Source: a virus
DNA length: 64,000 nt
IMG/VR virus record: IMGVR_UViG_3300043420_001819
Location: 1-64,000 of that record
Strand: one strand, 5' to 3'
Both the position numbers and the translations under genes were made by a program. The notes beneath the pieces are model-generated. The model was not told where the DNA came from. It saw only the letters and a program-made list of their open reading frames with translations, and ran no database searches. This document shows, one piece after another, positions 1-64,000 of the stretch (position 1 is its first letter; every line of letters begins with the position of its first letter).

Positions 1-1
1 A

Positions 2-673
2 GAAAAAGGTTTTGTAATACATCAGGATAGTAAAAGAGTTGTTATTGCTACCATGTCAAGTAGTAATATTAAGACGGGAAATATAGTTAGTACTTGGATT
101 TTACAAAAAGAACTAGAGCCACATATTTCTGTTAAAGAAGGCAAAGATACAATAACTTGTGGCTCTTGTCCACTAGCATCAGGCAATGGGTGTTATGTTA
201 CTACTCATCAAGCACCTTTGGGTGTTTATAGAGCATGGAAAAGAGGAAATTACAGTTCAGATTATGCTAAATTTCTTAAAAGTTTGGAGGGTCGTAAAGT
301 AAGATTAGGTGCTTACGGAGACCCCTCATATATTCCATTGGGGATTTTAGATGATATTTCAAAAAACTGTGAAGATACAGTTGGTTATACTCATCAATGG
401 TCTAATAGAAATTTTGATGGTAGATACTTAAAGTATTTAATGGCATCAGTAGATAATGAAAACCAATTACAATATCTTCATGCTAAATTTGGGAAGGTAT
501 CATACTTTAGGATTGTAGATAGTAGTGCTGACTTAAAAGAGGGAGAAAGAGTTTGTGATAGTGAGGCATCAGGTGTAGAATGTGTTGATTGTATGAAATG
601 TAACCCAATTAAGAATTTTTCAGTGGTTATTACAAAGCACGGTATTAGAAAAAATAAGGTTGTAACTAAATAG
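2..673 (+). CDS. Cys-rich conserved phage protein (putative Fe-S / radical-SAM-like, gp88-like), 5'-truncated
   Basis: Frame is open from the window start. Motifs CGSCP..CY, RLGAYGDP, GYTHQW and C-terminal CxxCxxC. Confidence 0.5.
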   Translation, partial: EKGFVIHQDSKRVVIATMSSSNIKTGNIVSTWILQKELEPHISVKEGKDTITCGSCPLASGNGCYVTTHQAPLGVYRAWKRGNYSSDYAKFLKSLEGRKVRLGAYGDPSYIPLGILDDISKNCEDTVGYTHQWSNRNFDGRYLKYLMASVDNENQLQYLHAKFGKVSYFRIVDSSADLKEGERVCDSEASGVECVDCMKCNPIKNFSVVITKHGIRKNKVVTK

Positions 674-689
674 TTACACCCGTGTAACT
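672..689. repeat. Palindromic element copy 1 (AGTTACAC-CC-GTGTAACT)
   Basis: Perfect 8-bp inverted arms; the same arms occur at 1267 and 3537. Confidence 0.85.
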
Positions 690-717
690 TTTTAAAAAAT
701 AAGAAAGGAAATATAAA

Positions 718-951
718 ATGGCACACCATACGGAGATTATTGAGTTTTACGCAATGCTTAAAACTTATCAAGAACGGGAAGGAGATTTAGATGATGTTAT
801 TAATACAATTAGGAAGTATATATCAGCGAAACCTCCACAGTATAAAGCAGTTCTAAAGTATATAAACGCACCAAAAAATCTTGAGTCTGCTGAAGAACTT
901 TTTGAGTTCTTAACAGGTATGTACTATGAGGATTTTGAAGCTAGTATGTAG
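718..951 (+). CDS. hypothetical early protein
   Basis: ORF with AAAGGA RBS. Confidence 0.7.
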   Translation: MAHHTEIIEFYAMLKTYQEREGDLDDVINTIRKYISAKPPQYKAVLKYINAPKNLESAEELFEFLTGMYYEDFEASM

Positions 952-960
952 GAGGACATA

Positions 961-1203
961 ATGTTTTGGGATACAGATACTAAAAAATTAGAAAAATATT
1001 TATCATGGTATTGGAGAAAATTTCAATACCGTAGGGATTATGGAAATGTAAAATATCATTATGATGGTGCTTACGTTTATAATGGAGAGTTAGCTTTTAG
1101 AGTTAGTAATATTGGAAAAGTTGAACTTTACGCAATGGGTAGAGTATTCCCTGCTAAAATTTTGGAAGAGCTTAAAAAACACATAAAATGGTGGAGGTGT
1201 TGA
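961..1203 (+). CDS. hypothetical early protein
   Basis: ORF with AGGAGG RBS. Confidence 0.7.
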   Translation: MFWDTDTKKLEKYLSWYWRKFQYRRDYGNVKYHYDGAYVYNGELAFRVSNIGKVELYAMGRVFPAKILEELKKHIKWWRC

Positions 1204-1232
1204 TTGACATATTTATAATAATATGTTATAAT
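1204..1232 (+). promoter_or_regulatory. consensus sigma70 promoter
   Basis: TTGACA (1204-1209), 17-nt spacer, TG-n-TATAAT (1227-1232). Confidence 0.9.
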
Positions 1233-1266
1233 ACGGTGTTTGTATGAGTTATAATACAAACTAAAA

Positions 1267-1282
1267 AGTTACACGTGTAACT
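1267..1282. repeat. Palindromic element copy 2 (AGTTACACGTGTAACT)
   Basis: Perfect 16-bp palindrome between the promoter and the RBS. Confidence 0.85.
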
Positions 1283-1301
1283 AATTTTGAAAGGAAAAAT
1301 T

Positions 1302-1568
1302 ATGTTGGCAAAAAGAGATGTTAAATCAATTATTAACGGTTCAAAAGGACATTTTTTAACAGTTGTTTTCAACAAAAAAGATGGAACTAAAAGAGTTTTA
1401 AATGGTAGAGTTGGTGTTCATTCATATTTGAGGGGTGGTGTAAGTAACCTTGATTCAAATAAGTTTATGATAGTTTGGGACGCACATAAAAAAGATTATC
1501 GTGCTGTTAATATGGAAGAAGTTATTGAAATTAGAAGCAATGGCACAATTTTTAGAGGAGAAAGATAA
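1302..1568 (+). CDS. SH3/Sm-like beta-barrel phage protein (WYL_2-like)
   Basis: FLTVVFNKKDGTKRVLNGR..VWD..KKDYR pattern; ATG 1302 follows AAAGGA. Confidence 0.6.
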   Translation: MLAKRDVKSIINGSKGHFLTVVFNKKDGTKRVLNGRVGVHSYLRGGVSNLDSNKFMIVWDAHKKDYRAVNMEEVIEIRSNGTIFRGER

Positions 1569-1918
1569 TGAAATTTAATCACGAAGCAGATAGTATTTTT
1601 GAAGCAATCGGACAAACAGAAGAAGATGTGTTTAACGCAGTAGCAGACTTAGTACCACAAATTAGTTTACTAGGATTAGAAAAATTTGAAGAGTTAAAAG
1701 GTAAAATTAGTCAAGAGGAAAAACTTTCAATAGTAGCATTTGCGATTAGGTCTGTTCCTCCATACATTATACTTCCAATTATTCTAAAAAAAGACAAAAT
1801 GTCTGAAGTTATTGAGAAAGTGTATAATGAGATTGAGGATAATACCCTTCAGGATTTATGTGCGGGTATTGTCATAGATTTTTTAAGTAAGGAAAAGCAA
1901 ACTGATGCCCAAGAATAG
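1568..1918 (+). CDS. hypothetical protein
   Basis: ORF coupled to the upstream stop codon; GAGGAG RBS. Confidence 0.7.
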   Translation: MKFNHEADSIFEAIGQTEEDVFNAVADLVPQISLLGLEKFEELKGKISQEEKLSIVAFAIRSVPPYIILPIILKKDKMSEVIEKVYNEIEDNTLQDLCAGIVIDFLSKEKQTDAQE

Positions 1919-1946
1919 GGGTGTCCTAAGACCTATCAGTGTTTAC
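1918..1946 (+). repeat. 29-bp direct repeat copy 1 (GGGGTGTCCTAAGACCTATCAGTGTTTAC)
   Basis: Identical to 25388-25416. Here it also forms the hairpin CCTATCAG/CTGATAGG (1932-1957). Confidence 0.9.
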
Positions 1947-1991
1947 TCTCTGATAGGAGATTTTAAAAATTAATTTAATAAGGGGTTTAAT

Positions 1992-4073
1992 ATGATAATT
2001 GATAATAGTGTAGTCTTAGCTGAGACTAATAGTAAGAATAAAGTTGCTTGTACGATAGAAGCTAATTCAGTAATGTTTGATTTGTTATCAAGCAGACTAT
2101 ACTCTAACAAACCACTAGCAGTAGTTAGAGAAATTTCCACAAATGCGTATGACTCTCATGTTGTAGCAGGAAAAGCAAGTATGCCTTTTAAAGTACACTT
2201 ACCTACAAGGCTAGAGCCTTACTTTTCAGTAAGAGATTTTGGAACAGGCATGACCCATGAAACTGTTATGAAACTTTACTCAACTTTGGGAAGTTCAGAC
2301 AAAAGAGAGTCTAACCTTTTAAATGGTGCTTTAGGGGTAGGTTCTAAATCTCCTTTTGCTTATACACAAGGGGGTGCTTTTACTCTTACGTCTATTGTAA
2401 ATGGTTATAAGCATATATATTCTGTTTATTCAGATGGTGGAGTACCAAGTATCGCTGAGCTAGGAGAATTTGCTACAACGGAAGAAAATGGTGTTGAAGT
2501 ATCTGTACCTGTACAACTTCAGGACATTAGAGCTTTTGAAGACAGTGCTGTAAAAACTTATGCTTGGTTTGATACTAAACCTGACTGTAATATTGTACTA
2601 AACTATTTCAATAATACTGTTCTATTTGAGGGAAAAGATAAATCTTGGCAGATGCTTTCAAATCAGGAGAAACCTTGTGTAGTAATGGCAAATGTTGCGT
2701 ACCCACTTGAACAGTTTGAGTCTTATGGTGGTAATGTTTTAAAAACAAATGGTATCGTAATTTATGTTAAGACAGGAGATGTTCAAATGGCAGGTTCAAG
2801 AGAGTCTTTATCTTATACTCCTGACACTATTAAGTTTTTAAAAGAAAAGGAACAAGAGATTTTATCAGAGTTAATGGATATTACTAATACCTTTACAAAA
2901 AATAATAGTAAGGCTAAAGATTTATGTGATGTTTTTAATACTCTTCCAAAAGATGTACTTTTTATACTAAAAAATAGTATTGACATCAAAAAAGTTTCAG
3001 AATATTTGGACTTTGATTACAGAACTTTATGTATCTCATCACCAATAACTAGTAGCTATTCTTTTGAGTTTTGGGCTACTCAACCTTATGGAAGAAATCT
3101 GCTTAAAAAAAGTAGACATAATCCTTCAGAGGCGAAGTATACTTATATTTTTGCTGATATACAAAATAAAGCTACTCAAGTTCTTAAAAAATTAAAAGAA
3201 CAAGGTGTTTCAAAAAATGTAATAGTAGTGTTTCAAAAGGGTGTTGGTAATTTAACAAAAAAAGAAATTATACATAATTTTGAACGTTTTTCTGAAGGCA
3301 CAGGCATTGTGGGAACTTACGCAAGTGATGAGTACTTAAAATTATTTGGCACAAAAGTAGTTAATGGTAGTAAAACTAGCTCAAAAAGTACTTCTAATGG
3401 TGTATTTTTTGCTTCGTATTTAAAATATAAGAAAGATGACCGTAACTTTTTTTCATCTAATTATGAAATAAAAGAAAATGATTTCTCAGGAAATAGAGTT
3501 ATGATACCTGCTTTAGGTGGGTATATTACTGATAAAAGTTACACACGTGTAACTAATTCACAAGCACAAAATCTTGCTTATGAAATATCAAATATTCTAT
3601 ACTCTATTGGCTATAGTAAAGAGGTTGAGTTCGTTATAGTTCCTAAAACATACAGTAAATTTATGAGTTCAGGAATCTATATTGGTGACTTTATTAAAAA
3701 TTTGAAGGGGGTATGTAAATATAAAGATACTGATGCTGTTGATAATGAACTTAGGAGGTTTCCTTACAGAAGAGTTTTACAAGATGTAGAAGGATTGCCT
3801 TCTGATATTATAAAATTTTCACAGTACTTAAAAAGTTTTGATGATTTAGTTGATAAACATGTTTTTAATATTGCTGATAGGATTAAAGAACATTTTGAGT
3901 TTAATAACTTAAAATTTTTAAAAGTATCTTATGATAAAAAATATGATAAAATATTTGAAGCTTATTCTCCATTACTTGATGTAACAAATAATTGGGCTAA
4001 GCCAAATAGGTTTAAAATGATAGTGAATGGGCTTCATTGCCTCAACAAAAAAAGAAATAAACAAGGAGTTTAA
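1992..4073 (+). CDS. rIIA: rIIA-like protein (GHKL ATPase N-terminus)
   Basis: LYSN..AVVREISTNAYDSH, RDFGTGM and GALGVGSKSPFAY motifs; followed by rIIB. Confidence 0.9.
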   Translation: MIIDNSVVLAETNSKNKVACTIEANSVMFDLLSSRLYSNKPLAVVREISTNAYDSHVVAGKASMPFKVHLPTRLEPYFSVRDFGTGMTHETVMKLYSTLGSSDKRESNLLNGALGVGSKSPFAYTQGGAFTLTSIVNGYKHIYSVYSDGGVPSIAELGEFATTEENGVEVSVPVQLQDIRAFEDSAVKTYAWFDTKPDCNIVLNYFNNTVLFEGKDKSWQMLSNQEKPCVVMANVAYPLEQFESYGGNVLKTNGIVIYVKTGDVQMAGSRESLSYTPDTIKFLKEKEQEILSELMDITNTFTKNNSKAKDLCDVFNTLPKDVLFILKNSIDIKKVSEYLDFDYRTLCISSPITSSYSFEFWATQPYGRNLLKKSRHNPSEAKYTYIFADIQNKATQVLKKLKEQGVSKNVIVVFQKGVGNLTKKEIIHNFERFSEGTGIVGTYASDEYLKLFGTKVVNGSKTSSKSTSNGVFFASYLKYKKDDRNFFSSNYEIKENDFSGNRVMIPALGGYITDKSYTRVTNSQAQNLAYEISNILYSIGYSKEVEFVIVPKTYSKFMSSGIYIGDFIKNLKGVCKYKDTDAVDNELRRFPYRRVLQDVEGLPSDIIKFSQYLKSFDDLVDKHVFNIADRIKEHFEFNNLKFLKVSYDKKYDKIFEAYSPLLDVTNNWAKPNRFKMIVNGLHCLNKKRNKQGV
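3537..3554. repeat. Palindromic element copy 3 (AGTTACAC-AC-GTGTAACT) inside rIIA
   Basis: Same arms and the same flanks (AAA..AATT) as copy 2. Confidence 0.8.
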
Positions 4074-4074
4074 A

Positions 4075-5037
4075 ATGATGTTACCTTATACAATTACAGA
4101 ACACTCAATTACAGTGTTATTACAAAATATACCAGCAGTTGTGGATAAATCACACCCTAATTTCAAGGAAATCCTTGAAGCAGTTAAAGAAGGAAATGAG
4201 GAAAAAGCTTATGAACTAATCAATATAGCAAAAACTATTGAGAGTAAGTCTTTTGGAGAAGTAGAAGTTAGGGGTGGAGTTGTTTATTATAAAGACCAAA
4301 TTCTTGAAAATTATGCTGTTGATAAACTATTAGAGTTTATTGCTGAAGATTATACTGTTACACCTATAATTAACTTTATTAAGAATCTTATGGATAACCC
4401 TAGTTATAGAGCTGTTAAAGAACTCTACAAATTCTTAGAAGTTGGTGGTATTCCTCTTACTGATGATGGGTGCTTTGTTGTTTATAAAAAAGTAAAATCA
4501 AATTATTTTGATATTTATTCAGGAACTTATAATAATAGTGTTGGCTCTATTGTGGAGATGCCAAGAAATCAGGTAAACGAAGACTCATCACAAACTTGTT
4601 CAGCAGGACTTCATGTATGTTCTTTTAGTTACTTAGGACATTTTGGAAGTTCAGAGGGAAATAAAGTTGTTGCTTGTAAAGTTAATCCTGCTGATGTTGT
4701 TTCAATTCCTAATGATTACAACAACACAAAAATGCGTGTTTGTAAGTATGAAGTTGTCGCAGACGTTACTGATTCTTATAATAAGTCTTTAGATGTTTTA
4801 TCAACAAATGCTATTTATTCTTTTGAATTTGATGATGAAGAAAATGTTGATGAAGTAGTTAGTACTCATTTTAGGTCTGTGGTACAGATGGACGCAAAAA
4901 CTGATGCTGTAATAGCTATTTATGCTTCAATTGCTGAAGCTGAAGAAATTACGGGTATTTTTGCTACAAATATTTCAAAAGTTTGTAGGGGGTATCGTTA
5001 TACAGCGGGGGGTTATTCTTGGAGATATTACGAATAA
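4075..5037 (+). CDS. rIIB: rIIB-like protein with C-terminal NUMOD1-like domain
   Basis: NPSYRAVKELYKFL, CSAGLHVC and VNPADVVSIP.DY..KMRVCKYEVV motifs; ATG 4075 follows AAGGAG. Confidence 0.9.
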   Translation: MMLPYTITEHSITVLLQNIPAVVDKSHPNFKEILEAVKEGNEEKAYELINIAKTIESKSFGEVEVRGGVVYYKDQILENYAVDKLLEFIAEDYTVTPIINFIKNLMDNPSYRAVKELYKFLEVGGIPLTDDGCFVVYKKVKSNYFDIYSGTYNNSVGSIVEMPRNQVNEDSSQTCSAGLHVCSFSYLGHFGSSEGNKVVACKVNPADVVSIPNDYNNTKMRVCKYEVVADVTDSYNKSLDVLSTNAIYSFEFDDEENVDEVVSTHFRSVVQMDAKTDAVIAIYASIAEAEEITGIFATNISKVCRGYRYTAGGYSWRYYE

Positions 5038-5047
5038 GGAGAATATT

Positions 5048-5227
5048 ATGCTTACAACTAGTTCGTGGATAATGGTAGTTATCCTTACCTCATTTACAAC
5101 AAACGAAGAGACGGTGATAGTCAAGGAGTTCTCTACTAAGGTAGAGTGTGAACTAAAAGCAGCTATGTATATACGTTATAACACAGATAGCTATACAGAG
5201 TATAGCTGTCAAAGGAGAGGAGAATGA
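5048..5227 (+). CDS. small hypothetical protein
   Basis: ATG 5048 after AAGGAG; lies within the 4922..5227 ORF. Confidence 0.6.
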   Translation: MLTTSSWIMVVILTSFTTNEETVIVKEFSTKVECELKAAMYIRYNTDSYTEYSCQRRGE

Positions 5228-5254
5228 TTGTGATTATAGAAAAGGATAAACAAG

Positions 5255-5401
5255 ATGAGCAGTGATGATATTTTGGAATACCTATACGAGATTAGGACTT
5301 ATGTGCTTGAAAAAGTAAACAACGATGAGCCTGATGAGAATAGCTTAACTGATGAGCAGGTATTAGATATGCTTGATGAGTTATTAGATGATATGGAGTA
5401 A
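5255..5401 (+). CDS. small, highly acidic protein (48 aa; not in ORF track)
   Basis: AAAGGA RBS; MSSDDILEY...LLDDME fills the gap between neighbouring genes. Confidence 0.65.
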   Translation: MSSDDILEYLYEIRTYVLEKVNNDEPDENSLTDEQVLDMLDELLDDME

Positions 5402-5404
5402 ATT

Positions 5405-5716
5405 ATGACAACAAGAGAAATGATTGAAGTTATGGAAGCTTACGAGAATGGTGCTGAGATTGAATGTAAATATAAATACATAAAGAATTATAATTGGGAA
5501 ATTGTAGAACACCCTGCTTGGAATTGGACAGAAGCTATATACAGAGTAAAACAAGAACCAAAAACTAAAATACTTAAAAAATGGATGAGTAGAAGTGATA
5601 AAAATAGCTATTGGTGGATAGCAGATTTTATAATGACAGAAGATGAGGCTAAAATATATTTTGAAAGTAGCTATGAGTACAAACCAACTGGTAGAGAGTG
5701 GGAGGTAGAAGTATGA
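5405..5716 (+). CDS. conserved phage hypothetical protein
   Basis: MIEVMEAY..GAEIE..PAWNW..YRVK pattern. Confidence 0.7.
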   Translation: MTTREMIEVMEAYENGAEIECKYKYIKNYNWEIVEHPAWNWTEAIYRVKQEPKTKILKKWMSRSDKNSYWWIADFIMTEDEAKIYFESSYEYKPTGREWEVEV

Positions 5717-5883
5717 CATTCATCAATGATGAAGAAAAAATGACCGACTTCCTAAAGATGAATATGGAAGATTTTTTACGGTCTTATTCATACCTTACGA
5801 TACAAGATTATATGGACACACTAAAAGATGTAGCCACAGAAATACTAGGGAACGATAGGGGGATAGACGAAGATGACAGTTGA
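5713..5883 (+). CDS. small acidic hypothetical protein
   Basis: ATGA overlap with the upstream gene; GGAGG RBS. Confidence 0.6.
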   Translation: MTFINDEEKMTDFLKMNMEDFLRSYSYLTIQDYMDTLKDVATEILGNDRGIDEDDS

Positions 5884-6523
5884 ATTATTACATAGTACAC
5901 CATTATGGGTAGCTTCTACGGCTATCCGTAAGTGTTGGGCTAGTGAGGACAAGTCAGATACTGACGAAGATATGAAATGTAATCTATCATTTGCTAATGA
6001 AATTGGAGAAAAAGACAAAGCACTAATCGAACGAGTAGGCAACAAGAACAAACATAAGTCTACACTTGAGCATCTTGTGTACACCTTTAACATCGATGGT
6101 ATATCTAGAGCTTGTTTACAAGAACTCGCAAGGCATAGAATGGCAAGTTATAGTGTTAAATCTACTAGGTACACACTTAAAGAGCTAAAGAACATAGAAC
6201 CAACTCAAGAAAACCTAGCAGATTTTGTGGTTATGACCAAAGTAGGGGAAGTTAATAAGGTTATCCTACAAGAGGTAAGAGCATTACATCTTGCTTTACA
6301 GTCTAATGCGTCAAATGACCAAATTAAGTATATGCTACCTGAAGCCTACAAAACTTCACTAGTTATGACTGTGAATGCTAGAAGCCTACAAAACTTCCTA
6401 GAGCTTAGGACTAACAAGTCAGCACTGTGGGAGATACAAGACTTAGCAAGAGCTATGTATGAGGTATTGCCTAAGGAACATAAGTATTTATTTAAGGAGT
6501 ATGTGGGTGAAGGAGAAAAGTGA
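5873..6523 (+). CDS. thyX: FAD-dependent thymidylate synthase
   Basis: H.STLEH, GISRACLQELARHR and RHRMASYSVKSTRY signature. Confidence 0.95.
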   Translation: MTVELLHSTPLWVASTAIRKCWASEDKSDTDEDMKCNLSFANEIGEKDKALIERVGNKNKHKSTLEHLVYTFNIDGISRACLQELARHRMASYSVKSTRYTLKELKNIEPTQENLADFVVMTKVGEVNKVILQEVRALHLALQSNASNDQIKYMLPEAYKTSLVMTVNARSLQNFLELRTNKSALWEIQDLARAMYEVLPKEHKYLFKEYVGEGEK

Positions 6524-6681
6524 TGAAAACAACACAAGATACAATCAATGAACTAAAAGCTAAAGTTGCTGAACTAGAACAACAGCTAAAAGAAGAACAA
6601 GTAGAATACCCTATTTGTTGTAGAAGTAAACAGTATGGGGAAGTAATATTATTTGATGGATTAAAAAGGAAAGAAAAATGA
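6523..6681 (+). CDS. small coiled-coil protein (52 aa; not in ORF track)
   Basis: TGATG coupling to thyX and ATGA coupling to the next gene; AAGGAG RBS. Confidence 0.6.
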   Translation: MKTTQDTINELKAKVAELEQQLKEEQVEYPICCRSKQYGEVILFDGLKRKEK

Positions 6682-6983
6682 AAGTAATTATCGAAAAAAA
6701 GGAATTTGTAAAAGAATTTGAGTATTACAAAGACACTGTTGGTGTAAAAGAAGATGAAATACTAGATGTACGTTTTTGGAATGAAGGTATAGAACTAGAT
6801 GTGGATGAAATTGAAATAGTCATTGGTAGAGCTAAGAAAGAAGAGCCTTCTAAAAAAGGAAACACTATATCTATTGAGGATTATGAAATGTTAGCAGGAG
6901 AGAATAAGTGCTTTGCGGAGTTTCTTAAAAAGCAAGGTTATTCTGATGTTATGATAAATGATATTGCTAATGGTAGCTTATAA
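6678..6983 (+). CDS. hypothetical protein
   Basis: ORF with AAGGA RBS. Confidence 0.7.
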   Translation: MKVIIEKKEFVKEFEYYKDTVGVKEDEILDVRFWNEGIELDVDEIEIVIGRAKKEEPSKKGNTISIEDYEMLAGENKCFAEFLKKQGYSDVMINDIANGSL

Positions 6984-7001
6984 AAAATAAAAGGAGATAA
7001 A

Positions 7002-7415
7002 ATGAAAGAATTTGGAATTGGAGCTATTATACTAAGTGTTGGGGTTGCTGTAATAATGGGGTTGATTGCATTGGTGCAACCATTAAAAGTATATTTAGCT
7101 GAAACATACGCAAAAACTATTGTAGTAGAAAAAGATGCGATGGGTAAAGCACAACTATTACAAGCTCTTAATGAGCGTAAAGTTGCTATTGAAACAGCTA
7201 AAGCAAAAAATGAATCTGCGCAATATGAAGCACAAGCAGAAATTACAAGGGCAAAAGGTGTTGCTGAAGCAAATAGAATTATCGGTGATTCACTTAAAAG
7301 TAATGAAGCATATCTTAGGTATTTATGGATAGATAAATTAAATGAAAATAATCAAAATGTAATATATGTACCAACAGAAGCTGGACTTCCTATACTTGAA
7401 GCTGGAAAAAGATGA
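7002..7415 (+). CDS. membrane-anchored SPFH/prohibitin-like coiled-coil protein
   Basis: N-terminal TM segment; AKGVAEANRIIGDSL..YLRYLWI..VIYVPTE.GLPILEA. Confidence 0.7.
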   Translation: MKEFGIGAIILSVGVAVIMGLIALVQPLKVYLAETYAKTIVVEKDAMGKAQLLQALNERKVAIETAKAKNESAQYEAQAEITRAKGVAEANRIIGDSLKSNEAYLRYLWIDKLNENNQNVIYVPTEAGLPILEAGKR

Positions 7416-7469
7416 AAAAAAGTAATGACTTTGGAAGAATGAATATATAATATTTAAAAAGGATAAATA

Positions 7470-7796
7470 ATGAAATTAGTAAATTTGACATCACATACAC
7501 TTAATGTAATGTCAGTAGGTATTGATATACCACATGAGGATAGACCAGCAAAGGTATCTTCAGTTAGAAGAACAATTGCTGTTGTAGACGGTATACCAAT
7601 TTATGAAACAGTATACACAGGAATTGCGGGGTTACCTGAACCTGAAACAGGTACATTTTATGTAGTATCAGCAGTAGTTTTAAATTATGTTAGAGAATTT
7701 TTGCCACATCGTAAAGATATTATAGCTCCAAGTGGTGCTATTAAAAATGCTAATAACAATACTATTGGCTGTACTGCGTTTAGGATAAACGGGTAA
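7470..7796 (+). CDS. conserved phage hypothetical protein
   Basis: NLT.H..GLPEP..YVVS..V pattern. Confidence 0.7.
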   Translation: MKLVNLTSHTLNVMSVGIDIPHEDRPAKVSSVRRTIAVVDGIPIYETVYTGIAGLPEPETGTFYVVSAVVLNYVREFLPHRKDIIAPSGAIKNANNNTIGCTAFRING

Positions 7797-7883
7797 AATA
7801 AGAGGTTTTTTATAAAAGTAAGGTAAGTATACCTATTTAAAAAGTTTTTTGATTTTTATGGTATACAGCATAGTTCTAATAAG

Positions 7884-8333
7884 GTGTTTAAAGTCATGGA
7901 AGATGAATGGGTAACAGTAAAAGTTTTAGAGGAACAATATAGTATCTCTCAAACAAGAATTTATGGTGCTGTTTCGCACTACAAAAAAGAAAATAATAAG
8001 TACCCAGTTTGGTACATAAAAGTTAATGGGCAAAGTTTAATTAATTATGGATATTTTAGGTATTTTCATGATTTAAAGCTAGATTGTTATAGACATTCAA
8101 CTGCACCTGATGTTGGTATTTATTGGAAGTTACAAGAAAAATTATCTGACTCTCAATTAGCAAAAAGGTTAAGTAAATATTCTGGAAGCTCTGAAAAAAG
8201 TTGGATTCAATTTTTAAGTTCAGGTTTATGGGTAATACCATCTGAAGAGATTTCTGTAATAGTAGAAGTTAAAGCAACAATGCTAGAAAAATTTTTATAC
8301 TATGGGGTTAAAATTTTAAATGATATAAGGTAA
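7884..8333 (+). CDS. hypothetical protein, possibly DNA-binding
   Basis: ORF with HTH-like segments; start uncertain (7884 or 7896). Confidence 0.55.
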   Translation: MFKVMEDEWVTVKVLEEQYSISQTRIYGAVSHYKKENNKYPVWYIKVNGQSLINYGYFRYFHDLKLDCYRHSTAPDVGIYWKLQEKLSDSQLAKRLSKYSGSSEKSWIQFLSSGLWVIPSEEISVIVEVKATMLEKFLYYGVKILNDIR

Positions 8334-8339
8334 ATATTA

Positions 8340-8807
8340 ATGTTTTACACAATTTATAAAATTACAAATACTATTAATAATAAAATTTATATAGGTGCTC
8401 ATAAAACTTCTAACTTACAAGACAGTTATATGGGTTCAGGAAAACAAATTAAAGCGGCAATTAAAAAGTATGGGATTAGTAACTTTAAAAAAGAATACAT
8501 AGTAATACTTAATAATATGGAAGATATGTTTAATCATGAGGCACTATTAGTTAATGATTATTTTGTGGCAAGAGATGACACTTATAATATAATGGAGGGT
8601 GGTAAAATAACACCTGATAGGAAAGGAGCTAAACATAGTATTGAAACAATTAAAAAGCTAAAGGAAAATTCGGCAGGTTCTAATAATACTCAGTATGGGA
8701 CTGTGTGGGTTATTCACCCAATTACTAAAATTTGTAAGAAAATTCATAAGTCTGAGTTAGATGATTACTTAAACTTAGGTTGGGAAAAAGGAAGAAAACT
8801 GCTATAA
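8340..8807 (+). CDS. free-standing GIY-YIG homing endonuclease (Seg-like) with NUMOD3-like tail
   Basis: IYKITN.INNKIYIG.H, YMGSG, YNI and HS.ETIKKL motifs. Confidence 0.85.
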   Translation: MFYTIYKITNTINNKIYIGAHKTSNLQDSYMGSGKQIKAAIKKYGISNFKKEYIVILNNMEDMFNHEALLVNDYFVARDDTYNIMEGGKITPDRKGAKHSIETIKKLKENSAGSNNTQYGTVWVIHPITKICKKIHKSELDDYLNLGWEKGRKLL

Positions 8808-8808
8808 T
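8800..8808 (+). promoter_or_regulatory. extended -10 promoter (TGcTATAAT)
   Basis: Overlaps the endonuclease stop codon, 36 nt before the next start. Confidence 0.5.
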
Positions 8809-8844
8809 ATAGGTGGTAGTAACCACAAAATAAAAAGGATTAAA

Positions 8845-9213
8845 ATGGAATTTAAAAAATTTATTGATGAGAAGTATAAGACAGAGACCTATATGCAAGG
8901 GAATAATTCACTCCTAGTAGATGGGTTGATTACAGTAATTTATGGTGAAGAAAAGAAAACTGTTGAAAAAACTGTTGATAGTTTACTAGCAGTAGCAACT
9001 ACTAACTGGGCTAATAGAGAAATTCTTAGAAAAACTCCTGCTAACTACGCAGAAACTGGAGACCCAGTTACTGATAGAATTTTAAAAGCTCAAGTTACTT
9101 TTGCTAAAAATGTTGTTAGAAAACCAGAGATAGAAGTTTATGAGAGAGGAGAATATAGTAACCTTTATTATATTGTGTTTAATGACTTTTTTTCGGATGC
9201 TTGTACAGTATGA
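8845..9213 (+). CDS. hypothetical protein
   Basis: ORF with AAGGA RBS. Confidence 0.7.
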   Translation: MEFKKFIDEKYKTETYMQGNNSLLVDGLITVIYGEEKKTVEKTVDSLLAVATTNWANREILRKTPANYAETGDPVTDRILKAQVTFAKNVVRKPEIEVYERGEYSNLYYIVFNDFFSDACTV

Positions 9214-9716
9214 GTGGGATTAGAGAGGATGTCTTACTGGGGTATTCACAACTACCAAAGAACTATGCGGTGCATTTATCGGATACTGTTGAAACTAAAA
9301 TAGAAATTCTTCAACAAAAATTATTAAATGCTATAAGTTCTGGTGAACCAAATATTTTATATGTTGATGGGACAGCAGAACCAATTTATAAAATGCTTAA
9401 AAATGAGTATACCCTTTCTGATATGTGGGGTATAGACTTTATTGAGTACTTTAATTCTACTTTCAATAAAGATGGAGAGGATTACAAAGTAAACCATAGA
9501 AAGTTTGTATTCATTTACAACGTAGGGTTAGAGAGAGCAATTAATACAGCATTCTCTTCAAGACTATTAAAAGCATTAATAAAAGATTTGAGGGATAGAG
9601 GTTGTTGGATTTTCATAGAATCTGTATTACAGTACCAAAAATTTACTACACAGTATGATATGGAAATAACTAATAGAACAACATTAAAAGTAAAAAAAGA
9701 AAAATCATTCTTATAG
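9201..9716 (+). CDS. degenerate DnaC/IstB-like protein (no Walker A)
   Basis: FVFIYNVGLE..SRLLKALI..R resembles the DnaC Walker B region; likely start 9210. Confidence 0.35.
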   Translation: MYSMSGIREDVLLGYSQLPKNYAVHLSDTVETKIEILQQKLLNAISSGEPNILYVDGTAEPIYKMLKNEYTLSDMWGIDFIEYFNSTFNKDGEDYKVNHRKFVFIYNVGLERAINTAFSSRLLKALIKDLRDRGCWIFIESVLQYQKFTTQYDMEITNRTTLKVKKEKSFL

Positions 9717-9725
9717 GAGAAAAAA

Positions 9726-9854
9726 ATGGAATTAATCGGAGCAGGAATTTTAGTAGCAATTGGGTTTTATTTAGCACCACTAGTAATTACACTTGTAGTG
9801 GGAGCATTTTTAGTAGTAGTGGGAGCAATTTCTTCCTTATTCAGCAGTAAATAA
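9726..9854 (+). CDS. small hydrophobic membrane protein (42 aa; not in ORF track)
   Basis: AGGAG RBS; almost entirely hydrophobic sequence. Confidence 0.65.
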   Translation: MELIGAGILVAIGFYLAPLVITLVVGAFLVVVGAISSLFSSK

Positions 9855-9863
9855 AGGAATGAA

Positions 9864-10088
9864 ATGAAACTTACAAATAAGGAAAGTATTGTTGATTTAC
9901 TAATCAGCACAGGAAAAGTATCAAGGAATGATACACGAAGAAACAGTATTAAGGGTTGTGGTAAAATTATCGCATCTCTTGTAAAAAAAGGTTGGGTAAT
10001 TAAAGGGGAGTATCAAATGGAACAAACATTATTTGGTACTGTAAAAGACTATGTTTATAGAGTAGAAAAGATACCTGAAATATGGTAA
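9864..10088 (+). CDS. small winged-helix-like protein
   Basis: I..LVKKGWVI..YRV pattern. Confidence 0.5.
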   Translation: MKLTNKESIVDLLISTGKVSRNDTRRNSIKGCGKIIASLVKKGWVIKGEYQMEQTLFGTVKDYVYRVEKIPEIW

Positions 10089-10098
10089 AAGGATATAA

Positions 10099-11472
10099 AT
10101 GAAAATTTATAAACGAGGAAAGTATTATATTAAAAAGTCTGATTTATCAAATTATAATACTAGGTATTTATTAAGTGCTTTTACTTATTATAATCATAAG
10201 AATGATACGTACAAACAATCAGTTGATTTTGGGAAAGAGTATGTATCATTCCCTAGAAATATTTTAAAGTTAAAAAAACTTTTTGATAAGTATGAAATAA
10301 TTGACCAAACAGTATTTCCAACTATTAGTAAAAAAGTAATCCTTAAAAGTTCTTTCTCATTAAAAAATTCTCAAGAAAAAGCTATGAGTGAAATTTTTAA
10401 AGAGCTTAAAAATAGAGAGGATGGTTCAGTTATTCTGAAAGCACCCCCAGGATTTGGTAAAAGTTATACACTCCCGTACATAGTATCAAAGGTACAAACT
10501 AACACACTGATTATTGTGGATAGAAGTAACCTTGCTGACCAAATGTATAAAGAGTTCACACATAATTGTGAAGATGTTGATATAGTAATCTTAGGAGGAA
10601 CTAGCAGAGAACCTTCTTCAATTACAATAGTAACTTTTCAATTTCTTATAAGAAATAAAAAGTTTATGGAAGACTATAAAGATTACTTTGGTTTGATAGT
10701 AGTTGATGAATGCCATGTTATAGGTTCTGATGTATTTACAAAATTAGTTGGGGTATTTAATGCAAAGTATAGATTAGGATTAAGTGCTACTCCAACTAGA
10801 TCAGACTTCATGACAGGTCTTTTACTGGATGTTATGGGAACTAAACTAGTTTCTGGAGAGTCAGAAGATAATCTTAATGTTACTCTCATAGCTACTAAAC
10901 ATGATGCTCATTTTATTTATATGGGTGGAATGGGACAGTATAAAAAAGCATTTGGTGAATTTTTAATTAGACCAAAAGTTTCAGACTCCGTATTCGAAGT
11001 AATGAATAATCTTAAAAAGCTTGGTAGATTTGGGTTACTTTATATTACTGAAGTTGATGCACAAGAAAACTATGCCGAAAGATTAAGAAAAATGGGATTT
11101 AGAGTTGGGGTTATTAATCAAAAAACACCTAAACAAGAAAGAAGTGATTACTTACTAATGATGGAAGAAGAAAAAATTGATGTGATAATATCTGGAACAA
11201 TTTTACAGAAAGGTATTTCTATAAAGAGGTTAGATTATGTTATTAATCTCTCTAACCTAACAGTAGAAGCACACGAACAGTTAATAGGAAGATTACGTAG
11301 GCATCATCCAACTAAAAAGAAACCATTATTTATAGATTTTTTATTTAATGGTAAACTTTTTTATAAAAGTTTGGATAGAATAGGGTTTGCACAAAAAGTA
11401 GCAAAACAACATAATGATAGTTATGTAAGTATTTCTTACGACAAACTATTAAAAAAATTAAAACAAGCATAA
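10099..11472 (+). CDS. superfamily 2 DNA helicase (UvsW / T5 D10-like)
   Basis: APPGFGKS, DECH, GLSATP.R.D and QLIGRLRR motifs. Confidence 0.9.
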   Translation: MKIYKRGKYYIKKSDLSNYNTRYLLSAFTYYNHKNDTYKQSVDFGKEYVSFPRNILKLKKLFDKYEIIDQTVFPTISKKVILKSSFSLKNSQEKAMSEIFKELKNREDGSVILKAPPGFGKSYTLPYIVSKVQTNTLIIVDRSNLADQMYKEFTHNCEDVDIVILGGTSREPSSITIVTFQFLIRNKKFMEDYKDYFGLIVVDECHVIGSDVFTKLVGVFNAKYRLGLSATPTRSDFMTGLLLDVMGTKLVSGESEDNLNVTLIATKHDAHFIYMGGMGQYKKAFGEFLIRPKVSDSVFEVMNNLKKLGRFGLLYITEVDAQENYAERLRKMGFRVGVINQKTPKQERSDYLLMMEEEKIDVIISGTILQKGISIKRLDYVINLSNLTVEAHEQLIGRLRRHHPTKKKPLFIDFLFNGKLFYKSLDRIGFAQKVAKQHNDSYVSISYDKLLKKLKQA

Positions 11473-11481
11473 AGGATTAGA

Positions 11482-12114
11482 ATGATTATTGATTATAAAG
11501 ACATAGAATTGTCACTACCAAAAATATATAAAGAGAAGAAGGTTACTACCAACAATGATTATGAGTTTTCACTCCCCTTTGGAAGTAACACAAATAAAAG
11601 AGTATTTAAAGATAAAAAAAATAATACTATTAATATCTTTGTATATGATGAGATTGGTCATATTAGCCAATACATTGAAGAAGTACGAGCTTTACAAAAA
11701 GCAAAAGAAGATACTACTGTTAATATCTTTTTAGCTTCATTAGGTGGAAGTTTAGACACAACTGCTTCTTTGGTTGAGATTATACGAGGGTGTAAAGGAA
11801 CTACAAACGCAATTGTTTCTTATGCTGCTAGTGGGGGTACTGCTATAGCTTTAGCCTGTGATAAGGTATCTTTACATAAACACTCTTACTTTATGCTTCA
11901 TAATTTTTCAGGTGGAGATTATGGAAAAGGTAAAGAACGCAGAGACCGTGCTGTTTTTGAGTATAAATGGACTAGTAAGTTCTTTTCAGATATATACTTA
12001 GGATTTTTAACTGCAGAAGAACTTACTTCAATGCAAGAAGATGATGATTTTTGGATGTTAGCTGATGAAGTTGAAGAAAGACTAATAAAAATAGGAAAAT
12101 TCAATGAGCTCTAA
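11482..12114 (+). CDS. ClpP-like serine protease
   Basis: S.GGS, AASGG (Ser) and FMLH (His) motifs. Confidence 0.8.
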   Translation: MIIDYKDIELSLPKIYKEKKVTTNNDYEFSLPFGSNTNKRVFKDKKNNTINIFVYDEIGHISQYIEEVRALQKAKEDTTVNIFLASLGGSLDTTASLVEIIRGCKGTTNAIVSYAASGGTAIALACDKVSLHKHSYFMLHNFSGGDYGKGKERRDRAVFEYKWTSKFFSDIYLGFLTAEELTSMQEDDDFWMLADEVEERLIKIGKFNEL

Positions 12115-12838
12115 CCCAGCTCTTGAATTTTTACAGTTTTTACAGCAAGGTAATATAAATACTTGTACTAATAAATGTTTATCTTTAATAGATTTATTTA
12201 GAACATCAAATATTTATATTAATAAAAATAAAATATATGTTACTGAATCAGAATTACCTATTATGTATCAGTTTAAGTATGATAAATTTATAAAACTTAT
12301 GAACTATGTAGAAACTGTAGATGTTACAGATGATATTATTATTTCTATTAATGATTTATTACGCAGTTGTTCACAAGCAGAGTTTATGGCTTATTATAAA
12401 ATTTTAACTACCCCTAAACATTCAAACCTAAGTATAAAAACTTATAATAAAGATGATTTAGGTTATTGTGTAGTACAACAAGTTCCTGATGGGAGTAACA
12501 GATTACTTGTAAAAGTAACAGAATCAGGAATTAAAGCAGTAAGAGGTACTCTAAATGATGTTTATAGAAAAACTATTGAGCAATTATTTAGTGATACAAA
12601 CGGTTATCTTGATTTTTATGAGAAAAACGGTATACTATATCTCCATGATATGGAAAGTTCACTCCCTACTTCGAGTAGAACGCTAAAGTTATTTCAAATA
12701 AGAAAGACAAAGAACTTACAAGTACTTACTCCGATGTTTGATGAAATAACAACAAACTCAACTAGTATTTACAAGTCTAAAAAAATGTTGTTCAAGCCTA
12801 TAAACGGTACATGGAAGGACATTTATAAAAATTTTTAA
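12104..12838 (+). CDS. hypothetical protein, possibly a degenerate ATP-dependent DNA ligase fold
   Basis: QQVPDGSNR in place of KxDGxR. Confidence 0.35.
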   Translation: MSSNPALEFLQFLQQGNINTCTNKCLSLIDLFRTSNIYINKNKIYVTESELPIMYQFKYDKFIKLMNYVETVDVTDDIIISINDLLRSCSQAEFMAYYKILTTPKHSNLSIKTYNKDDLGYCVVQQVPDGSNRLLVKVTESGIKAVRGTLNDVYRKTIEQLFSDTNGYLDFYEKNGILYLHDMESSLPTSSRTLKLFQIRKTKNLQVLTPMFDEITTNSTSIYKSKKMLFKPINGTWKDIYKNF

Positions 12839-12847
12839 GGGAAAAAG

Positions 12848-15412
12848 ATGAATATATTTACGCTAACGCCAAACGCTAAACCAAAAACATTAATTATGTT
12901 ACCAGAGTCTATTGCTAATAAAAATTCATATAATTTTTTATTAAGCAAATTAATCAGTCCTTACAATTTAAACGTTACGGACTATGCTTTTGCTGGTTTG
13001 TTTGTTCCAGAAAAAGGTAAATTAAAAAAAGAAACATTTGATATTGAAATAGAAACATTAAAAGATTACGTAGAAACGTACGGTATTGAAGTTATAGGTT
13101 GTGGTAATGCAGACTATTACCACTTTATGACTGGAGATAAGAAAATGTCTCTTAACTTTGGGAGAATTTTAGATGGAGTAAAGGAGTGTGAAGGGCTAAA
13201 GATTGCACCCATACTTAACCCTGTTATTCTAAATATGTTTCCTGCAAGGTCAAAAGAGCTTAATAGAGGAATTTCAGCTATTAAAAACTATCTATCCGGA
13301 GATTACACAGACCCAGTACAAACACTAAATCTTGAAATGAATAAAATTATTGTAGACCCTGATGAAGCTTATGAACATCTTAAAGCATGGATTGACGAAC
13401 CAGAACTATTTGTAGACATTGAAACTACTGGGTTAAGATGGTATGAGGATGATTTATTAACAATGAGTTTCGCAAGAAATGATAAGGAAGCATTTTGTAT
13501 AGCTATCCATAAAAAATATCATTCAGTAGAAGTATATAAAAAGATGAGGAATACCCTTAGTAGTTTCTTTAAACAGTATAAGGGTAGTTTTGTAGGACAT
13601 AACTTCATTGGGTTTGATACACCATTTCTTATTCATGAAATAATGAGAAAGAAAGACTTTAGCCAGAGACATGAGCCTATAGCTAACCTATTTAGGATTG
13701 AAGACTCAATGTTACTAGCCTATATTCTTTACAATAGTACTGAGAAACCATCAATTGGTCTTAAAGAACTAGCTTTTTCTTTTATGGGAGAATATGATTC
13801 AGACGTAGACCAAAGAGATTTATACAGTGCAGACCTTTATAAAGTAGCTACTTATAATAACTATGATGTTATTGCTACCTGTCGTATATGGAAACAATTA
13901 AATACAGAACTATTGGAAGAAAAGAATAAAAATTTAGCCTCAGTTTATAAAGAATTTAAAGAAATTGGTATTACCCTCATGAAAATGAAGATGAATGGGT
14001 TGAGGGTAGATAAAGAAAAAGTTGATGAAGCTTTTACTGAGCTTAAAGAATTATCAAAAGAAAAAAGAGAACTCTTTAACCAACATAGTACCATTAAAGA
14101 AGCAGAAACTTATTTAGCAAGAGAGAGGTTTAGAAAACATAATGCTAAATTAAAGAATAAAAAGTTATGGTCTGAGCACAAAGATGATTATTATGAACCA
14201 TTTAATGTAGGTAGCCCACAACAAAAACAAGTTCTATTCTTTGATATAATGGGATTACCTGTTGTAAAAATTTCTAAAACTTCAAAGAACCCTTCTGCTG
14301 ATAAAGAAGTTATTGAAGAGTGGTTACAATTAGACTTAAGTGATGATAAAAAAGAACTACTTCACTTATTAAGAGATATTATGGATGCTGATAAAGTAAG
14401 TGGTACATACTTACAAGTATTTATGAATAGTTCTGTTGAAGTAGCACCTAATCACTGGAAAGTATTTGCTAATTTTAACCAAACAGGTACTATTAGTGGT
14501 CGTCTTAGTTCATCAGGGGGTCTTAATATGCAGAACTTACCATCAAACAGTGTATATGGGTCACTTGTAAAGAAACTCTTAATATCTGATGATAATTGTA
14601 TTATTGGGTCAGTTGACTATGCAGCACTAGAGGATAGATTAATTGCTATTGAAGCTAATGACACCAATAAACTAAGGGTATTTACTGAAGGAATTGATGG
14701 GCATAGCTTAAATGCTAGTGCTTATTTTAAAAGACAGCTTGAGGAAAGAGGTATATTTATTGATATGGCTAGTGCTAAATCAATTAATCGAGTTAAGGAA
14801 GAAGCAGGAGACCTTAGACAGTCTGGTAAGAACGTAACATTTGGTATGAACTATGGTGCTTCTCCTAAAAAGATTGCTTCACAACTAGGAATATCTATTG
14901 ATGATGCACAAGAAATATATGATAACTATTGGAAACTATATGAACCTACTAAGGAATTTAATATTTTAGCTGTTAATGAGGCTAGAACAACAGGAGCTGT
15001 AGTATCAAGGTTTTCGGGTATTAGAGTTAAAATGGCTTCAATTGATGCTAAAGATGATTTTCTAAGGTCAAAAGAGGAAAGACGTGCGGCTAACTTTAAG
15101 ATACAATCAGGAAACTTCCTAACACTAAGAAGTTTACACCAATTTCAACTAGAGGTTGAACGTAATGGTTTTATTAATGATATACAAGTTTATAATACAG
15201 TTCATGACTCAATTTATATTATGATAAAAAATAACCCTAAAATTATTAAATGGGTTAATGAAAATATTATTGGTATTATGTGTAAAGATTATAAAGATAA
15301 TCAAGCACTAAGATTAGAGGCTGAATTAGACATTGGGTTTAACCAAAAAGAAGTTACAACAATTAAAAATAATGCTTCTGAAGAAGATATTATTAATGCA
15401 TTAGCTAAGTAA
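12848..15412 (+). CDS. polA: DNA polymerase family A with 3'-5' exonuclease and N-terminal UDG-like extension
   Basis: DIETTG and HN..FD (exonuclease), TISGRLSS, motif A DYAALEDR, motif B RQSGKNVTFGMNYG, motif C VHDSI. Confidence 0.95.
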   Translation: MNIFTLTPNAKPKTLIMLPESIANKNSYNFLLSKLISPYNLNVTDYAFAGLFVPEKGKLKKETFDIEIETLKDYVETYGIEVIGCGNADYYHFMTGDKKMSLNFGRILDGVKECEGLKIAPILNPVILNMFPARSKELNRGISAIKNYLSGDYTDPVQTLNLEMNKIIVDPDEAYEHLKAWIDEPELFVDIETTGLRWYEDDLLTMSFARNDKEAFCIAIHKKYHSVEVYKKMRNTLSSFFKQYKGSFVGHNFIGFDTPFLIHEIMRKKDFSQRHEPIANLFRIEDSMLLAYILYNSTEKPSIGLKELAFSFMGEYDSDVDQRDLYSADLYKVATYNNYDVIATCRIWKQLNTELLEEKNKNLASVYKEFKEIGITLMKMKMNGLRVDKEKVDEAFTELKELSKEKRELFNQHSTIKEAETYLARERFRKHNAKLKNKKLWSEHKDDYYEPFNVGSPQQKQVLFFDIMGLPVVKISKTSKNPSADKEVIEEWLQLDLSDDKKELLHLLRDIMDADKVSGTYLQVFMNSSVEVAPNHWKVFANFNQTGTISGRLSSSGGLNMQNLPSNSVYGSLVKKLLISDDNCIIGSVDYAALEDRLIAIEANDTNKLRVFTEGIDGHSLNASAYFKRQLEERGIFIDMASAKSINRVKEEAGDLRQSGKNVTFGMNYGASPKKIASQLGISIDDAQEIYDNYWKLYEPTKEFNILAVNEARTTGAVVSRFSGIRVKMASIDAKDDFLRSKEERRAANFKIQSGNFLTLRSLHQFQLEVERNGFINDIQVYNTVHDSIYIMIKNNPKIIKWVNENIIGIMCKDYKDNQALRLEAELDIGFNQKEVTTIKNNASEEDIINALAK

Positions 15413-15422
15413 AGGATATTTA

Positions 15423-15743
15423 ATGTTTACTAAATTATTTAAAAAAGACAAACCTGTAGTAGTTAATACCCCTAAATTGGGGGTTGATAAAATAGTAGCT
15501 GTGTTTTCTATAAATGGAAGACTATATTTAAAAACTAATTGGGATACTGTAAAAGATATAAAAAATACTTTTATCCAAGCAGTTGAGGTTAAAATTATTA
15601 AGACTGGTAGCTTACACTATGGGGCTAAAATTATTAATCATTCCCCTAAACTATATGCAATTGCTGATAGAGATGGTAACTTATTAGATGGTGTAGAGCC
15701 TATTACCAACGATAATATCCGTTCTTACTATAAAGGGTTATAA
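15423..15743 (+). CDS. hypothetical protein
   Basis: ORF with AAGGA RBS. Confidence 0.7.
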   Translation: MFTKLFKKDKPVVVNTPKLGVDKIVAVFSINGRLYLKTNWDTVKDIKNTFIQAVEVKIIKTGSLHYGAKIINHSPKLYAIADRDGNLLDGVEPITNDNIRSYYKGL

Positions 15744-16966
15744 TGAATTTTGAAAAACTTACTCTTATTAGGTTATTACGTACAAAAGATTCAAAATTTC
15801 TATTATCATTGGCTGATAACCTTTTTATTCGCCCTATGAATAGGACTATTTTTAAGGCAATAAAGAACTATTACAAAAGATATGGAAAAATACCGTCTTC
15901 TGAAGTTTTAGCAGAAGCAATTAAGGTAAATTTTAATGATGATAAGGCTGAAAAATATACAGGTATGCTAGAGTGGTTTGAGCTATATGAAGGAGAACTC
16001 CCAAGTAATGAAGAACTTTACCAAAATTTAAAGGATGCCTATGTTCTTTTTCAAATAGATGATAATATTGAAAAATTAGTAGAATCTGCAAAGAATAAAG
16101 ATATTCCAGAAATAAAAAAATTAATAAATACTATTCAAGGAAATGCTGGTCATCATCATAAAACTCCTGAAAATATATTTGAGTTAGAGTATCTACCTTC
16201 AAAAATAAGAACAATAGACTCTAGTTTACTCTCTATGAGAAACGCAGGATTAAAAATGGGAGGTTTAGTAATTGTAGGGGGAACATCTGGTGGTGGAAAA
16301 AGTATTTTTACCCTACAACAACTAATGTACTCTTATAGTGTAAATAACCTTGATGTGTGTCTTTTGAACATGGAGTTAAGTACAGATGAAACAATCGCTA
16401 GAATGTACTCTCACGCAACTCAAACAGACTTTTCAAAAGTATATGGAAATTCAGAACCAGAAATGGTAGCTAAAGTTAATTCTTGGAAACAAAAATACTT
16501 TGGTAGAGAAAATGAATTTAGAATGAAGTCTGTAAGGTATAGTATTTCTGAAATAGAAGCTGTTGTAAGGCAACAAGCTGCTGATGGAATAGTTCTTTTC
16601 GGTATTGACTATCTACAAATTATTGATAGTGACTCAAGTATTGATGAGTGGAAACAGTTAAGAGACCTTGTAAGGCTTCTTCATCAACTAACACTTGAAC
16701 TACAAATAGTAATTGTAAGTCCTGTTCAGATTAATTTCTCTGATACTAGTTTAAAAGATAATGAGCTTAAAGTAACTGTACGTGGTTCTAAAGAACTTGA
16801 GTTTTCTAGTTCAGTATTTTTATTCATATATCAAAACACTGAAGAATATAATGAAAATATGGCACGTATTTTTACTGTTAAAGCAAGAAATGCCAAAAAA
16901 AATATTTATGTTGTACAAACAGATTTTAATCACATGGTGTTTAATGATACCGGAGTTATCTTATGA
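15743..16966 (+). CDS. dnaB: DnaB-like replicative helicase
   Basis: GGTSGGGKS, NMELS, IDYLQ and KARN motifs. Confidence 0.9.
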   Translation: MNFEKLTLIRLLRTKDSKFLLSLADNLFIRPMNRTIFKAIKNYYKRYGKIPSSEVLAEAIKVNFNDDKAEKYTGMLEWFELYEGELPSNEELYQNLKDAYVLFQIDDNIEKLVESAKNKDIPEIKKLINTIQGNAGHHHKTPENIFELEYLPSKIRTIDSSLLSMRNAGLKMGGLVIVGGTSGGGKSIFTLQQLMYSYSVNNLDVCLLNMELSTDETIARMYSHATQTDFSKVYGNSEPEMVAKVNSWKQKYFGRENEFRMKSVRYSISEIEAVVRQQAADGIVLFGIDYLQIIDSDSSIDEWKQLRDLVRLLHQLTLELQIVIVSPVQINFSDTSLKDNELKVTVRGSKELEFSSSVFLFIYQNTEEYNENMARIFTVKARNAKKNIYVVQTDFNHMVFNDTGVIL

Positions 16967-17841
16967 TGTTAAAAGAAATTATATATGACAAATTAACTGA
17001 AGCAGGTAATGTTATTAAGCCTTCAGGTAGTAAATTTATTCTTACTACCTGTTTAAACCCTAATCATAAAGATAAACACCCTAGTTTTTCTATAAATTTA
17101 GACACTGGCTATGGTGTTTGTTTTAGTTGTGGTTACAAAGTGGGTAAGAAGTATTGGTTATATGGATTAGAAGATGAAGAAGCAGTTGATGCTCTTGTTA
17201 GAAGTTCTTTATATAAAAGAATAGAAGATATGTATGATGACACCCCAGTAAGAACAAGAGAACTATTTATGCCACCAGTATCTGATGAAAAAATAACAAC
17301 TCCTTGGCGTTCTTTAACTAAAGAAACAATAGAAAAGTATAGTCTATACTACTGTGATACAGGACATTTTGAAGATAGAATTATCTTCCCAATGTGGGAT
17401 AAAGAAGGAACTATAATTGCGTTTAATTCAAGAGCTTTAGGGGAATGTAAAGAAGGGTTACAGAAGTATAAGTACTCTAAAGGGTTAGATGTTAATAAAA
17501 TTATATATCCCCCTGTTGAAAAAAATACAAAAGAAATTGTAATATGTGAGGGCATTATGGATGCTCTTAGTATGGTGCAGGAAGGAATACCTGCTATAAT
17601 GAACTTTGGAGTTAATTATACTTTTAGTTCTGAGAAAATTGCAACACTTTTAAAAAGTGGGGTAGAGACAATATACCTTGCTTTTGATAATGATGATGCA
17701 GGTAGAAGTGCTATCATTAAATATATGCAGTCTGAACTACCTGATTATTTTGAAGTAAGACATGCACGATTATATGATAAGTTAGCTCCTTTTTATGAGA
17801 GTGGTGCTAAGGATTTTAATGAATTTTTGGAGAAAAAATAA
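16963..17841 (+). CDS. dnaG: DnaG-type DNA primase
   Basis: CHC2 zinc finger (CLNPNH..CFSC); TOPRIM EGIMD and FDNDDAG. Confidence 0.9.
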   Translation: MMLKEIIYDKLTEAGNVIKPSGSKFILTTCLNPNHKDKHPSFSINLDTGYGVCFSCGYKVGKKYWLYGLEDEEAVDALVRSSLYKRIEDMYDDTPVRTRELFMPPVSDEKITTPWRSLTKETIEKYSLYYCDTGHFEDRIIFPMWDKEGTIIAFNSRALGECKEGLQKYKYSKGLDVNKIIYPPVEKNTKEIVICEGIMDALSMVQEGIPAIMNFGVNYTFSSEKIATLLKSGVETIYLAFDNDDAGRSAIIKYMQSELPDYFEVRHARLYDKLAPFYESGAKDFNEFLEKK

Positions 17842-18026
17842 TGGCTTTATATGACTATAAATGTTCAAATGAAAAATGTAAAAATAATACAGAGATTAAA
17901 CAAATAGTAATGTCAATGATAGATTACTCTGAGGATAAGTTACCTGTTTGTGAAGTATGCGGTAGTAAAGGGCAGAGAGTATATAACTCTACTGCTATGA
18001 AAACCCTTGAGGGCTATAGAAAATAG
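17841..18026 (+). CDS. FmdB-like zinc-ribbon protein
   Basis: MALYDYKC..C..CEVCGS. Confidence 0.75.
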   Translation: MALYDYKCSNEKCKNNTEIKQIVMSMIDYSEDKLPVCEVCGSKGQRVYNSTAMKTLEGYRK

Positions 18027-18028
18027 CT

Positions 18029-19438
18029 TTACTGAATAATAAACTCTTCAAAAGGAAGGCTTAATTGCTTTCCTTTTACTAATGAATAATCTGCAACCAT
18101 CTTAATTCCATTTTGACTACCGTTTACTCTATATTTTCCAACAGTAATATCAATATCACTAAAACAAGGTGTGTCTATAAGCATTTCAGTCTTTATACTA
18201 TACTTTGAAATACTACTTAACCGTTTATAACAGCTTGTACAAATCCCTTTTACGGTGTGTTTTACTATTTCACCACATACAGGACACTTTGATAACCCTA
18301 ATCCATTAATATTTTTTAGTTGAGTGGACACTTTATTTCCTAAAAATAATTTATCAACTAAAGTAACGTATCTATTATCTATTCCATCATTAACAAACTC
18401 TTCGGTTAGTCTATACTTATACTCTTCCCCGTTCTCAAGACGTAACCCTATTGGCATATACTCTTCATCTAATAAATAATCATAAATTTTTTCTATTTTT
18501 TCATGATACATAAACTGTAGTTTTATAATACCAGTAGAAAATAAAACATAATTTTGTTCTTTAGTATGTTTTAAAGACTTAATTAAGCCATCATCTGTTT
18601 CTATTTTTGTGTGTTGTGGGAATTTTAAATCAATATAAGGAGATTTAAAATCCATAAAAAATTCTTTAGTGTTAAATGAAAGTGTATTTAAGTCTACCTC
18701 CCTATTCCCTTTATATAATTTTAATATTGTTCTAGGATTATCGGAAACAACTAAAGGTATTAGTTGTTTTCCAAACCTTTTTTTATTCGTTTTAGAATAT
18801 ACAAAAATGCAACCAAAGTTATCATTAGCGAATGTCTCCTTGAAGTATGTACGAACAAGATTGCTTGATAAGTTACTGTATAGCTTATTAGGTGTTTTAA
18901 TTACATAGTATAAATTATTCTTTTTTCTAGCTGTTTTTGGTATTGTAAACAAATATGCGGGTAGTTTAGCCTTTGATAAATCAAAATTTCTAGTAATCCC
19001 TTTTATAGAATCTTCATAAGCATTATTTAATTTTTTAGGTAATTTAATAAAATGAGCAAAAATATCTTTCATTTCAAAAAGTTGTGGCAAAGTATCTAAT
19101 ATAAAATCTCTTCCGATATGCTTTACCAATACACCATTAAAAATATCTTTAATAACTTGTTGAGAAGCAATAGGTAATTTCTTAAACTCTACCCGTGCAG
19201 AAGTAGTATCCCCTTCTTGTAACCAGTAACATACTTTCCCAAGAGCTTCATAGATACTAATTTGTTGTTGATTTCTATTTGGGTTTAGTCCACAACTGAA
19301 ATTATAGTCATTCATAATTTCAAAAGAAGATAGTACTGAAAGTAGCTCAGAGTCTTCTTCTAAAAATTGTATAAATGAATTTCTATTTTGTGAAGGTAAT
19401 GAAGTTTTTATGCTTGAATAAAACTTGTAAATATCCAC
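18029..19438 (-). CDS. hypothetical protein with a C-terminal CxxC..CxxC motif; N-terminus ligase-like
   Basis: 469-aa ORF in the operon after the sigma gene. Confidence 0.6.
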   Translation of the reverse strand: MDIYKFYSSIKTSLPSQNRNSFIQFLEEDSELLSVLSSFEIMNDYNFSCGLNPNRNQQQISIYEALGKVCYWLQEGDTTSARVEFKKLPIASQQVIKDIFNGVLVKHIGRDFILDTLPQLFEMKDIFAHFIKLPKKLNNAYEDSIKGITRNFDLSKAKLPAYLFTIPKTARKKNNLYYVIKTPNKLYSNLSSNLVRTYFKETFANDNFGCIFVYSKTNKKRFGKQLIPLVVSDNPRTILKLYKGNREVDLNTLSFNTKEFFMDFKSPYIDLKFPQHTKIETDDGLIKSLKHTKEQNYVLFSTGIIKLQFMYHEKIEKIYDYLLDEEYMPIGLRLENGEEYKYRLTEEFVNDGIDNRYVTLVDKLFLGNKVSTQLKNINGLGLSKCPVCGEIVKHTVKGICTSCYKRLSSISKYSIKTEMLIDTPCFSDIDITVGKYRVNGSQNGIKMVADYSLVKGKQLSLPFEEFIIQ

Positions 19439-20011
19439 TTAATCCTCGATAATAGTACTAATCCCGAAAAAAGATTTTAAGTGTTCAAGACATGAAGTCA
19501 AAATCTTTTTTATTTTTACCCGGGATATTTTATATCGTTCTGAAACTTTAACAATGGAAAATTGTAATATGAAATAATCATATAAAATTCTTTGCTCAAG
19601 AGAGTTAAGAGTTTCAAGGTATTTTTTAAATTCTAAGTTAGCTTCCATTACAATAAGTTGCTCTTCAACGGGAGATAAAGAGTTATCATATAACTCATCA
19701 AGCTCAATACCAGCTTCACTAAAAGTATATACTTCTCTAGTAGATTTTACAGAATTTGGGCGTACTGTTGCTCCCCCTTTAGGGCTATTTTTTCCTATAT
19801 AATCTTTTATAGCACCAGAAACTCTCAGGTATGCGTATCCCATAAAAAAATTATTCTTATTTACATCATATTTTTTTCTTGCCTTAAGGTATGCAATTAC
19901 ACCCTCTTGGATTAAATCATCTAGTTCCACATAGTAACTACTTCGTAAAAAATACTTATAAGCTAACTTTTCAATAAACTCATAATCGCTAGGAGGTATC
20001 ATTGAGTTCAT
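19439..20011 (-). CDS. phage sigma70-family sigma factor, FliA/WhiG-like
   Basis: Region 2 ELDDLIQEG..KYD..F.GYAYLRVSGAIKDY; region 4 LNSLEQRIL..ISRVKI. Confidence 0.85.
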   Translation of the reverse strand: MNSMIPPSDYEFIEKLAYKYFLRSSYYVELDDLIQEGVIAYLKARKKYDVNKNNFFMGYAYLRVSGAIKDYIGKNSPKGGATVRPNSVKSTREVYTFSEAGIELDELYDNSLSPVEEQLIVMEANLEFKKYLETLNSLEQRILYDYFILQFSIVKVSERYKISRVKIKKILTSCLEHLKSFFGISTIIED

Positions 20012-21687
20012 AGTTTCTGTATCCCTTCTAGTTTAGTTATATTTTTATCTTTTACAAACGTAATCATAGTATCAAACATCTCAATAGGAATTTCTTCATG
20101 GTGCGTAATAATATACACTGCCTTAGTTTCCCTAACTATTTCTAAGAATTGCTTAACCATTTCAATACCCTCTTCATCTAGGACACCAAACATCTCATCA
20201 ATAACTAAAAAATTTCCAGAAAAACCAGTAACTATTTCTAGGGTTGAAATTGTTGCAATCAAGAGTACAAGGGATACTCTAGTACGTTCACCAGCAGATA
20301 AATCATTGAACCCCTTTTCTATTCCTCTATCAAAAAATCTGTAAACTAATTTACCTGTTTTTACAGATACTCTAATGTTTATATTAAACTTTGTTTTTTC
20401 AGATAGGTCTTTTAGCACTGTAATAAAAACTTTAGCAAACTTATTTAAGTACTCATTTACTAGTGTACCGTTTTTAATAAGAGTTAAACACTCCTCAACA
20501 AACTGTAATTTAACATCAAGGCTATCCATTTCTTTAAGAAGTTCGTCAATTTCTTTAGTAATTTCTTCTTTATGGCTAATAATTTGGTCATATTGACTAT
20601 TTTGTTCTTTTACGACTAGTATTTTAGACTTAACTTTATTAATCTTATCAGTTATAGCATCTCTTTCATCACTTAGCTCACCACTTATCTTTCTAATTGC
20701 TTCTTTAATAGACTTTAAAGAGTCTTTTTTCTCATTTATTACCTTCTCTAATGCAGTATACTCTTTTTTAAGTGCTGCTAGTTCCTCTTTATGGGGAGTT
20801 ATATCATAACAATAATCTGACCCACAAGTAGGGCATTTTCCTTCAACGTACTCATCTACTACTTTTTTAGTAGCACTTCCTTTAATTTTAACCTCTGATA
20901 ATTTATACTCTTCAGTTTTTAAAGACTCTTCACTTTTAATAACACTAGTTTCTAGTGCTTTTAGTTGTGTATACCTACTGTTTTTTTCATGCTCTAAAAG
21001 AGCTTCAGTATTTTGTTGTAGTAACTTTTCTAGTTCATCAACATCTATTTTTTGAAAAGAAGTAAGTACATCTAAACTTTTTTCAGCACTTCTTAGTTTT
21101 GTGATAAGGATTGTTCTGGTTGTTTTTAGTTCTTTCTTCTCTTCTTTCAAAAGATTATTTGCTTTATGAATTGTTTCTACATTAAAGAACTGATAAAGTA
21201 TATTGTCTTTGTTGGTAGTATCTAAAATTGCTTGAAGGGTACTTTGACTAATATAAGTTAATGCAGAAAACGTATCAAAATCTGCACCAATTATTTCTTT
21301 AACTTGTTTAAGTTGAGCAGGGATACCCTTATGCTGTATCTCTTCCCCATTATTTTCAATAATAATTTTGTTGTTACTTCTATTATTAATAATTTTATAA
21401 GAACCTGAGCCTATTTTATCAAACTCTAACTCTATTGAATAAGGTTTTCCTGTAATAGAATTATTGACATCATCAATTGTACTTTTAGGGTTTTTTACGT
21501 TCTTGTTAAACAAGCCTTGATAAATAGCTGCGAATGTTGCTGTTTTCCCAGAGCCATTAGAACTCTTATGAGGGGTATCATTGTCGTTATTCTTACCTAC
21601 AATGTAGTGTAGACCCTTTTCTATTGGTAAACTTATTTCCCCAATTGAGTAGAAATTTGAAACCTTTATAGATTTAATTTTTAACAT
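20008..21687 (-). CDS. SbcC/Rad50-like recombination ATPase
   Basis: NGSGKT, CPTC zinc hook, LSAGE, IDEMF..LD and ITHH motifs. Confidence 0.9.
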   Translation of the reverse strand: MLKIKSIKVSNFYSIGEISLPIEKGLHYIVGKNNDNDTPHKSSNGSGKTATFAAIYQGLFNKNVKNPKSTIDDVNNSITGKPYSIELEFDKIGSGSYKIINNRSNNKIIIENNGEEIQHKGIPAQLKQVKEIIGADFDTFSALTYISQSTLQAILDTTNKDNILYQFFNVETIHKANNLLKEEKKELKTTRTILITKLRSAEKSLDVLTSFQKIDVDELEKLLQQNTEALLEHEKNSRYTQLKALETSVIKSEESLKTEEYKLSEVKIKGSATKKVVDEYVEGKCPTCGSDYCYDITPHKEELAALKKEYTALEKVINEKKDSLKSIKEAIRKISGELSDERDAITDKINKVKSKILVVKEQNSQYDQIISHKEEITKEIDELLKEMDSLDVKLQFVEECLTLIKNGTLVNEYLNKFAKVFITVLKDLSEKTKFNINIRVSVKTGKLVYRFFDRGIEKGFNDLSAGERTRVSLVLLIATISTLEIVTGFSGNFLVIDEMFGVLDEEGIEMVKQFLEIVRETKAVYIITHHEEIPIEMFDTMITFVKDKNITKLEGIQKL

Positions 21688-22663
21688 CTATTAATATCCC
21701 CTGTAAATACTCTTCTAACTCTTTTGTTACATTAAACTCATTTGCTTTTAGTAACATTAGGAGTGTTTGGCTAATCTCTTCTTGTTTGTGGGAAGATAAC
21801 TCATCTATTAATTCTTCAAACTCTTCTGTGTTTTCTTCTTGTTCTGTTTTATAATCAAATTGTGCTACATTATTCATCTTCATCAAAATGGATGAAGTCT
21901 TGGTGTCAGGAATCCCTTTTACTACTACTTTATACAAATGGTCAGGGTCAAGTATTAAAGTAGATTCTAGACCCCTTGTAGTAGTCTCTATCAAGACCTT
22001 TGAAGGAAGATTTAATCTTACCCAATCAAAACTAGTTTTTCCATCCTCTAGTTTGATTGAGTAATACCCATAATCCCTTAAGAGTTCAAAGTGTATACCG
22101 TAAGGGCTAGAAGGGTAAAAAGTATTACTATAAGGAGAGTACTTGTGATGAATATCACCAACAAAGCATTTAGTAAAAATATCAGAAACCTCTTTAACGT
22201 CAATTTCGCCTTTAATGAAAGTACCATAATTAGCCCTAAAATGAGAGAATAGTATACTCTCTCTATCGTCTCTAATCATTGCTTTTGTACTTTTATAAAT
22301 TTCTTTACATCTAATGTGTGATACAAAGTAACAATCAACACCCCCAATAGTACGTAATTCTTGTTCTATATAAGTAAAACCTACTTTAGGGATATAGTCA
22401 AATACTGTTTTATGCTCTGAAAGATTTTCGTGGTTTCCAGATATTACTATAACCTGTTTTTCTTTTAGTTTTTCTATACCTTCATAGAATGTGGATAGTT
22501 CTTCAAGAGTTGGTTTAGGAACATCAAAAATATCACCTCCTAAAACTACTAGGCTAGAGTCGTCTTGTGCTAATATATCAAATAGTTTTAGGAAGCGTGA
22601 TTTTTCCCATTCAGAATTTTTGCGTAGATTTAAATGAATATCAGTTACGAAGGAGAGGGTCAT
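21674..22663 (-). CDS. SbcD/Mre11-like metallophosphoesterase nuclease
   Basis: TDIH, GGDIFD, SGNHE and GDIH motifs. Confidence 0.9.
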   Translation of the reverse strand: MTLSFVTDIHLNLRKNSEWEKSRFLKLFDILAQDDSSLVVLGGDIFDVPKPTLEELSTFYEGIEKLKEKQVIVISGNHENLSEHKTVFDYIPKVGFTYIEQELRTIGGVDCYFVSHIRCKEIYKSTKAMIRDDRESILFSHFRANYGTFIKGEIDVKEVSDIFTKCFVGDIHHKYSPYSNTFYPSSPYGIHFELLRDYGYYSIKLEDGKTSFDWVRLNLPSKVLIETTTRGLESTLILDPDHLYKVVVKGIPDTKTSSILMKMNNVAQFDYKTEQEENTEEFEELIDELSSHKQEEISQTLLMLLKANEFNVTKELEEYLQGILIDVKN

Positions 22664-22893
22664 AGAACACCCTCTAAATATTTAATTACGTCATTACCAC
22701 TTTTAATATCTGCTAAAACTGAGTCTTCAATCTTAATATTAAAAGCAATTTCTATGGACTGAACAATAGATAATAAGTCTAAACTATCCACCCCGTAACT
22801 TTTAAACGGGATGTGAATAGAAAAATCGACAGGATTAGAGTAGGTAGCTTGTGCCATTAAAGCTATAGCAGTACTTCTTTGTTCATGTGTCAT
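22660..22893 (-). CDS. acyl carrier protein-like
   Basis: GVDSLD phosphopantetheine motif; IE..FNIKI.D..DVIKYL. Confidence 0.8.
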   Translation of the reverse strand: MTHEQRSTAIALMAQATYSNPVDFSIHIPFKSYGVDSLDLLSIVQSIEIAFNIKIEDSVLADIKSGNDVIKYLEGVL

Positions 22894-22902
22894 AACTTAT
22901 TC

Positions 22903-23703
22903 CTAAAACGGAATTTCGTCTTCGTCAACTTCTACGTCAGATTCAACTGGAGCAGAACTAGTAGAAGAAGTAGTTGAGTTTGAACCAGATGAATTATAAT
23001 CCTCTACCCACTTATTAAACTTTTTAATTGCTGGAGCAACATATTCAGTTAATCCGGCTAAGTCAGTAGGTTTCATCTCTACCATTTCCTCAATGTCAAA
23101 ACACCAAGCTGGTTGGAAGTCAGTAGACACTTTTTTACTCTTAACTTTAAACTTAAAACCAAGATTAGGAGATTTAATTCCTCTAGCATCTAATTGTACA
23201 CCCCACTGGTGTAGATTTGTTCCATGCAAATAATGAGTATATGGTGTCCATTCGTTACCCTCATTAACTAACATTAGTAAAATGTTATTGAAAGTAGCTC
23301 TTCGTCCACCTGCTTTCCACTCAGAAACAGACATACCACTTTTTTTATCAACTTGTTGTTTAGTTTCATACGGGTCGAAGAAAAAAGGTGTTTGGAACAC
23401 AGTGCTTTTAGTGTTAATATCATAGTGAGATACTTGATAAACATTTCCAATAATAATAAACTCTATTGTATTTCCAAAGTCAGTACCAGTTTCTTTAACA
23501 ATTAGGTTTGCTTTATCTTCTTTGTACCCAGCTACAAAGTTACCTTTTTTAACACCACCATCATCTTGTAAAATATCACTATAGTTCATACTGATTTTTC
23601 TGAAAGGTGCACCTGCTGATGCCTCTTTATTAACTTTTGAAAGACTTTTTGCAGTCTCTGAATCGTAACCCATTGATAAATATTCTTCATATGAATATGC
23701 CAT
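22903..23703 (-). CDS. putative single-stranded DNA-binding protein
   Basis: Acidic C-terminal tail DEDEIPF; strong promoter; replication context. Confidence 0.65.
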   Translation of the reverse strand: MAYSYEEYLSMGYDSETAKSLSKVNKEASAGAPFRKISMNYSDILQDDGGVKKGNFVAGYKEDKANLIVKETGTDFGNTIEFIIIGNVYQVSHYDINTKSTVFQTPFFFDPYETKQQVDKKSGMSVSEWKAGGRRATFNNILLMLVNEGNEWTPYTHYLHGTNLHQWGVQLDARGIKSPNLGFKFKVKSKKVSTDFQPAWCFDIEEMVEMKPTDLAGLTEYVAPAIKKFNKWVEDYNSSGSNSTTSSTSSAPVESDVEVDEDEIPF

Positions 23704-23778
23704 TTTGTTTCCTTTATTTCCGATTTTAGTTTCGGTTATTTCTAATTTACAGACAGGTTATCCTATCTGCATGTGAAA

Positions 23779-23807
23779 ATTATATTACAAAAAATTTTAT
23801 TTGTCAA
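23779..23807 (-). promoter_or_regulatory. consensus sigma70 promoter for the SSB/recombination/sigma operon
   Basis: Minus strand TTGACA (23807-23802), 17 nt, TATAAT (23784-23779). Confidence 0.9.
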
Positions 23808-23836
23808 GTAAAATACGTAAAATAATTAAAATTTTT

Positions 23837-24406
23837 TTATTCTGCAACGATAATTGCGTCATCTTCAGTAATTTCTACTACAGGGAATTTTTCATCAATT
23901 ATGACAGCAAGTTCTTTAACTTTTTGGAGTAAAGTTGTTACATCTCCATCATTTATTAAAGTATAATCAAAGCCCTCAAACGTATCTAGTTCTATCTCTG
24001 ATGCATGTGAGTCCCAAGATTCTGGAACAGAGGGTCTATGTATTCTTACTTTTAAACTATCCTCAATTGCTTCTACCTTAAATCTCCAATCTGGTATAAT
24101 CAAAACACAATTCACACACAATGTTTCGCAGTATTTTTGTGCAAGTTTTAACCAAACATCATCACCAAAAATTGGTTTTAGTCCCTCAGTTCCTAATCTT
24201 TGGAGCATACTTCTATACTGTGGGAGTAAATTTTTATTTGCTTCAAGCTCTTCAACACTAATATTTAGAGTTGCTGCAAGAATTTGTTTAAGAGGGTCTG
24301 CAAAATTATAAATTTTTGCTCTTTCTCCTAACTCAATCTTTAGTAATTCTGCAACAGTAGATTTACCATGCCCTTTTTTCCCAGAAATTTGTACAATATG
24401 TGCCAT
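23837..24406 (-). CDS. deoxynucleoside monophosphate kinase
   Basis: GKKGHGKST, FADPLK, LQRLGTE, PDWRF..E and HASE motifs. Confidence 0.85.
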   Translation of the reverse strand: MAHIVQISGKKGHGKSTVAELLKIELGERAKIYNFADPLKQILAATLNISVEELEANKNLLPQYRSMLQRLGTEGLKPIFGDDVWLKLAQKYCETLCVNCVLIIPDWRFKVEAIEDSLKVRIHRPSVPESWDSHASEIELDTFEGFDYTLINDGDVTTLLQKVKELAVIIDEKFPVVEITEDDAIIVAE

Positions 24407-24419
24407 AGGTATCCTTTTA

Positions 24420-25319
24420 TTATAATTTATACACAGCTCTTTGGTCAGGAGACAATAAAAGAGTTGTGCTATAGTTTAGTGATAAGTCATTTAGCATATC
24501 ATCATAAGTACTTTGACTTGTTAAAAACTTATCAGAAAAAATTACTTGTTCTTCTTCGTCTATATCATTAATTGAGATAGGGTTAAAAAGAGCGTAATTC
24601 ATATCTAGTATTTCCATAAAGGAAGTATTTTCAGGAAGTTTCATACCGTTTTGTCCATTTTCTACTGCCGTAGCAATATTTTGGGCTAATCGGTTGAACT
24701 CTTTTTCTTCCTCATAAAATTTTTTAAATGTTTTTTCCCCTAATCTATAAATACCTTTTACATTTTCTTTATCAGAACCTGCAAATACTTGTAGATATAA
24801 AATTCCAGTAGGGTCTAAACCATATTCTTGCTCACACGAACTTCTTGTAATTAATTTTTCTCTTTTAACATGTAATAATTTAATATTATCAGAGAATAAA
24901 AATGATGCCCAGTCTTTGTCAGAAGAAACTAATATTACATTGTACTTATCAGAATCTTTAAATCTATTTGCTACAATAGAACCAACATCATCAGCCTCTA
25001 GCCCATTAATATCAATAACAGCGCCAAAGTGGTGCAACCATTTAAGACTATTTTTATAGTCAACCTCAAAACTTTTACGTCTATCTTGTTCTGCTTTAGA
25101 TTCTTGTTTATGCTTTTTTGCTCTATGAGTTTTGTACTCAGGATATATTTCTCTCCTTTTAGGAGTTCCTATATCAACAGCAAATACAATCTTCGAAGGC
25201 TTAACTCCAACTTTATTGAGGAGTTTAGCAATACCAAAGAAAGTATGCTCAAATGGCTTTTTAGCATGAAAAGAATAGGTAAAGGCACATAGACGGTAAT
25301 CAATTACTACTATATTCAT
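24420..25319 (-). CDS. 5'-3' exonuclease / flap endonuclease
   Basis: YPEYK.HR, EADD, SSDKD and GSDKENVKGI..LGEKT motifs. Confidence 0.9.
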   Translation of the reverse strand: MNIVVIDYRLCAFTYSFHAKKPFEHTFFGIAKLLNKVGVKPSKIVFAVDIGTPKRREIYPEYKTHRAKKHKQESKAEQDRRKSFEVDYKNSLKWLHHFGAVIDINGLEADDVGSIVANRFKDSDKYNVILVSSDKDWASFLFSDNIKLLHVKREKLITRSSCEQEYGLDPTGILYLQVFAGSDKENVKGIYRLGEKTFKKFYEEEKEFNRLAQNIATAVENGQNGMKLPENTSFMEILDMNYALFNPISINDIDEEEQVIFSDKFLTSQSTYDDMLNDLSLNYSTTLLLSPDQRAVYKL

Positions 25320-25348
25320 TTACAAACCTTTTAATTGAAATACAAAGA

Positions 25349-25382
25349 ATTATAAAACACAATTCCTTAAATTTAGCTTAAA
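25349..25382 (-). promoter_or_regulatory. Campylobacterota-style promoter (TTAAG..TTTAAG..TATAAT) for the exonuclease operon
   Basis: Minus strand TTAAGCTAAATTTAAGGAATTGTGTTTTATAAT. Confidence 0.5.
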
Positions 25383-25387
25383 ATATG

Positions 25388-25416
25388 GGGGTGTCCTAAG
25401 ACCTATCAGTGTTTAC
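25388..25416 (+). repeat. 29-bp direct repeat copy 2
   Basis: Identical to 1918-1946; lies in the divergent intergenic region upstream of the Rep gene. Confidence 0.9.
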
Positions 25417-25543
25417 CGTTTAGAGTTCTAAAATACTTTTAAATTTAAGAAATTAATAAGAATATATCGAGTATAATGCTAGTAATTTAAGCTAAGTTTT
25501 ATAATTATATAACGATTATTATAGTACAGCAAAAGAGGGATAT

Positions 25544-26647
25544 ATGAACCAAAGAGAATTTTTAATAAATAAGCTAGATACTGTTTTTAAAGTACAATGT
25601 TCTGATTCTAAGACAGGAGATTATACTTATAAAAAAATTGATGAAGCACTAGAGCATAACTTTTTAAGATTTGGTAACTCATACTTTATTCCTGCAGTCA
25701 GTATTGATATTGATAACTCTCAAGATATTTTAATCAATGACATTATTAAAACAAATAAATTACCAGACCCCACTTTTGTTGTTGAAACTTCTAGAGGATA
25801 CCACATTCACTGGTTTCTATCAAATCCAATTAAAACATCAAACGTAAAACAACTTAGAAAACTAAGAGAAACTTTACTATACCTCCAAAAACTTTTTGGT
25901 GCCGATAAATTTGCTACAACAACATCTTCAGGTCGTGTTTGGAGAAATCCAATTAAGCACTCAAATGCTTTTACTGATACTACAGTTGAATTAAATGATT
26001 TATTCACTACTCCTGAACTACCTAAAAATACTCGTGAATTCACTAAGAGTATTAATAGATACAAAAAATTTCTTAATACTGACTTCTCAAAAGTATTAGA
26101 GGGAGAAAGAAATACAACTCTTTTTGATTATGGTAGAGCTTATGCTTATACTACTGGAGTTATTAACGTATTTGATGAATTATGTACCAAAAATGATACA
26201 CTTTTAAATCCTTTACCCATTAGTGAAGTAACTAATATAGCTTCTTCAATCGAAATATTTATGTCAACTAAGTATAAGAAAGGTGCTCATACAACTTCTG
26301 AAGCTACGATAGCTTTTAATAGAAGAGTAGCAGCACAACAAGCAGATAAGAAAGTATTAGTAATCTTCGAAAAATCTTTGAAGTTACTTACAATACCTAT
26401 TATAGCTGTACAAAGATTATCTGCAAGAAAAGGTGCAGAAGTATTTAAAATTTCTAAAGATACATTCTTAAAACATAAAAAAATAGTACTTAAAAAACTT
26501 GTAAGTTATTTCAAAAGTTTAGTTAAAACGATAAATAAATGGGTAGAACTACAAACTACTAACTTTAAAGTATTGTTTGAGGATATAAATGTATTACATT
26601 GGGATAGACACTTCATCAACGAGCACAGGACTTGTGGTTCTGGATAA
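25544..26647 (+). CDS. plasmid-type replicase/primase (AEP fold + PriCT-1)
   Basis: IDID, P.PTFVV..RGYH..W, G.RN.TLF and PLP.SEV..IA.SI motifs. Confidence 0.75.
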   Translation: MNQREFLINKLDTVFKVQCSDSKTGDYTYKKIDEALEHNFLRFGNSYFIPAVSIDIDNSQDILINDIIKTNKLPDPTFVVETSRGYHIHWFLSNPIKTSNVKQLRKLRETLLYLQKLFGADKFATTTSSGRVWRNPIKHSNAFTDTTVELNDLFTTPELPKNTREFTKSINRYKKFLNTDFSKVLEGERNTTLFDYGRAYAYTTGVINVFDELCTKNDTLLNPLPISEVTNIASSIEIFMSTKYKKGAHTTSEATIAFNRRVAAQQADKKVLVIFEKSLKLLTIPIIAVQRLSARKGAEVFKISKDTFLKHKKIVLKKLVSYFKSLVKTINKWVELQTTNFKVLFEDINVLHWDRHFINEHRTCGSG

Positions 26648-27056
26648 AAATAAAAAATTAATTTCATATACTTTATTAACACCGAAACACTCTGATTTAA
26701 AAGAGAGGTGTACACTAATAGTTGAAGGTACTCTACAATTTGTATCTAAGTATAAAAACAAAGAAACTTTAATAATTATTGAAACACCAGCATTTATGGC
26801 AAAAGGAAGAGTTATTGACTTAGCTATGTTAGTTGGTGGTGTTTTTTATTCACTAAGAAGTAGAGGGTATAACTGTTTATTAGTTCCCCCAACAACACAT
26901 AAAAAAACATTTACTGGTTCTGGAAAAGCTTCTAAAGAAGAAACAATAGCCTCACTCCCAGAGGGAGTTAAAGAACTATTTTTAAATGAGAGTAAGAAGA
27001 TTGATGATTTAGCAGATGCGTATAGTTTAGCGTTCTATGGAATTACTTCCAATTAA
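26589..27056 (+). CDS. ruvC: RuvC-like Holliday junction resolvase
   Basis: IGID.S...TG, IE, KK..TG.GKASK and DD.ADA motifs. Confidence 0.85.
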   Translation: MYYIGIDTSSTSTGLVVLDKNKKLISYTLLTPKHSDLKERCTLIVEGTLQFVSKYKNKETLIIIETPAFMAKGRVIDLAMLVGGVFYSLRSRGYNCLLVPPTTHKKTFTGSGKASKEETIASLPEGVKELFLNESKKIDDLADAYSLAFYGITSN

Positions 27057-27342
27057 TTTTTACCTCATAAATTACGTCTACAAAACCAGTTGCAGTATCG
27101 CTTACTTTAATAATTAAATTATGGGCAAAACCTGCATATTCTGTAGTTGTAGAACCATCCACTCTTAGCTCAAATTGACTTCTAAGTTCATTTACACCAA
27201 GATTATATTGAGCTACAAGTCCATTTGCTCTATTTTTAAGCATAGCAACACAAGTCATTGTCTCAGGGATTTCCCCATCATCAAAAGTAAAATCATAAAA
27301 CAACGCAGAACCTGCATATTTAAAAATTGGATCGTCTTTCAT
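27043..27342 (-). CDS. hypothetical virion-associated protein
   Basis: Last ORF of the late operon; beta-rich. Confidence 0.6.
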   Translation of the reverse strand: MKDDPIFKYAGSALFYDFTFDDGEIPETMTCVAMLKNRANGLVAQYNLGVNELRSQFELRVDGSTTTEYAGFAHNLIIKVSDTATGFVDVIYEVKINWK

Positions 27343-27343
27343 T

Positions 27344-27430
27344 TTAACCTACTCTAAATCTTATTTTAATTGGTTCAGCAGTAAACCTAATAGAAATAGG
27401 AGCAGTGCTAAATCTAAATTTTTCAGTCAT
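27344..27430 (-). CDS. 28-aa repetitive peptide (not in ORF track)
   Basis: TAATG coupling to the upstream gene; exactly fills the gap. Confidence 0.5.
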   Translation of the reverse strand: MTEKFRFSTAPISIRFTAEPIKIRFRVG

Positions 27431-27849
27431 TAAGAAATCCTAATGAGTCCACTTGATGCATTTGCTGCTGGAAACTCTATTACAAAATCTCCACCACTAG
27501 CAGTAAGGCTTGAACCAAAATCTAGTACAGCTACTGCTTTATTACTTTTAGTAGCATTATAAATTAATGCACCTCTTGCTGTAATTTCACAGTTATTCCA
27601 AGTTGGGTCAGAAGTAAAATCTAAGATTGATACCCCACCATCAATAGATGTATTAAACCCTGATAATGTTAAACCACCTGCCGTATAACCTGTACCTGTT
27701 GCTTCACCGTCAATAGTATATCCAGTTGTAGTAGCACCAAGTGTAGCTGATTCTACATAAAGAGCTATCATATACGTATCAGTATCCGTATGTACTCCTG
27801 AGTATATTTCTTGTAAGTATGAATCACAAATTGCTGAAGTAATTGCCAT
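27430..27849 (-). CDS. conserved phage structural protein
   Basis: MAITSAIC.S..ALY..GY.AGG..TARGALIYN..AVAVLDFG pattern. Confidence 0.7.
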   Translation of the reverse strand: MAITSAICDSYLQEIYSGVHTDTDTYMIALYVESATLGATTTGYTIDGEATGTGYTAGGLTLSGFNTSIDGGVSILDFTSDPTWNNCEITARGALIYNATKSNKAVAVLDFGSSLTASGGDFVIEFPAANASSGLIRIS

Positions 27850-27861
27850 TTTTAAAATCCT

Positions 27862-28263
27862 TTAATATGCCATTTGAAAGTGTCTTACATTTGGACTATT
27901 TTTCCAAAATCCACCCCATAAATTTTTTAAATCAAGACTTTCCCAATAACCACCTAAAGCAGCTAAAAGTTCGTAGTCATAAGTAATAACATACTCATTA
28001 TCGTTTTCAATAAAAAAGTTAAAGTCAACTGCTAATCTCTTATTATGTTTAGATGCTCTACTAGATTCTTTTTTATTACCTTTTACTATACTTAAATCAC
28101 CATACTCATTCTCAGTTATTGTTAATCCTTTATAGTATAATAGCTGTAGTTCATAAGGTCTATATGTTTCTCCAAAACTAAGTTTTATTCCTAACTCTGA
28201 AGCTTTAGTTATTAATTTTGCAACATTCTCTGTGAATGCCCACTGACTTTTCTGTAACATCAT
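27862..28263 (-). CDS. M15-family peptidase (second endolysin-like gene)
   Basis: SKH..LAVD, WGG.W and HFQ motifs. Confidence 0.7.
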   Translation of the reverse strand: MMLQKSQWAFTENVAKLITKASELGIKLSFGETYRPYELQLLYYKGLTITENEYGDLSIVKGNKKESSRASKHNKRLAVDFNFFIENDNEYVITYDYELLAALGGYWESLDLKNLWGGFWKNSPNVRHFQMAY

Positions 28264-28730
28264 GGCATCATCTCAAAATGTGGTGTGTCAATAAAAGGTC
28301 TTTTACCTTCTTTTCTGCGTATATCTATATATGCGTTCTGTGCTTCGAGCATTGTACCATCCCATTTAGAGATGTCATTTGTAGTCCAAGCACCACCCCA
28401 CCTAACAGATACTCCAAGCTCTTTAGCGGCCTGTTTAAAAGCATCCGCAATGTCATCGTAGAGATTTACTTCCCATGAAACTCTTGAACCTATATATGCT
28501 ACAACATCAACTGCATGTGAATACCCATCACTTTGGATGATGTGTTTTGAATTCATGGTTTGAGAAGCACCCTTTGCTACAAGTTGTTTCTGCTCTTCCA
28601 TAGTTCTTACACTTGGTAGAACACCAAAATCTATCTTTGTTATTTCAATCGCACGTTTGACCACTTTTACTAAATCTGGATGAACTCCCTCCAGTCTTTC
28701 AAGTGACCTTTTTGATAAGCTAAAACTCAT
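28260..28730 (-). CDS. endolysin, M15 L-Ala-D-Glu peptidase type
   Basis: S.RS..RL.GVHPDL, SKH..HAVD, WGG.W and D.PHFE motifs. Confidence 0.9.
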   Translation of the reverse strand: MSFSLSKRSLERLEGVHPDLVKVVKRAIEITKIDFGVLPSVRTMEEQKQLVAKGASQTMNSKHIIQSDGYSHAVDVVAYIGSRVSWEVNLYDDIADAFKQAAKELGVSVRWGGAWTTNDISKWDGTMLEAQNAYIDIRRKEGKRPFIDTPHFEMMP

Positions 28731-28739
28731 AATGTTCCT

Positions 28740-29255
28740 TTACACTGGTTTGCTATTAGCCAGTGCTACTGTCTTTTCTTTTGAACCAGCACTTGAACCA
28801 AAAAAGAAATTCATAATTTGTAGTACACCAGCAGATAACATTCCTAGTAGATACATAGCAGGTTGCATCATAGTTTCTAGAACTGTTCCACCACTAAACA
28901 CTTTAAATAAGATAACTGAAAATGCTGTTATAAATATGCTAGATAGTATTACCTGTGGGAGTAAAGTAGTTTTTATGGCTAGGTTTCTTGCAGAATCTCT
29001 GTCTGCTACGTGAATTTTTTCCAAATCAACTTCAGCAGATTTCATAGCTTTTTTAAATTCTAGGTCTGCTTCTTTAATTTTTAGAAGTATAGACGGGTCA
29101 TTAGAAGCAATTACATTACTAACGGCATCTTCTGTTGATTCAACTCCAAGAGCTTTTGCAAGTGTTGTTACTGCCATACCAGCTAATGGCCCACCAAGTG
29201 CTGTAGCAATTCCTGGTGCTACAGTTCCTACCACACTTTTCCAATCAAAACTCAT
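28740..29255 (-). CDS. holin (3TM type)
   Basis: AP.IATALGGP, DRDSAR, two C-terminal TM segments and FFFGSS.GS. Confidence 0.8.
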   Translation of the reverse strand: MSFDWKSVVGTVAPGIATALGGPLAGMAVTTLAKALGVESTEDAVSNVIASNDPSILLKIKEADLEFKKAMKSAEVDLEKIHVADRDSARNLAIKTTLLPQVILSSIFITAFSVILFKVFSGGTVLETMMQPAMYLLGMLSAGVLQIMNFFFGSSAGSKEKTVALANSKPV

Positions 29256-29285
29256 ATTAATTCTCCTAACACTTTTTAGTACTTA

Positions 29286-29609
29286 CTAGTTTTTTGTTTT
29301 GTAAACCTGCTCTATGAAGTTTAAAATCTTTCCCTGACCCACTTCCAAACTATCAAATCTTCCATCGATATGTTTTTCAAATTGTCTGAATAATTCTTTA
29401 GATACATACTTTTCATCAACATCTTTAGATGTCATTGCTAATTCTGATTTAGTGTTTAGTTTAACAATGTCATCACCATGTGAATCAAGTCTTTTAAAAA
29501 TTACTTCTTGATTTCTTTTTAGTTCACCAACCATATACTTCATTAACGCAAATGAAGCTACAACCCCTGATGATGCTGTAAATACTGTTAATAACCACGA
29601 TTCAACCAT
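29286..29609 (-). CDS. membrane-anchored coiled-coil protein of the lysis region
   Basis: N-terminal hydrophobic segment; first gene after a late-promoter motif. Confidence 0.6.
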   Translation of the reverse strand: MVESWLLTVFTASSGVVASFALMKYMVGELKRNQEVIFKRLDSHGDDIVKLNTKSELAMTSKDVDEKYVSKELFRQFEKHIDGRFDSLEVGQGKILNFIEQVYKTKN

Positions 29610-29639
29610 TATACTTTCCTAAGTTTTATTTTCTAAACT

Positions 29640-29649
29640 TATAATCGTA
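29640..29649 (-). promoter_or_regulatory. putative late promoter TACGATTATA
   Basis: Intergenic, 31 nt before the 29609 start; recurs before other late genes. Confidence 0.7.
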
Positions 29650-29673
29650 TGTTGTTAGTTGATATGAGCGTTG

Positions 29674-29952
29674 CTAAGTGACCAGCTCACTTTTTACAAA
29701 CTCGTCTACAGGTGGAATCTTTCCTGCGTGTGTAATATTCCCCCAAAAAAACGGATTAGTACTTTCTCCTATCCCTACAATTGGTATTTTTGGGTCATTC
29801 GTTGCTACTACATTCGCAACTGCTTCTTCCGTTGCTTCAACACCAAGTGCTTTTGCTAATGTTGAAACTGCCATACCTGCTAAAGGACCGCCTAATGCGG
29901 TCGCAATACCAGGTGCTACTGTACCTACTACACTTTTCCAATCAAATAACAT
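29674..29952 (-). pseudogene. truncated, chimeric second holin copy
   Basis: First ~54 aa nearly identical to the 28740..29255 product, then unrelated sequence; lacks the C-terminal TM segments. Confidence 0.7.
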
Positions 29953-30011
29953 CTATTTTCCTTTACATTTATTATTTATTACATTGCTTCGGGTAATGGT
30001 ACTTTTCTATT

Positions 30012-31160
30012 TTATACTTCTAAATCTAAAATATGATTTTGTTCAGGTGTTTCATAGATATACGCTGCACCCGCATAAGCACCATTACTAGCGTCACCAT
30101 CATTATCTTCTTCAGGTGAACCAATAACAATTCTTCCTGAACCTATTGATATTGATGCACCATATATTAATGCACCATATCCAGACACTGAATTTAATGT
30201 TGTTAATAGATTTCCATCTAGGTCATATACATAAACAGATGAAATTCCATCACCTAATAATAATCTACCATCACCAACAGCAACACTACCTGTGGATAGA
30301 CTGGTGCTTGGTTTTTTTAGATTTCCATTTAAATCAAATATTGTAAACGTATTAAAACCACAAACTACAATTCTTCCTTGTCCAACTACCACTTGGTTAC
30401 CGAAGTTATTATTATTTTGAAGAATATTATTATATTTTTTAGTGATTAAATTTCCATTTAAGTCATAAATATATATTGCTCCACAATTTGTATAACCTTC
30501 TGAAATATTGTCAGATTGATATGCACCAATAACAATCCTTCCTGAACCTACTGCCACTGAATTACCATAATAACTATTATATGCTCCATCATAAGCAGTT
30601 AATTTAGTGATTAGATTACCGTCTAAATCATATACATAAGCAGAACCTGAATCAGTACCTTTATCATTATCATTCTGTGCCCCAATGACAATTCTACCGT
30701 TACCCACTGAAACTGAATAACCATAGTAATCAAAAACATCCCTATCATAAGCAGTTAATTTGGTTAATAAATTTCCATCTAGGTCATATACATAAACAGA
30801 ACCTGCAGAATCATCATCTTGATATGATCCAACAACTATTCTACCTGAACCAACTGCTACTGAAGCACCATAAAAATCATAATATGCTCCATCATACGGT
30901 ATTAATTTAGCAATTAAATTTCCATCTAGGTCATATACATAAGCAGAACCTGACCAAAGTCCATCAGAATAGTCAAAGAATGCTCCAACCACAATTCTAC
31001 CTGAACCAACTGCTATGGAAGAACCATAAAAAAAATCACCTCCAGCATCATACGCTACAATTCTATTTTCATTACTCGGTAAAGTAGTCGCATCATAAGC
31101 AGTTTGACCTATAAATTGTTTATCACCTTCTATATAAGATTTCGGTGTTATTAATGCCAT
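30012..31160 (-). CDS. FG-GAP repeat 7-bladed beta-propeller protein C
   Basis: Seven YG.SV.VG.GRIV.G..GSAYVYDLDGNL units; blades 5-7 are divergent. Confidence 0.85.
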   Translation of the reverse strand: MALITPKSYIEGDKQFIGQTAYDATTLPSNENRIVAYDAGGDFFYGSSIAVGSGRIVVGAFFDYSDGLWSGSAYVYDLDGNLIAKLIPYDGAYYDFYGASVAVGSGRIVVGSYQDDDSAGSVYVYDLDGNLLTKLTAYDRDVFDYYGYSVSVGNGRIVIGAQNDNDKGTDSGSAYVYDLDGNLITKLTAYDGAYNSYYGNSVAVGSGRIVIGAYQSDNISEGYTNCGAIYIYDLNGNLITKKYNNILQNNNNFGNQVVVGQGRIVVCGFNTFTIFDLNGNLKKPSTSLSTGSVAVGDGRLLLGDGISSVYVYDLDGNLLTTLNSVSGYGALIYGASISIGSGRIVIGSPEEDNDGDASNGAYAGAAYIYETPEQNHILDLEV

Positions 31161-31161
31161 A

Positions 31162-31758
31162 TTAAACTCCTACAGAATCAATTAAATCCCAAGTGGTATT
31201 ATCCTCAAAATCAATTCCATTTAAAGCACTTCTACTCTTCTGATACTGTCCAAGTAAAACACCATAAGCATCATCATAAGATGCTACATTTTCCATTACT
31301 TTTGTTACTAATTCTTCTATTGTAATACCACGACCTTCTGCAATTTTAGTTAATAAAGGTGTATCAATTGTATTATCATTTGTAAAATCAATTGCTTCTT
31401 TTCTTTGTATTGCCCAAGATTTAACTTCGTCTTCCAAATAATCACTTTGAAGTTGTTTAACAGAACCTTCAAATTTATCTTTGATTTGTCTTGTTTTTAC
31501 CTTCACCATATCTTTAAGAACTTTTAAAGCATCTTCATCAGAAGTAAATCTTTCTTTCACTTCAAAATTAGCAATGTAAGAACCATCAATATTATCTACC
31601 GTAGTAAAAGTCGCAATTTGTCTCCAAGTTACTGTCGGTCTATTCGATATTGTATCAACCTCAACCGCATCTTCAGGAATTTCTTGGTTTAGTCTATCAT
31701 CAAATCTATAAGGAAAATTTAAAACATTTCCCTCTGTATCTATTTGTGCATATGTCAT
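31162..31758 (-). CDS. tail fibre assembly/chaperone-like protein
   Basis: E..SW..Q..EA..TPLL..IA..RGI...EL..KV motif. Confidence 0.7.
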   Translation of the reverse strand: MTYAQIDTEGNVLNFPYRFDDRLNQEIPEDAVEVDTISNRPTVTWRQIATFTTVDNIDGSYIANFEVKERFTSDEDALKVLKDMVKVKTRQIKDKFEGSVKQLQSDYLEDEVKSWAIQRKEAIDFTNDNTIDTPLLTKIAEGRGITIEELVTKVMENVASYDDAYGVLLGQYQKSRSALNGIDFEDNTTWDLIDSVGV

Positions 31759-31778
31759 ATATTATCCTTTTTTATTAT

Positions 31779-32978
31779 TTATTTACAAATAATTCTTTCA
31801 AAATGTGTATCGTAAGTTTCAGGTAATTCGTAGATGTATGCTGACCCTGAATTAGAACCTAAATCATCATCACTATATACCCCAATAACAATTCTACCTG
31901 AACCAACTGAAGCTGAACCACCATAATAATCATTAAGTGCTCCATCATAAGCAGTTAGTTTAGTTATTAGATTTCCATCTAGGTCATAAACATATGTTGA
32001 CCCTGAATTAGAACCTAAATCATCATCTTGATATGCTCCAATAACAATTCTGCCTGAACCTACTGATACTAAAAACCCATACCGATCATCATCTGCTCCA
32101 TCAAAAGCAGTTAGTTTAGTGATTAAATTACCATCTAAATCATAAACATAAGCAGAACCTGAATCTGTACCTTTATCATCATCACGCCATGCTCCAATAA
32201 CAATTCTACCTGAACCAACTGCTACTGAAGCACCATAATAATCATCAACTGCTCCATCATAAGCAGTTAATTTGGTAATTAGATTGCCATCAAGGTCATA
32301 TACATATGCTGACCCTGAATTAGAACCTAAATCATCATCTAGATATGACCCAATAACAATTCTACCTGACCCTACTGCTACTGAATAACCATAATAATCA
32401 GCAGATGCTCCATCAAAAGCAGTTAATTTAGTTATTAGATTACCATCTAAGTCATAAACGTATGCTGAACCTGAATCAAAACCTTTATCGTCATCATAAT
32501 ATGATCCAATAACAATTCTACCTGAACCCACTGCTACTGAACGACCATAATAATCAGAAGCTGCCCTATCATAAGCAGTTAATTTAGTTATTAGATTACC
32601 ATCAAGGTCATAAACATATGCTGAACCTAAATAATTATCATCACGATATGCTCCAATTACAATTCTATTTGAACCCACTGCTACTGAACGACCATGATAA
32701 TCATAACCAGCTCCATCATAAGCAGTTAGTTTAGTGATTAAATTACCATCAAGGTCATATACATATACTGAACCTTTAAAACCATCATCTCCGTATGCTC
32801 CAATAACAATTCTACCTGACCCTACTGCTACTGAATAACCATAATAATCAGAAGCAGCTCCATCATAAGCAGTTAATTTAGTCACACTTCCAAGAATATC
32901 CGTAACTTCATCAAAACTACTATGTAACAACCCACCATCATTGATTATTTTAAAACCACTTGAATCTATAAATGCCAT
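31779..32978 (-). CDS. FG-GAP repeat 7-bladed beta-propeller protein B
   Basis: Seven near-perfect ~49-53 aa repeats; start taken at 32978 from the TAATG coupling. Confidence 0.85.
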   Translation of the reverse strand: MAFIDSSGFKIINDGGLLHSSFDEVTDILGSVTKLTAYDGAASDYYGYSVAVGSGRIVIGAYGDDGFKGSVYVYDLDGNLITKLTAYDGAGYDYHGRSVAVGSNRIVIGAYRDDNYLGSAYVYDLDGNLITKLTAYDRAASDYYGRSVAVGSGRIVIGSYYDDDKGFDSGSAYVYDLDGNLITKLTAFDGASADYYGYSVAVGSGRIVIGSYLDDDLGSNSGSAYVYDLDGNLITKLTAYDGAVDDYYGASVAVGSGRIVIGAWRDDDKGTDSGSAYVYDLDGNLITKLTAFDGADDDRYGFLVSVGSGRIVIGAYQDDDLGSNSGSTYVYDLDGNLITKLTAYDGALNDYYGGSASVGSGRIVIGVYSDDDLGSNSGSAYIYELPETYDTHFERIICK

Positions 32979-34180
32979 TAATGTCTCTCCCAATCTTGTA
33001 AATCATACGGTGTTATACATGCTGAAGGTGTTTCGTAGACGTATGCCGAACCTCTATTATTATCTTGATATGCTCCAATAACAATTCTACCTGAACCAAC
33101 TGAAACTGAACGACCATATTGGTCATTAGCTGCTCCATCTGTACCAGCAGTTAATTTGGTTATTAAATTACCATCAAGGTCATAAACATATACTGAACCT
33201 GAATTATCACCATCATCATCATCTTGAATTGCTCCAATAACTATTCTACCTGAACCCACTGAAACTGAATAACCATAATTATCACTAGCTGCCCCATCTG
33301 TACCAGCAGTTAGTTTAGTTATTAGATTTCCATCTAGGTCATAAACATAAGCAGAACCTGAATCAGTATTACCATTGTCATCATCTCCATATGCTCCAAT
33401 AACAATTCTACCTGAACCTACTGATACTGAAGTACCATAAAAATCATAAGCTCCTCCATCATAGGCAGTTAGTTTAGTGATTAGATTTCCATCTAAGTCA
33501 TAAACATAAGCAGAACCTGAAGCATCACCATTATCACCATCATAAGATGACCCAATAACAATTCTACCTGAACCTACTGATACTGAAGTACCATAAGCAT
33601 CATTTTCTGCTCCATCATAAGCAGTTAGTTTGGTTATTAAATTACCATCTAAATCATAAACATATGCTGAACCTTTAGCAATTTCATCACTATATGCTCC
33701 AATTATAATTCTACCTGACCCCACAGAAACTGAATTACCATAAGTATCATATTCTGCTGCATCAAAAGCAGTTAGTTTAGTTATTAGATTACCATCTAAA
33801 TCATAAACATAAGCAGAACCTTGATAAGGAATTCCATCATCATCATAATATGCTCCAATAACTATTCTACCTGAACCAACTGATACTGAATTGCCATACC
33901 TATCAAGAGTGTCCCTATCATAAGCAGTTAGTTTAGTGATTAAATTACCATCCAAGTCATATACATATGCTGAACCTCTACTAATATCATCTGTATATGA
34001 CCCAATAACAATTCTACCTGAACCCACTGAACCTGAATTACCATATCTATCAGCATTTGCTCCATCATAAGCAGTTAGTTTATTCACATTACTAGGTAAA
34101 GTAGTTATCTCTCCACTTCCATACAAATAAGGAATACCATCAATAGTAGTTACTGCTTTGCCTTTACTCATAAACGACAT
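32978..34180 (-). CDS. FG-GAP repeat 7-bladed beta-propeller protein A
   Basis: Seven near-perfect repeats. Confidence 0.85.
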   Translation of the reverse strand: MSFMSKGKAVTTIDGIPYLYGSGEITTLPSNVNKLTAYDGANADRYGNSGSVGSGRIVIGSYTDDISRGSAYVYDLDGNLITKLTAYDRDTLDRYGNSVSVGSGRIVIGAYYDDDGIPYQGSAYVYDLDGNLITKLTAFDAAEYDTYGNSVSVGSGRIIIGAYSDEIAKGSAYVYDLDGNLITKLTAYDGAENDAYGTSVSVGSGRIVIGSSYDGDNGDASGSAYVYDLDGNLITKLTAYDGGAYDFYGTSVSVGSGRIVIGAYGDDDNGNTDSGSAYVYDLDGNLITKLTAGTDGAASDNYGYSVSVGSGRIVIGAIQDDDDGDNSGSVYVYDLDGNLITKLTAGTDGAANDQYGRSVSVGSGRIVIGAYQDNNRGSAYVYETPSACITPYDLQDWERH

Positions 34181-34189
34181 AATAACTCC

Positions 34190-34573
34190 TTATTGAATTT
34201 CTTCTAAAGAAAATTTGAACTTTTTCCCATTTTTATTGTTAATGATGTAAAGATTTTCTTCACCCTCTTGAATAGTCCAATCACCTTTAGTACCGTCAAT
34301 ATCATTGCCTTGTTCTTTATAATCGTTACTAAGATGTAAGTCTCCAGTATAGATGTTTTGCCAAACATAAGTTGGAGACCCAATATCGTATGTATCAGTA
34401 GTAGAAGGAATAATATCTTGAGCAACAGCAGATAAATCCACACCACCAGCACCGCCTGAAGACACTACCCAAGATGACCCATTCCAAGCATATGTTATAT
34501 TGTTAGCGGTATATGTATATGAACCATCTATAGGTGTATTTTCATCTGTTGGTAGGAAATTTAAAGCTGCCAT
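34190..34573 (-). CDS. tail-fibre-related protein
   Basis: YDIGS..WQNIYTGDLHLSN..GN.IDGT.G.WTIQEG..L motif of phage fibre termini. Confidence 0.7.
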   Translation of the reverse strand: MAALNFLPTDENTPIDGSYTYTANNITYAWNGSSWVVSSGGAGGVDLSAVAQDIIPSTTDTYDIGSPTYVWQNIYTGDLHLSNDYKEQGNDIDGTKGDWTIQEGEENLYIINNKNGKKFKFSLEEIQ

Positions 34574-34574
34574 T

Positions 34575-35018
34575 TTATATTACCTCTTCTTCTATTATTT
34601 GATTTGGATTTACTGGAAATACTACATTATAAGGAAATCCTTCTTGTTGTGGAACATCCCTTAATGCTTGTCTATAAGCTCTTAAAGCACTTGCATCTTG
34701 TCTATTATCTTCTGCTCTATTTATAAGTATATCAGCTTCATCGATGAGATAATCTCTTTCTGTCCGTACTTTATTTGCTTCTTTGTATTCCATTTGTCTA
34801 TTATAGTTTTCTGTATCATCTATAATATTCCATTGTCCATCTTGCCAAGTTATATACTCATATACTTCACAAGTTGGTTTATCTTCTACTTCTACATAAC
34901 CAGCATCTAAGATTTCTTCAGCAGTAAATGTAGTTTTATCTGTTCTTGTTGTACCATCAGAAAGTCTAATTCTATTTGGTAATTCTTTTGGGTATCTACC
35001 TTTATAACTATATAACAT
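34575..35018 (-). CDS. tail fibre assembly chaperone
   Basis: VR.ERD.L..YRQALRDVPQQ.GFP..V.FP. Confidence 0.75.
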   Translation of the reverse strand: MLYSYKGRYPKELPNRIRLSDGTTRTDKTTFTAEEILDAGYVEVEDKPTCEVYEYITWQDGQWNIIDDTENYNRQMEYKEANKVRTERDYLIDEADILINRAEDNRQDASALRAYRQALRDVPQQEGFPYNVVFPVNPNQIIEEEVI

Positions 35019-35027
35019 TTTTATTCC

Positions 35028-35624
35028 TTATTCATAATTTAACGTTAGTATATACCTAACTGCATAATCTCCAGATACTCCACTACCATTTGGTCTTATT
35101 TGCAAATTAGCAGATGTATCAGATGAAGTCATATATTGAAGTACATTACCATTAAAAACCTGAGTAAAAGTACCAAACGAGCTCGTACCAGTTTGATTAT
35201 TAAATAAAACATTACCGTTAAATTTAACCTCTATGTGCTCATACCTCATAAATAGAAATGTCGAATCCTTTAGTGCTCCTGCTGCTGATGCTACCAACGT
35301 AGCAGAGACAATCGTAGCACCAGTTGGTATATTAAAATCTAAAGTATATGATGCAGTTGTTGTTCCTGTTGTGTTTACTGTATAGTCCAACACTACACTT
35401 CCTGGCTGGATACTATTAACCCATTCACCCTTTTTATGAAATTCAGTTGTGCTTCTCAGATTCCAAATTCCAGGTGATGTTGTATAATCAAAGTCTTTTA
35501 CAGTTGGTTCTTCAGTTTCATATTCTGGAAATCTTTCATACACTTTATCGGCTATTTCTGTTCTACGAAGTTCTTCTTTAACCCGTTCAAAGTTTATTTT
35601 TCTATATGAACCATATCTACTCAT
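35028..35624 (-). CDS. putative fibre-associated protein
   Basis: GIW.L motif shared with the neighbour; beta-rich C-terminal domain. Confidence 0.55.
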   Translation of the reverse strand: MSRYGSYRKINFERVKEELRRTEIADKVYERFPEYETEEPTVKDFDYTTSPGIWNLRSTTEFHKKGEWVNSIQPGSVVLDYTVNTTGTTTASYTLDFNIPTGATIVSATLVASAAGALKDSTFLFMRYEHIEVKFNGNVLFNNQTGTSSFGTFTQVFNGNVLQYMTSSDTSANLQIRPNGSGVSGDYAVRYILTLNYE

Positions 35625-35633
35625 TGTTTATCC

Positions 35634-37265
35634 TTATGATACTTCAATAATAACACCAAATATCGGCTCGTCAGCAATACCTGTCCAAGTGAATGTATTA
35701 GTATTTAAAGGAGTGCTTGTAGTTGTAGCATAAGATAATGTACCACCTCCAGAACCAGGAGTTGTGCCAAAAGCTAATGTATTCTGGTTATCATTAAAAT
35801 CTGTTGGATAACTACTTATACTAACAAAATCATCATCAACATAAGCAACAGCAATAAATATTTTATTACCACTTGAAGGTGTTACAGACGGAAGTGTAAT
35901 ACTACTTGCTAACAAAGTTAAATCTGTTGTAGCATATCCTGTTGCTTGTGTTGCATTTCTGATTATAGTGTTTAAAAATATTCCATTTGTTGTATCACTA
36001 GGGTTTACACTTATGGTGCCAGATGATATATCAGATTCTGTTAATATTTTATAGTAAGCAACATTCGTCCAATTACCGTCACCAATATAAGATGTTCCAT
36101 AAACATCTGTAAATCCAGTTGGTGCAGGAAAGGTACTTGTATTACCGTCTGCAGAATGTTGTATTATAAGTAAATCCCCAGCGACAGCATTAGCATTTAT
36201 ATTAATACTTGTTGAAGAAGCTACTGATTCAATAGATACAATGGTAGGTTTAACTATTTCAATACTATCAATAACACTTGATAATTTCCAAATGCCTGAG
36301 TTTTTATAGTTTCCGTATATTGTTGTTTCAGCTGTTGTGTCACCTAAACCATCAGCAGTGTTTGTGGATGGGAATGCTCTATTACCACCGTAGATAATAC
36401 GAACAGCACCACCAGCACCAGGACCATTTTCATTTGTGTTTTCAGCACCACCACCTCCACCACCGTAGTTACCACCGGTGGAAGGGTTTGAAGTTGAACC
36501 AGTGGATGCTGAACCAGCAGACCCCCCTGAACCTCCTCCACCAGGGCCACCGTTTGCTCCGTTATAAGAACCACCTGAACCTGATGAACCTTCACCTTGA
36601 AGACCTACACCACCACCAGCACCAGCGGCATCAGCACTTCCACCGGCACCACCACCTCCACCACCACCACCGGAACCCGATGAGCCTGATGTATTGATTG
36701 GAGCACCATTACCACCATTACCTGAATAACCACCAGCACCACCACCACCAGTAGCATCAGTTGTACTGTTACTGTTTAATGCGTTTCCACCATTACCACC
36801 ACCGTCACCTACATATGAACCTCCTGCTCTTGTAGATGTAGATCTAGTGACACCACCAGTTCCACCAAAACCAGCAACTGTAGACGTATCTATGAAATAT
36901 GAATTTCCTCCATTAGGTGCGGAGAGACCAGTAGTTGTTGAGTTTAGAACAGCACCACCTGAACCTACAACAACTGTATAAGAGTTTCCCGGTACAACTG
37001 GAATATTATTTTTCCATCCGAGACCACCCCCGGCACCACCGTTACCACCGGAACCATTTGATGATGTACTACCACCACCTCCACCAACTGCAACAACGCA
37101 TACTGAATAACAATTGGCAGGTGCGGTCCATGAGTAAGTGCCAGGTGTAGTATATTGTACTTCACCTCTTGCTACTGTACCTATACCAATATAAGAATAC
37201 TGCTCTGTACTGGCAAAATCCATTGTTTGACCAATAATACCGCCATTATCAAAAACTGATTGCAT
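35634..37265 (-). CDS. glycine-rich tail fibre/adhesin protein
   Basis: YTTPGTYSW..VCVVAVGGGG..GA.GAVRII glycine-rich domain. Confidence 0.75.
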   Translation of the reverse strand: MQSVFDNGGIIGQTMDFASTEQYSYIGIGTVARGEVQYTTPGTYSWTAPANCYSVCVVAVGGGGGSTSSNGSGGNGGAGGGLGWKNNIPVVPGNSYTVVVGSGGAVLNSTTTGLSAPNGGNSYFIDTSTVAGFGGTGGVTRSTSTRAGGSYVGDGGGNGGNALNSNSTTDATGGGGAGGYSGNGGNGAPINTSGSSGSGGGGGGGGAGGSADAAGAGGGVGLQGEGSSGSGGSYNGANGGPGGGGSGGSAGSASTGSTSNPSTGGNYGGGGGGAENTNENGPGAGGAVRIIYGGNRAFPSTNTADGLGDTTAETTIYGNYKNSGIWKLSSVIDSIEIVKPTIVSIESVASSTSININANAVAGDLLIIQHSADGNTSTFPAPTGFTDVYGTSYIGDGNWTNVAYYKILTESDISSGTISVNPSDTTNGIFLNTIIRNATQATGYATTDLTLLASSITLPSVTPSSGNKIFIAVAYVDDDFVSISSYPTDFNDNQNTLAFGTTPGSGGGTLSYATTTSTPLNTNTFTWTGIADEPIFGVIIEVS

Positions 37266-37273
37266 AAATTACC

Positions 37274-37636
37274 TTATGAAATTTCTTCGTATGATACAAC
37301 TGCTTCTAAGTCACCATTTGCACTTGCAAGAACTCTAATACTATCATTCTCTTCAAGATATACAGAAGTATCTTTACTAATAACAACCAATGAAGCATCT
37401 GCTGGAACAGTAACTGTACTTGCAAGTCTTAATTGTGTTGATTGGTTTTTGTAAATTTCTACAGATACATCACACGTACTTGTACCATCAACATTTGCTA
37501 TAATTAATGAATTAACTTTAATAATTTTTCCTGAACCTGAAGTATTTGTTAGTAATGCTGTATTTGTAGTAGTAACAGCTTGTCCTGTTACTTTACCTAA
37601 AATGTTAGTTACATTTACTATATTTGGATTTGCCAT
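37274..37636 (-). CDS. conserved phage virion protein (MANPNIVNV type)
   Basis: IANVDG..VPADASL..YLEE.D..SYEEI pattern. Confidence 0.7.
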   Translation of the reverse strand: MANPNIVNVTNILGKVTGQAVTTTNTALLTNTSGSGKIIKVNSLIIANVDGTSTCDVSVEIYKNQSTQLRLASTVTVPADASLVVISKDTSVYLEENDSIRVLASANGDLEAVVSYEEIS

Positions 37637-37752
37637 TTATTATCCTTACCAGTCTTTTGTTTTATTTATATATTTATCTACTACTGTCATTATACCATTT
37701 TCATCCTGAACTTCTTCTGTTTTTTTGGTAATAATGTTGCCATTTATTCTTC

Positions 37753-38157
37753 TTATCCGAATACCATAGCCATTGCAATAGCTTTCCCTGTAGTTACAGG
37801 TGTAGCCCACTCTGTATCATAATCTGTTTCACTTGCTTTTGCAAGAACTTGACCTGTTGTTCCCCCAGCAGGTACACCAACACCATCAATTCCATCAATT
37901 CCATCTGCACCGTCTATACCGTCTGTACCATCAACCCCATTAATAGCAACAAAAGCATCAACCCACTGAGAAGTATCACCATCATTATAATAAACTTTTA
38001 ATTTACCTTCTTCACTATTCCACCATAAATCTCCTGCGGATGCAGAAGTTGGAGGGGTTGTATCAATTGTTACGGAAGCGCCGCCTGTAGCAGCAGTAGT
38101 TTGTATTGTGTTATCGGGAAATTTTATCCCGTGCTTTACCTTAAATTCGTTTGCCAT
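37753..38157 (-). CDS. short fibre protein with collagen-like Gly-X-Asp repeats
   Basis: GDLWW, GVDGTDGIDGADGIDG, GGTTGQVL.K and C-terminal GKAIAMAMVFG. Confidence 0.7.
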   Translation of the reverse strand: MANEFKVKHGIKFPDNTIQTTAATGGASVTIDTTPPTSASAGDLWWNSEEGKLKVYYNDGDTSQWVDAFVAINGVDGTDGIDGADGIDGIDGVGVPAGGTTGQVLAKASETDYDTEWATPVTTGKAIAMAMVFG

Positions 38158-38183
38158 GTCGTTTCACTCTCCACGATTAAAAT

Positions 38184-38204
38184 GTGAGGGAAGAAGTCCC
38201 TCGC
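38184..38204 (-). terminator. hairpin / weak intrinsic terminator
   Basis: GCGAGGGA-CTTCT-TCCCTCAC followed by ATTTT. Confidence 0.5.
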
Positions 38205-38212
38205 TGTATTAT

Positions 38213-39946
38213 TTACACAGTAATAAGTGTTCTTTGTACCTTAATTATTGCTGAAGTGCTTGATCCCATAGTGACTACAAGCTCGGCATTGGCACCATTG
38301 ATTTGAGATGTAAAATTACAAAGAGTGCCATTTGTTTCAAGAACAGCATATTCAGTCATATAAGTCGATGTTCCATTATGAATAACCATGATTTCCGATA
38401 CTTGATAATTTGTACCTTGTGTTACTTGAATGACATATTTACAAGATCTATAACTTGCAATAGCAAATGTATCTATCGCCGTTTGTGATGTAGATGCAAT
38501 AGTTGCATTAAGACCATCGATTCTTGCATCAACCGCGGTAGTATCACTGAATGTAATACCAGCATCATTTTGCATATTGATTGTAGTTGAGGTTACATTA
38601 CCTCTTGCAGTAACAGTTGCTAGTGTATCAGATTCTGTAGTTGATGAACTAATTGTAATATTACCACTTGCATCTGAAGTTACAGTTGTTCCACCAGCAC
38701 CGATAATTTTATGAGCACTTGTGACAGTAGAATCTTCAAGGTGATTTAAATACACATTGCCGTTTGTTGCAATCGCATTGGTAGTAGCTGTATTACTAGC
38801 ACCTACAATATTTTTAGATGTTTTTTCCGTAGGTAATTGAGGAAGTGTTACTGTCTTTACATTAATCCCAGTTACGTGACCTGTTGTATTTGTCGTCACA
38901 GAATCAACCGCGGTAAATGTTCCGCCGTGTGTCGGAGATGCACTACTTGTTGCATCACTTCTTGTTGTATTATTATGAGAAATAGTTAGTATATCATCTG
39001 CGGTAAAGTTAGATGTAATATATGTACCACTTGCAATTTGAAGTGTGTCGTGAGATGTTATTGTGTAAGAAGTCGTATCACCATCTTGAATCGTCCAATA
39101 GTCATAATTATCATATTCTGTAGGTAAAGGAATATTATAAAAATTTGTACCATTGTTTGTAAATGTCCATCTTGCAGCACTTTCATCCCATAATAAAGAT
39201 ACATTAGAAAGCGTTCCTCTTTCAATTTCAATACCACCATCTTCTGTTGGTGTTGAACCTGTATAATTACTGTTCAATGTGATAAGATTATCAGCAAGAT
39301 TAATTGTTTCAGTATTAACTGTTGTTGATGTCCCAGAAATAACAAGGTTTGTTACTTTAAGTGTTTCTGTCGAAGGGTTATATTTAAGATTTGAATGTGA
39401 ATAACCAGTTTGTGCACCTGAAGCACTAGCAACGGTTGTGATGAATCTGTCATTGTTTGTTGCATCAGCAGATATAGATTGAAGTGTATCGGTGTTATTA
39501 TCAGCTGGAAGGGTTATTGTTTTAGTATTTACAGCCGTGATGTGACCTGTTGTACTTGTTGTAATACTATCAATCGCTGTAAAAGTTCCGCCATGCGCTG
39601 GGGCAGCAGTACTTGTATTATTTGTTCTTGTTACGTTATCGTGATTGAGTGTAATTGATACATTGTCAGAATCATTTGCTGTAAATGTTCCACTTCCAGA
39701 AATCATTGTCCCACCAGCAACTGATAATATACCATCATTAACTATCGGTAAATCTGAAGTTAATGCAACTGTACCGTTTGCATTTGGAAATGTAATTGTT
39801 CTGTCAGCTGTAAGTGTTGTTAGTGGTAGAGATAATTTGAAATTTGAACCGTTATCATCAATTTCAAGTGTTTCAACAATTTGACCGTTATTATTGAAAA
39901 TGTCTTTAGTCCCGATACGCAATCCGTCTTTAATTTTGAATGCCAT
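38213..39946 (-). CDS. tail fibre protein
   Basis: Thr-rich, with an internal duplicated module, a GIEIERGT motif and a C-terminal YRS.KY.IQ..EY domain. Confidence 0.8.
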   Translation of the reverse strand: MAFKIKDGLRIGTKDIFNNNGQIVETLEIDDNGSNFKLSLPLTTLTADRTITFPNANGTVALTSDLPIVNDGILSVAGGTMISGSGTFTANDSDNVSITLNHDNVTRTNNTSTAAPAHGGTFTAIDSITTSTTGHITAVNTKTITLPADNNTDTLQSISADATNNDRFITTVASASGAQTGYSHSNLKYNPSTETLKVTNLVISGTSTTVNTETINLADNLITLNSNYTGSTPTEDGGIEIERGTLSNVSLLWDESAARWTFTNNGTNFYNIPLPTEYDNYDYWTIQDGDTTSYTITSHDTLQIASGTYITSNFTADDILTISHNNTTRSDATSSASPTHGGTFTAVDSVTTNTTGHVTGINVKTVTLPQLPTEKTSKNIVGASNTATTNAIATNGNVYLNHLEDSTVTSAHKIIGAGGTTVTSDASGNITISSSTTESDTLATVTARGNVTSTTINMQNDAGITFSDTTAVDARIDGLNATIASTSQTAIDTFAIASYRSCKYVIQVTQGTNYQVSEIMVIHNGTSTYMTEYAVLETNGTLCNFTSQINGANAELVVTMGSSTSAIIKVQRTLITV

Positions 39947-39978
39947 TTGTTATTCCTTTATATTATTTATATTTTTAT

Positions 39979-41538
39979 TTATATGAATTTTCTAAATTTA
40001 AAAACATAATTTGAAGCTGAAGCATTGCTATAGTTCGAATATATTTGTAGTTTTAGATTATCACCATCAAGATCTGCTGTTCTATATGTTCTTAGATATA
40101 GACCAGCATCACTTGAACCTCCTGCCCTATGAAGTTGAATTTCATCAGATGGAAGTTCCTGAGAAGTGTTCGTGTCACCCGCATACCAACTCATTATTCC
40201 AGAATAGTATTCATTCATATTTGATCCTCCTGCTGAAGTATCATTTGCATATAATTGAAGGATATATGTTCCTGTTCCAAGGTCAGTATATTTTATACCA
40301 GTATCTTGCCAATCTGTTGTTAAAGTTATTGATTTTGTAAAAGTTGTAACCGGGTCAAAATTATCAACATACTGTTTTGTTGCTGCTTGTAAATCTTCAG
40401 TTGGATCGGCTGCTAAGGTTAATGCACCAGTCATAGTATCACCAGTGACATTTACATAATCAGCATCATGGTTATGATCATCAATAGTTTCTAAAGCATG
40501 TTGAACATTTGTATCAGCACCAGATAAAATTCCATTAAAATTTGTTGTATCTATTAAAATATCTTCTGCTAAATCTGAAGGTATCACACTAACTGGAACA
40601 GGAAGTTGTGTTCTTACCGGTGATGCTCCACCAAATTGGAAATTATATTCTGAACCCGTATTTCCAAGCATATTAGCATAATATTTTATAACAACCCTAT
40701 CTGTGGATACCCAATCACCATCATTAAGTTGAGTAGATGCAGAGAATTGATAATAATTACTATCAACTGGATTTACAGCACCAGTTGTAGAACTTGTGGC
40801 AAGAAGTGTTTCAGTGCCTGTACTTTCTCTTCTATAAATTTCAAAATAAAATTCAGCATATTGTTGACTGTTACCTGCAGTTTTTGCAATATTACCAATA
40901 GTAGTAATATTAACAATTCCTGGATTTCCGGTAAATTGATTTGCATCAGAAATAAGACTTGCTATTAACTGTGCAGATGAACTAATAGTTCCAGTCCCAA
41001 CATCTACAGCAGTACTATTATAATCACTATCACCTGTACTAGAAACTTGTCTAAAATAACCTGTAACATCTGATTCTACTGTAGTTGGATATAATACAAT
41101 GTTAGAAGATAGTAATGAAACATCTGCCTTGCTTAAAGATAATTCATCCAAAGCACCTTTAACATTTACAGACATTAAATCTGCATCGTTATTATCATAA
41201 TTAATATTTGAAGAAGTTAGATAATAGCTAGGAAGTTCACCACCTAATTTTTGAGAATCTTCAGAATCATCTACAACCCCACTAAGATTTGTATCATAAG
41301 TGGTTTTAAGCATATCACCACCAGCAAGTGATTGTATATCAGATTCTGTAACTAGTTTATTTGATGAGGTAACAGCTGTTAGAACATTATTCTGTGTTAT
41401 TACTTCTTTAACTGTATCAAAAGCTACCCAAAGCTTTTCATCAGTTGAGTTCATACACATCTCACCTGATACTAACCCAGCATCAGCATAGCTTCTACCG
41501 GCTACTGCCGTTCTCTTTAATTTAATTGTTTGTGACAT
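39979..41538 (-). CDS. tail fibre protein
   Basis: MSQTIKLKR N-terminus; GDTMTG.L..AATKQYVD knob motif. Confidence 0.75.
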   Translation of the reverse strand: MSQTIKLKRTAVAGRSYADAGLVSGEMCMNSTDEKLWVAFDTVKEVITQNNVLTAVTSSNKLVTESDIQSLAGGDMLKTTYDTNLSGVVDDSEDSQKLGGELPSYYLTSSNINYDNNDADLMSVNVKGALDELSLSKADVSLLSSNIVLYPTTVESDVTGYFRQVSSTGDSDYNSTAVDVGTGTISSSAQLIASLISDANQFTGNPGIVNITTIGNIAKTAGNSQQYAEFYFEIYRRESTGTETLLATSSTTGAVNPVDSNYYQFSASTQLNDGDWVSTDRVVIKYYANMLGNTGSEYNFQFGGASPVRTQLPVPVSVIPSDLAEDILIDTTNFNGILSGADTNVQHALETIDDHNHDADYVNVTGDTMTGALTLAADPTEDLQAATKQYVDNFDPVTTFTKSITLTTDWQDTGIKYTDLGTGTYILQLYANDTSAGGSNMNEYYSGIMSWYAGDTNTSQELPSDEIQLHRAGGSSDAGLYLRTYRTADLDGDNLKLQIYSNYSNASASNYVFKFRKFI

Positions 41539-41612
41539 TACTTACCCTTGTGTATATACACAGATAACTTTGTAATTCTATTAAGTAATAAAATTACAAA
41601 ATTTTTTTATAT

Positions 41613-41637
41613 AAAAATTCCCCCTATATAGGGGGAA
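41613..41637 (-). terminator. intrinsic terminator
   Basis: TTCCCCC-TATATA-GGGGGAA hairpin followed by TTTTT on the minus strand. Confidence 0.8.
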
Positions 41638-41644
41638 AATAATC

Positions 41645-42730
41645 TTAGAACTCACCACCGTCAACTATGTTAACAGAAAGAGTATCTGAAGAAATAATAA
41701 TACTTGTTCCATCAACATTAACATCAAGAATAGGAGCAGTAGCAGTTCCACTATTAGAAAGACCAGCACCAGCACCAACTGAAGTTACAACTCCACTATT
41801 AAGTTTAGTGTAAAGTGTTGGAGAAAGTAAACCAGCATTTGTACCATTTGCTAATGGAATAGTTGCATCTGTACCTGTACTAGAAGTTACAATACCATTA
41901 GTAGGAGATGCTGTATAACCTAAATCAGTAATACCATCAGTTGTACAAGTAACAGTAATAGTATCTGCATCTGTTCTTGTAATTGCCATACCTGCACCAG
42001 CAACAAAATTAACATTATCAGTACTTGCATCAGAACCAGTTAATCTAACAGCTGCACCACCGGTAGCAGTTTCAGCAGATACAGAATATGTAGTATCTGT
42101 GTTATCACTATCAGGGAGTGTTACTGTTTTTGTATTAACAGCAGTAATATGACCTTCTGCACTTGTTGTGATACTAGAAACTACATCGAAAGACCCACCA
42201 ATTGCAGGATTTGATGCAGTATCAGTTCCATCATTTCTTGTTACAGAATCATGGTTAACTTGGCCTCCAGAAATAGTAATAACATTACCGCTTGAAAGAA
42301 CGTCAGCAGTATCAAGAATACGTCTTGAGCTAACACCGTCATTAACTACCCAATAATCATTAGTTTCATCCCATACAAGTGAAACATTAGCTGAAGTACC
42401 TCTTTCAATTTCGATACCACCGTTTTGTGAAGGGGCTCCAGCTTCATCAGCGTTAAGTAGGATAACTGCATCACCAATATTTACTTCATTTGAATTAACA
42501 GTAGTAGTTGTACCAGAAACTGTTAAGTTACCACTAATTACAACGTTTTGTGTAGGATTGCCAGAACCGTCAACTTCATAGTGTACATAAGCAAGTTCTT
42601 GCCCACCAGCAGTGCCGTTACCAACAAATAATCTTAAGTTATCTTTAGTATAAAAGATAACGCCTTCCGCTGGGCTTATCCCTGAACGGTCTGTTTCTAA
42701 ACCTCTTAAGAGTTTAATAGTTTGTGACAT
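41645..42730 (-). CDS. tail fibre protein
   Basis: MSQTIKL N-terminus; shares modules with 38213..39946; ends in DGGEF. Confidence 0.75.
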   Translation of the reverse strand: MSQTIKLLRGLETDRSGISPAEGVIFYTKDNLRLFVGNGTAGGQELAYVHYEVDGSGNPTQNVVISGNLTVSGTTTTVNSNEVNIGDAVILLNADEAGAPSQNGGIEIERGTSANVSLVWDETNDYWVVNDGVSSRRILDTADVLSSGNVITISGGQVNHDSVTRNDGTDTASNPAIGGSFDVVSSITTSAEGHITAVNTKTVTLPDSDNTDTTYSVSAETATGGAAVRLTGSDASTDNVNFVAGAGMAITRTDADTITVTCTTDGITDLGYTASPTNGIVTSSTGTDATIPLANGTNAGLLSPTLYTKLNSGVVTSVGAGAGLSNSGTATAPILDVNVDGTSIIISSDTLSVNIVDGGEF

Positions 42731-42751
42731 AATTTACCTTTATTTTAAAAT

Positions 42752-43708
42752 TTAATAGACCCCACAGTCAATTATGAGGTTATCAATATAATTTTTTGTC
42801 ACTAAAGAATGACTACTAACAATTTTGTCGTTTGATAATGCTGGAGCTAGGATAGTACCATCATAATAAACTTCAATTGCATTATACCTGTTGCTTGTAT
42901 CCGAACCAATACCTACCTCAAATATTGTTCCTGTTTTATTATCGTTGTATAAACCTAAAGTAGTTTGATAATTATTGTCTGCTCTTGTTCCTAAACCTAC
43001 TGAGAATGAATAATCTCCAGTAGCACCATTAGTATTATCGTTATCAAGTGAATAACTTAAATCAATAGACTGATTTCCTATATTCCCATAATACTCAGGA
43101 TTTCTTCCTCTTAGTCTCCATCCAATGTTTAAACCTTCAAGGAGTCTTTCAAGTTCTGAAGGAGATGAACCATTAGCCGCTGTAAGTCTTACGTAAATAC
43201 TACCAACAGTATCATCTATTAAAAGTGCTAAACCAGCCTGTAAAAATAACCCTGAAGTTGGCTCAACATTAGTTAAAGTACCATTTGTAGTGTCAATGTA
43301 TAGTTTATCCTTACTACTAAACCCAGAAGTATCTAGGTCAGTTACTTTTCCTAAAGATGCTACTTTTCCTACACCATCTGGTTCAATTTCAGTGGTAGTA
43401 AGCCCTAAAATATATGAAGGGTCAGTTGTAGTAGCTGGAGCAACTTTTATAAGTCCAGTATCTTCATCAACACCTGTTATCATTACAACGATACCATTTA
43501 TAATTGTTGAAGAAGTATCATTTATAACAGTGTGTAAAACTTCGTGCCCAAGTTGTAAGGACTCTCCTGATACTGCTAAGTTAATAGTATCTTCAATCTC
43601 GTTATATGTTAATGTTCCTTGGTCTTCAGGGCCGCCAACTATTTGTAATGAACGTACTTTGATAGGTATTATTTCTTCGCTTGCCCATGTTACTTCATTA
43701 ATTACCAA
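42752..43708 (-). CDS. virion structural / fibre-associated protein
   Basis: Beta-rich with a YadA-head-like segment; ends in DCGVY. Confidence 0.6.
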   Translation of the reverse strand: MVINEVTWASEEIIPIKVRSLQIVGGPEDQGTLTYNEIEDTINLAVSGESLQLGHEVLHTVINDTSSTIINGIVVMITGVDEDTGLIKVAPATTTDPSYILGLTTTEIEPDGVGKVASLGKVTDLDTSGFSSKDKLYIDTTNGTLTNVEPTSGLFLQAGLALLIDDTVGSIYVRLTAANGSSPSELERLLEGLNIGWRLRGRNPEYYGNIGNQSIDLSYSLDNDNTNGATGDYSFSVGLGTRADNNYQTTLGLYNDNKTGTIFEVGIGSDTSNRYNAIEVYYDGTILAPALSNDKIVSSHSLVTKNYIDNLIIDCGVY

Positions 43709-43738
43709 TGTCGGCCTCCTTTCATATATTAATTACTT

Positions 43739-43748
43739 TATTATCGTA
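43739..43748 (-). promoter_or_regulatory. putative late promoter TACGATAATA
   Basis: Intergenic, 31 nt before the 43708 start. Confidence 0.7.
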
Positions 43749-43782
43749 TAGCCTCTCTTTTAAAAACACATCCCAATGTGTA

Positions 43783-44235
43783 TTATGATAAGGCTTCAGT
43801 ACATTTTAAATATACATTAGTTCCATCACAGAAATACTCAATCCAATATGTTCCTGCTGTATTTATTGTTGTTAAAAAATTTGAGTCTACTAAAATAGAT
43901 GCACCTAATGTAATAGTACGAGGGGTTGTATTAACTAATATAACTGTACCAATTTGTCCAGATGCACTAGCAATATTTGTGAATGTTAATGCACCATTTG
44001 CTGTTGGAGTACACTTAAAATTATTTTTACTGTTTAAGTCAAAACTTAAATCATTATCTGTTAGTAATGTTCCTCTTTGGGGAGCTGAGAAAGTGTGTGC
44101 TGTAGCGATAAAATTAGTAAATAATGTATTTATTTGAGTTTGTGTATAAACTTTACCCCAATTTGTATTAAGAATTTGTCTCCAAGCAGTAGCCCCTATT
44201 TCTAAAGTTTCTATCCCATTTGCTAAGATTGCCAT
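43783..44235 (-). CDS. small tail-associated protein
   Basis: TF.APQRG..L..SFDL..NNF motif of fibre domains. Confidence 0.65.
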   Translation of the reverse strand: MAILANGIETLEIGATAWRQILNTNWGKVYTQTQINTLFTNFIATAHTFSAPQRGTLLTDNDLSFDLNSKNNFKCTPTANGALTFTNIASASGQIGTVILVNTTPRTITLGASILVDSNFLTTINTAGTYWIEYFCDGTNVYLKCTEALS

Positions 44236-44256
44236 TTTATTTCCTTTTAATTAATA

Positions 44257-46950
44257 TTATAATGTAACTGGGTAAGGGCCAGTCCAAGTAAGATTTGCTG
44301 TTGTAGCCGCTGCATTAGAAACAGTATGAAGCAATGTCCAATTTACACCATCGTTAGAACCATATAAATTCCAGTCATCAGGGTTTCTACTAGTATTAGT
44401 TGCAGTATCGTTACCAGTTGCCCAGTTATAACCATTAAAACTAACAGGTACTGACATATCCATTACTACAGACACCGTTGGAAGTTGATTAAAGTTTACT
44501 TTTGTAGTTAAACTTCCATCAACTAATTTATCAGGAGATTCTCCTGCTATGTAAGTATTTGTTGAAGTTGCTATTGAACCTGTCATTAAAATATCATTAT
44601 TATCTAATAATAATTTAAACTCTGATATTTGACAATATACTGTTGAGTTACTTACCTTACCAGTAATTTCCCACTTTATATATCTATAAGATACAGTTAC
44701 TTTTTCTTGTAAATCAGCTGGGGTAACCACTACAGAAGTTCCTTGACTTTCATAAGAACCTAATTTAGTTTTTATTAAGTAAGTTCCTACAGAAGTAATT
44801 GGGTATGTTATAAATGTTTCATAATTACTAGGAGTTACTGTTCCAAGCAATGTACTATTTTTATAAACATTAAATATACCCTCAACATTGCCTTCATCTT
44901 GTCCTGATAAAATAGTATCACAGTTTCTATAGTTAGCACCACTTAATCTTACACAAGGACTCCAAATCAATTCACCTGCAACACATCGTAATGAATTTAC
45001 AGTATATGGTGTATCAATTTCACCATTGTATGTATAGTTTACTGTAGTTTCTTCAGATTGTGTAAATTGGTTTTCTGCATAAACATGGAAAGTAGGGGTT
45101 AATGAATAAAAAGATACTACTGGTAACTCATTAGGTGCTATAGGACATAACCAAAATGCTTCACCAACAGTATGAGTAGTTCTATCATTCTGTATTCCTC
45201 GTACTATACCAGTTATCTCAAAAGTATTATCGGAAACTTCAGTCATTGTTTGAAAACCTATTGCTTCATCACCCCAATAAGCTGCATATACAAGCCTTTG
45301 AAGGTCAGAGTCAGTTCCTGCAATATTATAAAAGTCACCATCAGTATTTTCTACTGTTAGAACTACACTTCTATCTACTTCTCCATTATCAAGTGTTTCT
45401 ATGTTTGTAACTGTAGCATATTTCCACTCTTCAAATTGCATTGTGTCCTCGGTTACTTCATACCCTACCATGTTACGAACAGCAGAACTAACCCCAGGGT
45501 ATGTAGCAGCTAGATGAACACCTTTAGTAGTAGTATTTTCTGGAGTACATGGAAATGCTTTTACCCTGTTAGGGACTGAATTTAACTCATATTGAGTAGA
45601 CATTGTAAGTGTAACATTCGGTGTCCATTCAATTGCTTGTGAGAATGAAAATATATCTTCAATAGCTTCAATAGTTAAGGAACTATCTCTTACAGCATCC
45701 CCAGTTATTTTAGTAACCCTAAAAACAATCTCACTATCCCCAGTTAAATAAGTATCATTAAATAAAAACGTAGAACCGAGAGTATAATCTGGTAAATCAA
45801 TAGGACTAATCTTAAAAGATATTTCTGCAAGTGGATTAGACATTTTAGTAAAATAAAGATTTGCTACTTGAGAAAAAGCCTCTTCAGTATTTATCATAGA
45901 TAAATCTATCTCTTGACTTTTTATAAACCCAGATACATCTAAAGCTGCAGGGTTTGATAAAGTAAGTGTATCAGACTTTGGTACTGATGTTGATGTAATA
46001 TTTGAGTACTTAAATACAAAAGTATTAGGTAAGTCAGCTCTTGTTCCTCTAGAGAATTTAATATTAGAAGTCATATCAACAGTTACTAATGGAAGGTCAT
46101 CGATAGTATAATCTGCTCTAAACAGCTTAAATACATATTTATCTGTTGTATAGTTATAGTATAAAACACCAGTAACATATCTTAAAATTTCTTGAATCCA
46201 ATCTTTAATAGGCTTTGCTGAAGTTATAAGAATATTTAACCCTAGTTTCTCATTATATAAAACTTCTGCTGCATAAGTGAAAGAGTCTTCGTCAATTTTA
46301 CTTTTATTTACTCTTAATAAAGTTACTAAAATATCGTATAATATATACGCTGGATTGGCATTATGTATTTCAAGTACTTTAACATCATAATTTTCTTGAG
46401 CTTGTTCTGAAAATAAATTAATTACTGTTTGTAATAATGAAGATACAACGGCAGTGCCTGAATTATTATATGTATAGTTTATTTCTTCCCCATCCTCATT
46501 TACTGAAGTAATAACATGCTTAGTCCCAACAATGTCATAATATGAGCTATAATTAGGTAAAGATGAAGCTGACTCGATATTTATTCTTTTTACTAAAAAT
46601 CCATACTGAGGGATACTTCTTACATTATCTCCTATAAAAACCTGTGGAAATACTGTATATGCTACATTTTTATAAATTAAGTCTAACCCTGTTTTACTCT
46701 CCATATAACTATCTGGTGAAGTTTGGTCTCCAAAATAATTAATAAAAGTGGATGGCCCATTTCCAGAACCACCAACCTCAGAAGTAAGACCAGTTTGTGC
46801 TCTAATTGTTGCTCCGTTTGATGAAACAGTCCCTGACCACATTTTAGTTTCATTTAAGTAAAAACCAATTATCTCATCTAACTCCTCACACAAAGCATAA
46901 GAAAAATCTAAAAAGTAGGCATAACCAATTGTTTGTTTTTTACTACCCAT
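44257..46950 (-). CDS. central tail tip / host-specificity protein with C-terminal discoidin (F5/8-like) domain
   Basis: MGSKKQTIGY.Y..ANPAYILYD..RG..H..GE pattern; C-terminal P..W.L.GSNDG.NWT.L. Confidence 0.8.
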   Translation of the reverse strand: MGSKKQTIGYAYFLDFSYALCEELDEIIGFYLNETKMWSGTVSSNGATIRAQTGLTSEVGGSGNGPSTFINYFGDQTSPDSYMESKTGLDLIYKNVAYTVFPQVFIGDNVRSIPQYGFLVKRINIESASSLPNYSSYYDIVGTKHVITSVNEDGEEINYTYNNSGTAVVSSLLQTVINLFSEQAQENYDVKVLEIHNANPAYILYDILVTLLRVNKSKIDEDSFTYAAEVLYNEKLGLNILITSAKPIKDWIQEILRYVTGVLYYNYTTDKYVFKLFRADYTIDDLPLVTVDMTSNIKFSRGTRADLPNTFVFKYSNITSTSVPKSDTLTLSNPAALDVSGFIKSQEIDLSMINTEEAFSQVANLYFTKMSNPLAEISFKISPIDLPDYTLGSTFLFNDTYLTGDSEIVFRVTKITGDAVRDSSLTIEAIEDIFSFSQAIEWTPNVTLTMSTQYELNSVPNRVKAFPCTPENTTTKGVHLAATYPGVSSAVRNMVGYEVTEDTMQFEEWKYATVTNIETLDNGEVDRSVVLTVENTDGDFYNIAGTDSDLQRLVYAAYWGDEAIGFQTMTEVSDNTFEITGIVRGIQNDRTTHTVGEAFWLCPIAPNELPVVSFYSLTPTFHVYAENQFTQSEETTVNYTYNGEIDTPYTVNSLRCVAGELIWSPCVRLSGANYRNCDTILSGQDEGNVEGIFNVYKNSTLLGTVTPSNYETFITYPITSVGTYLIKTKLGSYESQGTSVVVTPADLQEKVTVSYRYIKWEITGKVSNSTVYCQISEFKLLLDNNDILMTGSIATSTNTYIAGESPDKLVDGSLTTKVNFNQLPTVSVVMDMSVPVSFNGYNWATGNDTATNTSRNPDDWNLYGSNDGVNWTLLHTVSNAAATTANLTWTGPYPVTL

Positions 46951-47174
46951 TACTTACCACCAGATTTAATTGCTTTTGATTTTAAATTATCATACCAAAT
47001 ACAATTTCCCTTTATGTAAGTTGTTCCATATACTTTTGGAACTACTTTTGAGTTAGTGTTATCTGGTATTTGAAAATCTTCAAGAGTAGCAGGAGACATT
47101 GCCAAGTCATTAGGTACTGGCATAAAAATATAAGCTACAATTAATAATGCAGCAGTAATATAAAATAAAGGCAT
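46950..47174 (-). CDS. small tail-tip protein
   Basis: VP.VYGT..I.GN.IWY motif. Confidence 0.7.
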   Translation of the reverse strand: MPLFYITAALLIVAYIFMPVPNDLAMSPATLEDFQIPDNTNSKVVPKVYGTTYIKGNCIWYDNLKSKAIKSGGK

Positions 47175-47911
47175 TATATTGACTCCAAAGAAGGATTTTT
47201 AGGCGGAACTAATGGAAATCCACCGAAATTAGTTTTATTATTAAATTTTACTGAGCAAGTACTATATGATTTATCACAACCTTGCTTTAAAGAAATTACT
47301 GATGGTGTTTGGGTTATTCTAGTGTCAAGGTATAATACACCCCCAGAATCATGCTTTAGTATATATGCTGTTTCTGTATTATTAGTTGTAAGTACTCCTC
47401 CAGTATATAAACCAGTACTTCCCGCTATTGATGGTACAGTTACAGCATTTTGACTTCCTGCAACAGTAAACTCAGTTATATTAGTGGTATAGGCAGAGGA
47501 GCTTAATCCGCAATTACCATCATATAAGATAAAAGGACAACTTGTACTATAAGTACGATAAGGAACTTCACTATCAAAAAACACCTCTTTCTTTTTAAAT
47601 TTTAAATCAACTTCAAATCTTTCCCTATCAAAGTCCAATTTAACTAATATTCCACTAAATATTTCTAAACCACTCGCATAATCATAAATATTTAAGAATA
47701 ACTCTGCACTAGGGGCGTATAATACAAATTTAGTAAAAGGGTCAGTATCTAGCTTAGTTGTAACTCTAACTTCAGAATCAGTTAACTCCATAGTCAACTC
47801 AGTTCTTGCAAATGATGAGGCTGAGTAAATATACCCATTATACTCTATATCATCAGCAGATGCAGCATATCTATATGTTAGTCCTTGGTAAGTTACTTTA
47901 TACAATTCCAC
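47174..47911 (-). CDS. baseplate hub protein (DUF2163/BR0599-like)
   Basis: C...LYD..CG and GCDK...TC..KF.N..NFGGFP.VP motifs. Confidence 0.85.
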   Translation of the reverse strand: MELYKVTYQGLTYRYAASADDIEYNGYIYSASSFARTELTMELTDSEVRVTTKLDTDPFTKFVLYAPSAELFLNIYDYASGLEIFSGILVKLDFDRERFEVDLKFKKKEVFFDSEVPYRTYSTSCPFILYDGNCGLSSSAYTTNITEFTVAGSQNAVTVPSIAGSTGLYTGGVLTTNNTETAYILKHDSGGVLYLDTRITQTPSVISLKQGCDKSYSTCSVKFNNKTNFGGFPLVPPKNPSLESI

Positions 47912-47923
47912 TTTATATCCCTG

Positions 47924-48982
47924 TTATAGCTGTATCAAACTATAATCGTTGTATAGCTCTATTATATTTAATTTAACCGATGATTTATTAATATCATCTA
48001 AGTCAAAACTAATAGTATCTGTATCTAATCTACAAAAGTATAAAAACTGTGCATTAAGACATGAGCTAGTACTTAACCCATCTGGTAACGGAGTATCAAG
48101 TACGATAACATCACAAGTACCGTATGTTTCATTTACTTTACTTTCACAAGAAGTAATTACCCCAAAGTAGTTATAATCAGGTAAGTATAAAATCTTTGTA
48201 ACCTGATTTAATGCCATTGCTGCGAATGAATTTTTTATTACTAAAAAATTTTCTCCACCTATAGGTTGTTCAGCTATTGATAGTTCAGGAATAAAAGAAG
48301 GAAATAAAAATGATTTGTATTTACCTTTTAAGGTACTAAACCATGACTTTAAAGCTAACCTATCGTAAACGTCGTCTTGTTTTAAAGTTACTGAAAATTT
48401 CTTATAAGGGTTCTTATCAGATATTCTGTACTGCTTTTGAAATTCTTCACCAGCTACTACATACTTATGGTCTAAAACTTCACTAACACTATCAAAAATT
48501 TCAAAAGGAAACATTGTTTTTGAAAGAATAGGCAGAACTTCAATAGGTAAATCTACATAAGCTGTGTCTGATGGAGACATCCATGTTGTATTAAGAGTTG
48601 CAGTAGTTGTAGGTCCAACCATTCTTACTCTTATGGTATTAATGCCAATAGGAAGCGTTATTGCCCCAACTCCACTATTAAGAGAAGAAAATGCTACATA
48701 TTCTCCATTTACAAAAATATCTGCCCTTACATTAGCTCCAACTATTACTTTAAAGTAATATTCCCCATGCTCTACAATATTTATGTCAGACTCTAAAACT
48801 GCAAATACTGATGAGGGTGTATTAAGATAATCTGTTGTAACAATATTCAAAGAATCTACATAAAAATTACTTGCTAATAAACTATTACGTTGATAAGTAG
48901 TCTGTATTTCATCCATTCCGTAATAAGTATTAGGTAAGGTATATCCCGATGCATCATAGTATTTAATAAAAAATCTTTTCAT
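47924..48982 (-). CDS. distal-tail-like protein with a PA14-like N-terminus
   Basis: WF..LKG.YKSF..P and RLD.D motifs. Confidence 0.6.
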   Translation of the reverse strand: MKRFFIKYYDASGYTLPNTYYGMDEIQTTYQRNSLLASNFYVDSLNIVTTDYLNTPSSVFAVLESDINIVEHGEYYFKVIVGANVRADIFVNGEYVAFSSLNSGVGAITLPIGINTIRVRMVGPTTTATLNTTWMSPSDTAYVDLPIEVLPILSKTMFPFEIFDSVSEVLDHKYVVAGEEFQKQYRISDKNPYKKFSVTLKQDDVYDRLALKSWFSTLKGKYKSFLFPSFIPELSIAEQPIGGENFLVIKNSFAAMALNQVTKILYLPDYNYFGVITSCESKVNETYGTCDVIVLDTPLPDGLSTSSCLNAQFLYFCRLDTDTISFDLDDINKSSVKLNIIELYNDYSLIQL

Positions 48983-50925
48983 TATAATTCTTTCAAGTTC
49001 ATACTAATATTTTGACCAGCACCGGTAATATATGCTCTTGACATAGAGGTATTTGGTGTTCCTAATATAAGAGGAAGGATAAAACTATTATTATCAACTG
49101 TAACGTTTTTATTTATTACGAGGTAATTATCTAATACATTTACAATTTTTGCTAAAATTGCTGTATACTCATCTAGATAAATACCTATAAAATCATCAAC
49201 ATTAAATACTCCATAATAAGTATCACAAGGTATTAGTGAGCTATTTACAACTGAGTCTGTTGTTTTTGTAGCAAATGCCCATAGTGGTTGGTACATTGCT
49301 TCATACATACCAAAATATACTGTATTTTGTACAAACATACTATCCCTAATAGACCCTGAAGTAATTGAGTATTTAACTTCTCTTTTTGGTTTATTAGAAA
49401 CAAATGTTCTTTTTTCTTTACCAGTAGTAGTAGTAAATATATTAGTTTTAAAAGAGTAAGATTCTGAGTAAGTATTTTTATTTGGTTGATACGTATATAT
49501 AATCGTAGGTGAACGCTCTACTTCTACCCACCAATAAATACTTGCTACATCAAAGTTAAAATAAATATTTCCACTTACAGACTCATCTCCATCCATTAGT
49601 GATGCTGTAATATAAACAGTTACTGACGTATTTGCTGGTATTTCATATCCTGGTGTTAGCCCAGAAACTTCTAACCCATAGGTAGAAGGAATATCAAATG
49701 AATCAAAATAAATTGACTCTAATCTTTTATTTATAATAGTTACTTCAATAACTTTGTCAGCTGTTATACTCCCGTATAATAAGTTTCTATTCCCAGGAAC
49801 AGTAAAAATTTCATTTGCAGATAGATTAGTTAGAGTATCACCATTAAAAATATAACTAGTATATTCTTCTTGAGTAGACGTTGTAAATTCAAGTCCAGCT
49901 ATAACTCCAGTATAATACGTTGGAGAGATGGTTGTACCAGTACTACTAGTTATAGTACCTGCTACGCCAGCATAATAATCAATAGTAGTATTAAATACTG
50001 AAGGAGTTTCCTCCATTACATAATTAGTATTACTATCTTCTAAAATTTCTCCAGGAGTAGTAATATAAGCATTAACACCCCCAGGTTCAGATACAGAGTA
50101 AACAGAAGGATGAGTATTAACCCCAAGCGTAAACAATAGTGAGTCATTAACTTCTGAAGTTCTTACTAGCTCCCAATTATCAACTGCTATTTTAGAGGTA
50201 TCTACTCCACCAGTAAGTGAAGTATAGAACTCAGTTGAAGGAATAACAGATAAAGACCCTTGGCTAGGTTTTTTCCAACCAACAGCAATACCATCTCCAC
50301 CTCCTACTTCTTCCATCCTACAGCTAATTGAGTAGTAGTTTCCAGCTTCTAAATAAATAGTACCAGTAGCAGATGCAGGCCTACTACTATTAAATCCATG
50401 GCCACCGTAGTAATAAGCTACTGCAACCCCATTAACAATAATATCACATGCATCATCACCATCTACAGCAAAAGTATATAATCCAGTTTCATCTGCATAA
50501 ATATAGCCATCTACTTTCCAAGAATAGCTCTCAGCAGGGAGGTATACTGGTTTATTTCCTGTTATACCAAGTATACTTGATTGATTAGTACTTCCCCAAA
50601 ATACATTATCAGTATGTGTTCCTGTACCACCAAACGTAACCCAAGAGTTATTATCATCATAAAAAGCATCTAACTCTGCTGTAGTAGTTGGATGAGTAGT
50701 TGATGTATGGGCATACCAAGTATATGTTAGTTGTCCATTTATAAATTTAGTATATTTACTAACTTGTACATTAGTAGATATTATTGATAAATTATCAGAA
50801 GTAGAGGATAGCTCTGAAAGTCCGTCTACTTCAATACCTAAGGATAATGCTAGTAAACTAACTCCAGAGGAGGGTAATGAAGAAGACTCTATCCCTTCCG
50901 GAAATGCAATTACCGAGTAGGCCAT
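48982..50925 (-). CDS. tail protein with PA14 carbohydrate-binding domain
   Basis: GYI...TG.YTFAVDGDD..EEVGGGD...W..P motif; Dit-like C-terminus. Confidence 0.7.
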   Translation of the reverse strand: MAYSVIAFPEGIESSSLPSSGVSLLALSLGIEVDGLSELSSTSDNLSIISTNVQVSKYTKFINGQLTYTWYAHTSTTHPTTTAELDAFYDDNNSWVTFGGTGTHTDNVFWGSTNQSSILGITGNKPVYLPAESYSWKVDGYIYADETGLYTFAVDGDDACDIIVNGVAVAYYYGGHGFNSSRPASATGTIYLEAGNYYSISCRMEEVGGGDGIAVGWKKPSQGSLSVIPSTEFYTSLTGGVDTSKIAVDNWELVRTSEVNDSLLFTLGVNTHPSVYSVSEPGGVNAYITTPGEILEDSNTNYVMEETPSVFNTTIDYYAGVAGTITSSTGTTISPTYYTGVIAGLEFTTSTQEEYTSYIFNGDTLTNLSANEIFTVPGNRNLLYGSITADKVIEVTIINKRLESIYFDSFDIPSTYGLEVSGLTPGYEIPANTSVTVYITASLMDGDESVSGNIYFNFDVASIYWWVEVERSPTIIYTYQPNKNTYSESYSFKTNIFTTTTGKEKRTFVSNKPKREVKYSITSGSIRDSMFVQNTVYFGMYEAMYQPLWAFATKTTDSVVNSSLIPCDTYYGVFNVDDFIGIYLDEYTAILAKIVNVLDNYLVINKNVTVDNNSFILPLILGTPNTSMSRAYITGAGQNISMNLKEL

Positions 50926-50928
50926 TTA

Positions 50929-52296
50929 TTACTCCACTGCTAAAGCGATTCTATTACTTGTATCCAAAGGAAAACTAAAATATGTTTTTGAGTTTACTGA
51001 AAGAGTTGTTGCAACTGCAGGAGTTACTCCGTAGTGTTTGAATAAATTGTGTACTGCTCCAATAGGTTTATACTCTGAATTATCTGTAACAGTTTCATTT
51101 ATACCTACAACATATTGAGTTAAGTATAGTTCACCAGTATAATGATTATAACCAGCTGTGGTGTAATTACTAGGAGTAACTAAATCATTATACCCCTGAA
51201 GAGCATCTACAGAAGTTGTAGTATAATTACCATACCAACTACCGTTATATTTTAAGTAGAATGGGTTTGTCCCAGTTTCCTCTGTTGCTGTAGAATCATT
51301 ATACCTTCTATACTCGGACCCAGTAGCATAAATTCCATCAGTATAGTTAAAGAACTTATCTACAACACCACTATAGAAATATCTATAAGCTTTTCCTCTA
51401 TCAGTTAAGTGATTTGTATATAAACTAAAATAAAAATGATTATCATCTATAATAAATGTTAGGTATGATGGTTCTTTTTGGTGATAAAAATCTGGTACTC
51501 TCATTGTCCAAAAGTCATAAATAATATTATCATTACTTTGAATAGTCCCAGGTTGTCTATCTACTGCTAAATTTGTATCAAATCCACCATTTACATAAAA
51601 TTCTAATCTACTTTTATCAATATTCCACTTAATTGAATAATATACAACAGTACCGTCTGACGTTGTTTTATGGACATATAACTCAGTTTTTCTATTACCA
51701 CACGAAATATAATCTGCTGGGTTAGTGATATATATTCTAACACCTGTACAAGATACATAAGTTCCCGCACCTGATAATGCAATAATTGGGTAATTAGACG
51801 GTTTTGTAAATCCAACTCCGTATGTATATGCATAGTTAGTTCCAGCACATGTCATTGTTGGGCTACTTGCAGATACCATATTAACATAATTCCCCTCCCA
51901 ATCATAGCCCCTTACTGTAGTACTCCCAGACACAGTACCAGCACTACAACCTTCTACCCAAGAAAAATCAGCTGAAAGACTTAATCCATCGAGTGCTGGG
52001 GAAGCAACGTAAGAGTAATAAAGAGCATAAAGGGAAGAGTTAATAGATGCATTACATCGTCTAAATCCGAAGTTTTTATCATCACTATCCCCCCCATTAA
52101 ATGACCCAGTAGTATACTGTAGGTTATAATGATAAAGTCTATAAAGTAAACCTATACCATTATCAAATACTTCTTCAGTACTTGACTTATCTATTGTCCA
52201 ACCAGCGTTTGTAAATTCTGTTTCTAAAAAATCTAAAATATTTGTTGTTGATACTTTAGCAAATAAGTAAGAATCAGTTTGATGATTAACGTACAT
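50929..52296 (-). CDS. virion structural protein
   Basis: ORF in the tail-tip operon; L..L...GWT N-terminal motif shared with the neighbour. Confidence 0.65.
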   Translation of the reverse strand: MYVNHQTDSYLFAKVSTTNILDFLETEFTNAGWTIDKSSTEEVFDNGIGLLYRLYHYNLQYTTGSFNGGDSDDKNFGFRRCNASINSSLYALYYSYVASPALDGLSLSADFSWVEGCSAGTVSGSTTVRGYDWEGNYVNMVSASSPTMTCAGTNYAYTYGVGFTKPSNYPIIALSGAGTYVSCTGVRIYITNPADYISCGNRKTELYVHKTTSDGTVVYYSIKWNIDKSRLEFYVNGGFDTNLAVDRQPGTIQSNDNIIYDFWTMRVPDFYHQKEPSYLTFIIDDNHFYFSLYTNHLTDRGKAYRYFYSGVVDKFFNYTDGIYATGSEYRRYNDSTATEETGTNPFYLKYNGSWYGNYTTTSVDALQGYNDLVTPSNYTTAGYNHYTGELYLTQYVVGINETVTDNSEYKPIGAVHNLFKHYGVTPAVATTLSVNSKTYFSFPLDTSNRIALAVE

Positions 52297-52305
52297 GTAT
52301 TTTCC

Positions 52306-53808
52306 TTAACTTAATTTAATTGCAAAATAGTGATTTCCAACAGAAACATCTCCATCAGCTAATACTACATAATCATTAGCCCCAATAGTGATAATATCTT
52401 CTACTGATGCCTGTGATGATGCTACTACATAAACACCCGTAGCAATCCCAATAGCATGAGAATTATAAGATATATTTACTGCCGCCATATATGTTGTATT
52501 TGAAATAGAAGTGAGACCACTTAATTGAGTATTAATACTACCAACCGTTGAATTAACATACCCACTATAACCTAATCTATAACTATTATTACTACTATAC
52601 ATTAAGCCACTTCTAAAAGACGTATTAATACTAGTCCAAAGGTATGTTGATGTTGTTGTAGTACCTGCAGTAAATACAGCATTACCATCATTCCCTAACG
52701 CAGTTATTTTTCCAATATACCCAGTTTGGTAAAGGGGTGTGCTCCTAATAGCAGTTTCATCATGAAGTTTATATGAAATACATACTCTATCTTGAGATAC
52801 GACTAACCAATATTTTTTTAATGTAGTAGATATTGGGCTTACTCCTGCTAAATATTTTTTAGTGCTCTCTAGCCCAGCGGTAGTTGTAACATTTTCTGTC
52901 GTACCAAATACAGTAGTATCCATAGTATAAAGTGGACTTTTAAGTTCAATATTATTACTACTATTCATACCTATGTATATAGTTATTTTAGAACCATTTG
53001 TAGTAGTATTTGAATAGTATCCACCAGGATACGCTCCAACATTATAAGTATAATGCTCAAATACATTAGCATCTGAGGGTAAAACTTTTGTAGTTTTAAG
53101 AGATAAAGCTGTAATCTCTGTTTCAGTTAGAACTTTATCCCAAACAATTATTTCGTCATATGATGTAGTTGTAGTAGACCCATGAATTTGATAAAGGATA
53201 CCATAATGCGTATAAGTACTCTCTATAGAATGTGAATTTATATACGTACCATTAATATAAAACTTAACCTCAGAGTCCGTAGTAGAATATGTAAATGTTA
53301 ATAATTCCCAATCCCTACCTGTTTTATCAGCAAAATAATCATCCATACAGCGAGTAAATGTCTCAAGCCAACGTTCATTAACGGTGATAGCTGCATCTTT
53401 TCCAAAACCTAGTCTTGGCCCCATCCGTAAGGCTGCTGTATTATAAGGTCCATCAATTACTTTTGTAGGATAATATGTTGATGCTGTATCAAGCAAACAA
53501 TCATCCATTTTTATCCACATAGATATTGAGAACTCAGTAGGGTATTGAGTAAAATATGCAGCGTCTAGTTCAGCTTTTGTATAATTAGTACTAGTAAAAT
53601 AATTATCAGGGTTTAAACGTAACCCTATTGTATCAGAGTATTTTCCGGGTCGTGTGCTACATGAACCAGTTAAAACAATACCTCTTGATGTAGTTAAAGA
53701 CCCACATGTTCCTTCTTCAAGTTTTTCCCAACCCTCTCCGGCTAGGAGAGTGTCTAAATCTGCAAACATTTCATTGAAGTTTTTTTCAACACCTACTATA
53801 TATGCCAC
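52306..53808 (-). CDS. virion structural protein with LamG/concanavalin-like domain
   Basis: FSISMWIK..W...TFTY..KFYING..DEI.VWDKVLT..EI motif. Confidence 0.7.
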   Translation of the reverse strand: MAYIVGVEKNFNEMFADLDTLLAGEGWEKLEEGTCGSLTTSRGIVLTGSCSTRPGKYSDTIGLRLNPDNYFTSTNYTKAELDAAYFTQYPTEFSISMWIKMDDCLLDTASTYYPTKVIDGPYNTAALRMGPRLGFGKDAAITVNERWLETFTRCMDDYFADKTGRDWELLTFTYSTTDSEVKFYINGTYINSHSIESTYTHYGILYQIHGSTTTTSYDEIIVWDKVLTETEITALSLKTTKVLPSDANVFEHYTYNVGAYPGGYYSNTTTNGSKITIYIGMNSSNNIELKSPLYTMDTTVFGTTENVTTTAGLESTKKYLAGVSPISTTLKKYWLVVSQDRVCISYKLHDETAIRSTPLYQTGYIGKITALGNDGNAVFTAGTTTTSTYLWTSINTSFRSGLMYSSNNSYRLGYSGYVNSTVGSINTQLSGLTSISNTTYMAAVNISYNSHAIGIATGVYVVASSQASVEDIITIGANDYVVLADGDVSVGNHYFAIKLS

Positions 53809-53818
53809 ATTTTATCCT

Positions 53819-56800
53819 TTAACGTCTGATAGCGTTGTTAATTATTTGTCTTCCAGCTCTTGAGCTAAGGTATTGCTCAATTACTGACTCATCCATTGAG
53901 TTAACGATAACAACTTCTGATGATTGAGCTGCAGGAGCTGCAGGCTGTTTTGAAGCTTGATTAATAGCTTTTAAGTCATTTCGAGAAAGTACATACTCTC
54001 CTGTTTGAAGAATAGCTGGAACTTCATCTCTTTTCAATCCTGTTTTATTATCGTTAGTTACGTAACCCCCTGTGTGGTAAGTTTGTGCTTTAATCTGTGC
54101 AACTTGTGCCATACCTGCAGCTATTTGCCCTGCTGCAAGTACTGGACCAAGGAATGGGCCACCTTCAGCGAGTGCTTTAGTCGCACCTACATAGGTATTA
54201 ACAATTGCTTGTGCAACTTGTGCTGCTTTATATACTGCAAAGGCTGCCTTACTTTTTTTGCCAGATAATAAGTAAAATGCTTCAGCTATTTGTCCCATAG
54301 CTCCGAAACCTTTTCCATATAAATCAACAGTTCTATTAAACTCTGCTTCTTTTAGTTTATTATCTTTTTCTCTAATAGCCGCTAACTCTGCGGTATGAGC
54401 TTCTTGCATTTGTAACTCAAGAGCATTAATTTCTTTTTGCATTTCAAGTTTTTTCTGCCCTTCAGCCATAGTATCAAACTGTGCTTCATACTCTGCTTTC
54501 TGTGCTGCAAGAGTATTATAATGAATTTGGTATAATCCAATTTGTTCATTAAGTTGCTTATTTAGCTCCATAGTATATAGTGTATAATCAGTATCAGACC
54601 CAGCACCAAATCCTACAACTTCTTTTTCCATTTTAGCTTTAAAAGTTAAAGCAGATATAAGTGTTTGTTTAGCTGAAACAAGACTCATCTGTGCGAGAGC
54701 ATCTGTTTTTGTATATCCTGCATCTAATAATTTTTGAAGCTCATCTAATCTGTTAATTTCAGCAGTATTAACATTTGTATCATTTAAATAATCAAGTGCA
54801 GTTGCCTTCAATAATAACCTAGCATGATACTGCTCATACGTTGCTGCAGTAATTTGGTTTTGAGTAGATAAAATTTGCTTATCAATATTTGCGACATCAG
54901 TATCAACTTTTTTAATTTCAGTTTGAAGGAATTGAGATTTTTCAAGTAGCTTATTCTTTTCTAGAAGGTCTTGTTTATTAGAAGAATTATGCTTAACGAT
55001 ATCTTTTTCTAATTGATTTTGATCAGATAGTAACTTATTAAGGTATTGAGTAGTCTCTGCTTTACTCTTCATTAAATCATTCTGTATCCCACCTAGCTCA
55101 TTTATTTTTGTAAAAGTTGTTGCATCTCCATTTTGTAGTGCAGAAAACCTAGATGCTGTTAAAAAACCTTTATTTCTTTCAACATTGTAATCTTTTTGTT
55201 GTTTTAAATGCTCCTGAGTTAAATCAATTGCCTTTTGCTCATCAATATTTCCTAAATTACTCAACTTATTTTGTGCCGCATCTATATCAAGAATATCTTG
55301 TTTAATTTTTGCATAAGTTTTAAACGCTGCAACTAATCCTTCTAGTTGTGTTCTTTCTTTATCTGTGCTTGCTACAGTATTCTTAATAGCATCTTCTAAT
55401 TCATTAAATAGTCTAGGTAAATCTTCAATTTTTGCTTCTTTTAATTTATTAGAGAACTCAGCTGCTAAATCACCGGCTACTTTACCACCATCAATATTAA
55501 ACTGCTCACTAACCCAATTAGTTAATTGTTTTTCTAAGTTAGAGTTCATTTGTATTGCTGTTTGTTTAAAATTTTCTACAGCAACATTACTTCTTTCTGT
55601 AACATTAATATTATTTTGATACAAAGTTTGTATATCAGTTGCAATCTGTTTTAAATTTTTAATATATTCATCAGATACAACCTTTATTACTTCAGTTTGT
55701 TTATCAGACAGTTGTATTGCACTAGGTTGGCTTGCTAAAGGTACTGTACTATTTGTTGATGTAAGTTCTTTAAGATTTTCAACATTTAAATCACCATTTG
55801 TATTAATAAGAACTTTTTTAAAGTCAGGTAACTTTCCTTTTCCCTCCCCTATTCTTATAACAGCTTGTTTCGTTTGCTCATTAACTTCTAAAACTACATC
55901 ACCTAAACCTGCTATTTCATTTTTATACCGTTGTAGTTCATCAACTAACCTAGTAGCTTCTTGTATAGAAGATGTGCCTATTTCAATACCAGGCCCAGAT
56001 AGGGCTGTTGATGTTTTAGTAGACCCAACAACAGTAGACTGGGAAACATTTGCAAGAGTACCACCAGTAATATTTAATGGCATACTAAGTTTTTTCTCAA
56101 TGTTATCTACTAGGGTTGAAAGTTCTTTAATACTCCCTGGCTTAAGCCCTGATTTAATAGTCTCTTCGAGTACTGGAATTAGTCTTTGAGTTGCATTAGC
56201 AGCTTTTTGACTAGTAACGGCACTATTTGTGAGAGCATTTGCAGCTTCTACAGTTCTATCTGAAAGCTCTGTAGTAACAGTTGACTGCTCATTTAACCAT
56301 TTTATTAAGTCAGTCATAGCAGCTTTATTTTTTCCACTTGAAAAATCAGCATTTTTAACAATTTCTTGTTGTTTTTTAAGGATAGCAACTTCGTCAGTAA
56401 TTGCATTTACTAGTAGTTTATTCTTAGGGTCTGCACCTTTTAAAGCACTATCAAGAGTATTTAACATACTTGTTATAACTTTATCAATCTCTTGTTGTGC
56501 TTTTGTTCCTGTTATTGCTGTTAATTCAGGAGTTTGTCTTACATAAGCTTGAGCATAAGCAGTAGCTGAACCTAAATTTTCTCTAGTATCTAACAAAGAA
56601 TTTGTAATCTGCAAAGTAGCATTTAACTTAGATATTTCAGATTGATTCTTATCAATCTCAAGTGCTATCTTAATTTTATTATTCCCTGTTGCAGTTCTGT
56701 ATTGGCGTTGTAAATCACGAATTTTATCAGATATTGCTTGAATATTTTCTTCAATACCTAAAGTTTCTATTTCATTTTTAGTCCCTCTAATTGCATCGGC

Positions 56801-59800
56801 TGCGTAATAAGCAGCAGTACCTATTGCTGCAATTGCAAGAATTACTGGATGGCGTAATATAGTATTAAGTGCAGCTTTTAGAAGACCAACTGCACCACTA
56901 AGTATTCCTACTCCACCTGCTGCTGATGCAGCTGCACCACCAAATACACCTAAAGCTCCTACTCCATGTATAAGGAAAGGTGTAATTCCAATTAATACCA
57001 TATTTTTTAAGGCATTAACCAAACCAATTACTGTAGTTGTTGCTGCCCCTGCTTTTGTGATAAGTAACCCTAAACCAACAGTTCCAGCTATAATACTTAT
57101 ATTATTGATAAAATTATCTTTAAACTCATCCCAGTTATCACTTACTTTTTTAATTACTAAAGATATTTCTGACATTTTTTGGGTAAGAGATTCAACACCT
57201 TTAAATACTATTGGTAAAATATTTGTAGCTAATTCATTAAATGCTATCCCTAAAGAGTTACCTAATTTTTCCCATGTAATAGCATAACTTTCTGTTACAT
57301 ATGCTGCTTTGTCTACTTCTCCCTTAACTCCTGCGTTAAGTTTAGATAAATGTCTAAAAAACTCATCAGCATTGTTTCTTAATAACGTTAAAGACTGTCT
57401 TGCTAGAATATCCATTCCAGAAGTTAACTGTGAAAAGTCAGCATCACTTAAATTCTTTAATTTATTAATTAGCTCAGTCATTGCTTTATTGGATTCCTTA
57501 GTATCCAAATTTAGTCTTGTCATAAATGACTTTTGGTTAATACCTAATGAGCTATAGAAATAATCCATATCTGAGGAAGATTCAGATAATGTTGTTGCAA
57601 AACGTCTAATTTGAGTACCAATAGTAGATGCATTAACCCCTGCATTAGAGAAAGCAGTAGCCATTGCTAGTACAGCATTTGCAGTTATCCCTGATGACTT
57701 AGCTGCTGCAAGAGCATAGTTAGATAATGTTCCCAAATCTTGAGTAGATAAACGAGATTGATTAGCTGCATAAGCTAATTTATCGGCAAAATCAGTAATA
57801 GTATCTGTTGTACCTGTTACTGCGTCTTTTACATCACCAAATACCTCATTAAAAGTAATAAGAGCACTAGCAGAAGTTGCAAAAGTATCCCCAGTTAATC
57901 TTGCCATTTTAATAACGTTTTCTGTTGCTTCTGCTACGTTATTAGATGCAATACCAGCACGTCCAAGTGCTAGTGCTGCCTCATTAATATCTTTTAAGTT
58001 ACCACCATAAGTAACAGATAGTTTTGACAAATTACGCTCTAACCTATTAGCAGAATTAGCAGACATATCTAAAACAGCTGATAAGGTATGTTGCGCTTGG
58101 TCAAACTCAACGGAGTATTCAATACCTTTTTTCATAGTATTAATAACTTGATAAATACCTGCATATAAACCAGCATAAGCTAAAGCTCTATTTGCAATAT
58201 TTCCTAACCATTTAACTTTAGACATTTTAGATAACTCAGCACTAACTTCTTTAGTTCTTCTTTTAGTAGCATCTAATTCTTTTTCTAATTTAATTGTTTC
58301 AGAGGTAGCGTCTTGAATAGCGTCTATAGGTGCTGATTTAAAACTAGTATCAAATTGTTTTTTTGATTTTTCTGCTTTATCAATAGAAATTTTTAATTCA
58401 TCTAATTGAGAAATTGCTTCATTAAGTGTAGAACGAGGAGCCCATTTAAGTTTAGTATTAATTAATCTTTCTAGAGCTGCCTTTTGGTCTCTGTAAGAAG
58501 CAAGAATTTTATCATAGTTTTTATCAAATTCTATTTTTTTATTAAAAGTGCTCTTAAGAGTATTCATTTTATCTTGAAGATACCCTACTGCCTTAGAATC
58601 ATTTAATATTTCTGTACCAAAAGCCCTTAAAGATTGTGTAGTTTGATTATACTCTTCAGGTTTAATAGTACCTGCTTTTAAGTTTGCGGCAGCTTCCTTC
58701 TCAAGGGCATTAGCTTGTTTTAATACTTCTATCTTTTTATAAATTGTAGCTAATTCAGCTTTAGCAAGAGCAGGGTCAGCTGTACCTTGTTGTAATTCTT
58801 TAGAAACTTCTCTTACTTTTACTTTTAACTGTGATAAAACAGAAAGAGAATCAGGTGTAAACCCTTGTTTTATCCCGGCAATCTCTTTGTTTAATGTCTT
58901 TGCTGCCTCCCTAGCATTTACAAAACTTTTAGAAAGGTCTAATCTTGAAGATGCTTGTTGTACTTCTGTAATAACACTATTTACATTTTTTAAACCGTTT
59001 TGTAATGAAGTTACATAAGCATTAACTCCACCAGTAGATAATTTTGTTGGAGCTTTCGATAGTAGTCCCTCTACCTTTAATATTTCTGCTTGTAAAAGTT
59101 GTTTTGCAGCATTTGCTTTGTTAAGGTCCTCTGTAGCCGCTGAAGGTCCTTTTTTAACTAGTATATTGTCTAAAGATTCTTTTTGCTTTTTTAGGGCACT
59201 CAAGGTATCTTCAACTTCTTTTTTAGCTTCCTTACGAATTGATAATAGATTTTTTTCTTTAGTTGAAAGGCTAGTATATAAATTAGAAGATGATTTTAGA
59301 GCAGCTTCTACTTCTTGTACAGATATTGCATTAGCTGCTAAAGCATCTTTCATAAGGCTAAGTTTATTAACAGTAGAGTCTATTTTTTTGGAATCAATTT
59401 GTAGAGAACCAAACTTTGCAATTGCATCATCAATTTTTAGTGTTTTATTATATGTATTAGTTAAATGTTTTTGTAAAGTAAATAAACCGCTTGTATCACC
59501 TGTTTTATCAATATTTTTACTTAGCTCAGTAAAATTACCTTTTAAACTACGGATTACTCCACTAGATATACCTAAATTTTTTAAAGAATTAATAAGATTA
59601 TTAACATTATCCTTAGTACCTTCTACAGTATAGTTTAGTGCTTGACCTAAACCCTTAAATTGTAAAGTACTAGAACCTACTTGACTTGCTAAAAGTTTAA
59701 ATCTATTTTCTAACTGTGGTGTTAACTCTCCATCTGCTTCACTAATCGCATCTTGAAAATCTTTTACTTTTGAAACAATCTTTTGTATTTGTTGGCCTAA

Positions 59801-59974
59801 TTTATTATATTGTGCAGACATTTTATCTAATTGGGCTGGATTTGCAGAGAGTATTCTATTAGCTTTCTCTCTTTCCTGCTCTAATGCTGTACCTAACTTA
59901 GTAATTGTTCTAAATAGGTCTGGAGCACCCTTCTGTACAAAGTCAATATTTAATTCAATAGTATTTTTAGCCAT
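53819..59974 (-). CDS. tail tape measure protein
   Basis: 2051-aa helical Ala/Lys-rich ORF; core ADKLAYAAN.S..GT..R; C-terminal HTGG.V..DEVPAILQ.GE.VL. Confidence 0.92.
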   Translation of the reverse strand: MAKNTIELNIDFVQKGAPDLFRTITKLGTALEQEREKANRILSANPAQLDKMSAQYNKLGQQIQKIVSKVKDFQDAISEADGELTPQLENRFKLLASQVGSSTLQFKGLGQALNYTVEGTKDNVNNLINSLKNLGISSGVIRSLKGNFTELSKNIDKTGDTSGLFTLQKHLTNTYNKTLKIDDAIAKFGSLQIDSKKIDSTVNKLSLMKDALAANAISVQEVEAALKSSSNLYTSLSTKEKNLLSIRKEAKKEVEDTLSALKKQKESLDNILVKKGPSAATEDLNKANAAKQLLQAEILKVEGLLSKAPTKLSTGGVNAYVTSLQNGLKNVNSVITEVQQASSRLDLSKSFVNAREAAKTLNKEIAGIKQGFTPDSLSVLSQLKVKVREVSKELQQGTADPALAKAELATIYKKIEVLKQANALEKEAAANLKAGTIKPEEYNQTTQSLRAFGTEILNDSKAVGYLQDKMNTLKSTFNKKIEFDKNYDKILASYRDQKAALERLINTKLKWAPRSTLNEAISQLDELKISIDKAEKSKKQFDTSFKSAPIDAIQDATSETIKLEKELDATKRRTKEVSAELSKMSKVKWLGNIANRALAYAGLYAGIYQVINTMKKGIEYSVEFDQAQHTLSAVLDMSANSANRLERNLSKLSVTYGGNLKDINEAALALGRAGIASNNVAEATENVIKMARLTGDTFATSASALITFNEVFGDVKDAVTGTTDTITDFADKLAYAANQSRLSTQDLGTLSNYALAAAKSSGITANAVLAMATAFSNAGVNASTIGTQIRRFATTLSESSSDMDYFYSSLGINQKSFMTRLNLDTKESNKAMTELINKLKNLSDADFSQLTSGMDILARQSLTLLRNNADEFFRHLSKLNAGVKGEVDKAAYVTESYAITWEKLGNSLGIAFNELATNILPIVFKGVESLTQKMSEISLVIKKVSDNWDEFKDNFINNISIIAGTVGLGLLITKAGAATTTVIGLVNALKNMVLIGITPFLIHGVGALGVFGGAAASAAGGVGILSGAVGLLKAALNTILRHPVILAIAAIGTAAYYAADAIRGTKNEIETLGIEENIQAISDKIRDLQRQYRTATGNNKIKIALEIDKNQSEISKLNATLQITNSLLDTRENLGSATAYAQAYVRQTPELTAITGTKAQQEIDKVITSMLNTLDSALKGADPKNKLLVNAITDEVAILKKQQEIVKNADFSSGKNKAAMTDLIKWLNEQSTVTTELSDRTVEAANALTNSAVTSQKAANATQRLIPVLEETIKSGLKPGSIKELSTLVDNIEKKLSMPLNITGGTLANVSQSTVVGSTKTSTALSGPGIEIGTSSIQEATRLVDELQRYKNEIAGLGDVVLEVNEQTKQAVIRIGEGKGKLPDFKKVLINTNGDLNVENLKELTSTNSTVPLASQPSAIQLSDKQTEVIKVVSDEYIKNLKQIATDIQTLYQNNINVTERSNVAVENFKQTAIQMNSNLEKQLTNWVSEQFNIDGGKVAGDLAAEFSNKLKEAKIEDLPRLFNELEDAIKNTVASTDKERTQLEGLVAAFKTYAKIKQDILDIDAAQNKLSNLGNIDEQKAIDLTQEHLKQQKDYNVERNKGFLTASRFSALQNGDATTFTKINELGGIQNDLMKSKAETTQYLNKLLSDQNQLEKDIVKHNSSNKQDLLEKNKLLEKSQFLQTEIKKVDTDVANIDKQILSTQNQITAATYEQYHARLLLKATALDYLNDTNVNTAEINRLDELQKLLDAGYTKTDALAQMSLVSAKQTLISALTFKAKMEKEVVGFGAGSDTDYTLYTMELNKQLNEQIGLYQIHYNTLAAQKAEYEAQFDTMAEGQKKLEMQKEINALELQMQEAHTAELAAIREKDNKLKEAEFNRTVDLYGKGFGAMGQIAEAFYLLSGKKSKAAFAVYKAAQVAQAIVNTYVGATKALAEGGPFLGPVLAAGQIAAGMAQVAQIKAQTYHTGGYVTNDNKTGLKRDEVPAILQTGEYVLSRNDLKAINQASKQPAAPAAQSSEVVIVNSMDESVIEQYLSSRAGRQIINNAIRR

Positions 59975-60003
59975 AAATAACCCTTAGTGAGTAATAATTA
60001 TCC

Positions 60004-60013
60004 TATAATCGTA
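60004..60013 (-). promoter_or_regulatory. putative late promoter TACGATTATA
   Basis: Intergenic, 30 nt before the tape-measure start. Confidence 0.7.
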
Positions 60014-60015
60014 TT

Positions 60016-60702
60016 TTAATGCTTCCGTCTTGATTCCTGAATTGTTTTATCCATTTGTGCTTTTTTCTGTGCTTCAACCTGGTTGTGTACTAAAGTAGAA
60101 GCAATTGTGAAAAAAGGAGTTTGGTCATACCAACCACCTGCATCAGGTAAGAATTTAGCATTATATATATTGTAGGCATCTACTGCTGGATTTAAAACAT
60201 CTATATTAATGTCATAAATTGGGCAGTGTGTGTATAGAGTATTATTTACCATAAGTTTAAAATCAGGGTTTTTATCTTTTTCCCCAATAAAACCACAATT
60301 CCTTACCCCTTGAAGTCTTTTCTGTTTACAAATATCACACTTCCAACTATCACCTGAAAGTATTTCTGCAAAGTATAGTTCAACAGTTTCTTTTAGTGAT
60401 ACATACTCTTCTTCGCTAATAGAAGATTTTTTCATAATTTCTTCAGAAATTTCTACTATTATTTCTGAAGGAAGTTCAGATAATTCTAATGTTTTATTAT
60501 TAATAGTTTCAATAGTAATGATTGCTATTTCACAAATACGGTAAGCGTATTGTTTAGTTCTATGACCGGAGTATAATTGGTCTAATGAGTTAATTTGTCC
60601 AATGGAGAGGTTTTTGTATACTACAGTGACCTCGGGAAAGGACATTTCAGAATAAACCCGAGGTGTGTAGTAATGAGTTATCTTACTATTTAGATTTCCC
60701 AT
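60016..60702 (-). CDS. tail assembly chaperone-like protein
   Basis: Position before the tape measure; LP.AGGW.DQ motif and CxxC. Confidence 0.65.
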   Translation of the reverse strand: MGNLNSKITHYYTPRVYSEMSFPEVTVVYKNLSIGQINSLDQLYSGHRTKQYAYRICEIAIITIETINNKTLELSELPSEIIVEISEEIMKKSSISEEEYVSLKETVELYFAEILSGDSWKCDICKQKRLQGVRNCGFIGEKDKNPDFKLMVNNTLYTHCPIYDINIDVLNPAVDAYNIYNAKFLPDAGGWYDQTPFFTIASTLVHNQVEAQKKAQMDKTIQESRRKH

Positions 60703-61105
60703 CTACGGTGATTCCAAGTAGAATCTCAGTGTGTTCTGGATTTCTAGTAATAGCAGCAATGGCTGTTGCTACTTCACTTAAAACTTCTAAAGGCAATAAT
60801 TCAATACATGAATCTTCCATAAGGCCATTTGTATCTCTGATGAATTTAACAGGTTTACCTTTTTCATCATCGATATTAGACCAACCAACAACTCCTCTTT
60901 TAACAATGTTCCAGTTAAAAGAACCAGTTGCAAACATTATTGTTGAATCATCTTGATTAATTTTTGTCAGTCCATCTTCTAATTTAGCAAAAGACTTTGA
61001 ATCAATTTTTTTAAGCTGGATTGTAAAAGGATTTTCATCACCCCTAAATAAAACGGGGATAAAATCATAAATTTCGTCTTTTTTTGTAGAGACTACTAGA
61101 GGCAT
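60686..61105 (-). CDS. tail assembly chaperone
   Basis: Follows the tail tube gene; GVVGWSNI.D..G motif. Confidence 0.7.
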   Translation of the reverse strand: MPLVVSTKKDEIYDFIPVLFRGDENPFTIQLKKIDSKSFAKLEDGLTKINQDDSTIMFATGSFNWNIVKRGVVGWSNIDDEKGKPVKFIRDTNGLMEDSCIELLPLEVLSEVATAIAAITRNPEHTEILLGITVDGKSK

Positions 61106-61136
61106 ATATTTCTCCTAAAATTTAAAACTAAATAGT

Positions 61137-61152
61137 GAGGGCAAAAGCCCTC
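61137..61152 (-). terminator. hairpin / terminator after the tail tube gene
   Basis: GAGGGC-TTTT-GCCCTC followed by ACTATTTAGTTTT. Confidence 0.6.
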
Positions 61153-61157
61153 TGGTA

Positions 61158-62186
61158 TTAATAGTGAGCTACTAAGATTGCTTCACCAATTGTTGCATCT
61201 TCATACGCCTCGAACTCAATTTTGTTTTCAAGGATACCATCAGCATCTTCAATAGAAACTGAAGTATATCTTACACGTGGGAAGTAGATAGCAAATTTGT
61301 GAGTACCTGATGTCATTTCAAGATAAACAGCACCATCAGTGTTGTTTTTAAACTTGTTAAGTTCAGTGTAATCTTCAAAAGTAACTGACATTGACCCTGA
61401 TACAACTTTAGCAGTTACTGCTTTATCAGAGATACCTTCTGTAGTGATAGCTTCTCTATCTGATACAGTGTTTTCAATTGTGAAAGAAAGGTCTTTCGCT
61501 TCATAAGATACACCGTCAACAGTAAATGTAGCATTTTTACCTACATATGGGTTTTCAGTAATTGCAGTACCCACAAGAATTGTTTCACCAGAAGCAGTTG
61601 TATACCCAGCAGCACCCATATCAAAAGAGATAGTTGCAAGGTCAGCAACAGGGAAATCAAATGTTACACTTCCTGGAACAATACCAGTATATGTGATAGT
61701 TTGACTATCTGATGCATCACATCCAAGCATTTGCTTAACTGCCAATGATGGTTGGTCACCACATGGTTTAGCAAGTTTATAAAGTACAGCTGTACCTGTT
61801 TCACCACTCTGTGCTTCATAGATTTCATAAGCAGGTGTAACACCATCATCAGAGAATCCAATAAATGCACCAGTACCAAGACCAGCATCTTCACGTACTC
61901 CAAGAGCAACTTCAAGAAGAGCAGAACCATTAAGGTCGTCTGATGAATTTCCTAGAGGAATAAGTTCTACACCAAGAGTTCCACTTCCATAGATTTTTCC
62001 AGCAAGTTTAGGCGCACCAATGAAAGAGTTTTTAATTGCTTTTCTTTCAATAGAATCACCTTCTGGACGGAGTGCAGTGTCATTAGTTACCTCAACAACT
62101 TCGCTGTTTGTAAATGTACCGCCTGAATTAAATGAACTCTCTTTGAGAATTGCATATACGGCACTATTTGAACGATAAATAGCCAT
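61158..62186 (-). CDS. major tail tube protein
   Basis: KES.F..G N-terminus, acidic beta-rich sequence, position upstream of chaperones and tape measure. Confidence 0.8.
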   Translation of the reverse strand: MAIYRSNSAVYAILKESSFNSGGTFTNSEVVEVTNDTALRPEGDSIERKAIKNSFIGAPKLAGKIYGSGTLGVELIPLGNSSDDLNGSALLEVALGVREDAGLGTGAFIGFSDDGVTPAYEIYEAQSGETGTAVLYKLAKPCGDQPSLAVKQMLGCDASDSQTITYTGIVPGSVTFDFPVADLATISFDMGAAGYTTASGETILVGTAITENPYVGKNATFTVDGVSYEAKDLSFTIENTVSDREAITTEGISDKAVTAKVVSGSMSVTFEDYTELNKFKNNTDGAVYLEMTSGTHKFAIYFPRVRYTSVSIEDADGILENKIEFEAYEDATIGEAILVAHY

Positions 62187-62217
62187 TATAATGTCCTTTT
62201 GTAAGTTTTGTCACAAT

Positions 62218-62227
62218 TATTATCGTT
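62218..62227 (-). promoter_or_regulatory. putative late promoter AACGATAATA
   Basis: Intergenic, 32 nt before the tail tube start. Confidence 0.7.
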
Positions 62228-62237
62228 ACTACTACAA

Positions 62238-62654
62238 TTATGTGTTCGATAACTTTTTAATGTACGTAACCTTTAATACTAATTGTGCTACAGAGTATGG
62301 CATAATCAAACCACCATCTCTTTTGAAATCAGTTATAATTGACTCAATTGTATTACAACGCAAGAACTCATTATTCTCTACTACGCTCTCCACAATCTCA
62401 ACTAGTTCTGATAAAGTATCTTTTGATTCTAAATTTTTTTGTCTGTTGTAAATATAGATTGGAATTGTTGCATCCACTTTTACTTTACCATTAGACATAT
62501 TCTCTCGTGACTTATTATCTTTCTCGTATAAAACAGCAACTGCAGGAAATTGATTTACATCAGACCAAGCAGGAATAATATTATTATATAGTTTTTTAAA
62601 CTGTCTAGTCTGCTGTAAATCATCAATAAGTTTAGTAATCATCTCTATTCTCAT
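62238..62654 (-). CDS. tail terminator / tail completion protein
   Basis: Synteny; FPAVAV motif. Confidence 0.6.
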   Translation of the reverse strand: MRIEMITKLIDDLQQTRQFKKLYNNIIPAWSDVNQFPAVAVLYEKDNKSRENMSNGKVKVDATIPIYIYNRQKNLESKDTLSELVEIVESVVENNEFLRCNTIESIITDFKRDGGLIMPYSVAQLVLKVTYIKKLSNT

Positions 62655-63241
62655 TTAAATCCTCCATATTTTGCTATGTCCATACGCATATTAATAAAGT
62701 CATCTATAATATCGTACATTGATACCATTTGAAACTCTCCGATATTTGTTCCTTTTATTGTAGTTGAAATATCAAAAGGGTCTGCTATCTTAAACTCATT
62801 TTTACCTTTTATTAATGGTTGCATAATATTATCCATCCAACCATACCACGAAGGTATTGTACCATCTTTTCTTGGTTTATACCCAGCATTAGTTCCGTAG
62901 GCAGATTTTAGGATAGAACCATTAACTTCACCAATAGATGCGTACATAGAAACTGAAAAATTATTTTTTGCTGTTGTATTAGCGTGTACATAATAATCTA
63001 AAGAAGAGCGAAGGGTTCCTGTATTGTAGTGAGGAAGTGGGTTATCATCTGGTCTTCTTCTTTTACTTTTAATAATAGAAGCTGAAACTTTTTTACTAAG
63101 AAGCTTATAGACAGTTCGTCCCCAAATGTTAACATTTTTTTTAGCTTGGCGTGCAAAATCTTCTGCAACACCTTTAGCTATTTTATCTAAGTTAAGCCTA
63201 AATGATTTAGTTAACTTTGTATCTTCATAAGGGGAAAACAT
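62651..63241 (-). CDS. neck / tail completion protein
   Basis: P...TG.LRSS motif; synteny. Confidence 0.55.
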   Translation of the reverse strand: MFSPYEDTKLTKSFRLNLDKIAKGVAEDFARQAKKNVNIWGRTVYKLLSKKVSASIIKSKRRRPDDNPLPHYNTGTLRSSLDYYVHANTTAKNNFSVSMYASIGEVNGSILKSAYGTNAGYKPRKDGTIPSWYGWMDNIMQPLIKGKNEFKIADPFDISTTIKGTNIGEFQMVSMYDIIDDFINMRMDIAKYGGFK

Positions 63242-63243
63242 AA

Positions 63244-63789
63244 TTAGAGTCTATAGATTTTATAGGCCTCTAATACAGTTACGGCCATTTGAGGAATAAC
63301 ATCTAAAGGTTTTATAGATTGTTTAATATCCGTACTTAATAATGAATAGTTATCATAATTTTTAGCAGCATCATTAAACATTTTTCTTCCGATAATAAAA
63401 AGTGCATTAACAAGTGCTGAAGGAATAACTTCAGGGGTAGTATACCCTATTGTATATTCTACATAAACATTATCAGTGCCTGAAGTAAAAGTACTATCAG
63501 AATAATATATAAGGTTTTTATTGAACGTTAGTGTTGAAACATCAACATCTACTCCGCCTATTGTTACTACCTCAATAGTTTTTATGTTTCCTCTAGATAC
63601 ATAAATTCTCCCATTACCAGTACCATTTAGTACTTCAGTAATAGAACGCTCTAATATTGATACACCATAGATTTCATATATGTAGCTTTCTGCCCAACCA
63701 AGTATATCTCCAACTAAATCACGTTTTGATACATCATCCCCATCTACATCAACATAGTCAATAAATCTGGTGGTTAGTTCTGAAAACAT
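63244..63789 (-). CDS. head-tail adaptor protein
   Basis: A..YI..V.VEY..GY...IP..L..A..L..Y pattern. Confidence 0.7.
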   Translation of the reverse strand: MFSELTTRFIDYVDVDGDDVSKRDLVGDILGWAESYIYEIYGVSILERSITEVLNGTGNGRIYVSRGNIKTIEVVTIGGVDVDVSTLTFNKNLIYYSDSTFTSGTDNVYVEYTIGYTTPEVIPSALVNALFIIGRKMFNDAAKNYDNYSLLSTDIKQSIKPLDVIPQMAVTVLEAYKIYRL

Positions 63790-63792
63790 TTA

Positions 63793-64000
63793 TTAACCTT
63801 TTTTATTAGGGCGTTTAGCTTTAGGAGCCTCTTCCTTTACTTCCTCTGTAACTACTTCTTCTACTTTTTTCGGTTCTTCTTTTTTAGCACCAATTGAAGT
63901 AAAGTGTTTTCCAAAAGTGTCAAGAACATATTTAGCTTGGTCATCTGTTAGTTCATAGTCTCTACCAGAAACAAATTCAATACCAACAGAAACAAGGCCA
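63793..64000 (-). CDS. 3' end of a small Lys/Glu-rich head-region protein (truncated by the window)
   Basis: Open frame ending ...EEAPKAKRPNKKG*. Confidence 0.6.
   Translation of the reverse strand, partial: GLVSVGIEFVSGRDYELTDDQAKYVLDTFGKHFTSIGAKKEEPKKVEEVVTEEVKEEAPKAKRPNKKG

Follow-up and report, generated by a model that had tools for sequence, protein, structure and literature searches.

The word ACGATWAT, which stands before late-type genes of an uncultured freshwater phage, appears to be the -10 element of a late promoter class without a -35 box, most likely read by the phage's own sigma factor; we put the probability of this reading at roughly 0.6. The phage is IMG/VR record IMGVR_UViG_3300043420_001819, and the window is the stretch of DNA that was analysed, positions 1-64,000 of this record. 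The whole genome has 83,427 bp, and coordinates beyond the window end keep the same numbering. A preliminary description of this DNA had proposed late transcription by a FliA-like phage sigma at such -10-only promoters; sequence evidence, as far as it goes, bears out its core reading, and its interpretation as a whole is partly supported.

The window contains ACGATWAT 16 times, against a mean of 2.84 (sd 1.77, largest 9) across 100 dinucleotide shuffles, and none of the shuffles reached 16. The whole genome has 21 copies, nine of them wholly within the intergenic set used for word counts (5,435 nt, 6.5% of the whole genome). Dinucleotide-shuffled intergenic segments gave 0.44 expected copies and a maximum of 3, and 0 of 2000 shuffles reached 9, so the enrichment over shuffled intergenic sequence that the preliminary description had set as a check was found. 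Ranking of intergenic-enriched 7-mers with at least six intergenic copies put CGATTAT and ACGATTA at the top, and Shine-Dalgarno words ranked behind them. All nine intergenic copies were co-oriented with the downstream gene, and the gap to the start of the next gene was mostly 28-32 nt. The genes downstream of the words are those for portal, the terminase operon, protease, major tail, tape measure, tail assembly and lysis. Their functions were assigned by PHROGs, and because the classes found there were portal, head protease-like, major head, tail, tape measure, tail assembly, endolysins and the small and large terminase subunits, these genes are taken to be of late type. The individual sites in the window that are discussed below are as follows.

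62219..62226, minus strand: tail tube site, ACGATAAT, 32 nt upstream of the major tail (tail tube) gene 61158-62186.
60005..60012, minus strand: tape measure site, ACGATTAT, 30 nt upstream of the tape measure gene 53819-59974.
47942..47949, minus strand: tail assembly site, ACGATTAT, 30 nt upstream of the tail assembly gene 47174-47911.
43740..43747, minus strand: ACGATAAT, 31 nt upstream of the 318-aa gene 42752-43708.
29641..29648, minus strand: lysis site, ACGATTAT, 31 nt upstream of 29286-29609.
25512..25519, plus strand: Rep/RuvC site, ACGATTAT, 24 nt upstream of the PriCT-domain gene 25544-26647 and the RuvC gene 26589-27056.
15709..15716, plus strand: doubtful site, ACGATAAT, 26 nt upstream of a DnaB-like helicase gene.

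The first six had been named before, and their coordinates, strands and distances to the start codons were all confirmed. Four more copies lie past the window end, at 66579(-), 67993(-), 68138(+) and 79196(+). The gene behind the tail assembly site had been called a hub gene, a name that did not survive the PHROGs annotation as tail assembly protein. The 318-aa gene, previously the head of a "fibre block", had no PHROG match, while 29286-29609 is the first gene of the lysis block and is followed by two endolysin-like genes. The tape measure site is kept in all three relatives compared (G001, G002 and G003). A copy of the Rep/RuvC site was also found before the G001 homolog and none before the G003 homolog. 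The genes downstream of 43740 and 29641 have no matched ortholog in the relatives, so conservation of these two sites could not be scored.

Twelve of the 21 genome copies sit inside genes. Ten genic copies are on the sense strand, and eight of these ten share one frame, in which they encode N-D-N, N-D-Y or D-D-N, so codon usage accounts for these genic copies. The copy at 15709 is probably of this kind and only codons: it lies inside gene 15423-15743, encodes N-D-N and has no counterpart before the G001 and G003 homologs. The copy at 47942 also lies within coding sequence, in the last codons of 47924-48982 where it encodes N-D-Y, yet it is kept before the same gene in 4/4 genomes of clade A, the clade formed by the phage studied here and the three relatives.

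When only CGAT was used as seed, 18-50 nt before starts in the four clade A genomes, 44 sites were collected, and the base before the seed was A in 38/44, while the bases after it were W in 41/44, A in 35/44 and T in 35/44. The flanks thus recover ACGATWAT, so the search pattern is not what produced its eight positions; the invariance of C and G follows from sites having been CGAT-seeded or pattern-defined. No -35 box was found, in agreement with the preliminary description: when 28 sites of three genomes were pooled, the information in every upstream column stayed at or below 0.32 bits. A k-mer test for a -35 element at variable spacing returned only ACAC (10/32 sites, p = 1.1e-4 over 218 tests), a signal that is due in part to orthologous copies. 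Downstream, an A is preferred exactly 7 nt past the last base of the word in clade A (19/28 sites) and in a second clade of three phages, clade B (30/42). Judged by its enrichment, spacing, gene classes and footprint, the word behaves like a -10-only promoter before late genes. Its probable register would be A-14 C-13 G-12 A-11 T-10 W-9 A-8 T-7, the same as that of GCCGATAA in sigma-28 promoters.

Across six orthologous promoters in the four clade A genomes, the 8-mer had a mean pairwise identity of 0.97, while the 30-nt flanks on its two sides had 0.49 and 0.47. Raw counts of ACGATWAT against a reversed-pattern control were 25 vs 13 in G001, 12 vs 9 in G002 and 15 vs 29 in G003, which are unimpressive; the signal in these three genomes resides only in the positions of the word.

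The sigmas of the three clade B phages are 32-34% identical to the sigma studied here, and their recognition helix reads AYKKIYGRMLD, against AYLRVSGAIKD in clade A. ACGATWAT was not enriched in the clade B genomes. Their word is CYGATATA, found 21-49 nt (mostly 26-35 nt) before starts in the same places as the clade A word, and GATATA stands upstream of 10-15 genes per genome where about 1 is expected. Each clade has its own word at homologous genes: before major tail in 4/4 clade A and 3/3 clade B genomes, before portal in 4/4 and 3/3, and before protease in 4/4 and 2/3. The promoter word therefore switches between the two sigma clades at homologous genes; an intermediate clade added two anecdotal sites on L078. 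This co-variation rests on two well-sampled clades and is essentially one evolutionary contrast, and the hosts of clades A and B may differ too, beside the sigma difference.

The proposed reader is the genome's only sigma-70-family gene.

19439..20011, minus strand: sigma gene, 190 aa, with region 2, a region 3.0 stub and region 4.

Pfam matched Sigma70_r2 at residues 12-75 (E 1.7e-10) and Sigma70_r4 at residues 132-179 (E 2e-6), and there was one Sigma70_r2 match per genome in G000 and G001. Several comparisons placed the protein near FliA. All 15 members of the phage-sigma alignment matched FliA models, with a best E of 1.1e-21 against 4.3e-13 for SigB/F/G. An exhaustive profile search, after the top 20 rows had been set aside as the phage family itself, gave 92 proteins that match TIGR02479 at E <= 1e-40, 2 RpoS and 0 SigB/F/G among the 130 proteins of ranks 21-150. 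The best PDB sequence matches were the FliA chains 9wsf/9wsm (E 4.4e-8), and hhalign of the phage sigma family with a FliA-dominated profile reached a probability of 99.9% (E 2e-36), and the alignment took in sigma-2, the beginning of region 3.0 and sigma-4, with sigma-3 interrupted by gaps that measured 16 and 15 columns and more. By these profile comparisons the nearest named family is FliA/WhiG, so the "FliA-like" label given earlier stands as a statement of affinity. Membership of the FliA family was rejected. Only the generic TIGR02937 cut-off in NCBIfam was passed; the FliA models TIGR02479 and NF005413 scored 47.0 and 48.7 bits against cut-offs of 189.6 and 201, with a match that spans region 2 only. 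The protein has 190 aa against mostly about 230-260 aa for its matches in two stretches, about 50 residues shorter. Since it falls below the model cut-offs and region 3 is mostly gone, the phage sigma lies outside the family. That it was captured from a host would be a possible origin.

Pairwise and profile alignments, with the numbering offset inferred by matching residue identities, mapped Y76, R80 and D87 of Pseudomonas aeruginosa sigma-28 to Y59, R63 and D70 of the phage sigma. In sigma-28, R80 contacts -12G, D87 contacts -12G/-13C, and the aromatic Y76 stacks on -11A, while R97 in region 3.0 reads the extended -10 GC (as described in PMC12784957). R63 and D70 are invariant across the 12-sequence phage sigma family; clade B has Lys in place of the Arg and retains the Asp. 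Opposite the Arg column that is conserved in the FliA profile (R97), the phage family has a variable G/S/P/K position; K/R78 is 2 residues away from it and the invariant R84 is 4 residues away. Against the phage sigma as reader, it keeps region 4 although the promoters have no -35 box.

An unlikely alternative is a host reader, namely the flagellar sigma (sigma-28, as FliA or SigD), so that late expression would be tied to host motility and the phage sigma would have another role or supplement it. Half of the clade B sites read CCGATAT, which we take to be near the -10 box of Bacillus SigD, and this favours a host reader. The bacterial sigma-28 factors (FliA/SigD/WhiG) serve class 3 flagellar promoters with -35 TCTAAAG and -10 GCCGATAA (PMC12784957), and the likeness to this -10 pointed out in the preliminary description was borne out, since the word includes CGATAA, its core, and shares CGAT(A/T)A with it in the same register. 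Both residues for the -12G/-13C contacts, the Asp and the Arg that stands where sigma-70 has W434, are likewise retained in the phage sigma. Against a host reader, the word sites lack both the -35 box and the GC at -15/-14: position -15 is A or T in 24/28 sites and -14 is A. According to PMC12784957, mutation of both -15/-14 bases leaves promoters severely defective for sigma-28; the same source gives C at -14 and describes -7 as not conserved, whereas A at -14 (38/44) and T at -7 (35/44) are the conserved features of the CGAT-seeded set here. The word also shifts in step with the phage sigma. A further difference from the sigma-28 system is that phage late genes stand behind the words, where sigma-28, itself held by the anti-sigma FlgM, controls flagellar or chemotaxis genes. 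The near-invariant A at -14 and the missing -35 box argue against simple interchangeability with host flagellar promoters, with which cross-talk had been suggested.

Promoters of the housekeeping type are present in the same genome.

23779..23807, minus strand: sigma-70/sigma-A-type promoter, TTGACA-17-TATAAT, in a 133-nt gap.

This site, a 12/12 consensus match at 23807-23779(-), heads a minus-strand operon from 23703 to 18029 that ends with the sigma gene and the next gene, and from there to the sigma gene a simple scan for terminator-like sites gave none on the minus strand, so the sigma gene does lie downstream of a consensus sigma70 promoter as had been described. Nine sites in the genome match the TTGACA/TATAAT consensus in at least 11/12 positions; two are in the late block (27-68 kb), and both are doubtful. 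The two predicted promoter classes are segregated, with the credible near-consensus sigma-A-type promoters falling outside the late block.

It is also improbable that the words are weak promoters without a -35 box, with GATAAT/GATTAT as variant -10 hexamer, at which the housekeeping sigma acts with the help of a phage activator, while the phage sigma serves other promoters. GATAAT equals TATAAT in 5/6 positions with A-11 and T-7 retained, and late activators of the host polymerase are described as common in phages (e.g. RinA and Mu C). However, the upstream ACG is as constrained as the hexamer at the CGAT-seeded sites, perfect TTGACA/TATAAT promoters are used elsewhere in the same genome, and the clade B GATATA has no T at -7 in that register. 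All collected sites have G at -12, as the searches were built to require, and no T-12 variant set surfaced. Nor was another over-represented intergenic word found that could serve the phage sigma.

Among the contigs of a freshwater metatranscriptome that were placed on the genome, the deepest (depth 18.1) spans the major tail gene; it ends at 62198 and is followed by adapter-like letters. This end lies 12 nt upstream of the start codon and 21 nt past the word at 62219, so that the contig does not include the word, and falls 14 nt short of the predicted start. It is a weak hint of a transcript start for the major tail gene, as the RNA data are assembled contigs that cannot show starts or levels, from a library in which DNA is possible. 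Leader folding gave a hairpin better than shuffles only for the 29641 leader (z = -2.85), and the other 8/9 leaders had z from -0.31 to +1.75. We consider it very improbable that the word is the site of a non-sigma DNA-binding regulator or a 5' leader RNA element (a processing or translation signal) at a fixed distance from the start codon: the spacing is indeed measured to the start codon, and since the gene upstream often reaches right up to the word without an intervening terminator, the word would be part of any read-through RNA, but there was no Rfam match in the window, 8/9 leaders fold no better than shuffles, the word is neither palindromic nor repeated, unlike the usual sites of dimeric regulators, the deepest RNA contig on the major tail gene ends downstream without reaching the word, and its composition and the A 7 nt downstream suit a -10 element.

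If the phage sigma reads the word, host RNA polymerase with the housekeeping sigma would first start at the TTGACA/TATAAT promoters, among which 23807-23779 would drive the sigma operon. The phage sigma would then join the host core polymerase and direct starts about 7 nt downstream of each ACGATWAT, giving leaders of about 20-25 nt. Its targets would be portal, the terminase operon, protease/capsid, major tail, tape measure, tail assembly, the 318-aa gene, lysis and Rep/RuvC, and from this we infer an early-to-late order. The sigma itself would be a shortened FliA relative that has kept region 4 and region 2 with the Arg/Asp for -12G/-13C and has lost most of region 3, while its promoters would have lost the upstream GC and the -35 box.

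Among known systems, coliphage phiEco32 has a sigma, gp36, with single-element middle/late promoters (tAATGTAtA), and the 7-11 subgroup is its diverged counterpart (PMC8948821). There the phage sigma is made from a host-sigma promoter, as predicted here, and one element without a -35 box precedes late genes in both systems, and a related subgroup with a diverged sigma has another motif at similar genome positions. Starts in phiEco32 are reported 6-8 bp downstream of the element (PMC8948821), with which the A 7 nt downstream of our word agrees. The differences are that the word is another one, that the sigma here has FliA/WhiG affinity and that the system here is a prediction from sequence. In addition, PMC8948821 describes gp36 as having nothing homologous to region 4 and connects the region 4 of the 7-11 sigma with a bipartite promoter, whereas here region 4 is present and the promoter has a single element. 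When the sigma was compared by tblastn with 50,697 phage records (E <= 1e-3), one partial match (25% of the query) to an uncultured faecal phage was obtained, and phiEco32, SPO1-like records and the factors gp36, gp55, gp28 and gp34 showed no similarity at BLAST level.

Phage T4 also encodes its own specificity factor, gp55, which brings host core polymerase to late promoters made up of a single -10-type element. The T4 late promoter is -10-only with a word unrelated to ACGATWAT, and gp55 is a minimal factor without region 4. T4 late transcription needs the co-activator gp33 and the sliding clamp gp45 (PMC2988020, PMC7892883). No partners of the gp33/gp45 type were identified in the phage studied here. 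Bacillus phage SPO1 resembles the proposed scheme in its switch from the host housekeeping sigma to phage sigma for later genes. Its phage-sigma promoters are bipartite. The SPO1 cascade runs from host sigma-A to gp28 and then gp33/gp34 (PMC13401047), which makes two successive phage sigma activities, unlike the one sigma and one single-element promoter class here; a survey places gp28 in a paraphyletic cluster with bacterial sigD, sigH and sigI (bioRxiv 10.1101/2021.11.12.468384). The system proposed here would be a new version of a switch of a kind that phages are known to use for timing.

The preliminary description had listed copies of the word ACGATWAT as the candidate -10 element of late promoters lacking a -35 box, and every listed copy was found at its position and with the spacing described. 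It had also named enrichment over shuffled sequence as a check, and the window contained 16 copies versus 2.84 expected, a number reached in 0 of 100 shuffles. The whole 83,427-bp genome, whose first 64,000 bases form the window, had 21 copies, of which 9 were wholly intergenic, with intergenic DNA making up 6.5% of the genome. Dinucleotide shuffling of the intergenic segments gave a mean of 0.44 copies, and none of 2000 shuffles reached 9. The most intergenic-enriched 7-mers were CGATTAT and ACGATTA, and ribosome-binding words ranked behind them (a Shine-Dalgarno-like core precedes 78 of the 110 ORFs). All nine intergenic copies aimed at the downstream gene, at distances of 24, 28, 29, 30, 31, 31, 32, 41, and 58 nt from the start codon. 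The following copies lie past the window end and are given in the same numbering.

66579, minus strand: word copy before a protease-like gene lying ahead of the major head gene
67993, minus strand: word copy before the portal gene
68138, plus strand: word copy before a small gene, with the terminase small and large subunit genes next in line
79196, plus strand: word copy before a 102-aa gene of unassigned function

The word also occurs within genes (12 copies), and 10 of these copies are on the sense strand. Eight of the 10 share one frame, in which they read as N-D-N, N-D-Y, or D-D-N, so the excess of the word inside genes is codon usage. The coding copy at 47942 stands, in addition, 30 nt ahead of the tail assembly gene, where relatives keep it. 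When only CGAT was used as a seed, 18-50 nt before the starts of four related genomes, 44 sites were obtained and their flanks converged on the full word, with A before the seed in 38/44 and then W in 41/44, A in 35/44, and T in 35/44. The absence of a -35 box was borne out, since all upstream columns had at most 0.32 bits across 28 pooled sites; a search for -35 words at variable spacing left nothing after correction except one 4-mer common to orthologous copies. Downstream, an A was favoured seven bases past the last T of the word (19 of 28 sites). An Rfam search of the window gave no family matches, and eight of the nine leaders folded no better than shuffles. The word is real, conserved, and promoter-like in its placement, and very probably it is a late promoter.

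The layout of the genome (G+C about 32%) was taken from a crude ORF map and from PHROGs and Pfam labels. A plus-strand block at 1-18 kb carries rIIA, helicases, DNA polymerase, and DnaB, and a minus-strand operon running from 25.3 to 18.0 kb carries flap endonuclease, dNMP kinase, Mre11/Rad50-like genes, the sigma gene, and a 469-aa gene. A short pair of plus-strand genes (PriCT-domain and RuvC) separates this operon from the late block, a long minus-strand run from about 68 to 27 kb with portal through lysis genes; the terminase genes and then another plus-strand region follow past the window end. The sole tRNA of the genome, a tRNA-Met with anticodon CAT, is at 79848-79923, past the window. 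We also noted a GC-richer repeat of about 29 nt at window positions of about 1918-1946 and 25388-25416 and at about 67.96-68.13 kb of the genome, which places it upstream of rIIA, of the flap endonuclease operon, of the portal gene, and of the terminase-side gene; the copies at the last two genes flank the divergent pair of late promoter words.

Within the lysis region, a 92-aa ORF at 29674-29952 (minus strand) nearly duplicates the N-terminal half of a 171-aa ORF at 28740-29255 (minus strand). The first 55 or so residues of the pair are the same, glycine/alanine-rich, and membrane-like, and the word at 29641 and the gene 29286-29609 sit between the two copies. Two adjacent endolysin-like genes, 27862-28263 and 28260-28730 (both minus strand), match the same PHROG endolysin families 465, 2649, and 1768. 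Inside the former, ACGATAAT at 27997 is kept in the related genome G001 but reads as N-D-N codons. The lysis proteins, examined for host inference, gave no clear envelope signal.

A consensus sigma70 promoter ahead of the sigma gene had been described, and it was found as a 12/12 match (TTGACA-17-TATAAT) at 23807-23779 on the minus strand, in the gap heading the sigma operon; a simple scan found no minus-strand terminator between this promoter and the sigma gene. Nine sites with at least 11/12 consensus positions were found genome-wide, and seven of them were outside the late block, so the genes marked by canonical promoters are a different set from those marked by the word. The two late-block sites were one within a coding region and one with a -10 overlapping a start codon. 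From the gene functions we infer that the set with canonical promoters comes early and the set with the word late. Terminator scans gave counts no higher than shuffles, so terminator sites were not used to define transcription units.

To follow the word in other genomes, we found two relatives via portal and sigma and further ones via a sigma alignment. The closest of them, G001 (89.7 kb), G002 (a 27.8-kb fragment), and G003 (82.1 kb, with terminal repeats), form clade A together with the present genome; those that carry the sigma gene have a sigma of about 61% identity. Compared with a reversed-pattern control, raw word counts were 25/13 in G001, 12/9 in G002, and 15/29 in G003, which means no enrichment in G003 and just about 1.3-2-fold in G002 and G001. 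In these relatives, the signal is carried by the positions of the word and the raw counts are unimpressive. All four clade A genomes had the word before the portal, terminase-side, protease, major tail, tape measure, and tail assembly genes, and the word-anchored mean pairwise identity was 0.97 within the word versus 0.49 and 0.47 in the 30-nt flanks.

G001 has an identical sequence around 1777 and 88402, 86.6 kb apart, which indicates terminal redundancy. G003 and the three clade B genomes introduced below (G004-G006) are classed as carrying direct terminal repeats. The completeness estimates are nonetheless just 42-55%, which looks too low for the lineage.

The 190-aa sigma encoded at 19439-20011 (minus strand) has Pfam regions 2 and 4 and is the sole region-2 match in the genome (G001 also has one). 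Its FliA-like label stood as a statement of the nearest family and not of membership. Among the NCBIfam models only the generic sigma-70 model passed, and the FliA models scored 47-49 bits versus cut-offs of 190-201. In a two-clade alignment, all 15 members matched FliA models (best E 1e-21), ahead of SigB/F/G, and FliA chains were the best solved relatives by sequence. An exhaustive profile search gave 12 cluster representatives at E ≤ 1e-30. Outsiders were counted over the 130 listed proteins ranking below the top 20, mostly about 230-260 aa long, and a FliA/WhiG model at E ≤ 1e-40 was found in 92 of these, RpoS in 2, and SigB/F/G in 0. Profile-profile alignment to FliA-type proteins (probability 99.9%, E 2e-36) paired regions 2 and 4 of the sigma, along with the first turn of region 3.0, and left most of region 3 unpaired.

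In a study of Pseudomonas aeruginosa sigma-28, the -10 element is given as (-15)GCCGATAA(-8), -11A is flipped out onto Y76, -12G is touched by R80 (the position of sigma-70 W434, conserved among group 3 sigmas), -12G/-13C by D87, the extended -10 GC is read by R97, and -7 is not conserved (PMC12784957). If the A favoured downstream of our word is +1, the word reads A-14 C-13 G-12 A-11 T-10 W-9 A-8 T-7, and in that register CGATAA would stand as in sigma-28 promoters. By alignment to the solved relatives, sigma-28 Y76, R80, and D87 would correspond to phage Y59, R63, and D70, and R63 and D70 are invariant across the 12-member phage sigma family. The R97 column faces a variable phage residue, yet basic residues are close by in the alignment; the variable residue would fit the missing GC. 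We consider it probable that the phage sigma reads the word.

The 469-aa gene after the sigma gene (18029-19438, minus strand) gave only a weak zinc-ribbon match and has homologs of 24-43% identity in G001, G003, and G004-G006. In G001, the end of the sigma gene contains a word (60133-60140), with 29 nt between it and the homolog (60170-61573), and the metagenome locus L078 has CCGATATA at the equivalent place, before the counterpart at 9676-11190. In the present genome, the two genes abut with no word between them.

Clade B consists of three complete genomes (G004-G006; 79-84 kb, G+C 25-28%) whose sigmas are 32-34% identical. ACGATWAT was not enriched in them (5-9 copies vs 14-19 for the control), and the top upstream hexamer was GATATA, found before 10-15 genes per genome versus about 1 expected. 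The 42 clade B sites gave the word CYGATATA, with C in 32/42 and Y in 38/42 ahead of GATATA, 21-49 nt and mostly 26-35 nt before starts, and an A was again favoured seven bases past the word (30/42). G-A-T is common to both clade words. The recognition helix reads AYLRVSGAIKD in clade A versus AYKKIYGRMLD in clade B, with the Asp kept. Homologous genes had the word of their own clade: major tail in 4/4 clade A and 3/3 clade B genomes, portal in 4/4 and 3/3, and protease in 4/4 and 2/3. In clade B, the major head gene and the large terminase gene each have the clade word immediately ahead of them as well (3/3 each; clade A 0/4), and in clade A these two genes appear to run from the upstream protease and small-gene promoters. 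The co-variation of helix and word amounts in essence to a single evolutionary contrast, and the two clades may also have different hosts.

A further sigma, P0012, had 41% identity and an intermediate helix, and its contig was not found among genome or viral contigs. A metagenome scan gave 12 loci, including four intermediate-clade contigs of 6-12 kb with mostly early genes. We analysed five of the 12 (L074, L075, L077, L078, and L079), the rest being duplicates of G004-G006 or too short. L078 had only two candidate sites, ACGATATA and CCGATATA, with 26 and 31 nt between word and start, and as support for a third clade they are anecdotal. Also rejected as a third clade was an 86.6-kb contig of a Tenericutes MAG (G007:C1; sigma-like match of 31%), which looks cellular and has 85 ORFs without any dominant upstream word.

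In public runs, the phage was located in freshwater metagenomes. A freshwater metatranscriptome, available as contigs only and produced in another study than the source metagenome, had 20 contigs at least 99% identical to window positions 44001-64000, which makes it probable that the phage, or a strain nearly identical to it, was active there. The deepest of the aligned contigs (1,203 nt, depth 18.1) spans the major tail gene and stops at 62198, 12 nt before the ATG and 21 nt past the word; the predicted start is a further 14 nt away. We take the 23 letters beyond 62198 to be Illumina adapter sequence, in which case a fragment truly ended here. Such contigs show neither starts nor levels and an RNA library may contain DNA, so this is a weak hint that abundant RNA starts between the word and the major tail gene. 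Stretches without contig cover and a small-share RNA run (X4) were left out as RNA evidence.

Phage sigma cascades are textbook biology, and the principle is not new. The closest described system is phiEco32, with T4 gp55 and the SPO1 cascade as classical parallels. In phiEco32, the phage sigma gp36 reads single-element promoters (tAATGTAtA) and transcription starts 6-8 bp downstream of the element, and the 7-11 subgroup has a diverged sigma and another motif at similar genome positions; the missing -35 box was attributed to gp36 being without region 4 (PMC8948821). The sigma here has region 4, and this is the main unexplained difference. The accessible part of a phage-sigma survey clusters SPO1 gp28 with bacterial sigD, sigH, and sigI and makes no mention of FliA-type phage sigmas or their promoters (bioRxiv 10.1101/2021.11.12.468384). 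In full-text literature, with subscription journals largely outside, we found no description of a FliA-derived phage sigma with its promoter set and no earlier connection of a phage late sigma to flagellar sigmas. The sigma region had no nucleotide match among deposited phages, none of which is similar at the DNA level, and the portal shares at most 25% identity with those of cultured phages, so no annotated relative was at hand.

Taken jointly, these data suggest a tentative reading, to which we give a probability of roughly 0.4 as a whole. An uncultured lineage of phages of about 80 kb would run its late programme by a minimal FliA-derived sigma, which would have shed most of region 3 together with the reading of the extended -10 and -35 elements and kept the sigma-28 way of reading C-13 G-12 A-11 T-10. 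The sister clades would have retuned the helix and all late promoters together (ACGATWAT vs CYGATATA), and the kept region 4 would only dock on the polymerase flap or bind a partner.

No long-standing question is opened by this system. It is compact and defined by sequence, with one 190-aa sigma, one 8-nt word, and about 8-10 promoters per genome, in phages without a cultured relative, and through it the late sigma of a phage is connected with the family of flagellar sigmas. The word also gives a practical annotation rule for the late operons of these metagenomic phages. The natural sigma-promoter pair could be swapped in vitro to ask which region 2.4 residues set the group-3-type specificity from -14 to -7, and if the joint reading is true, the clades would be a natural specificity-swap series for sigma-28-type -10 recognition.
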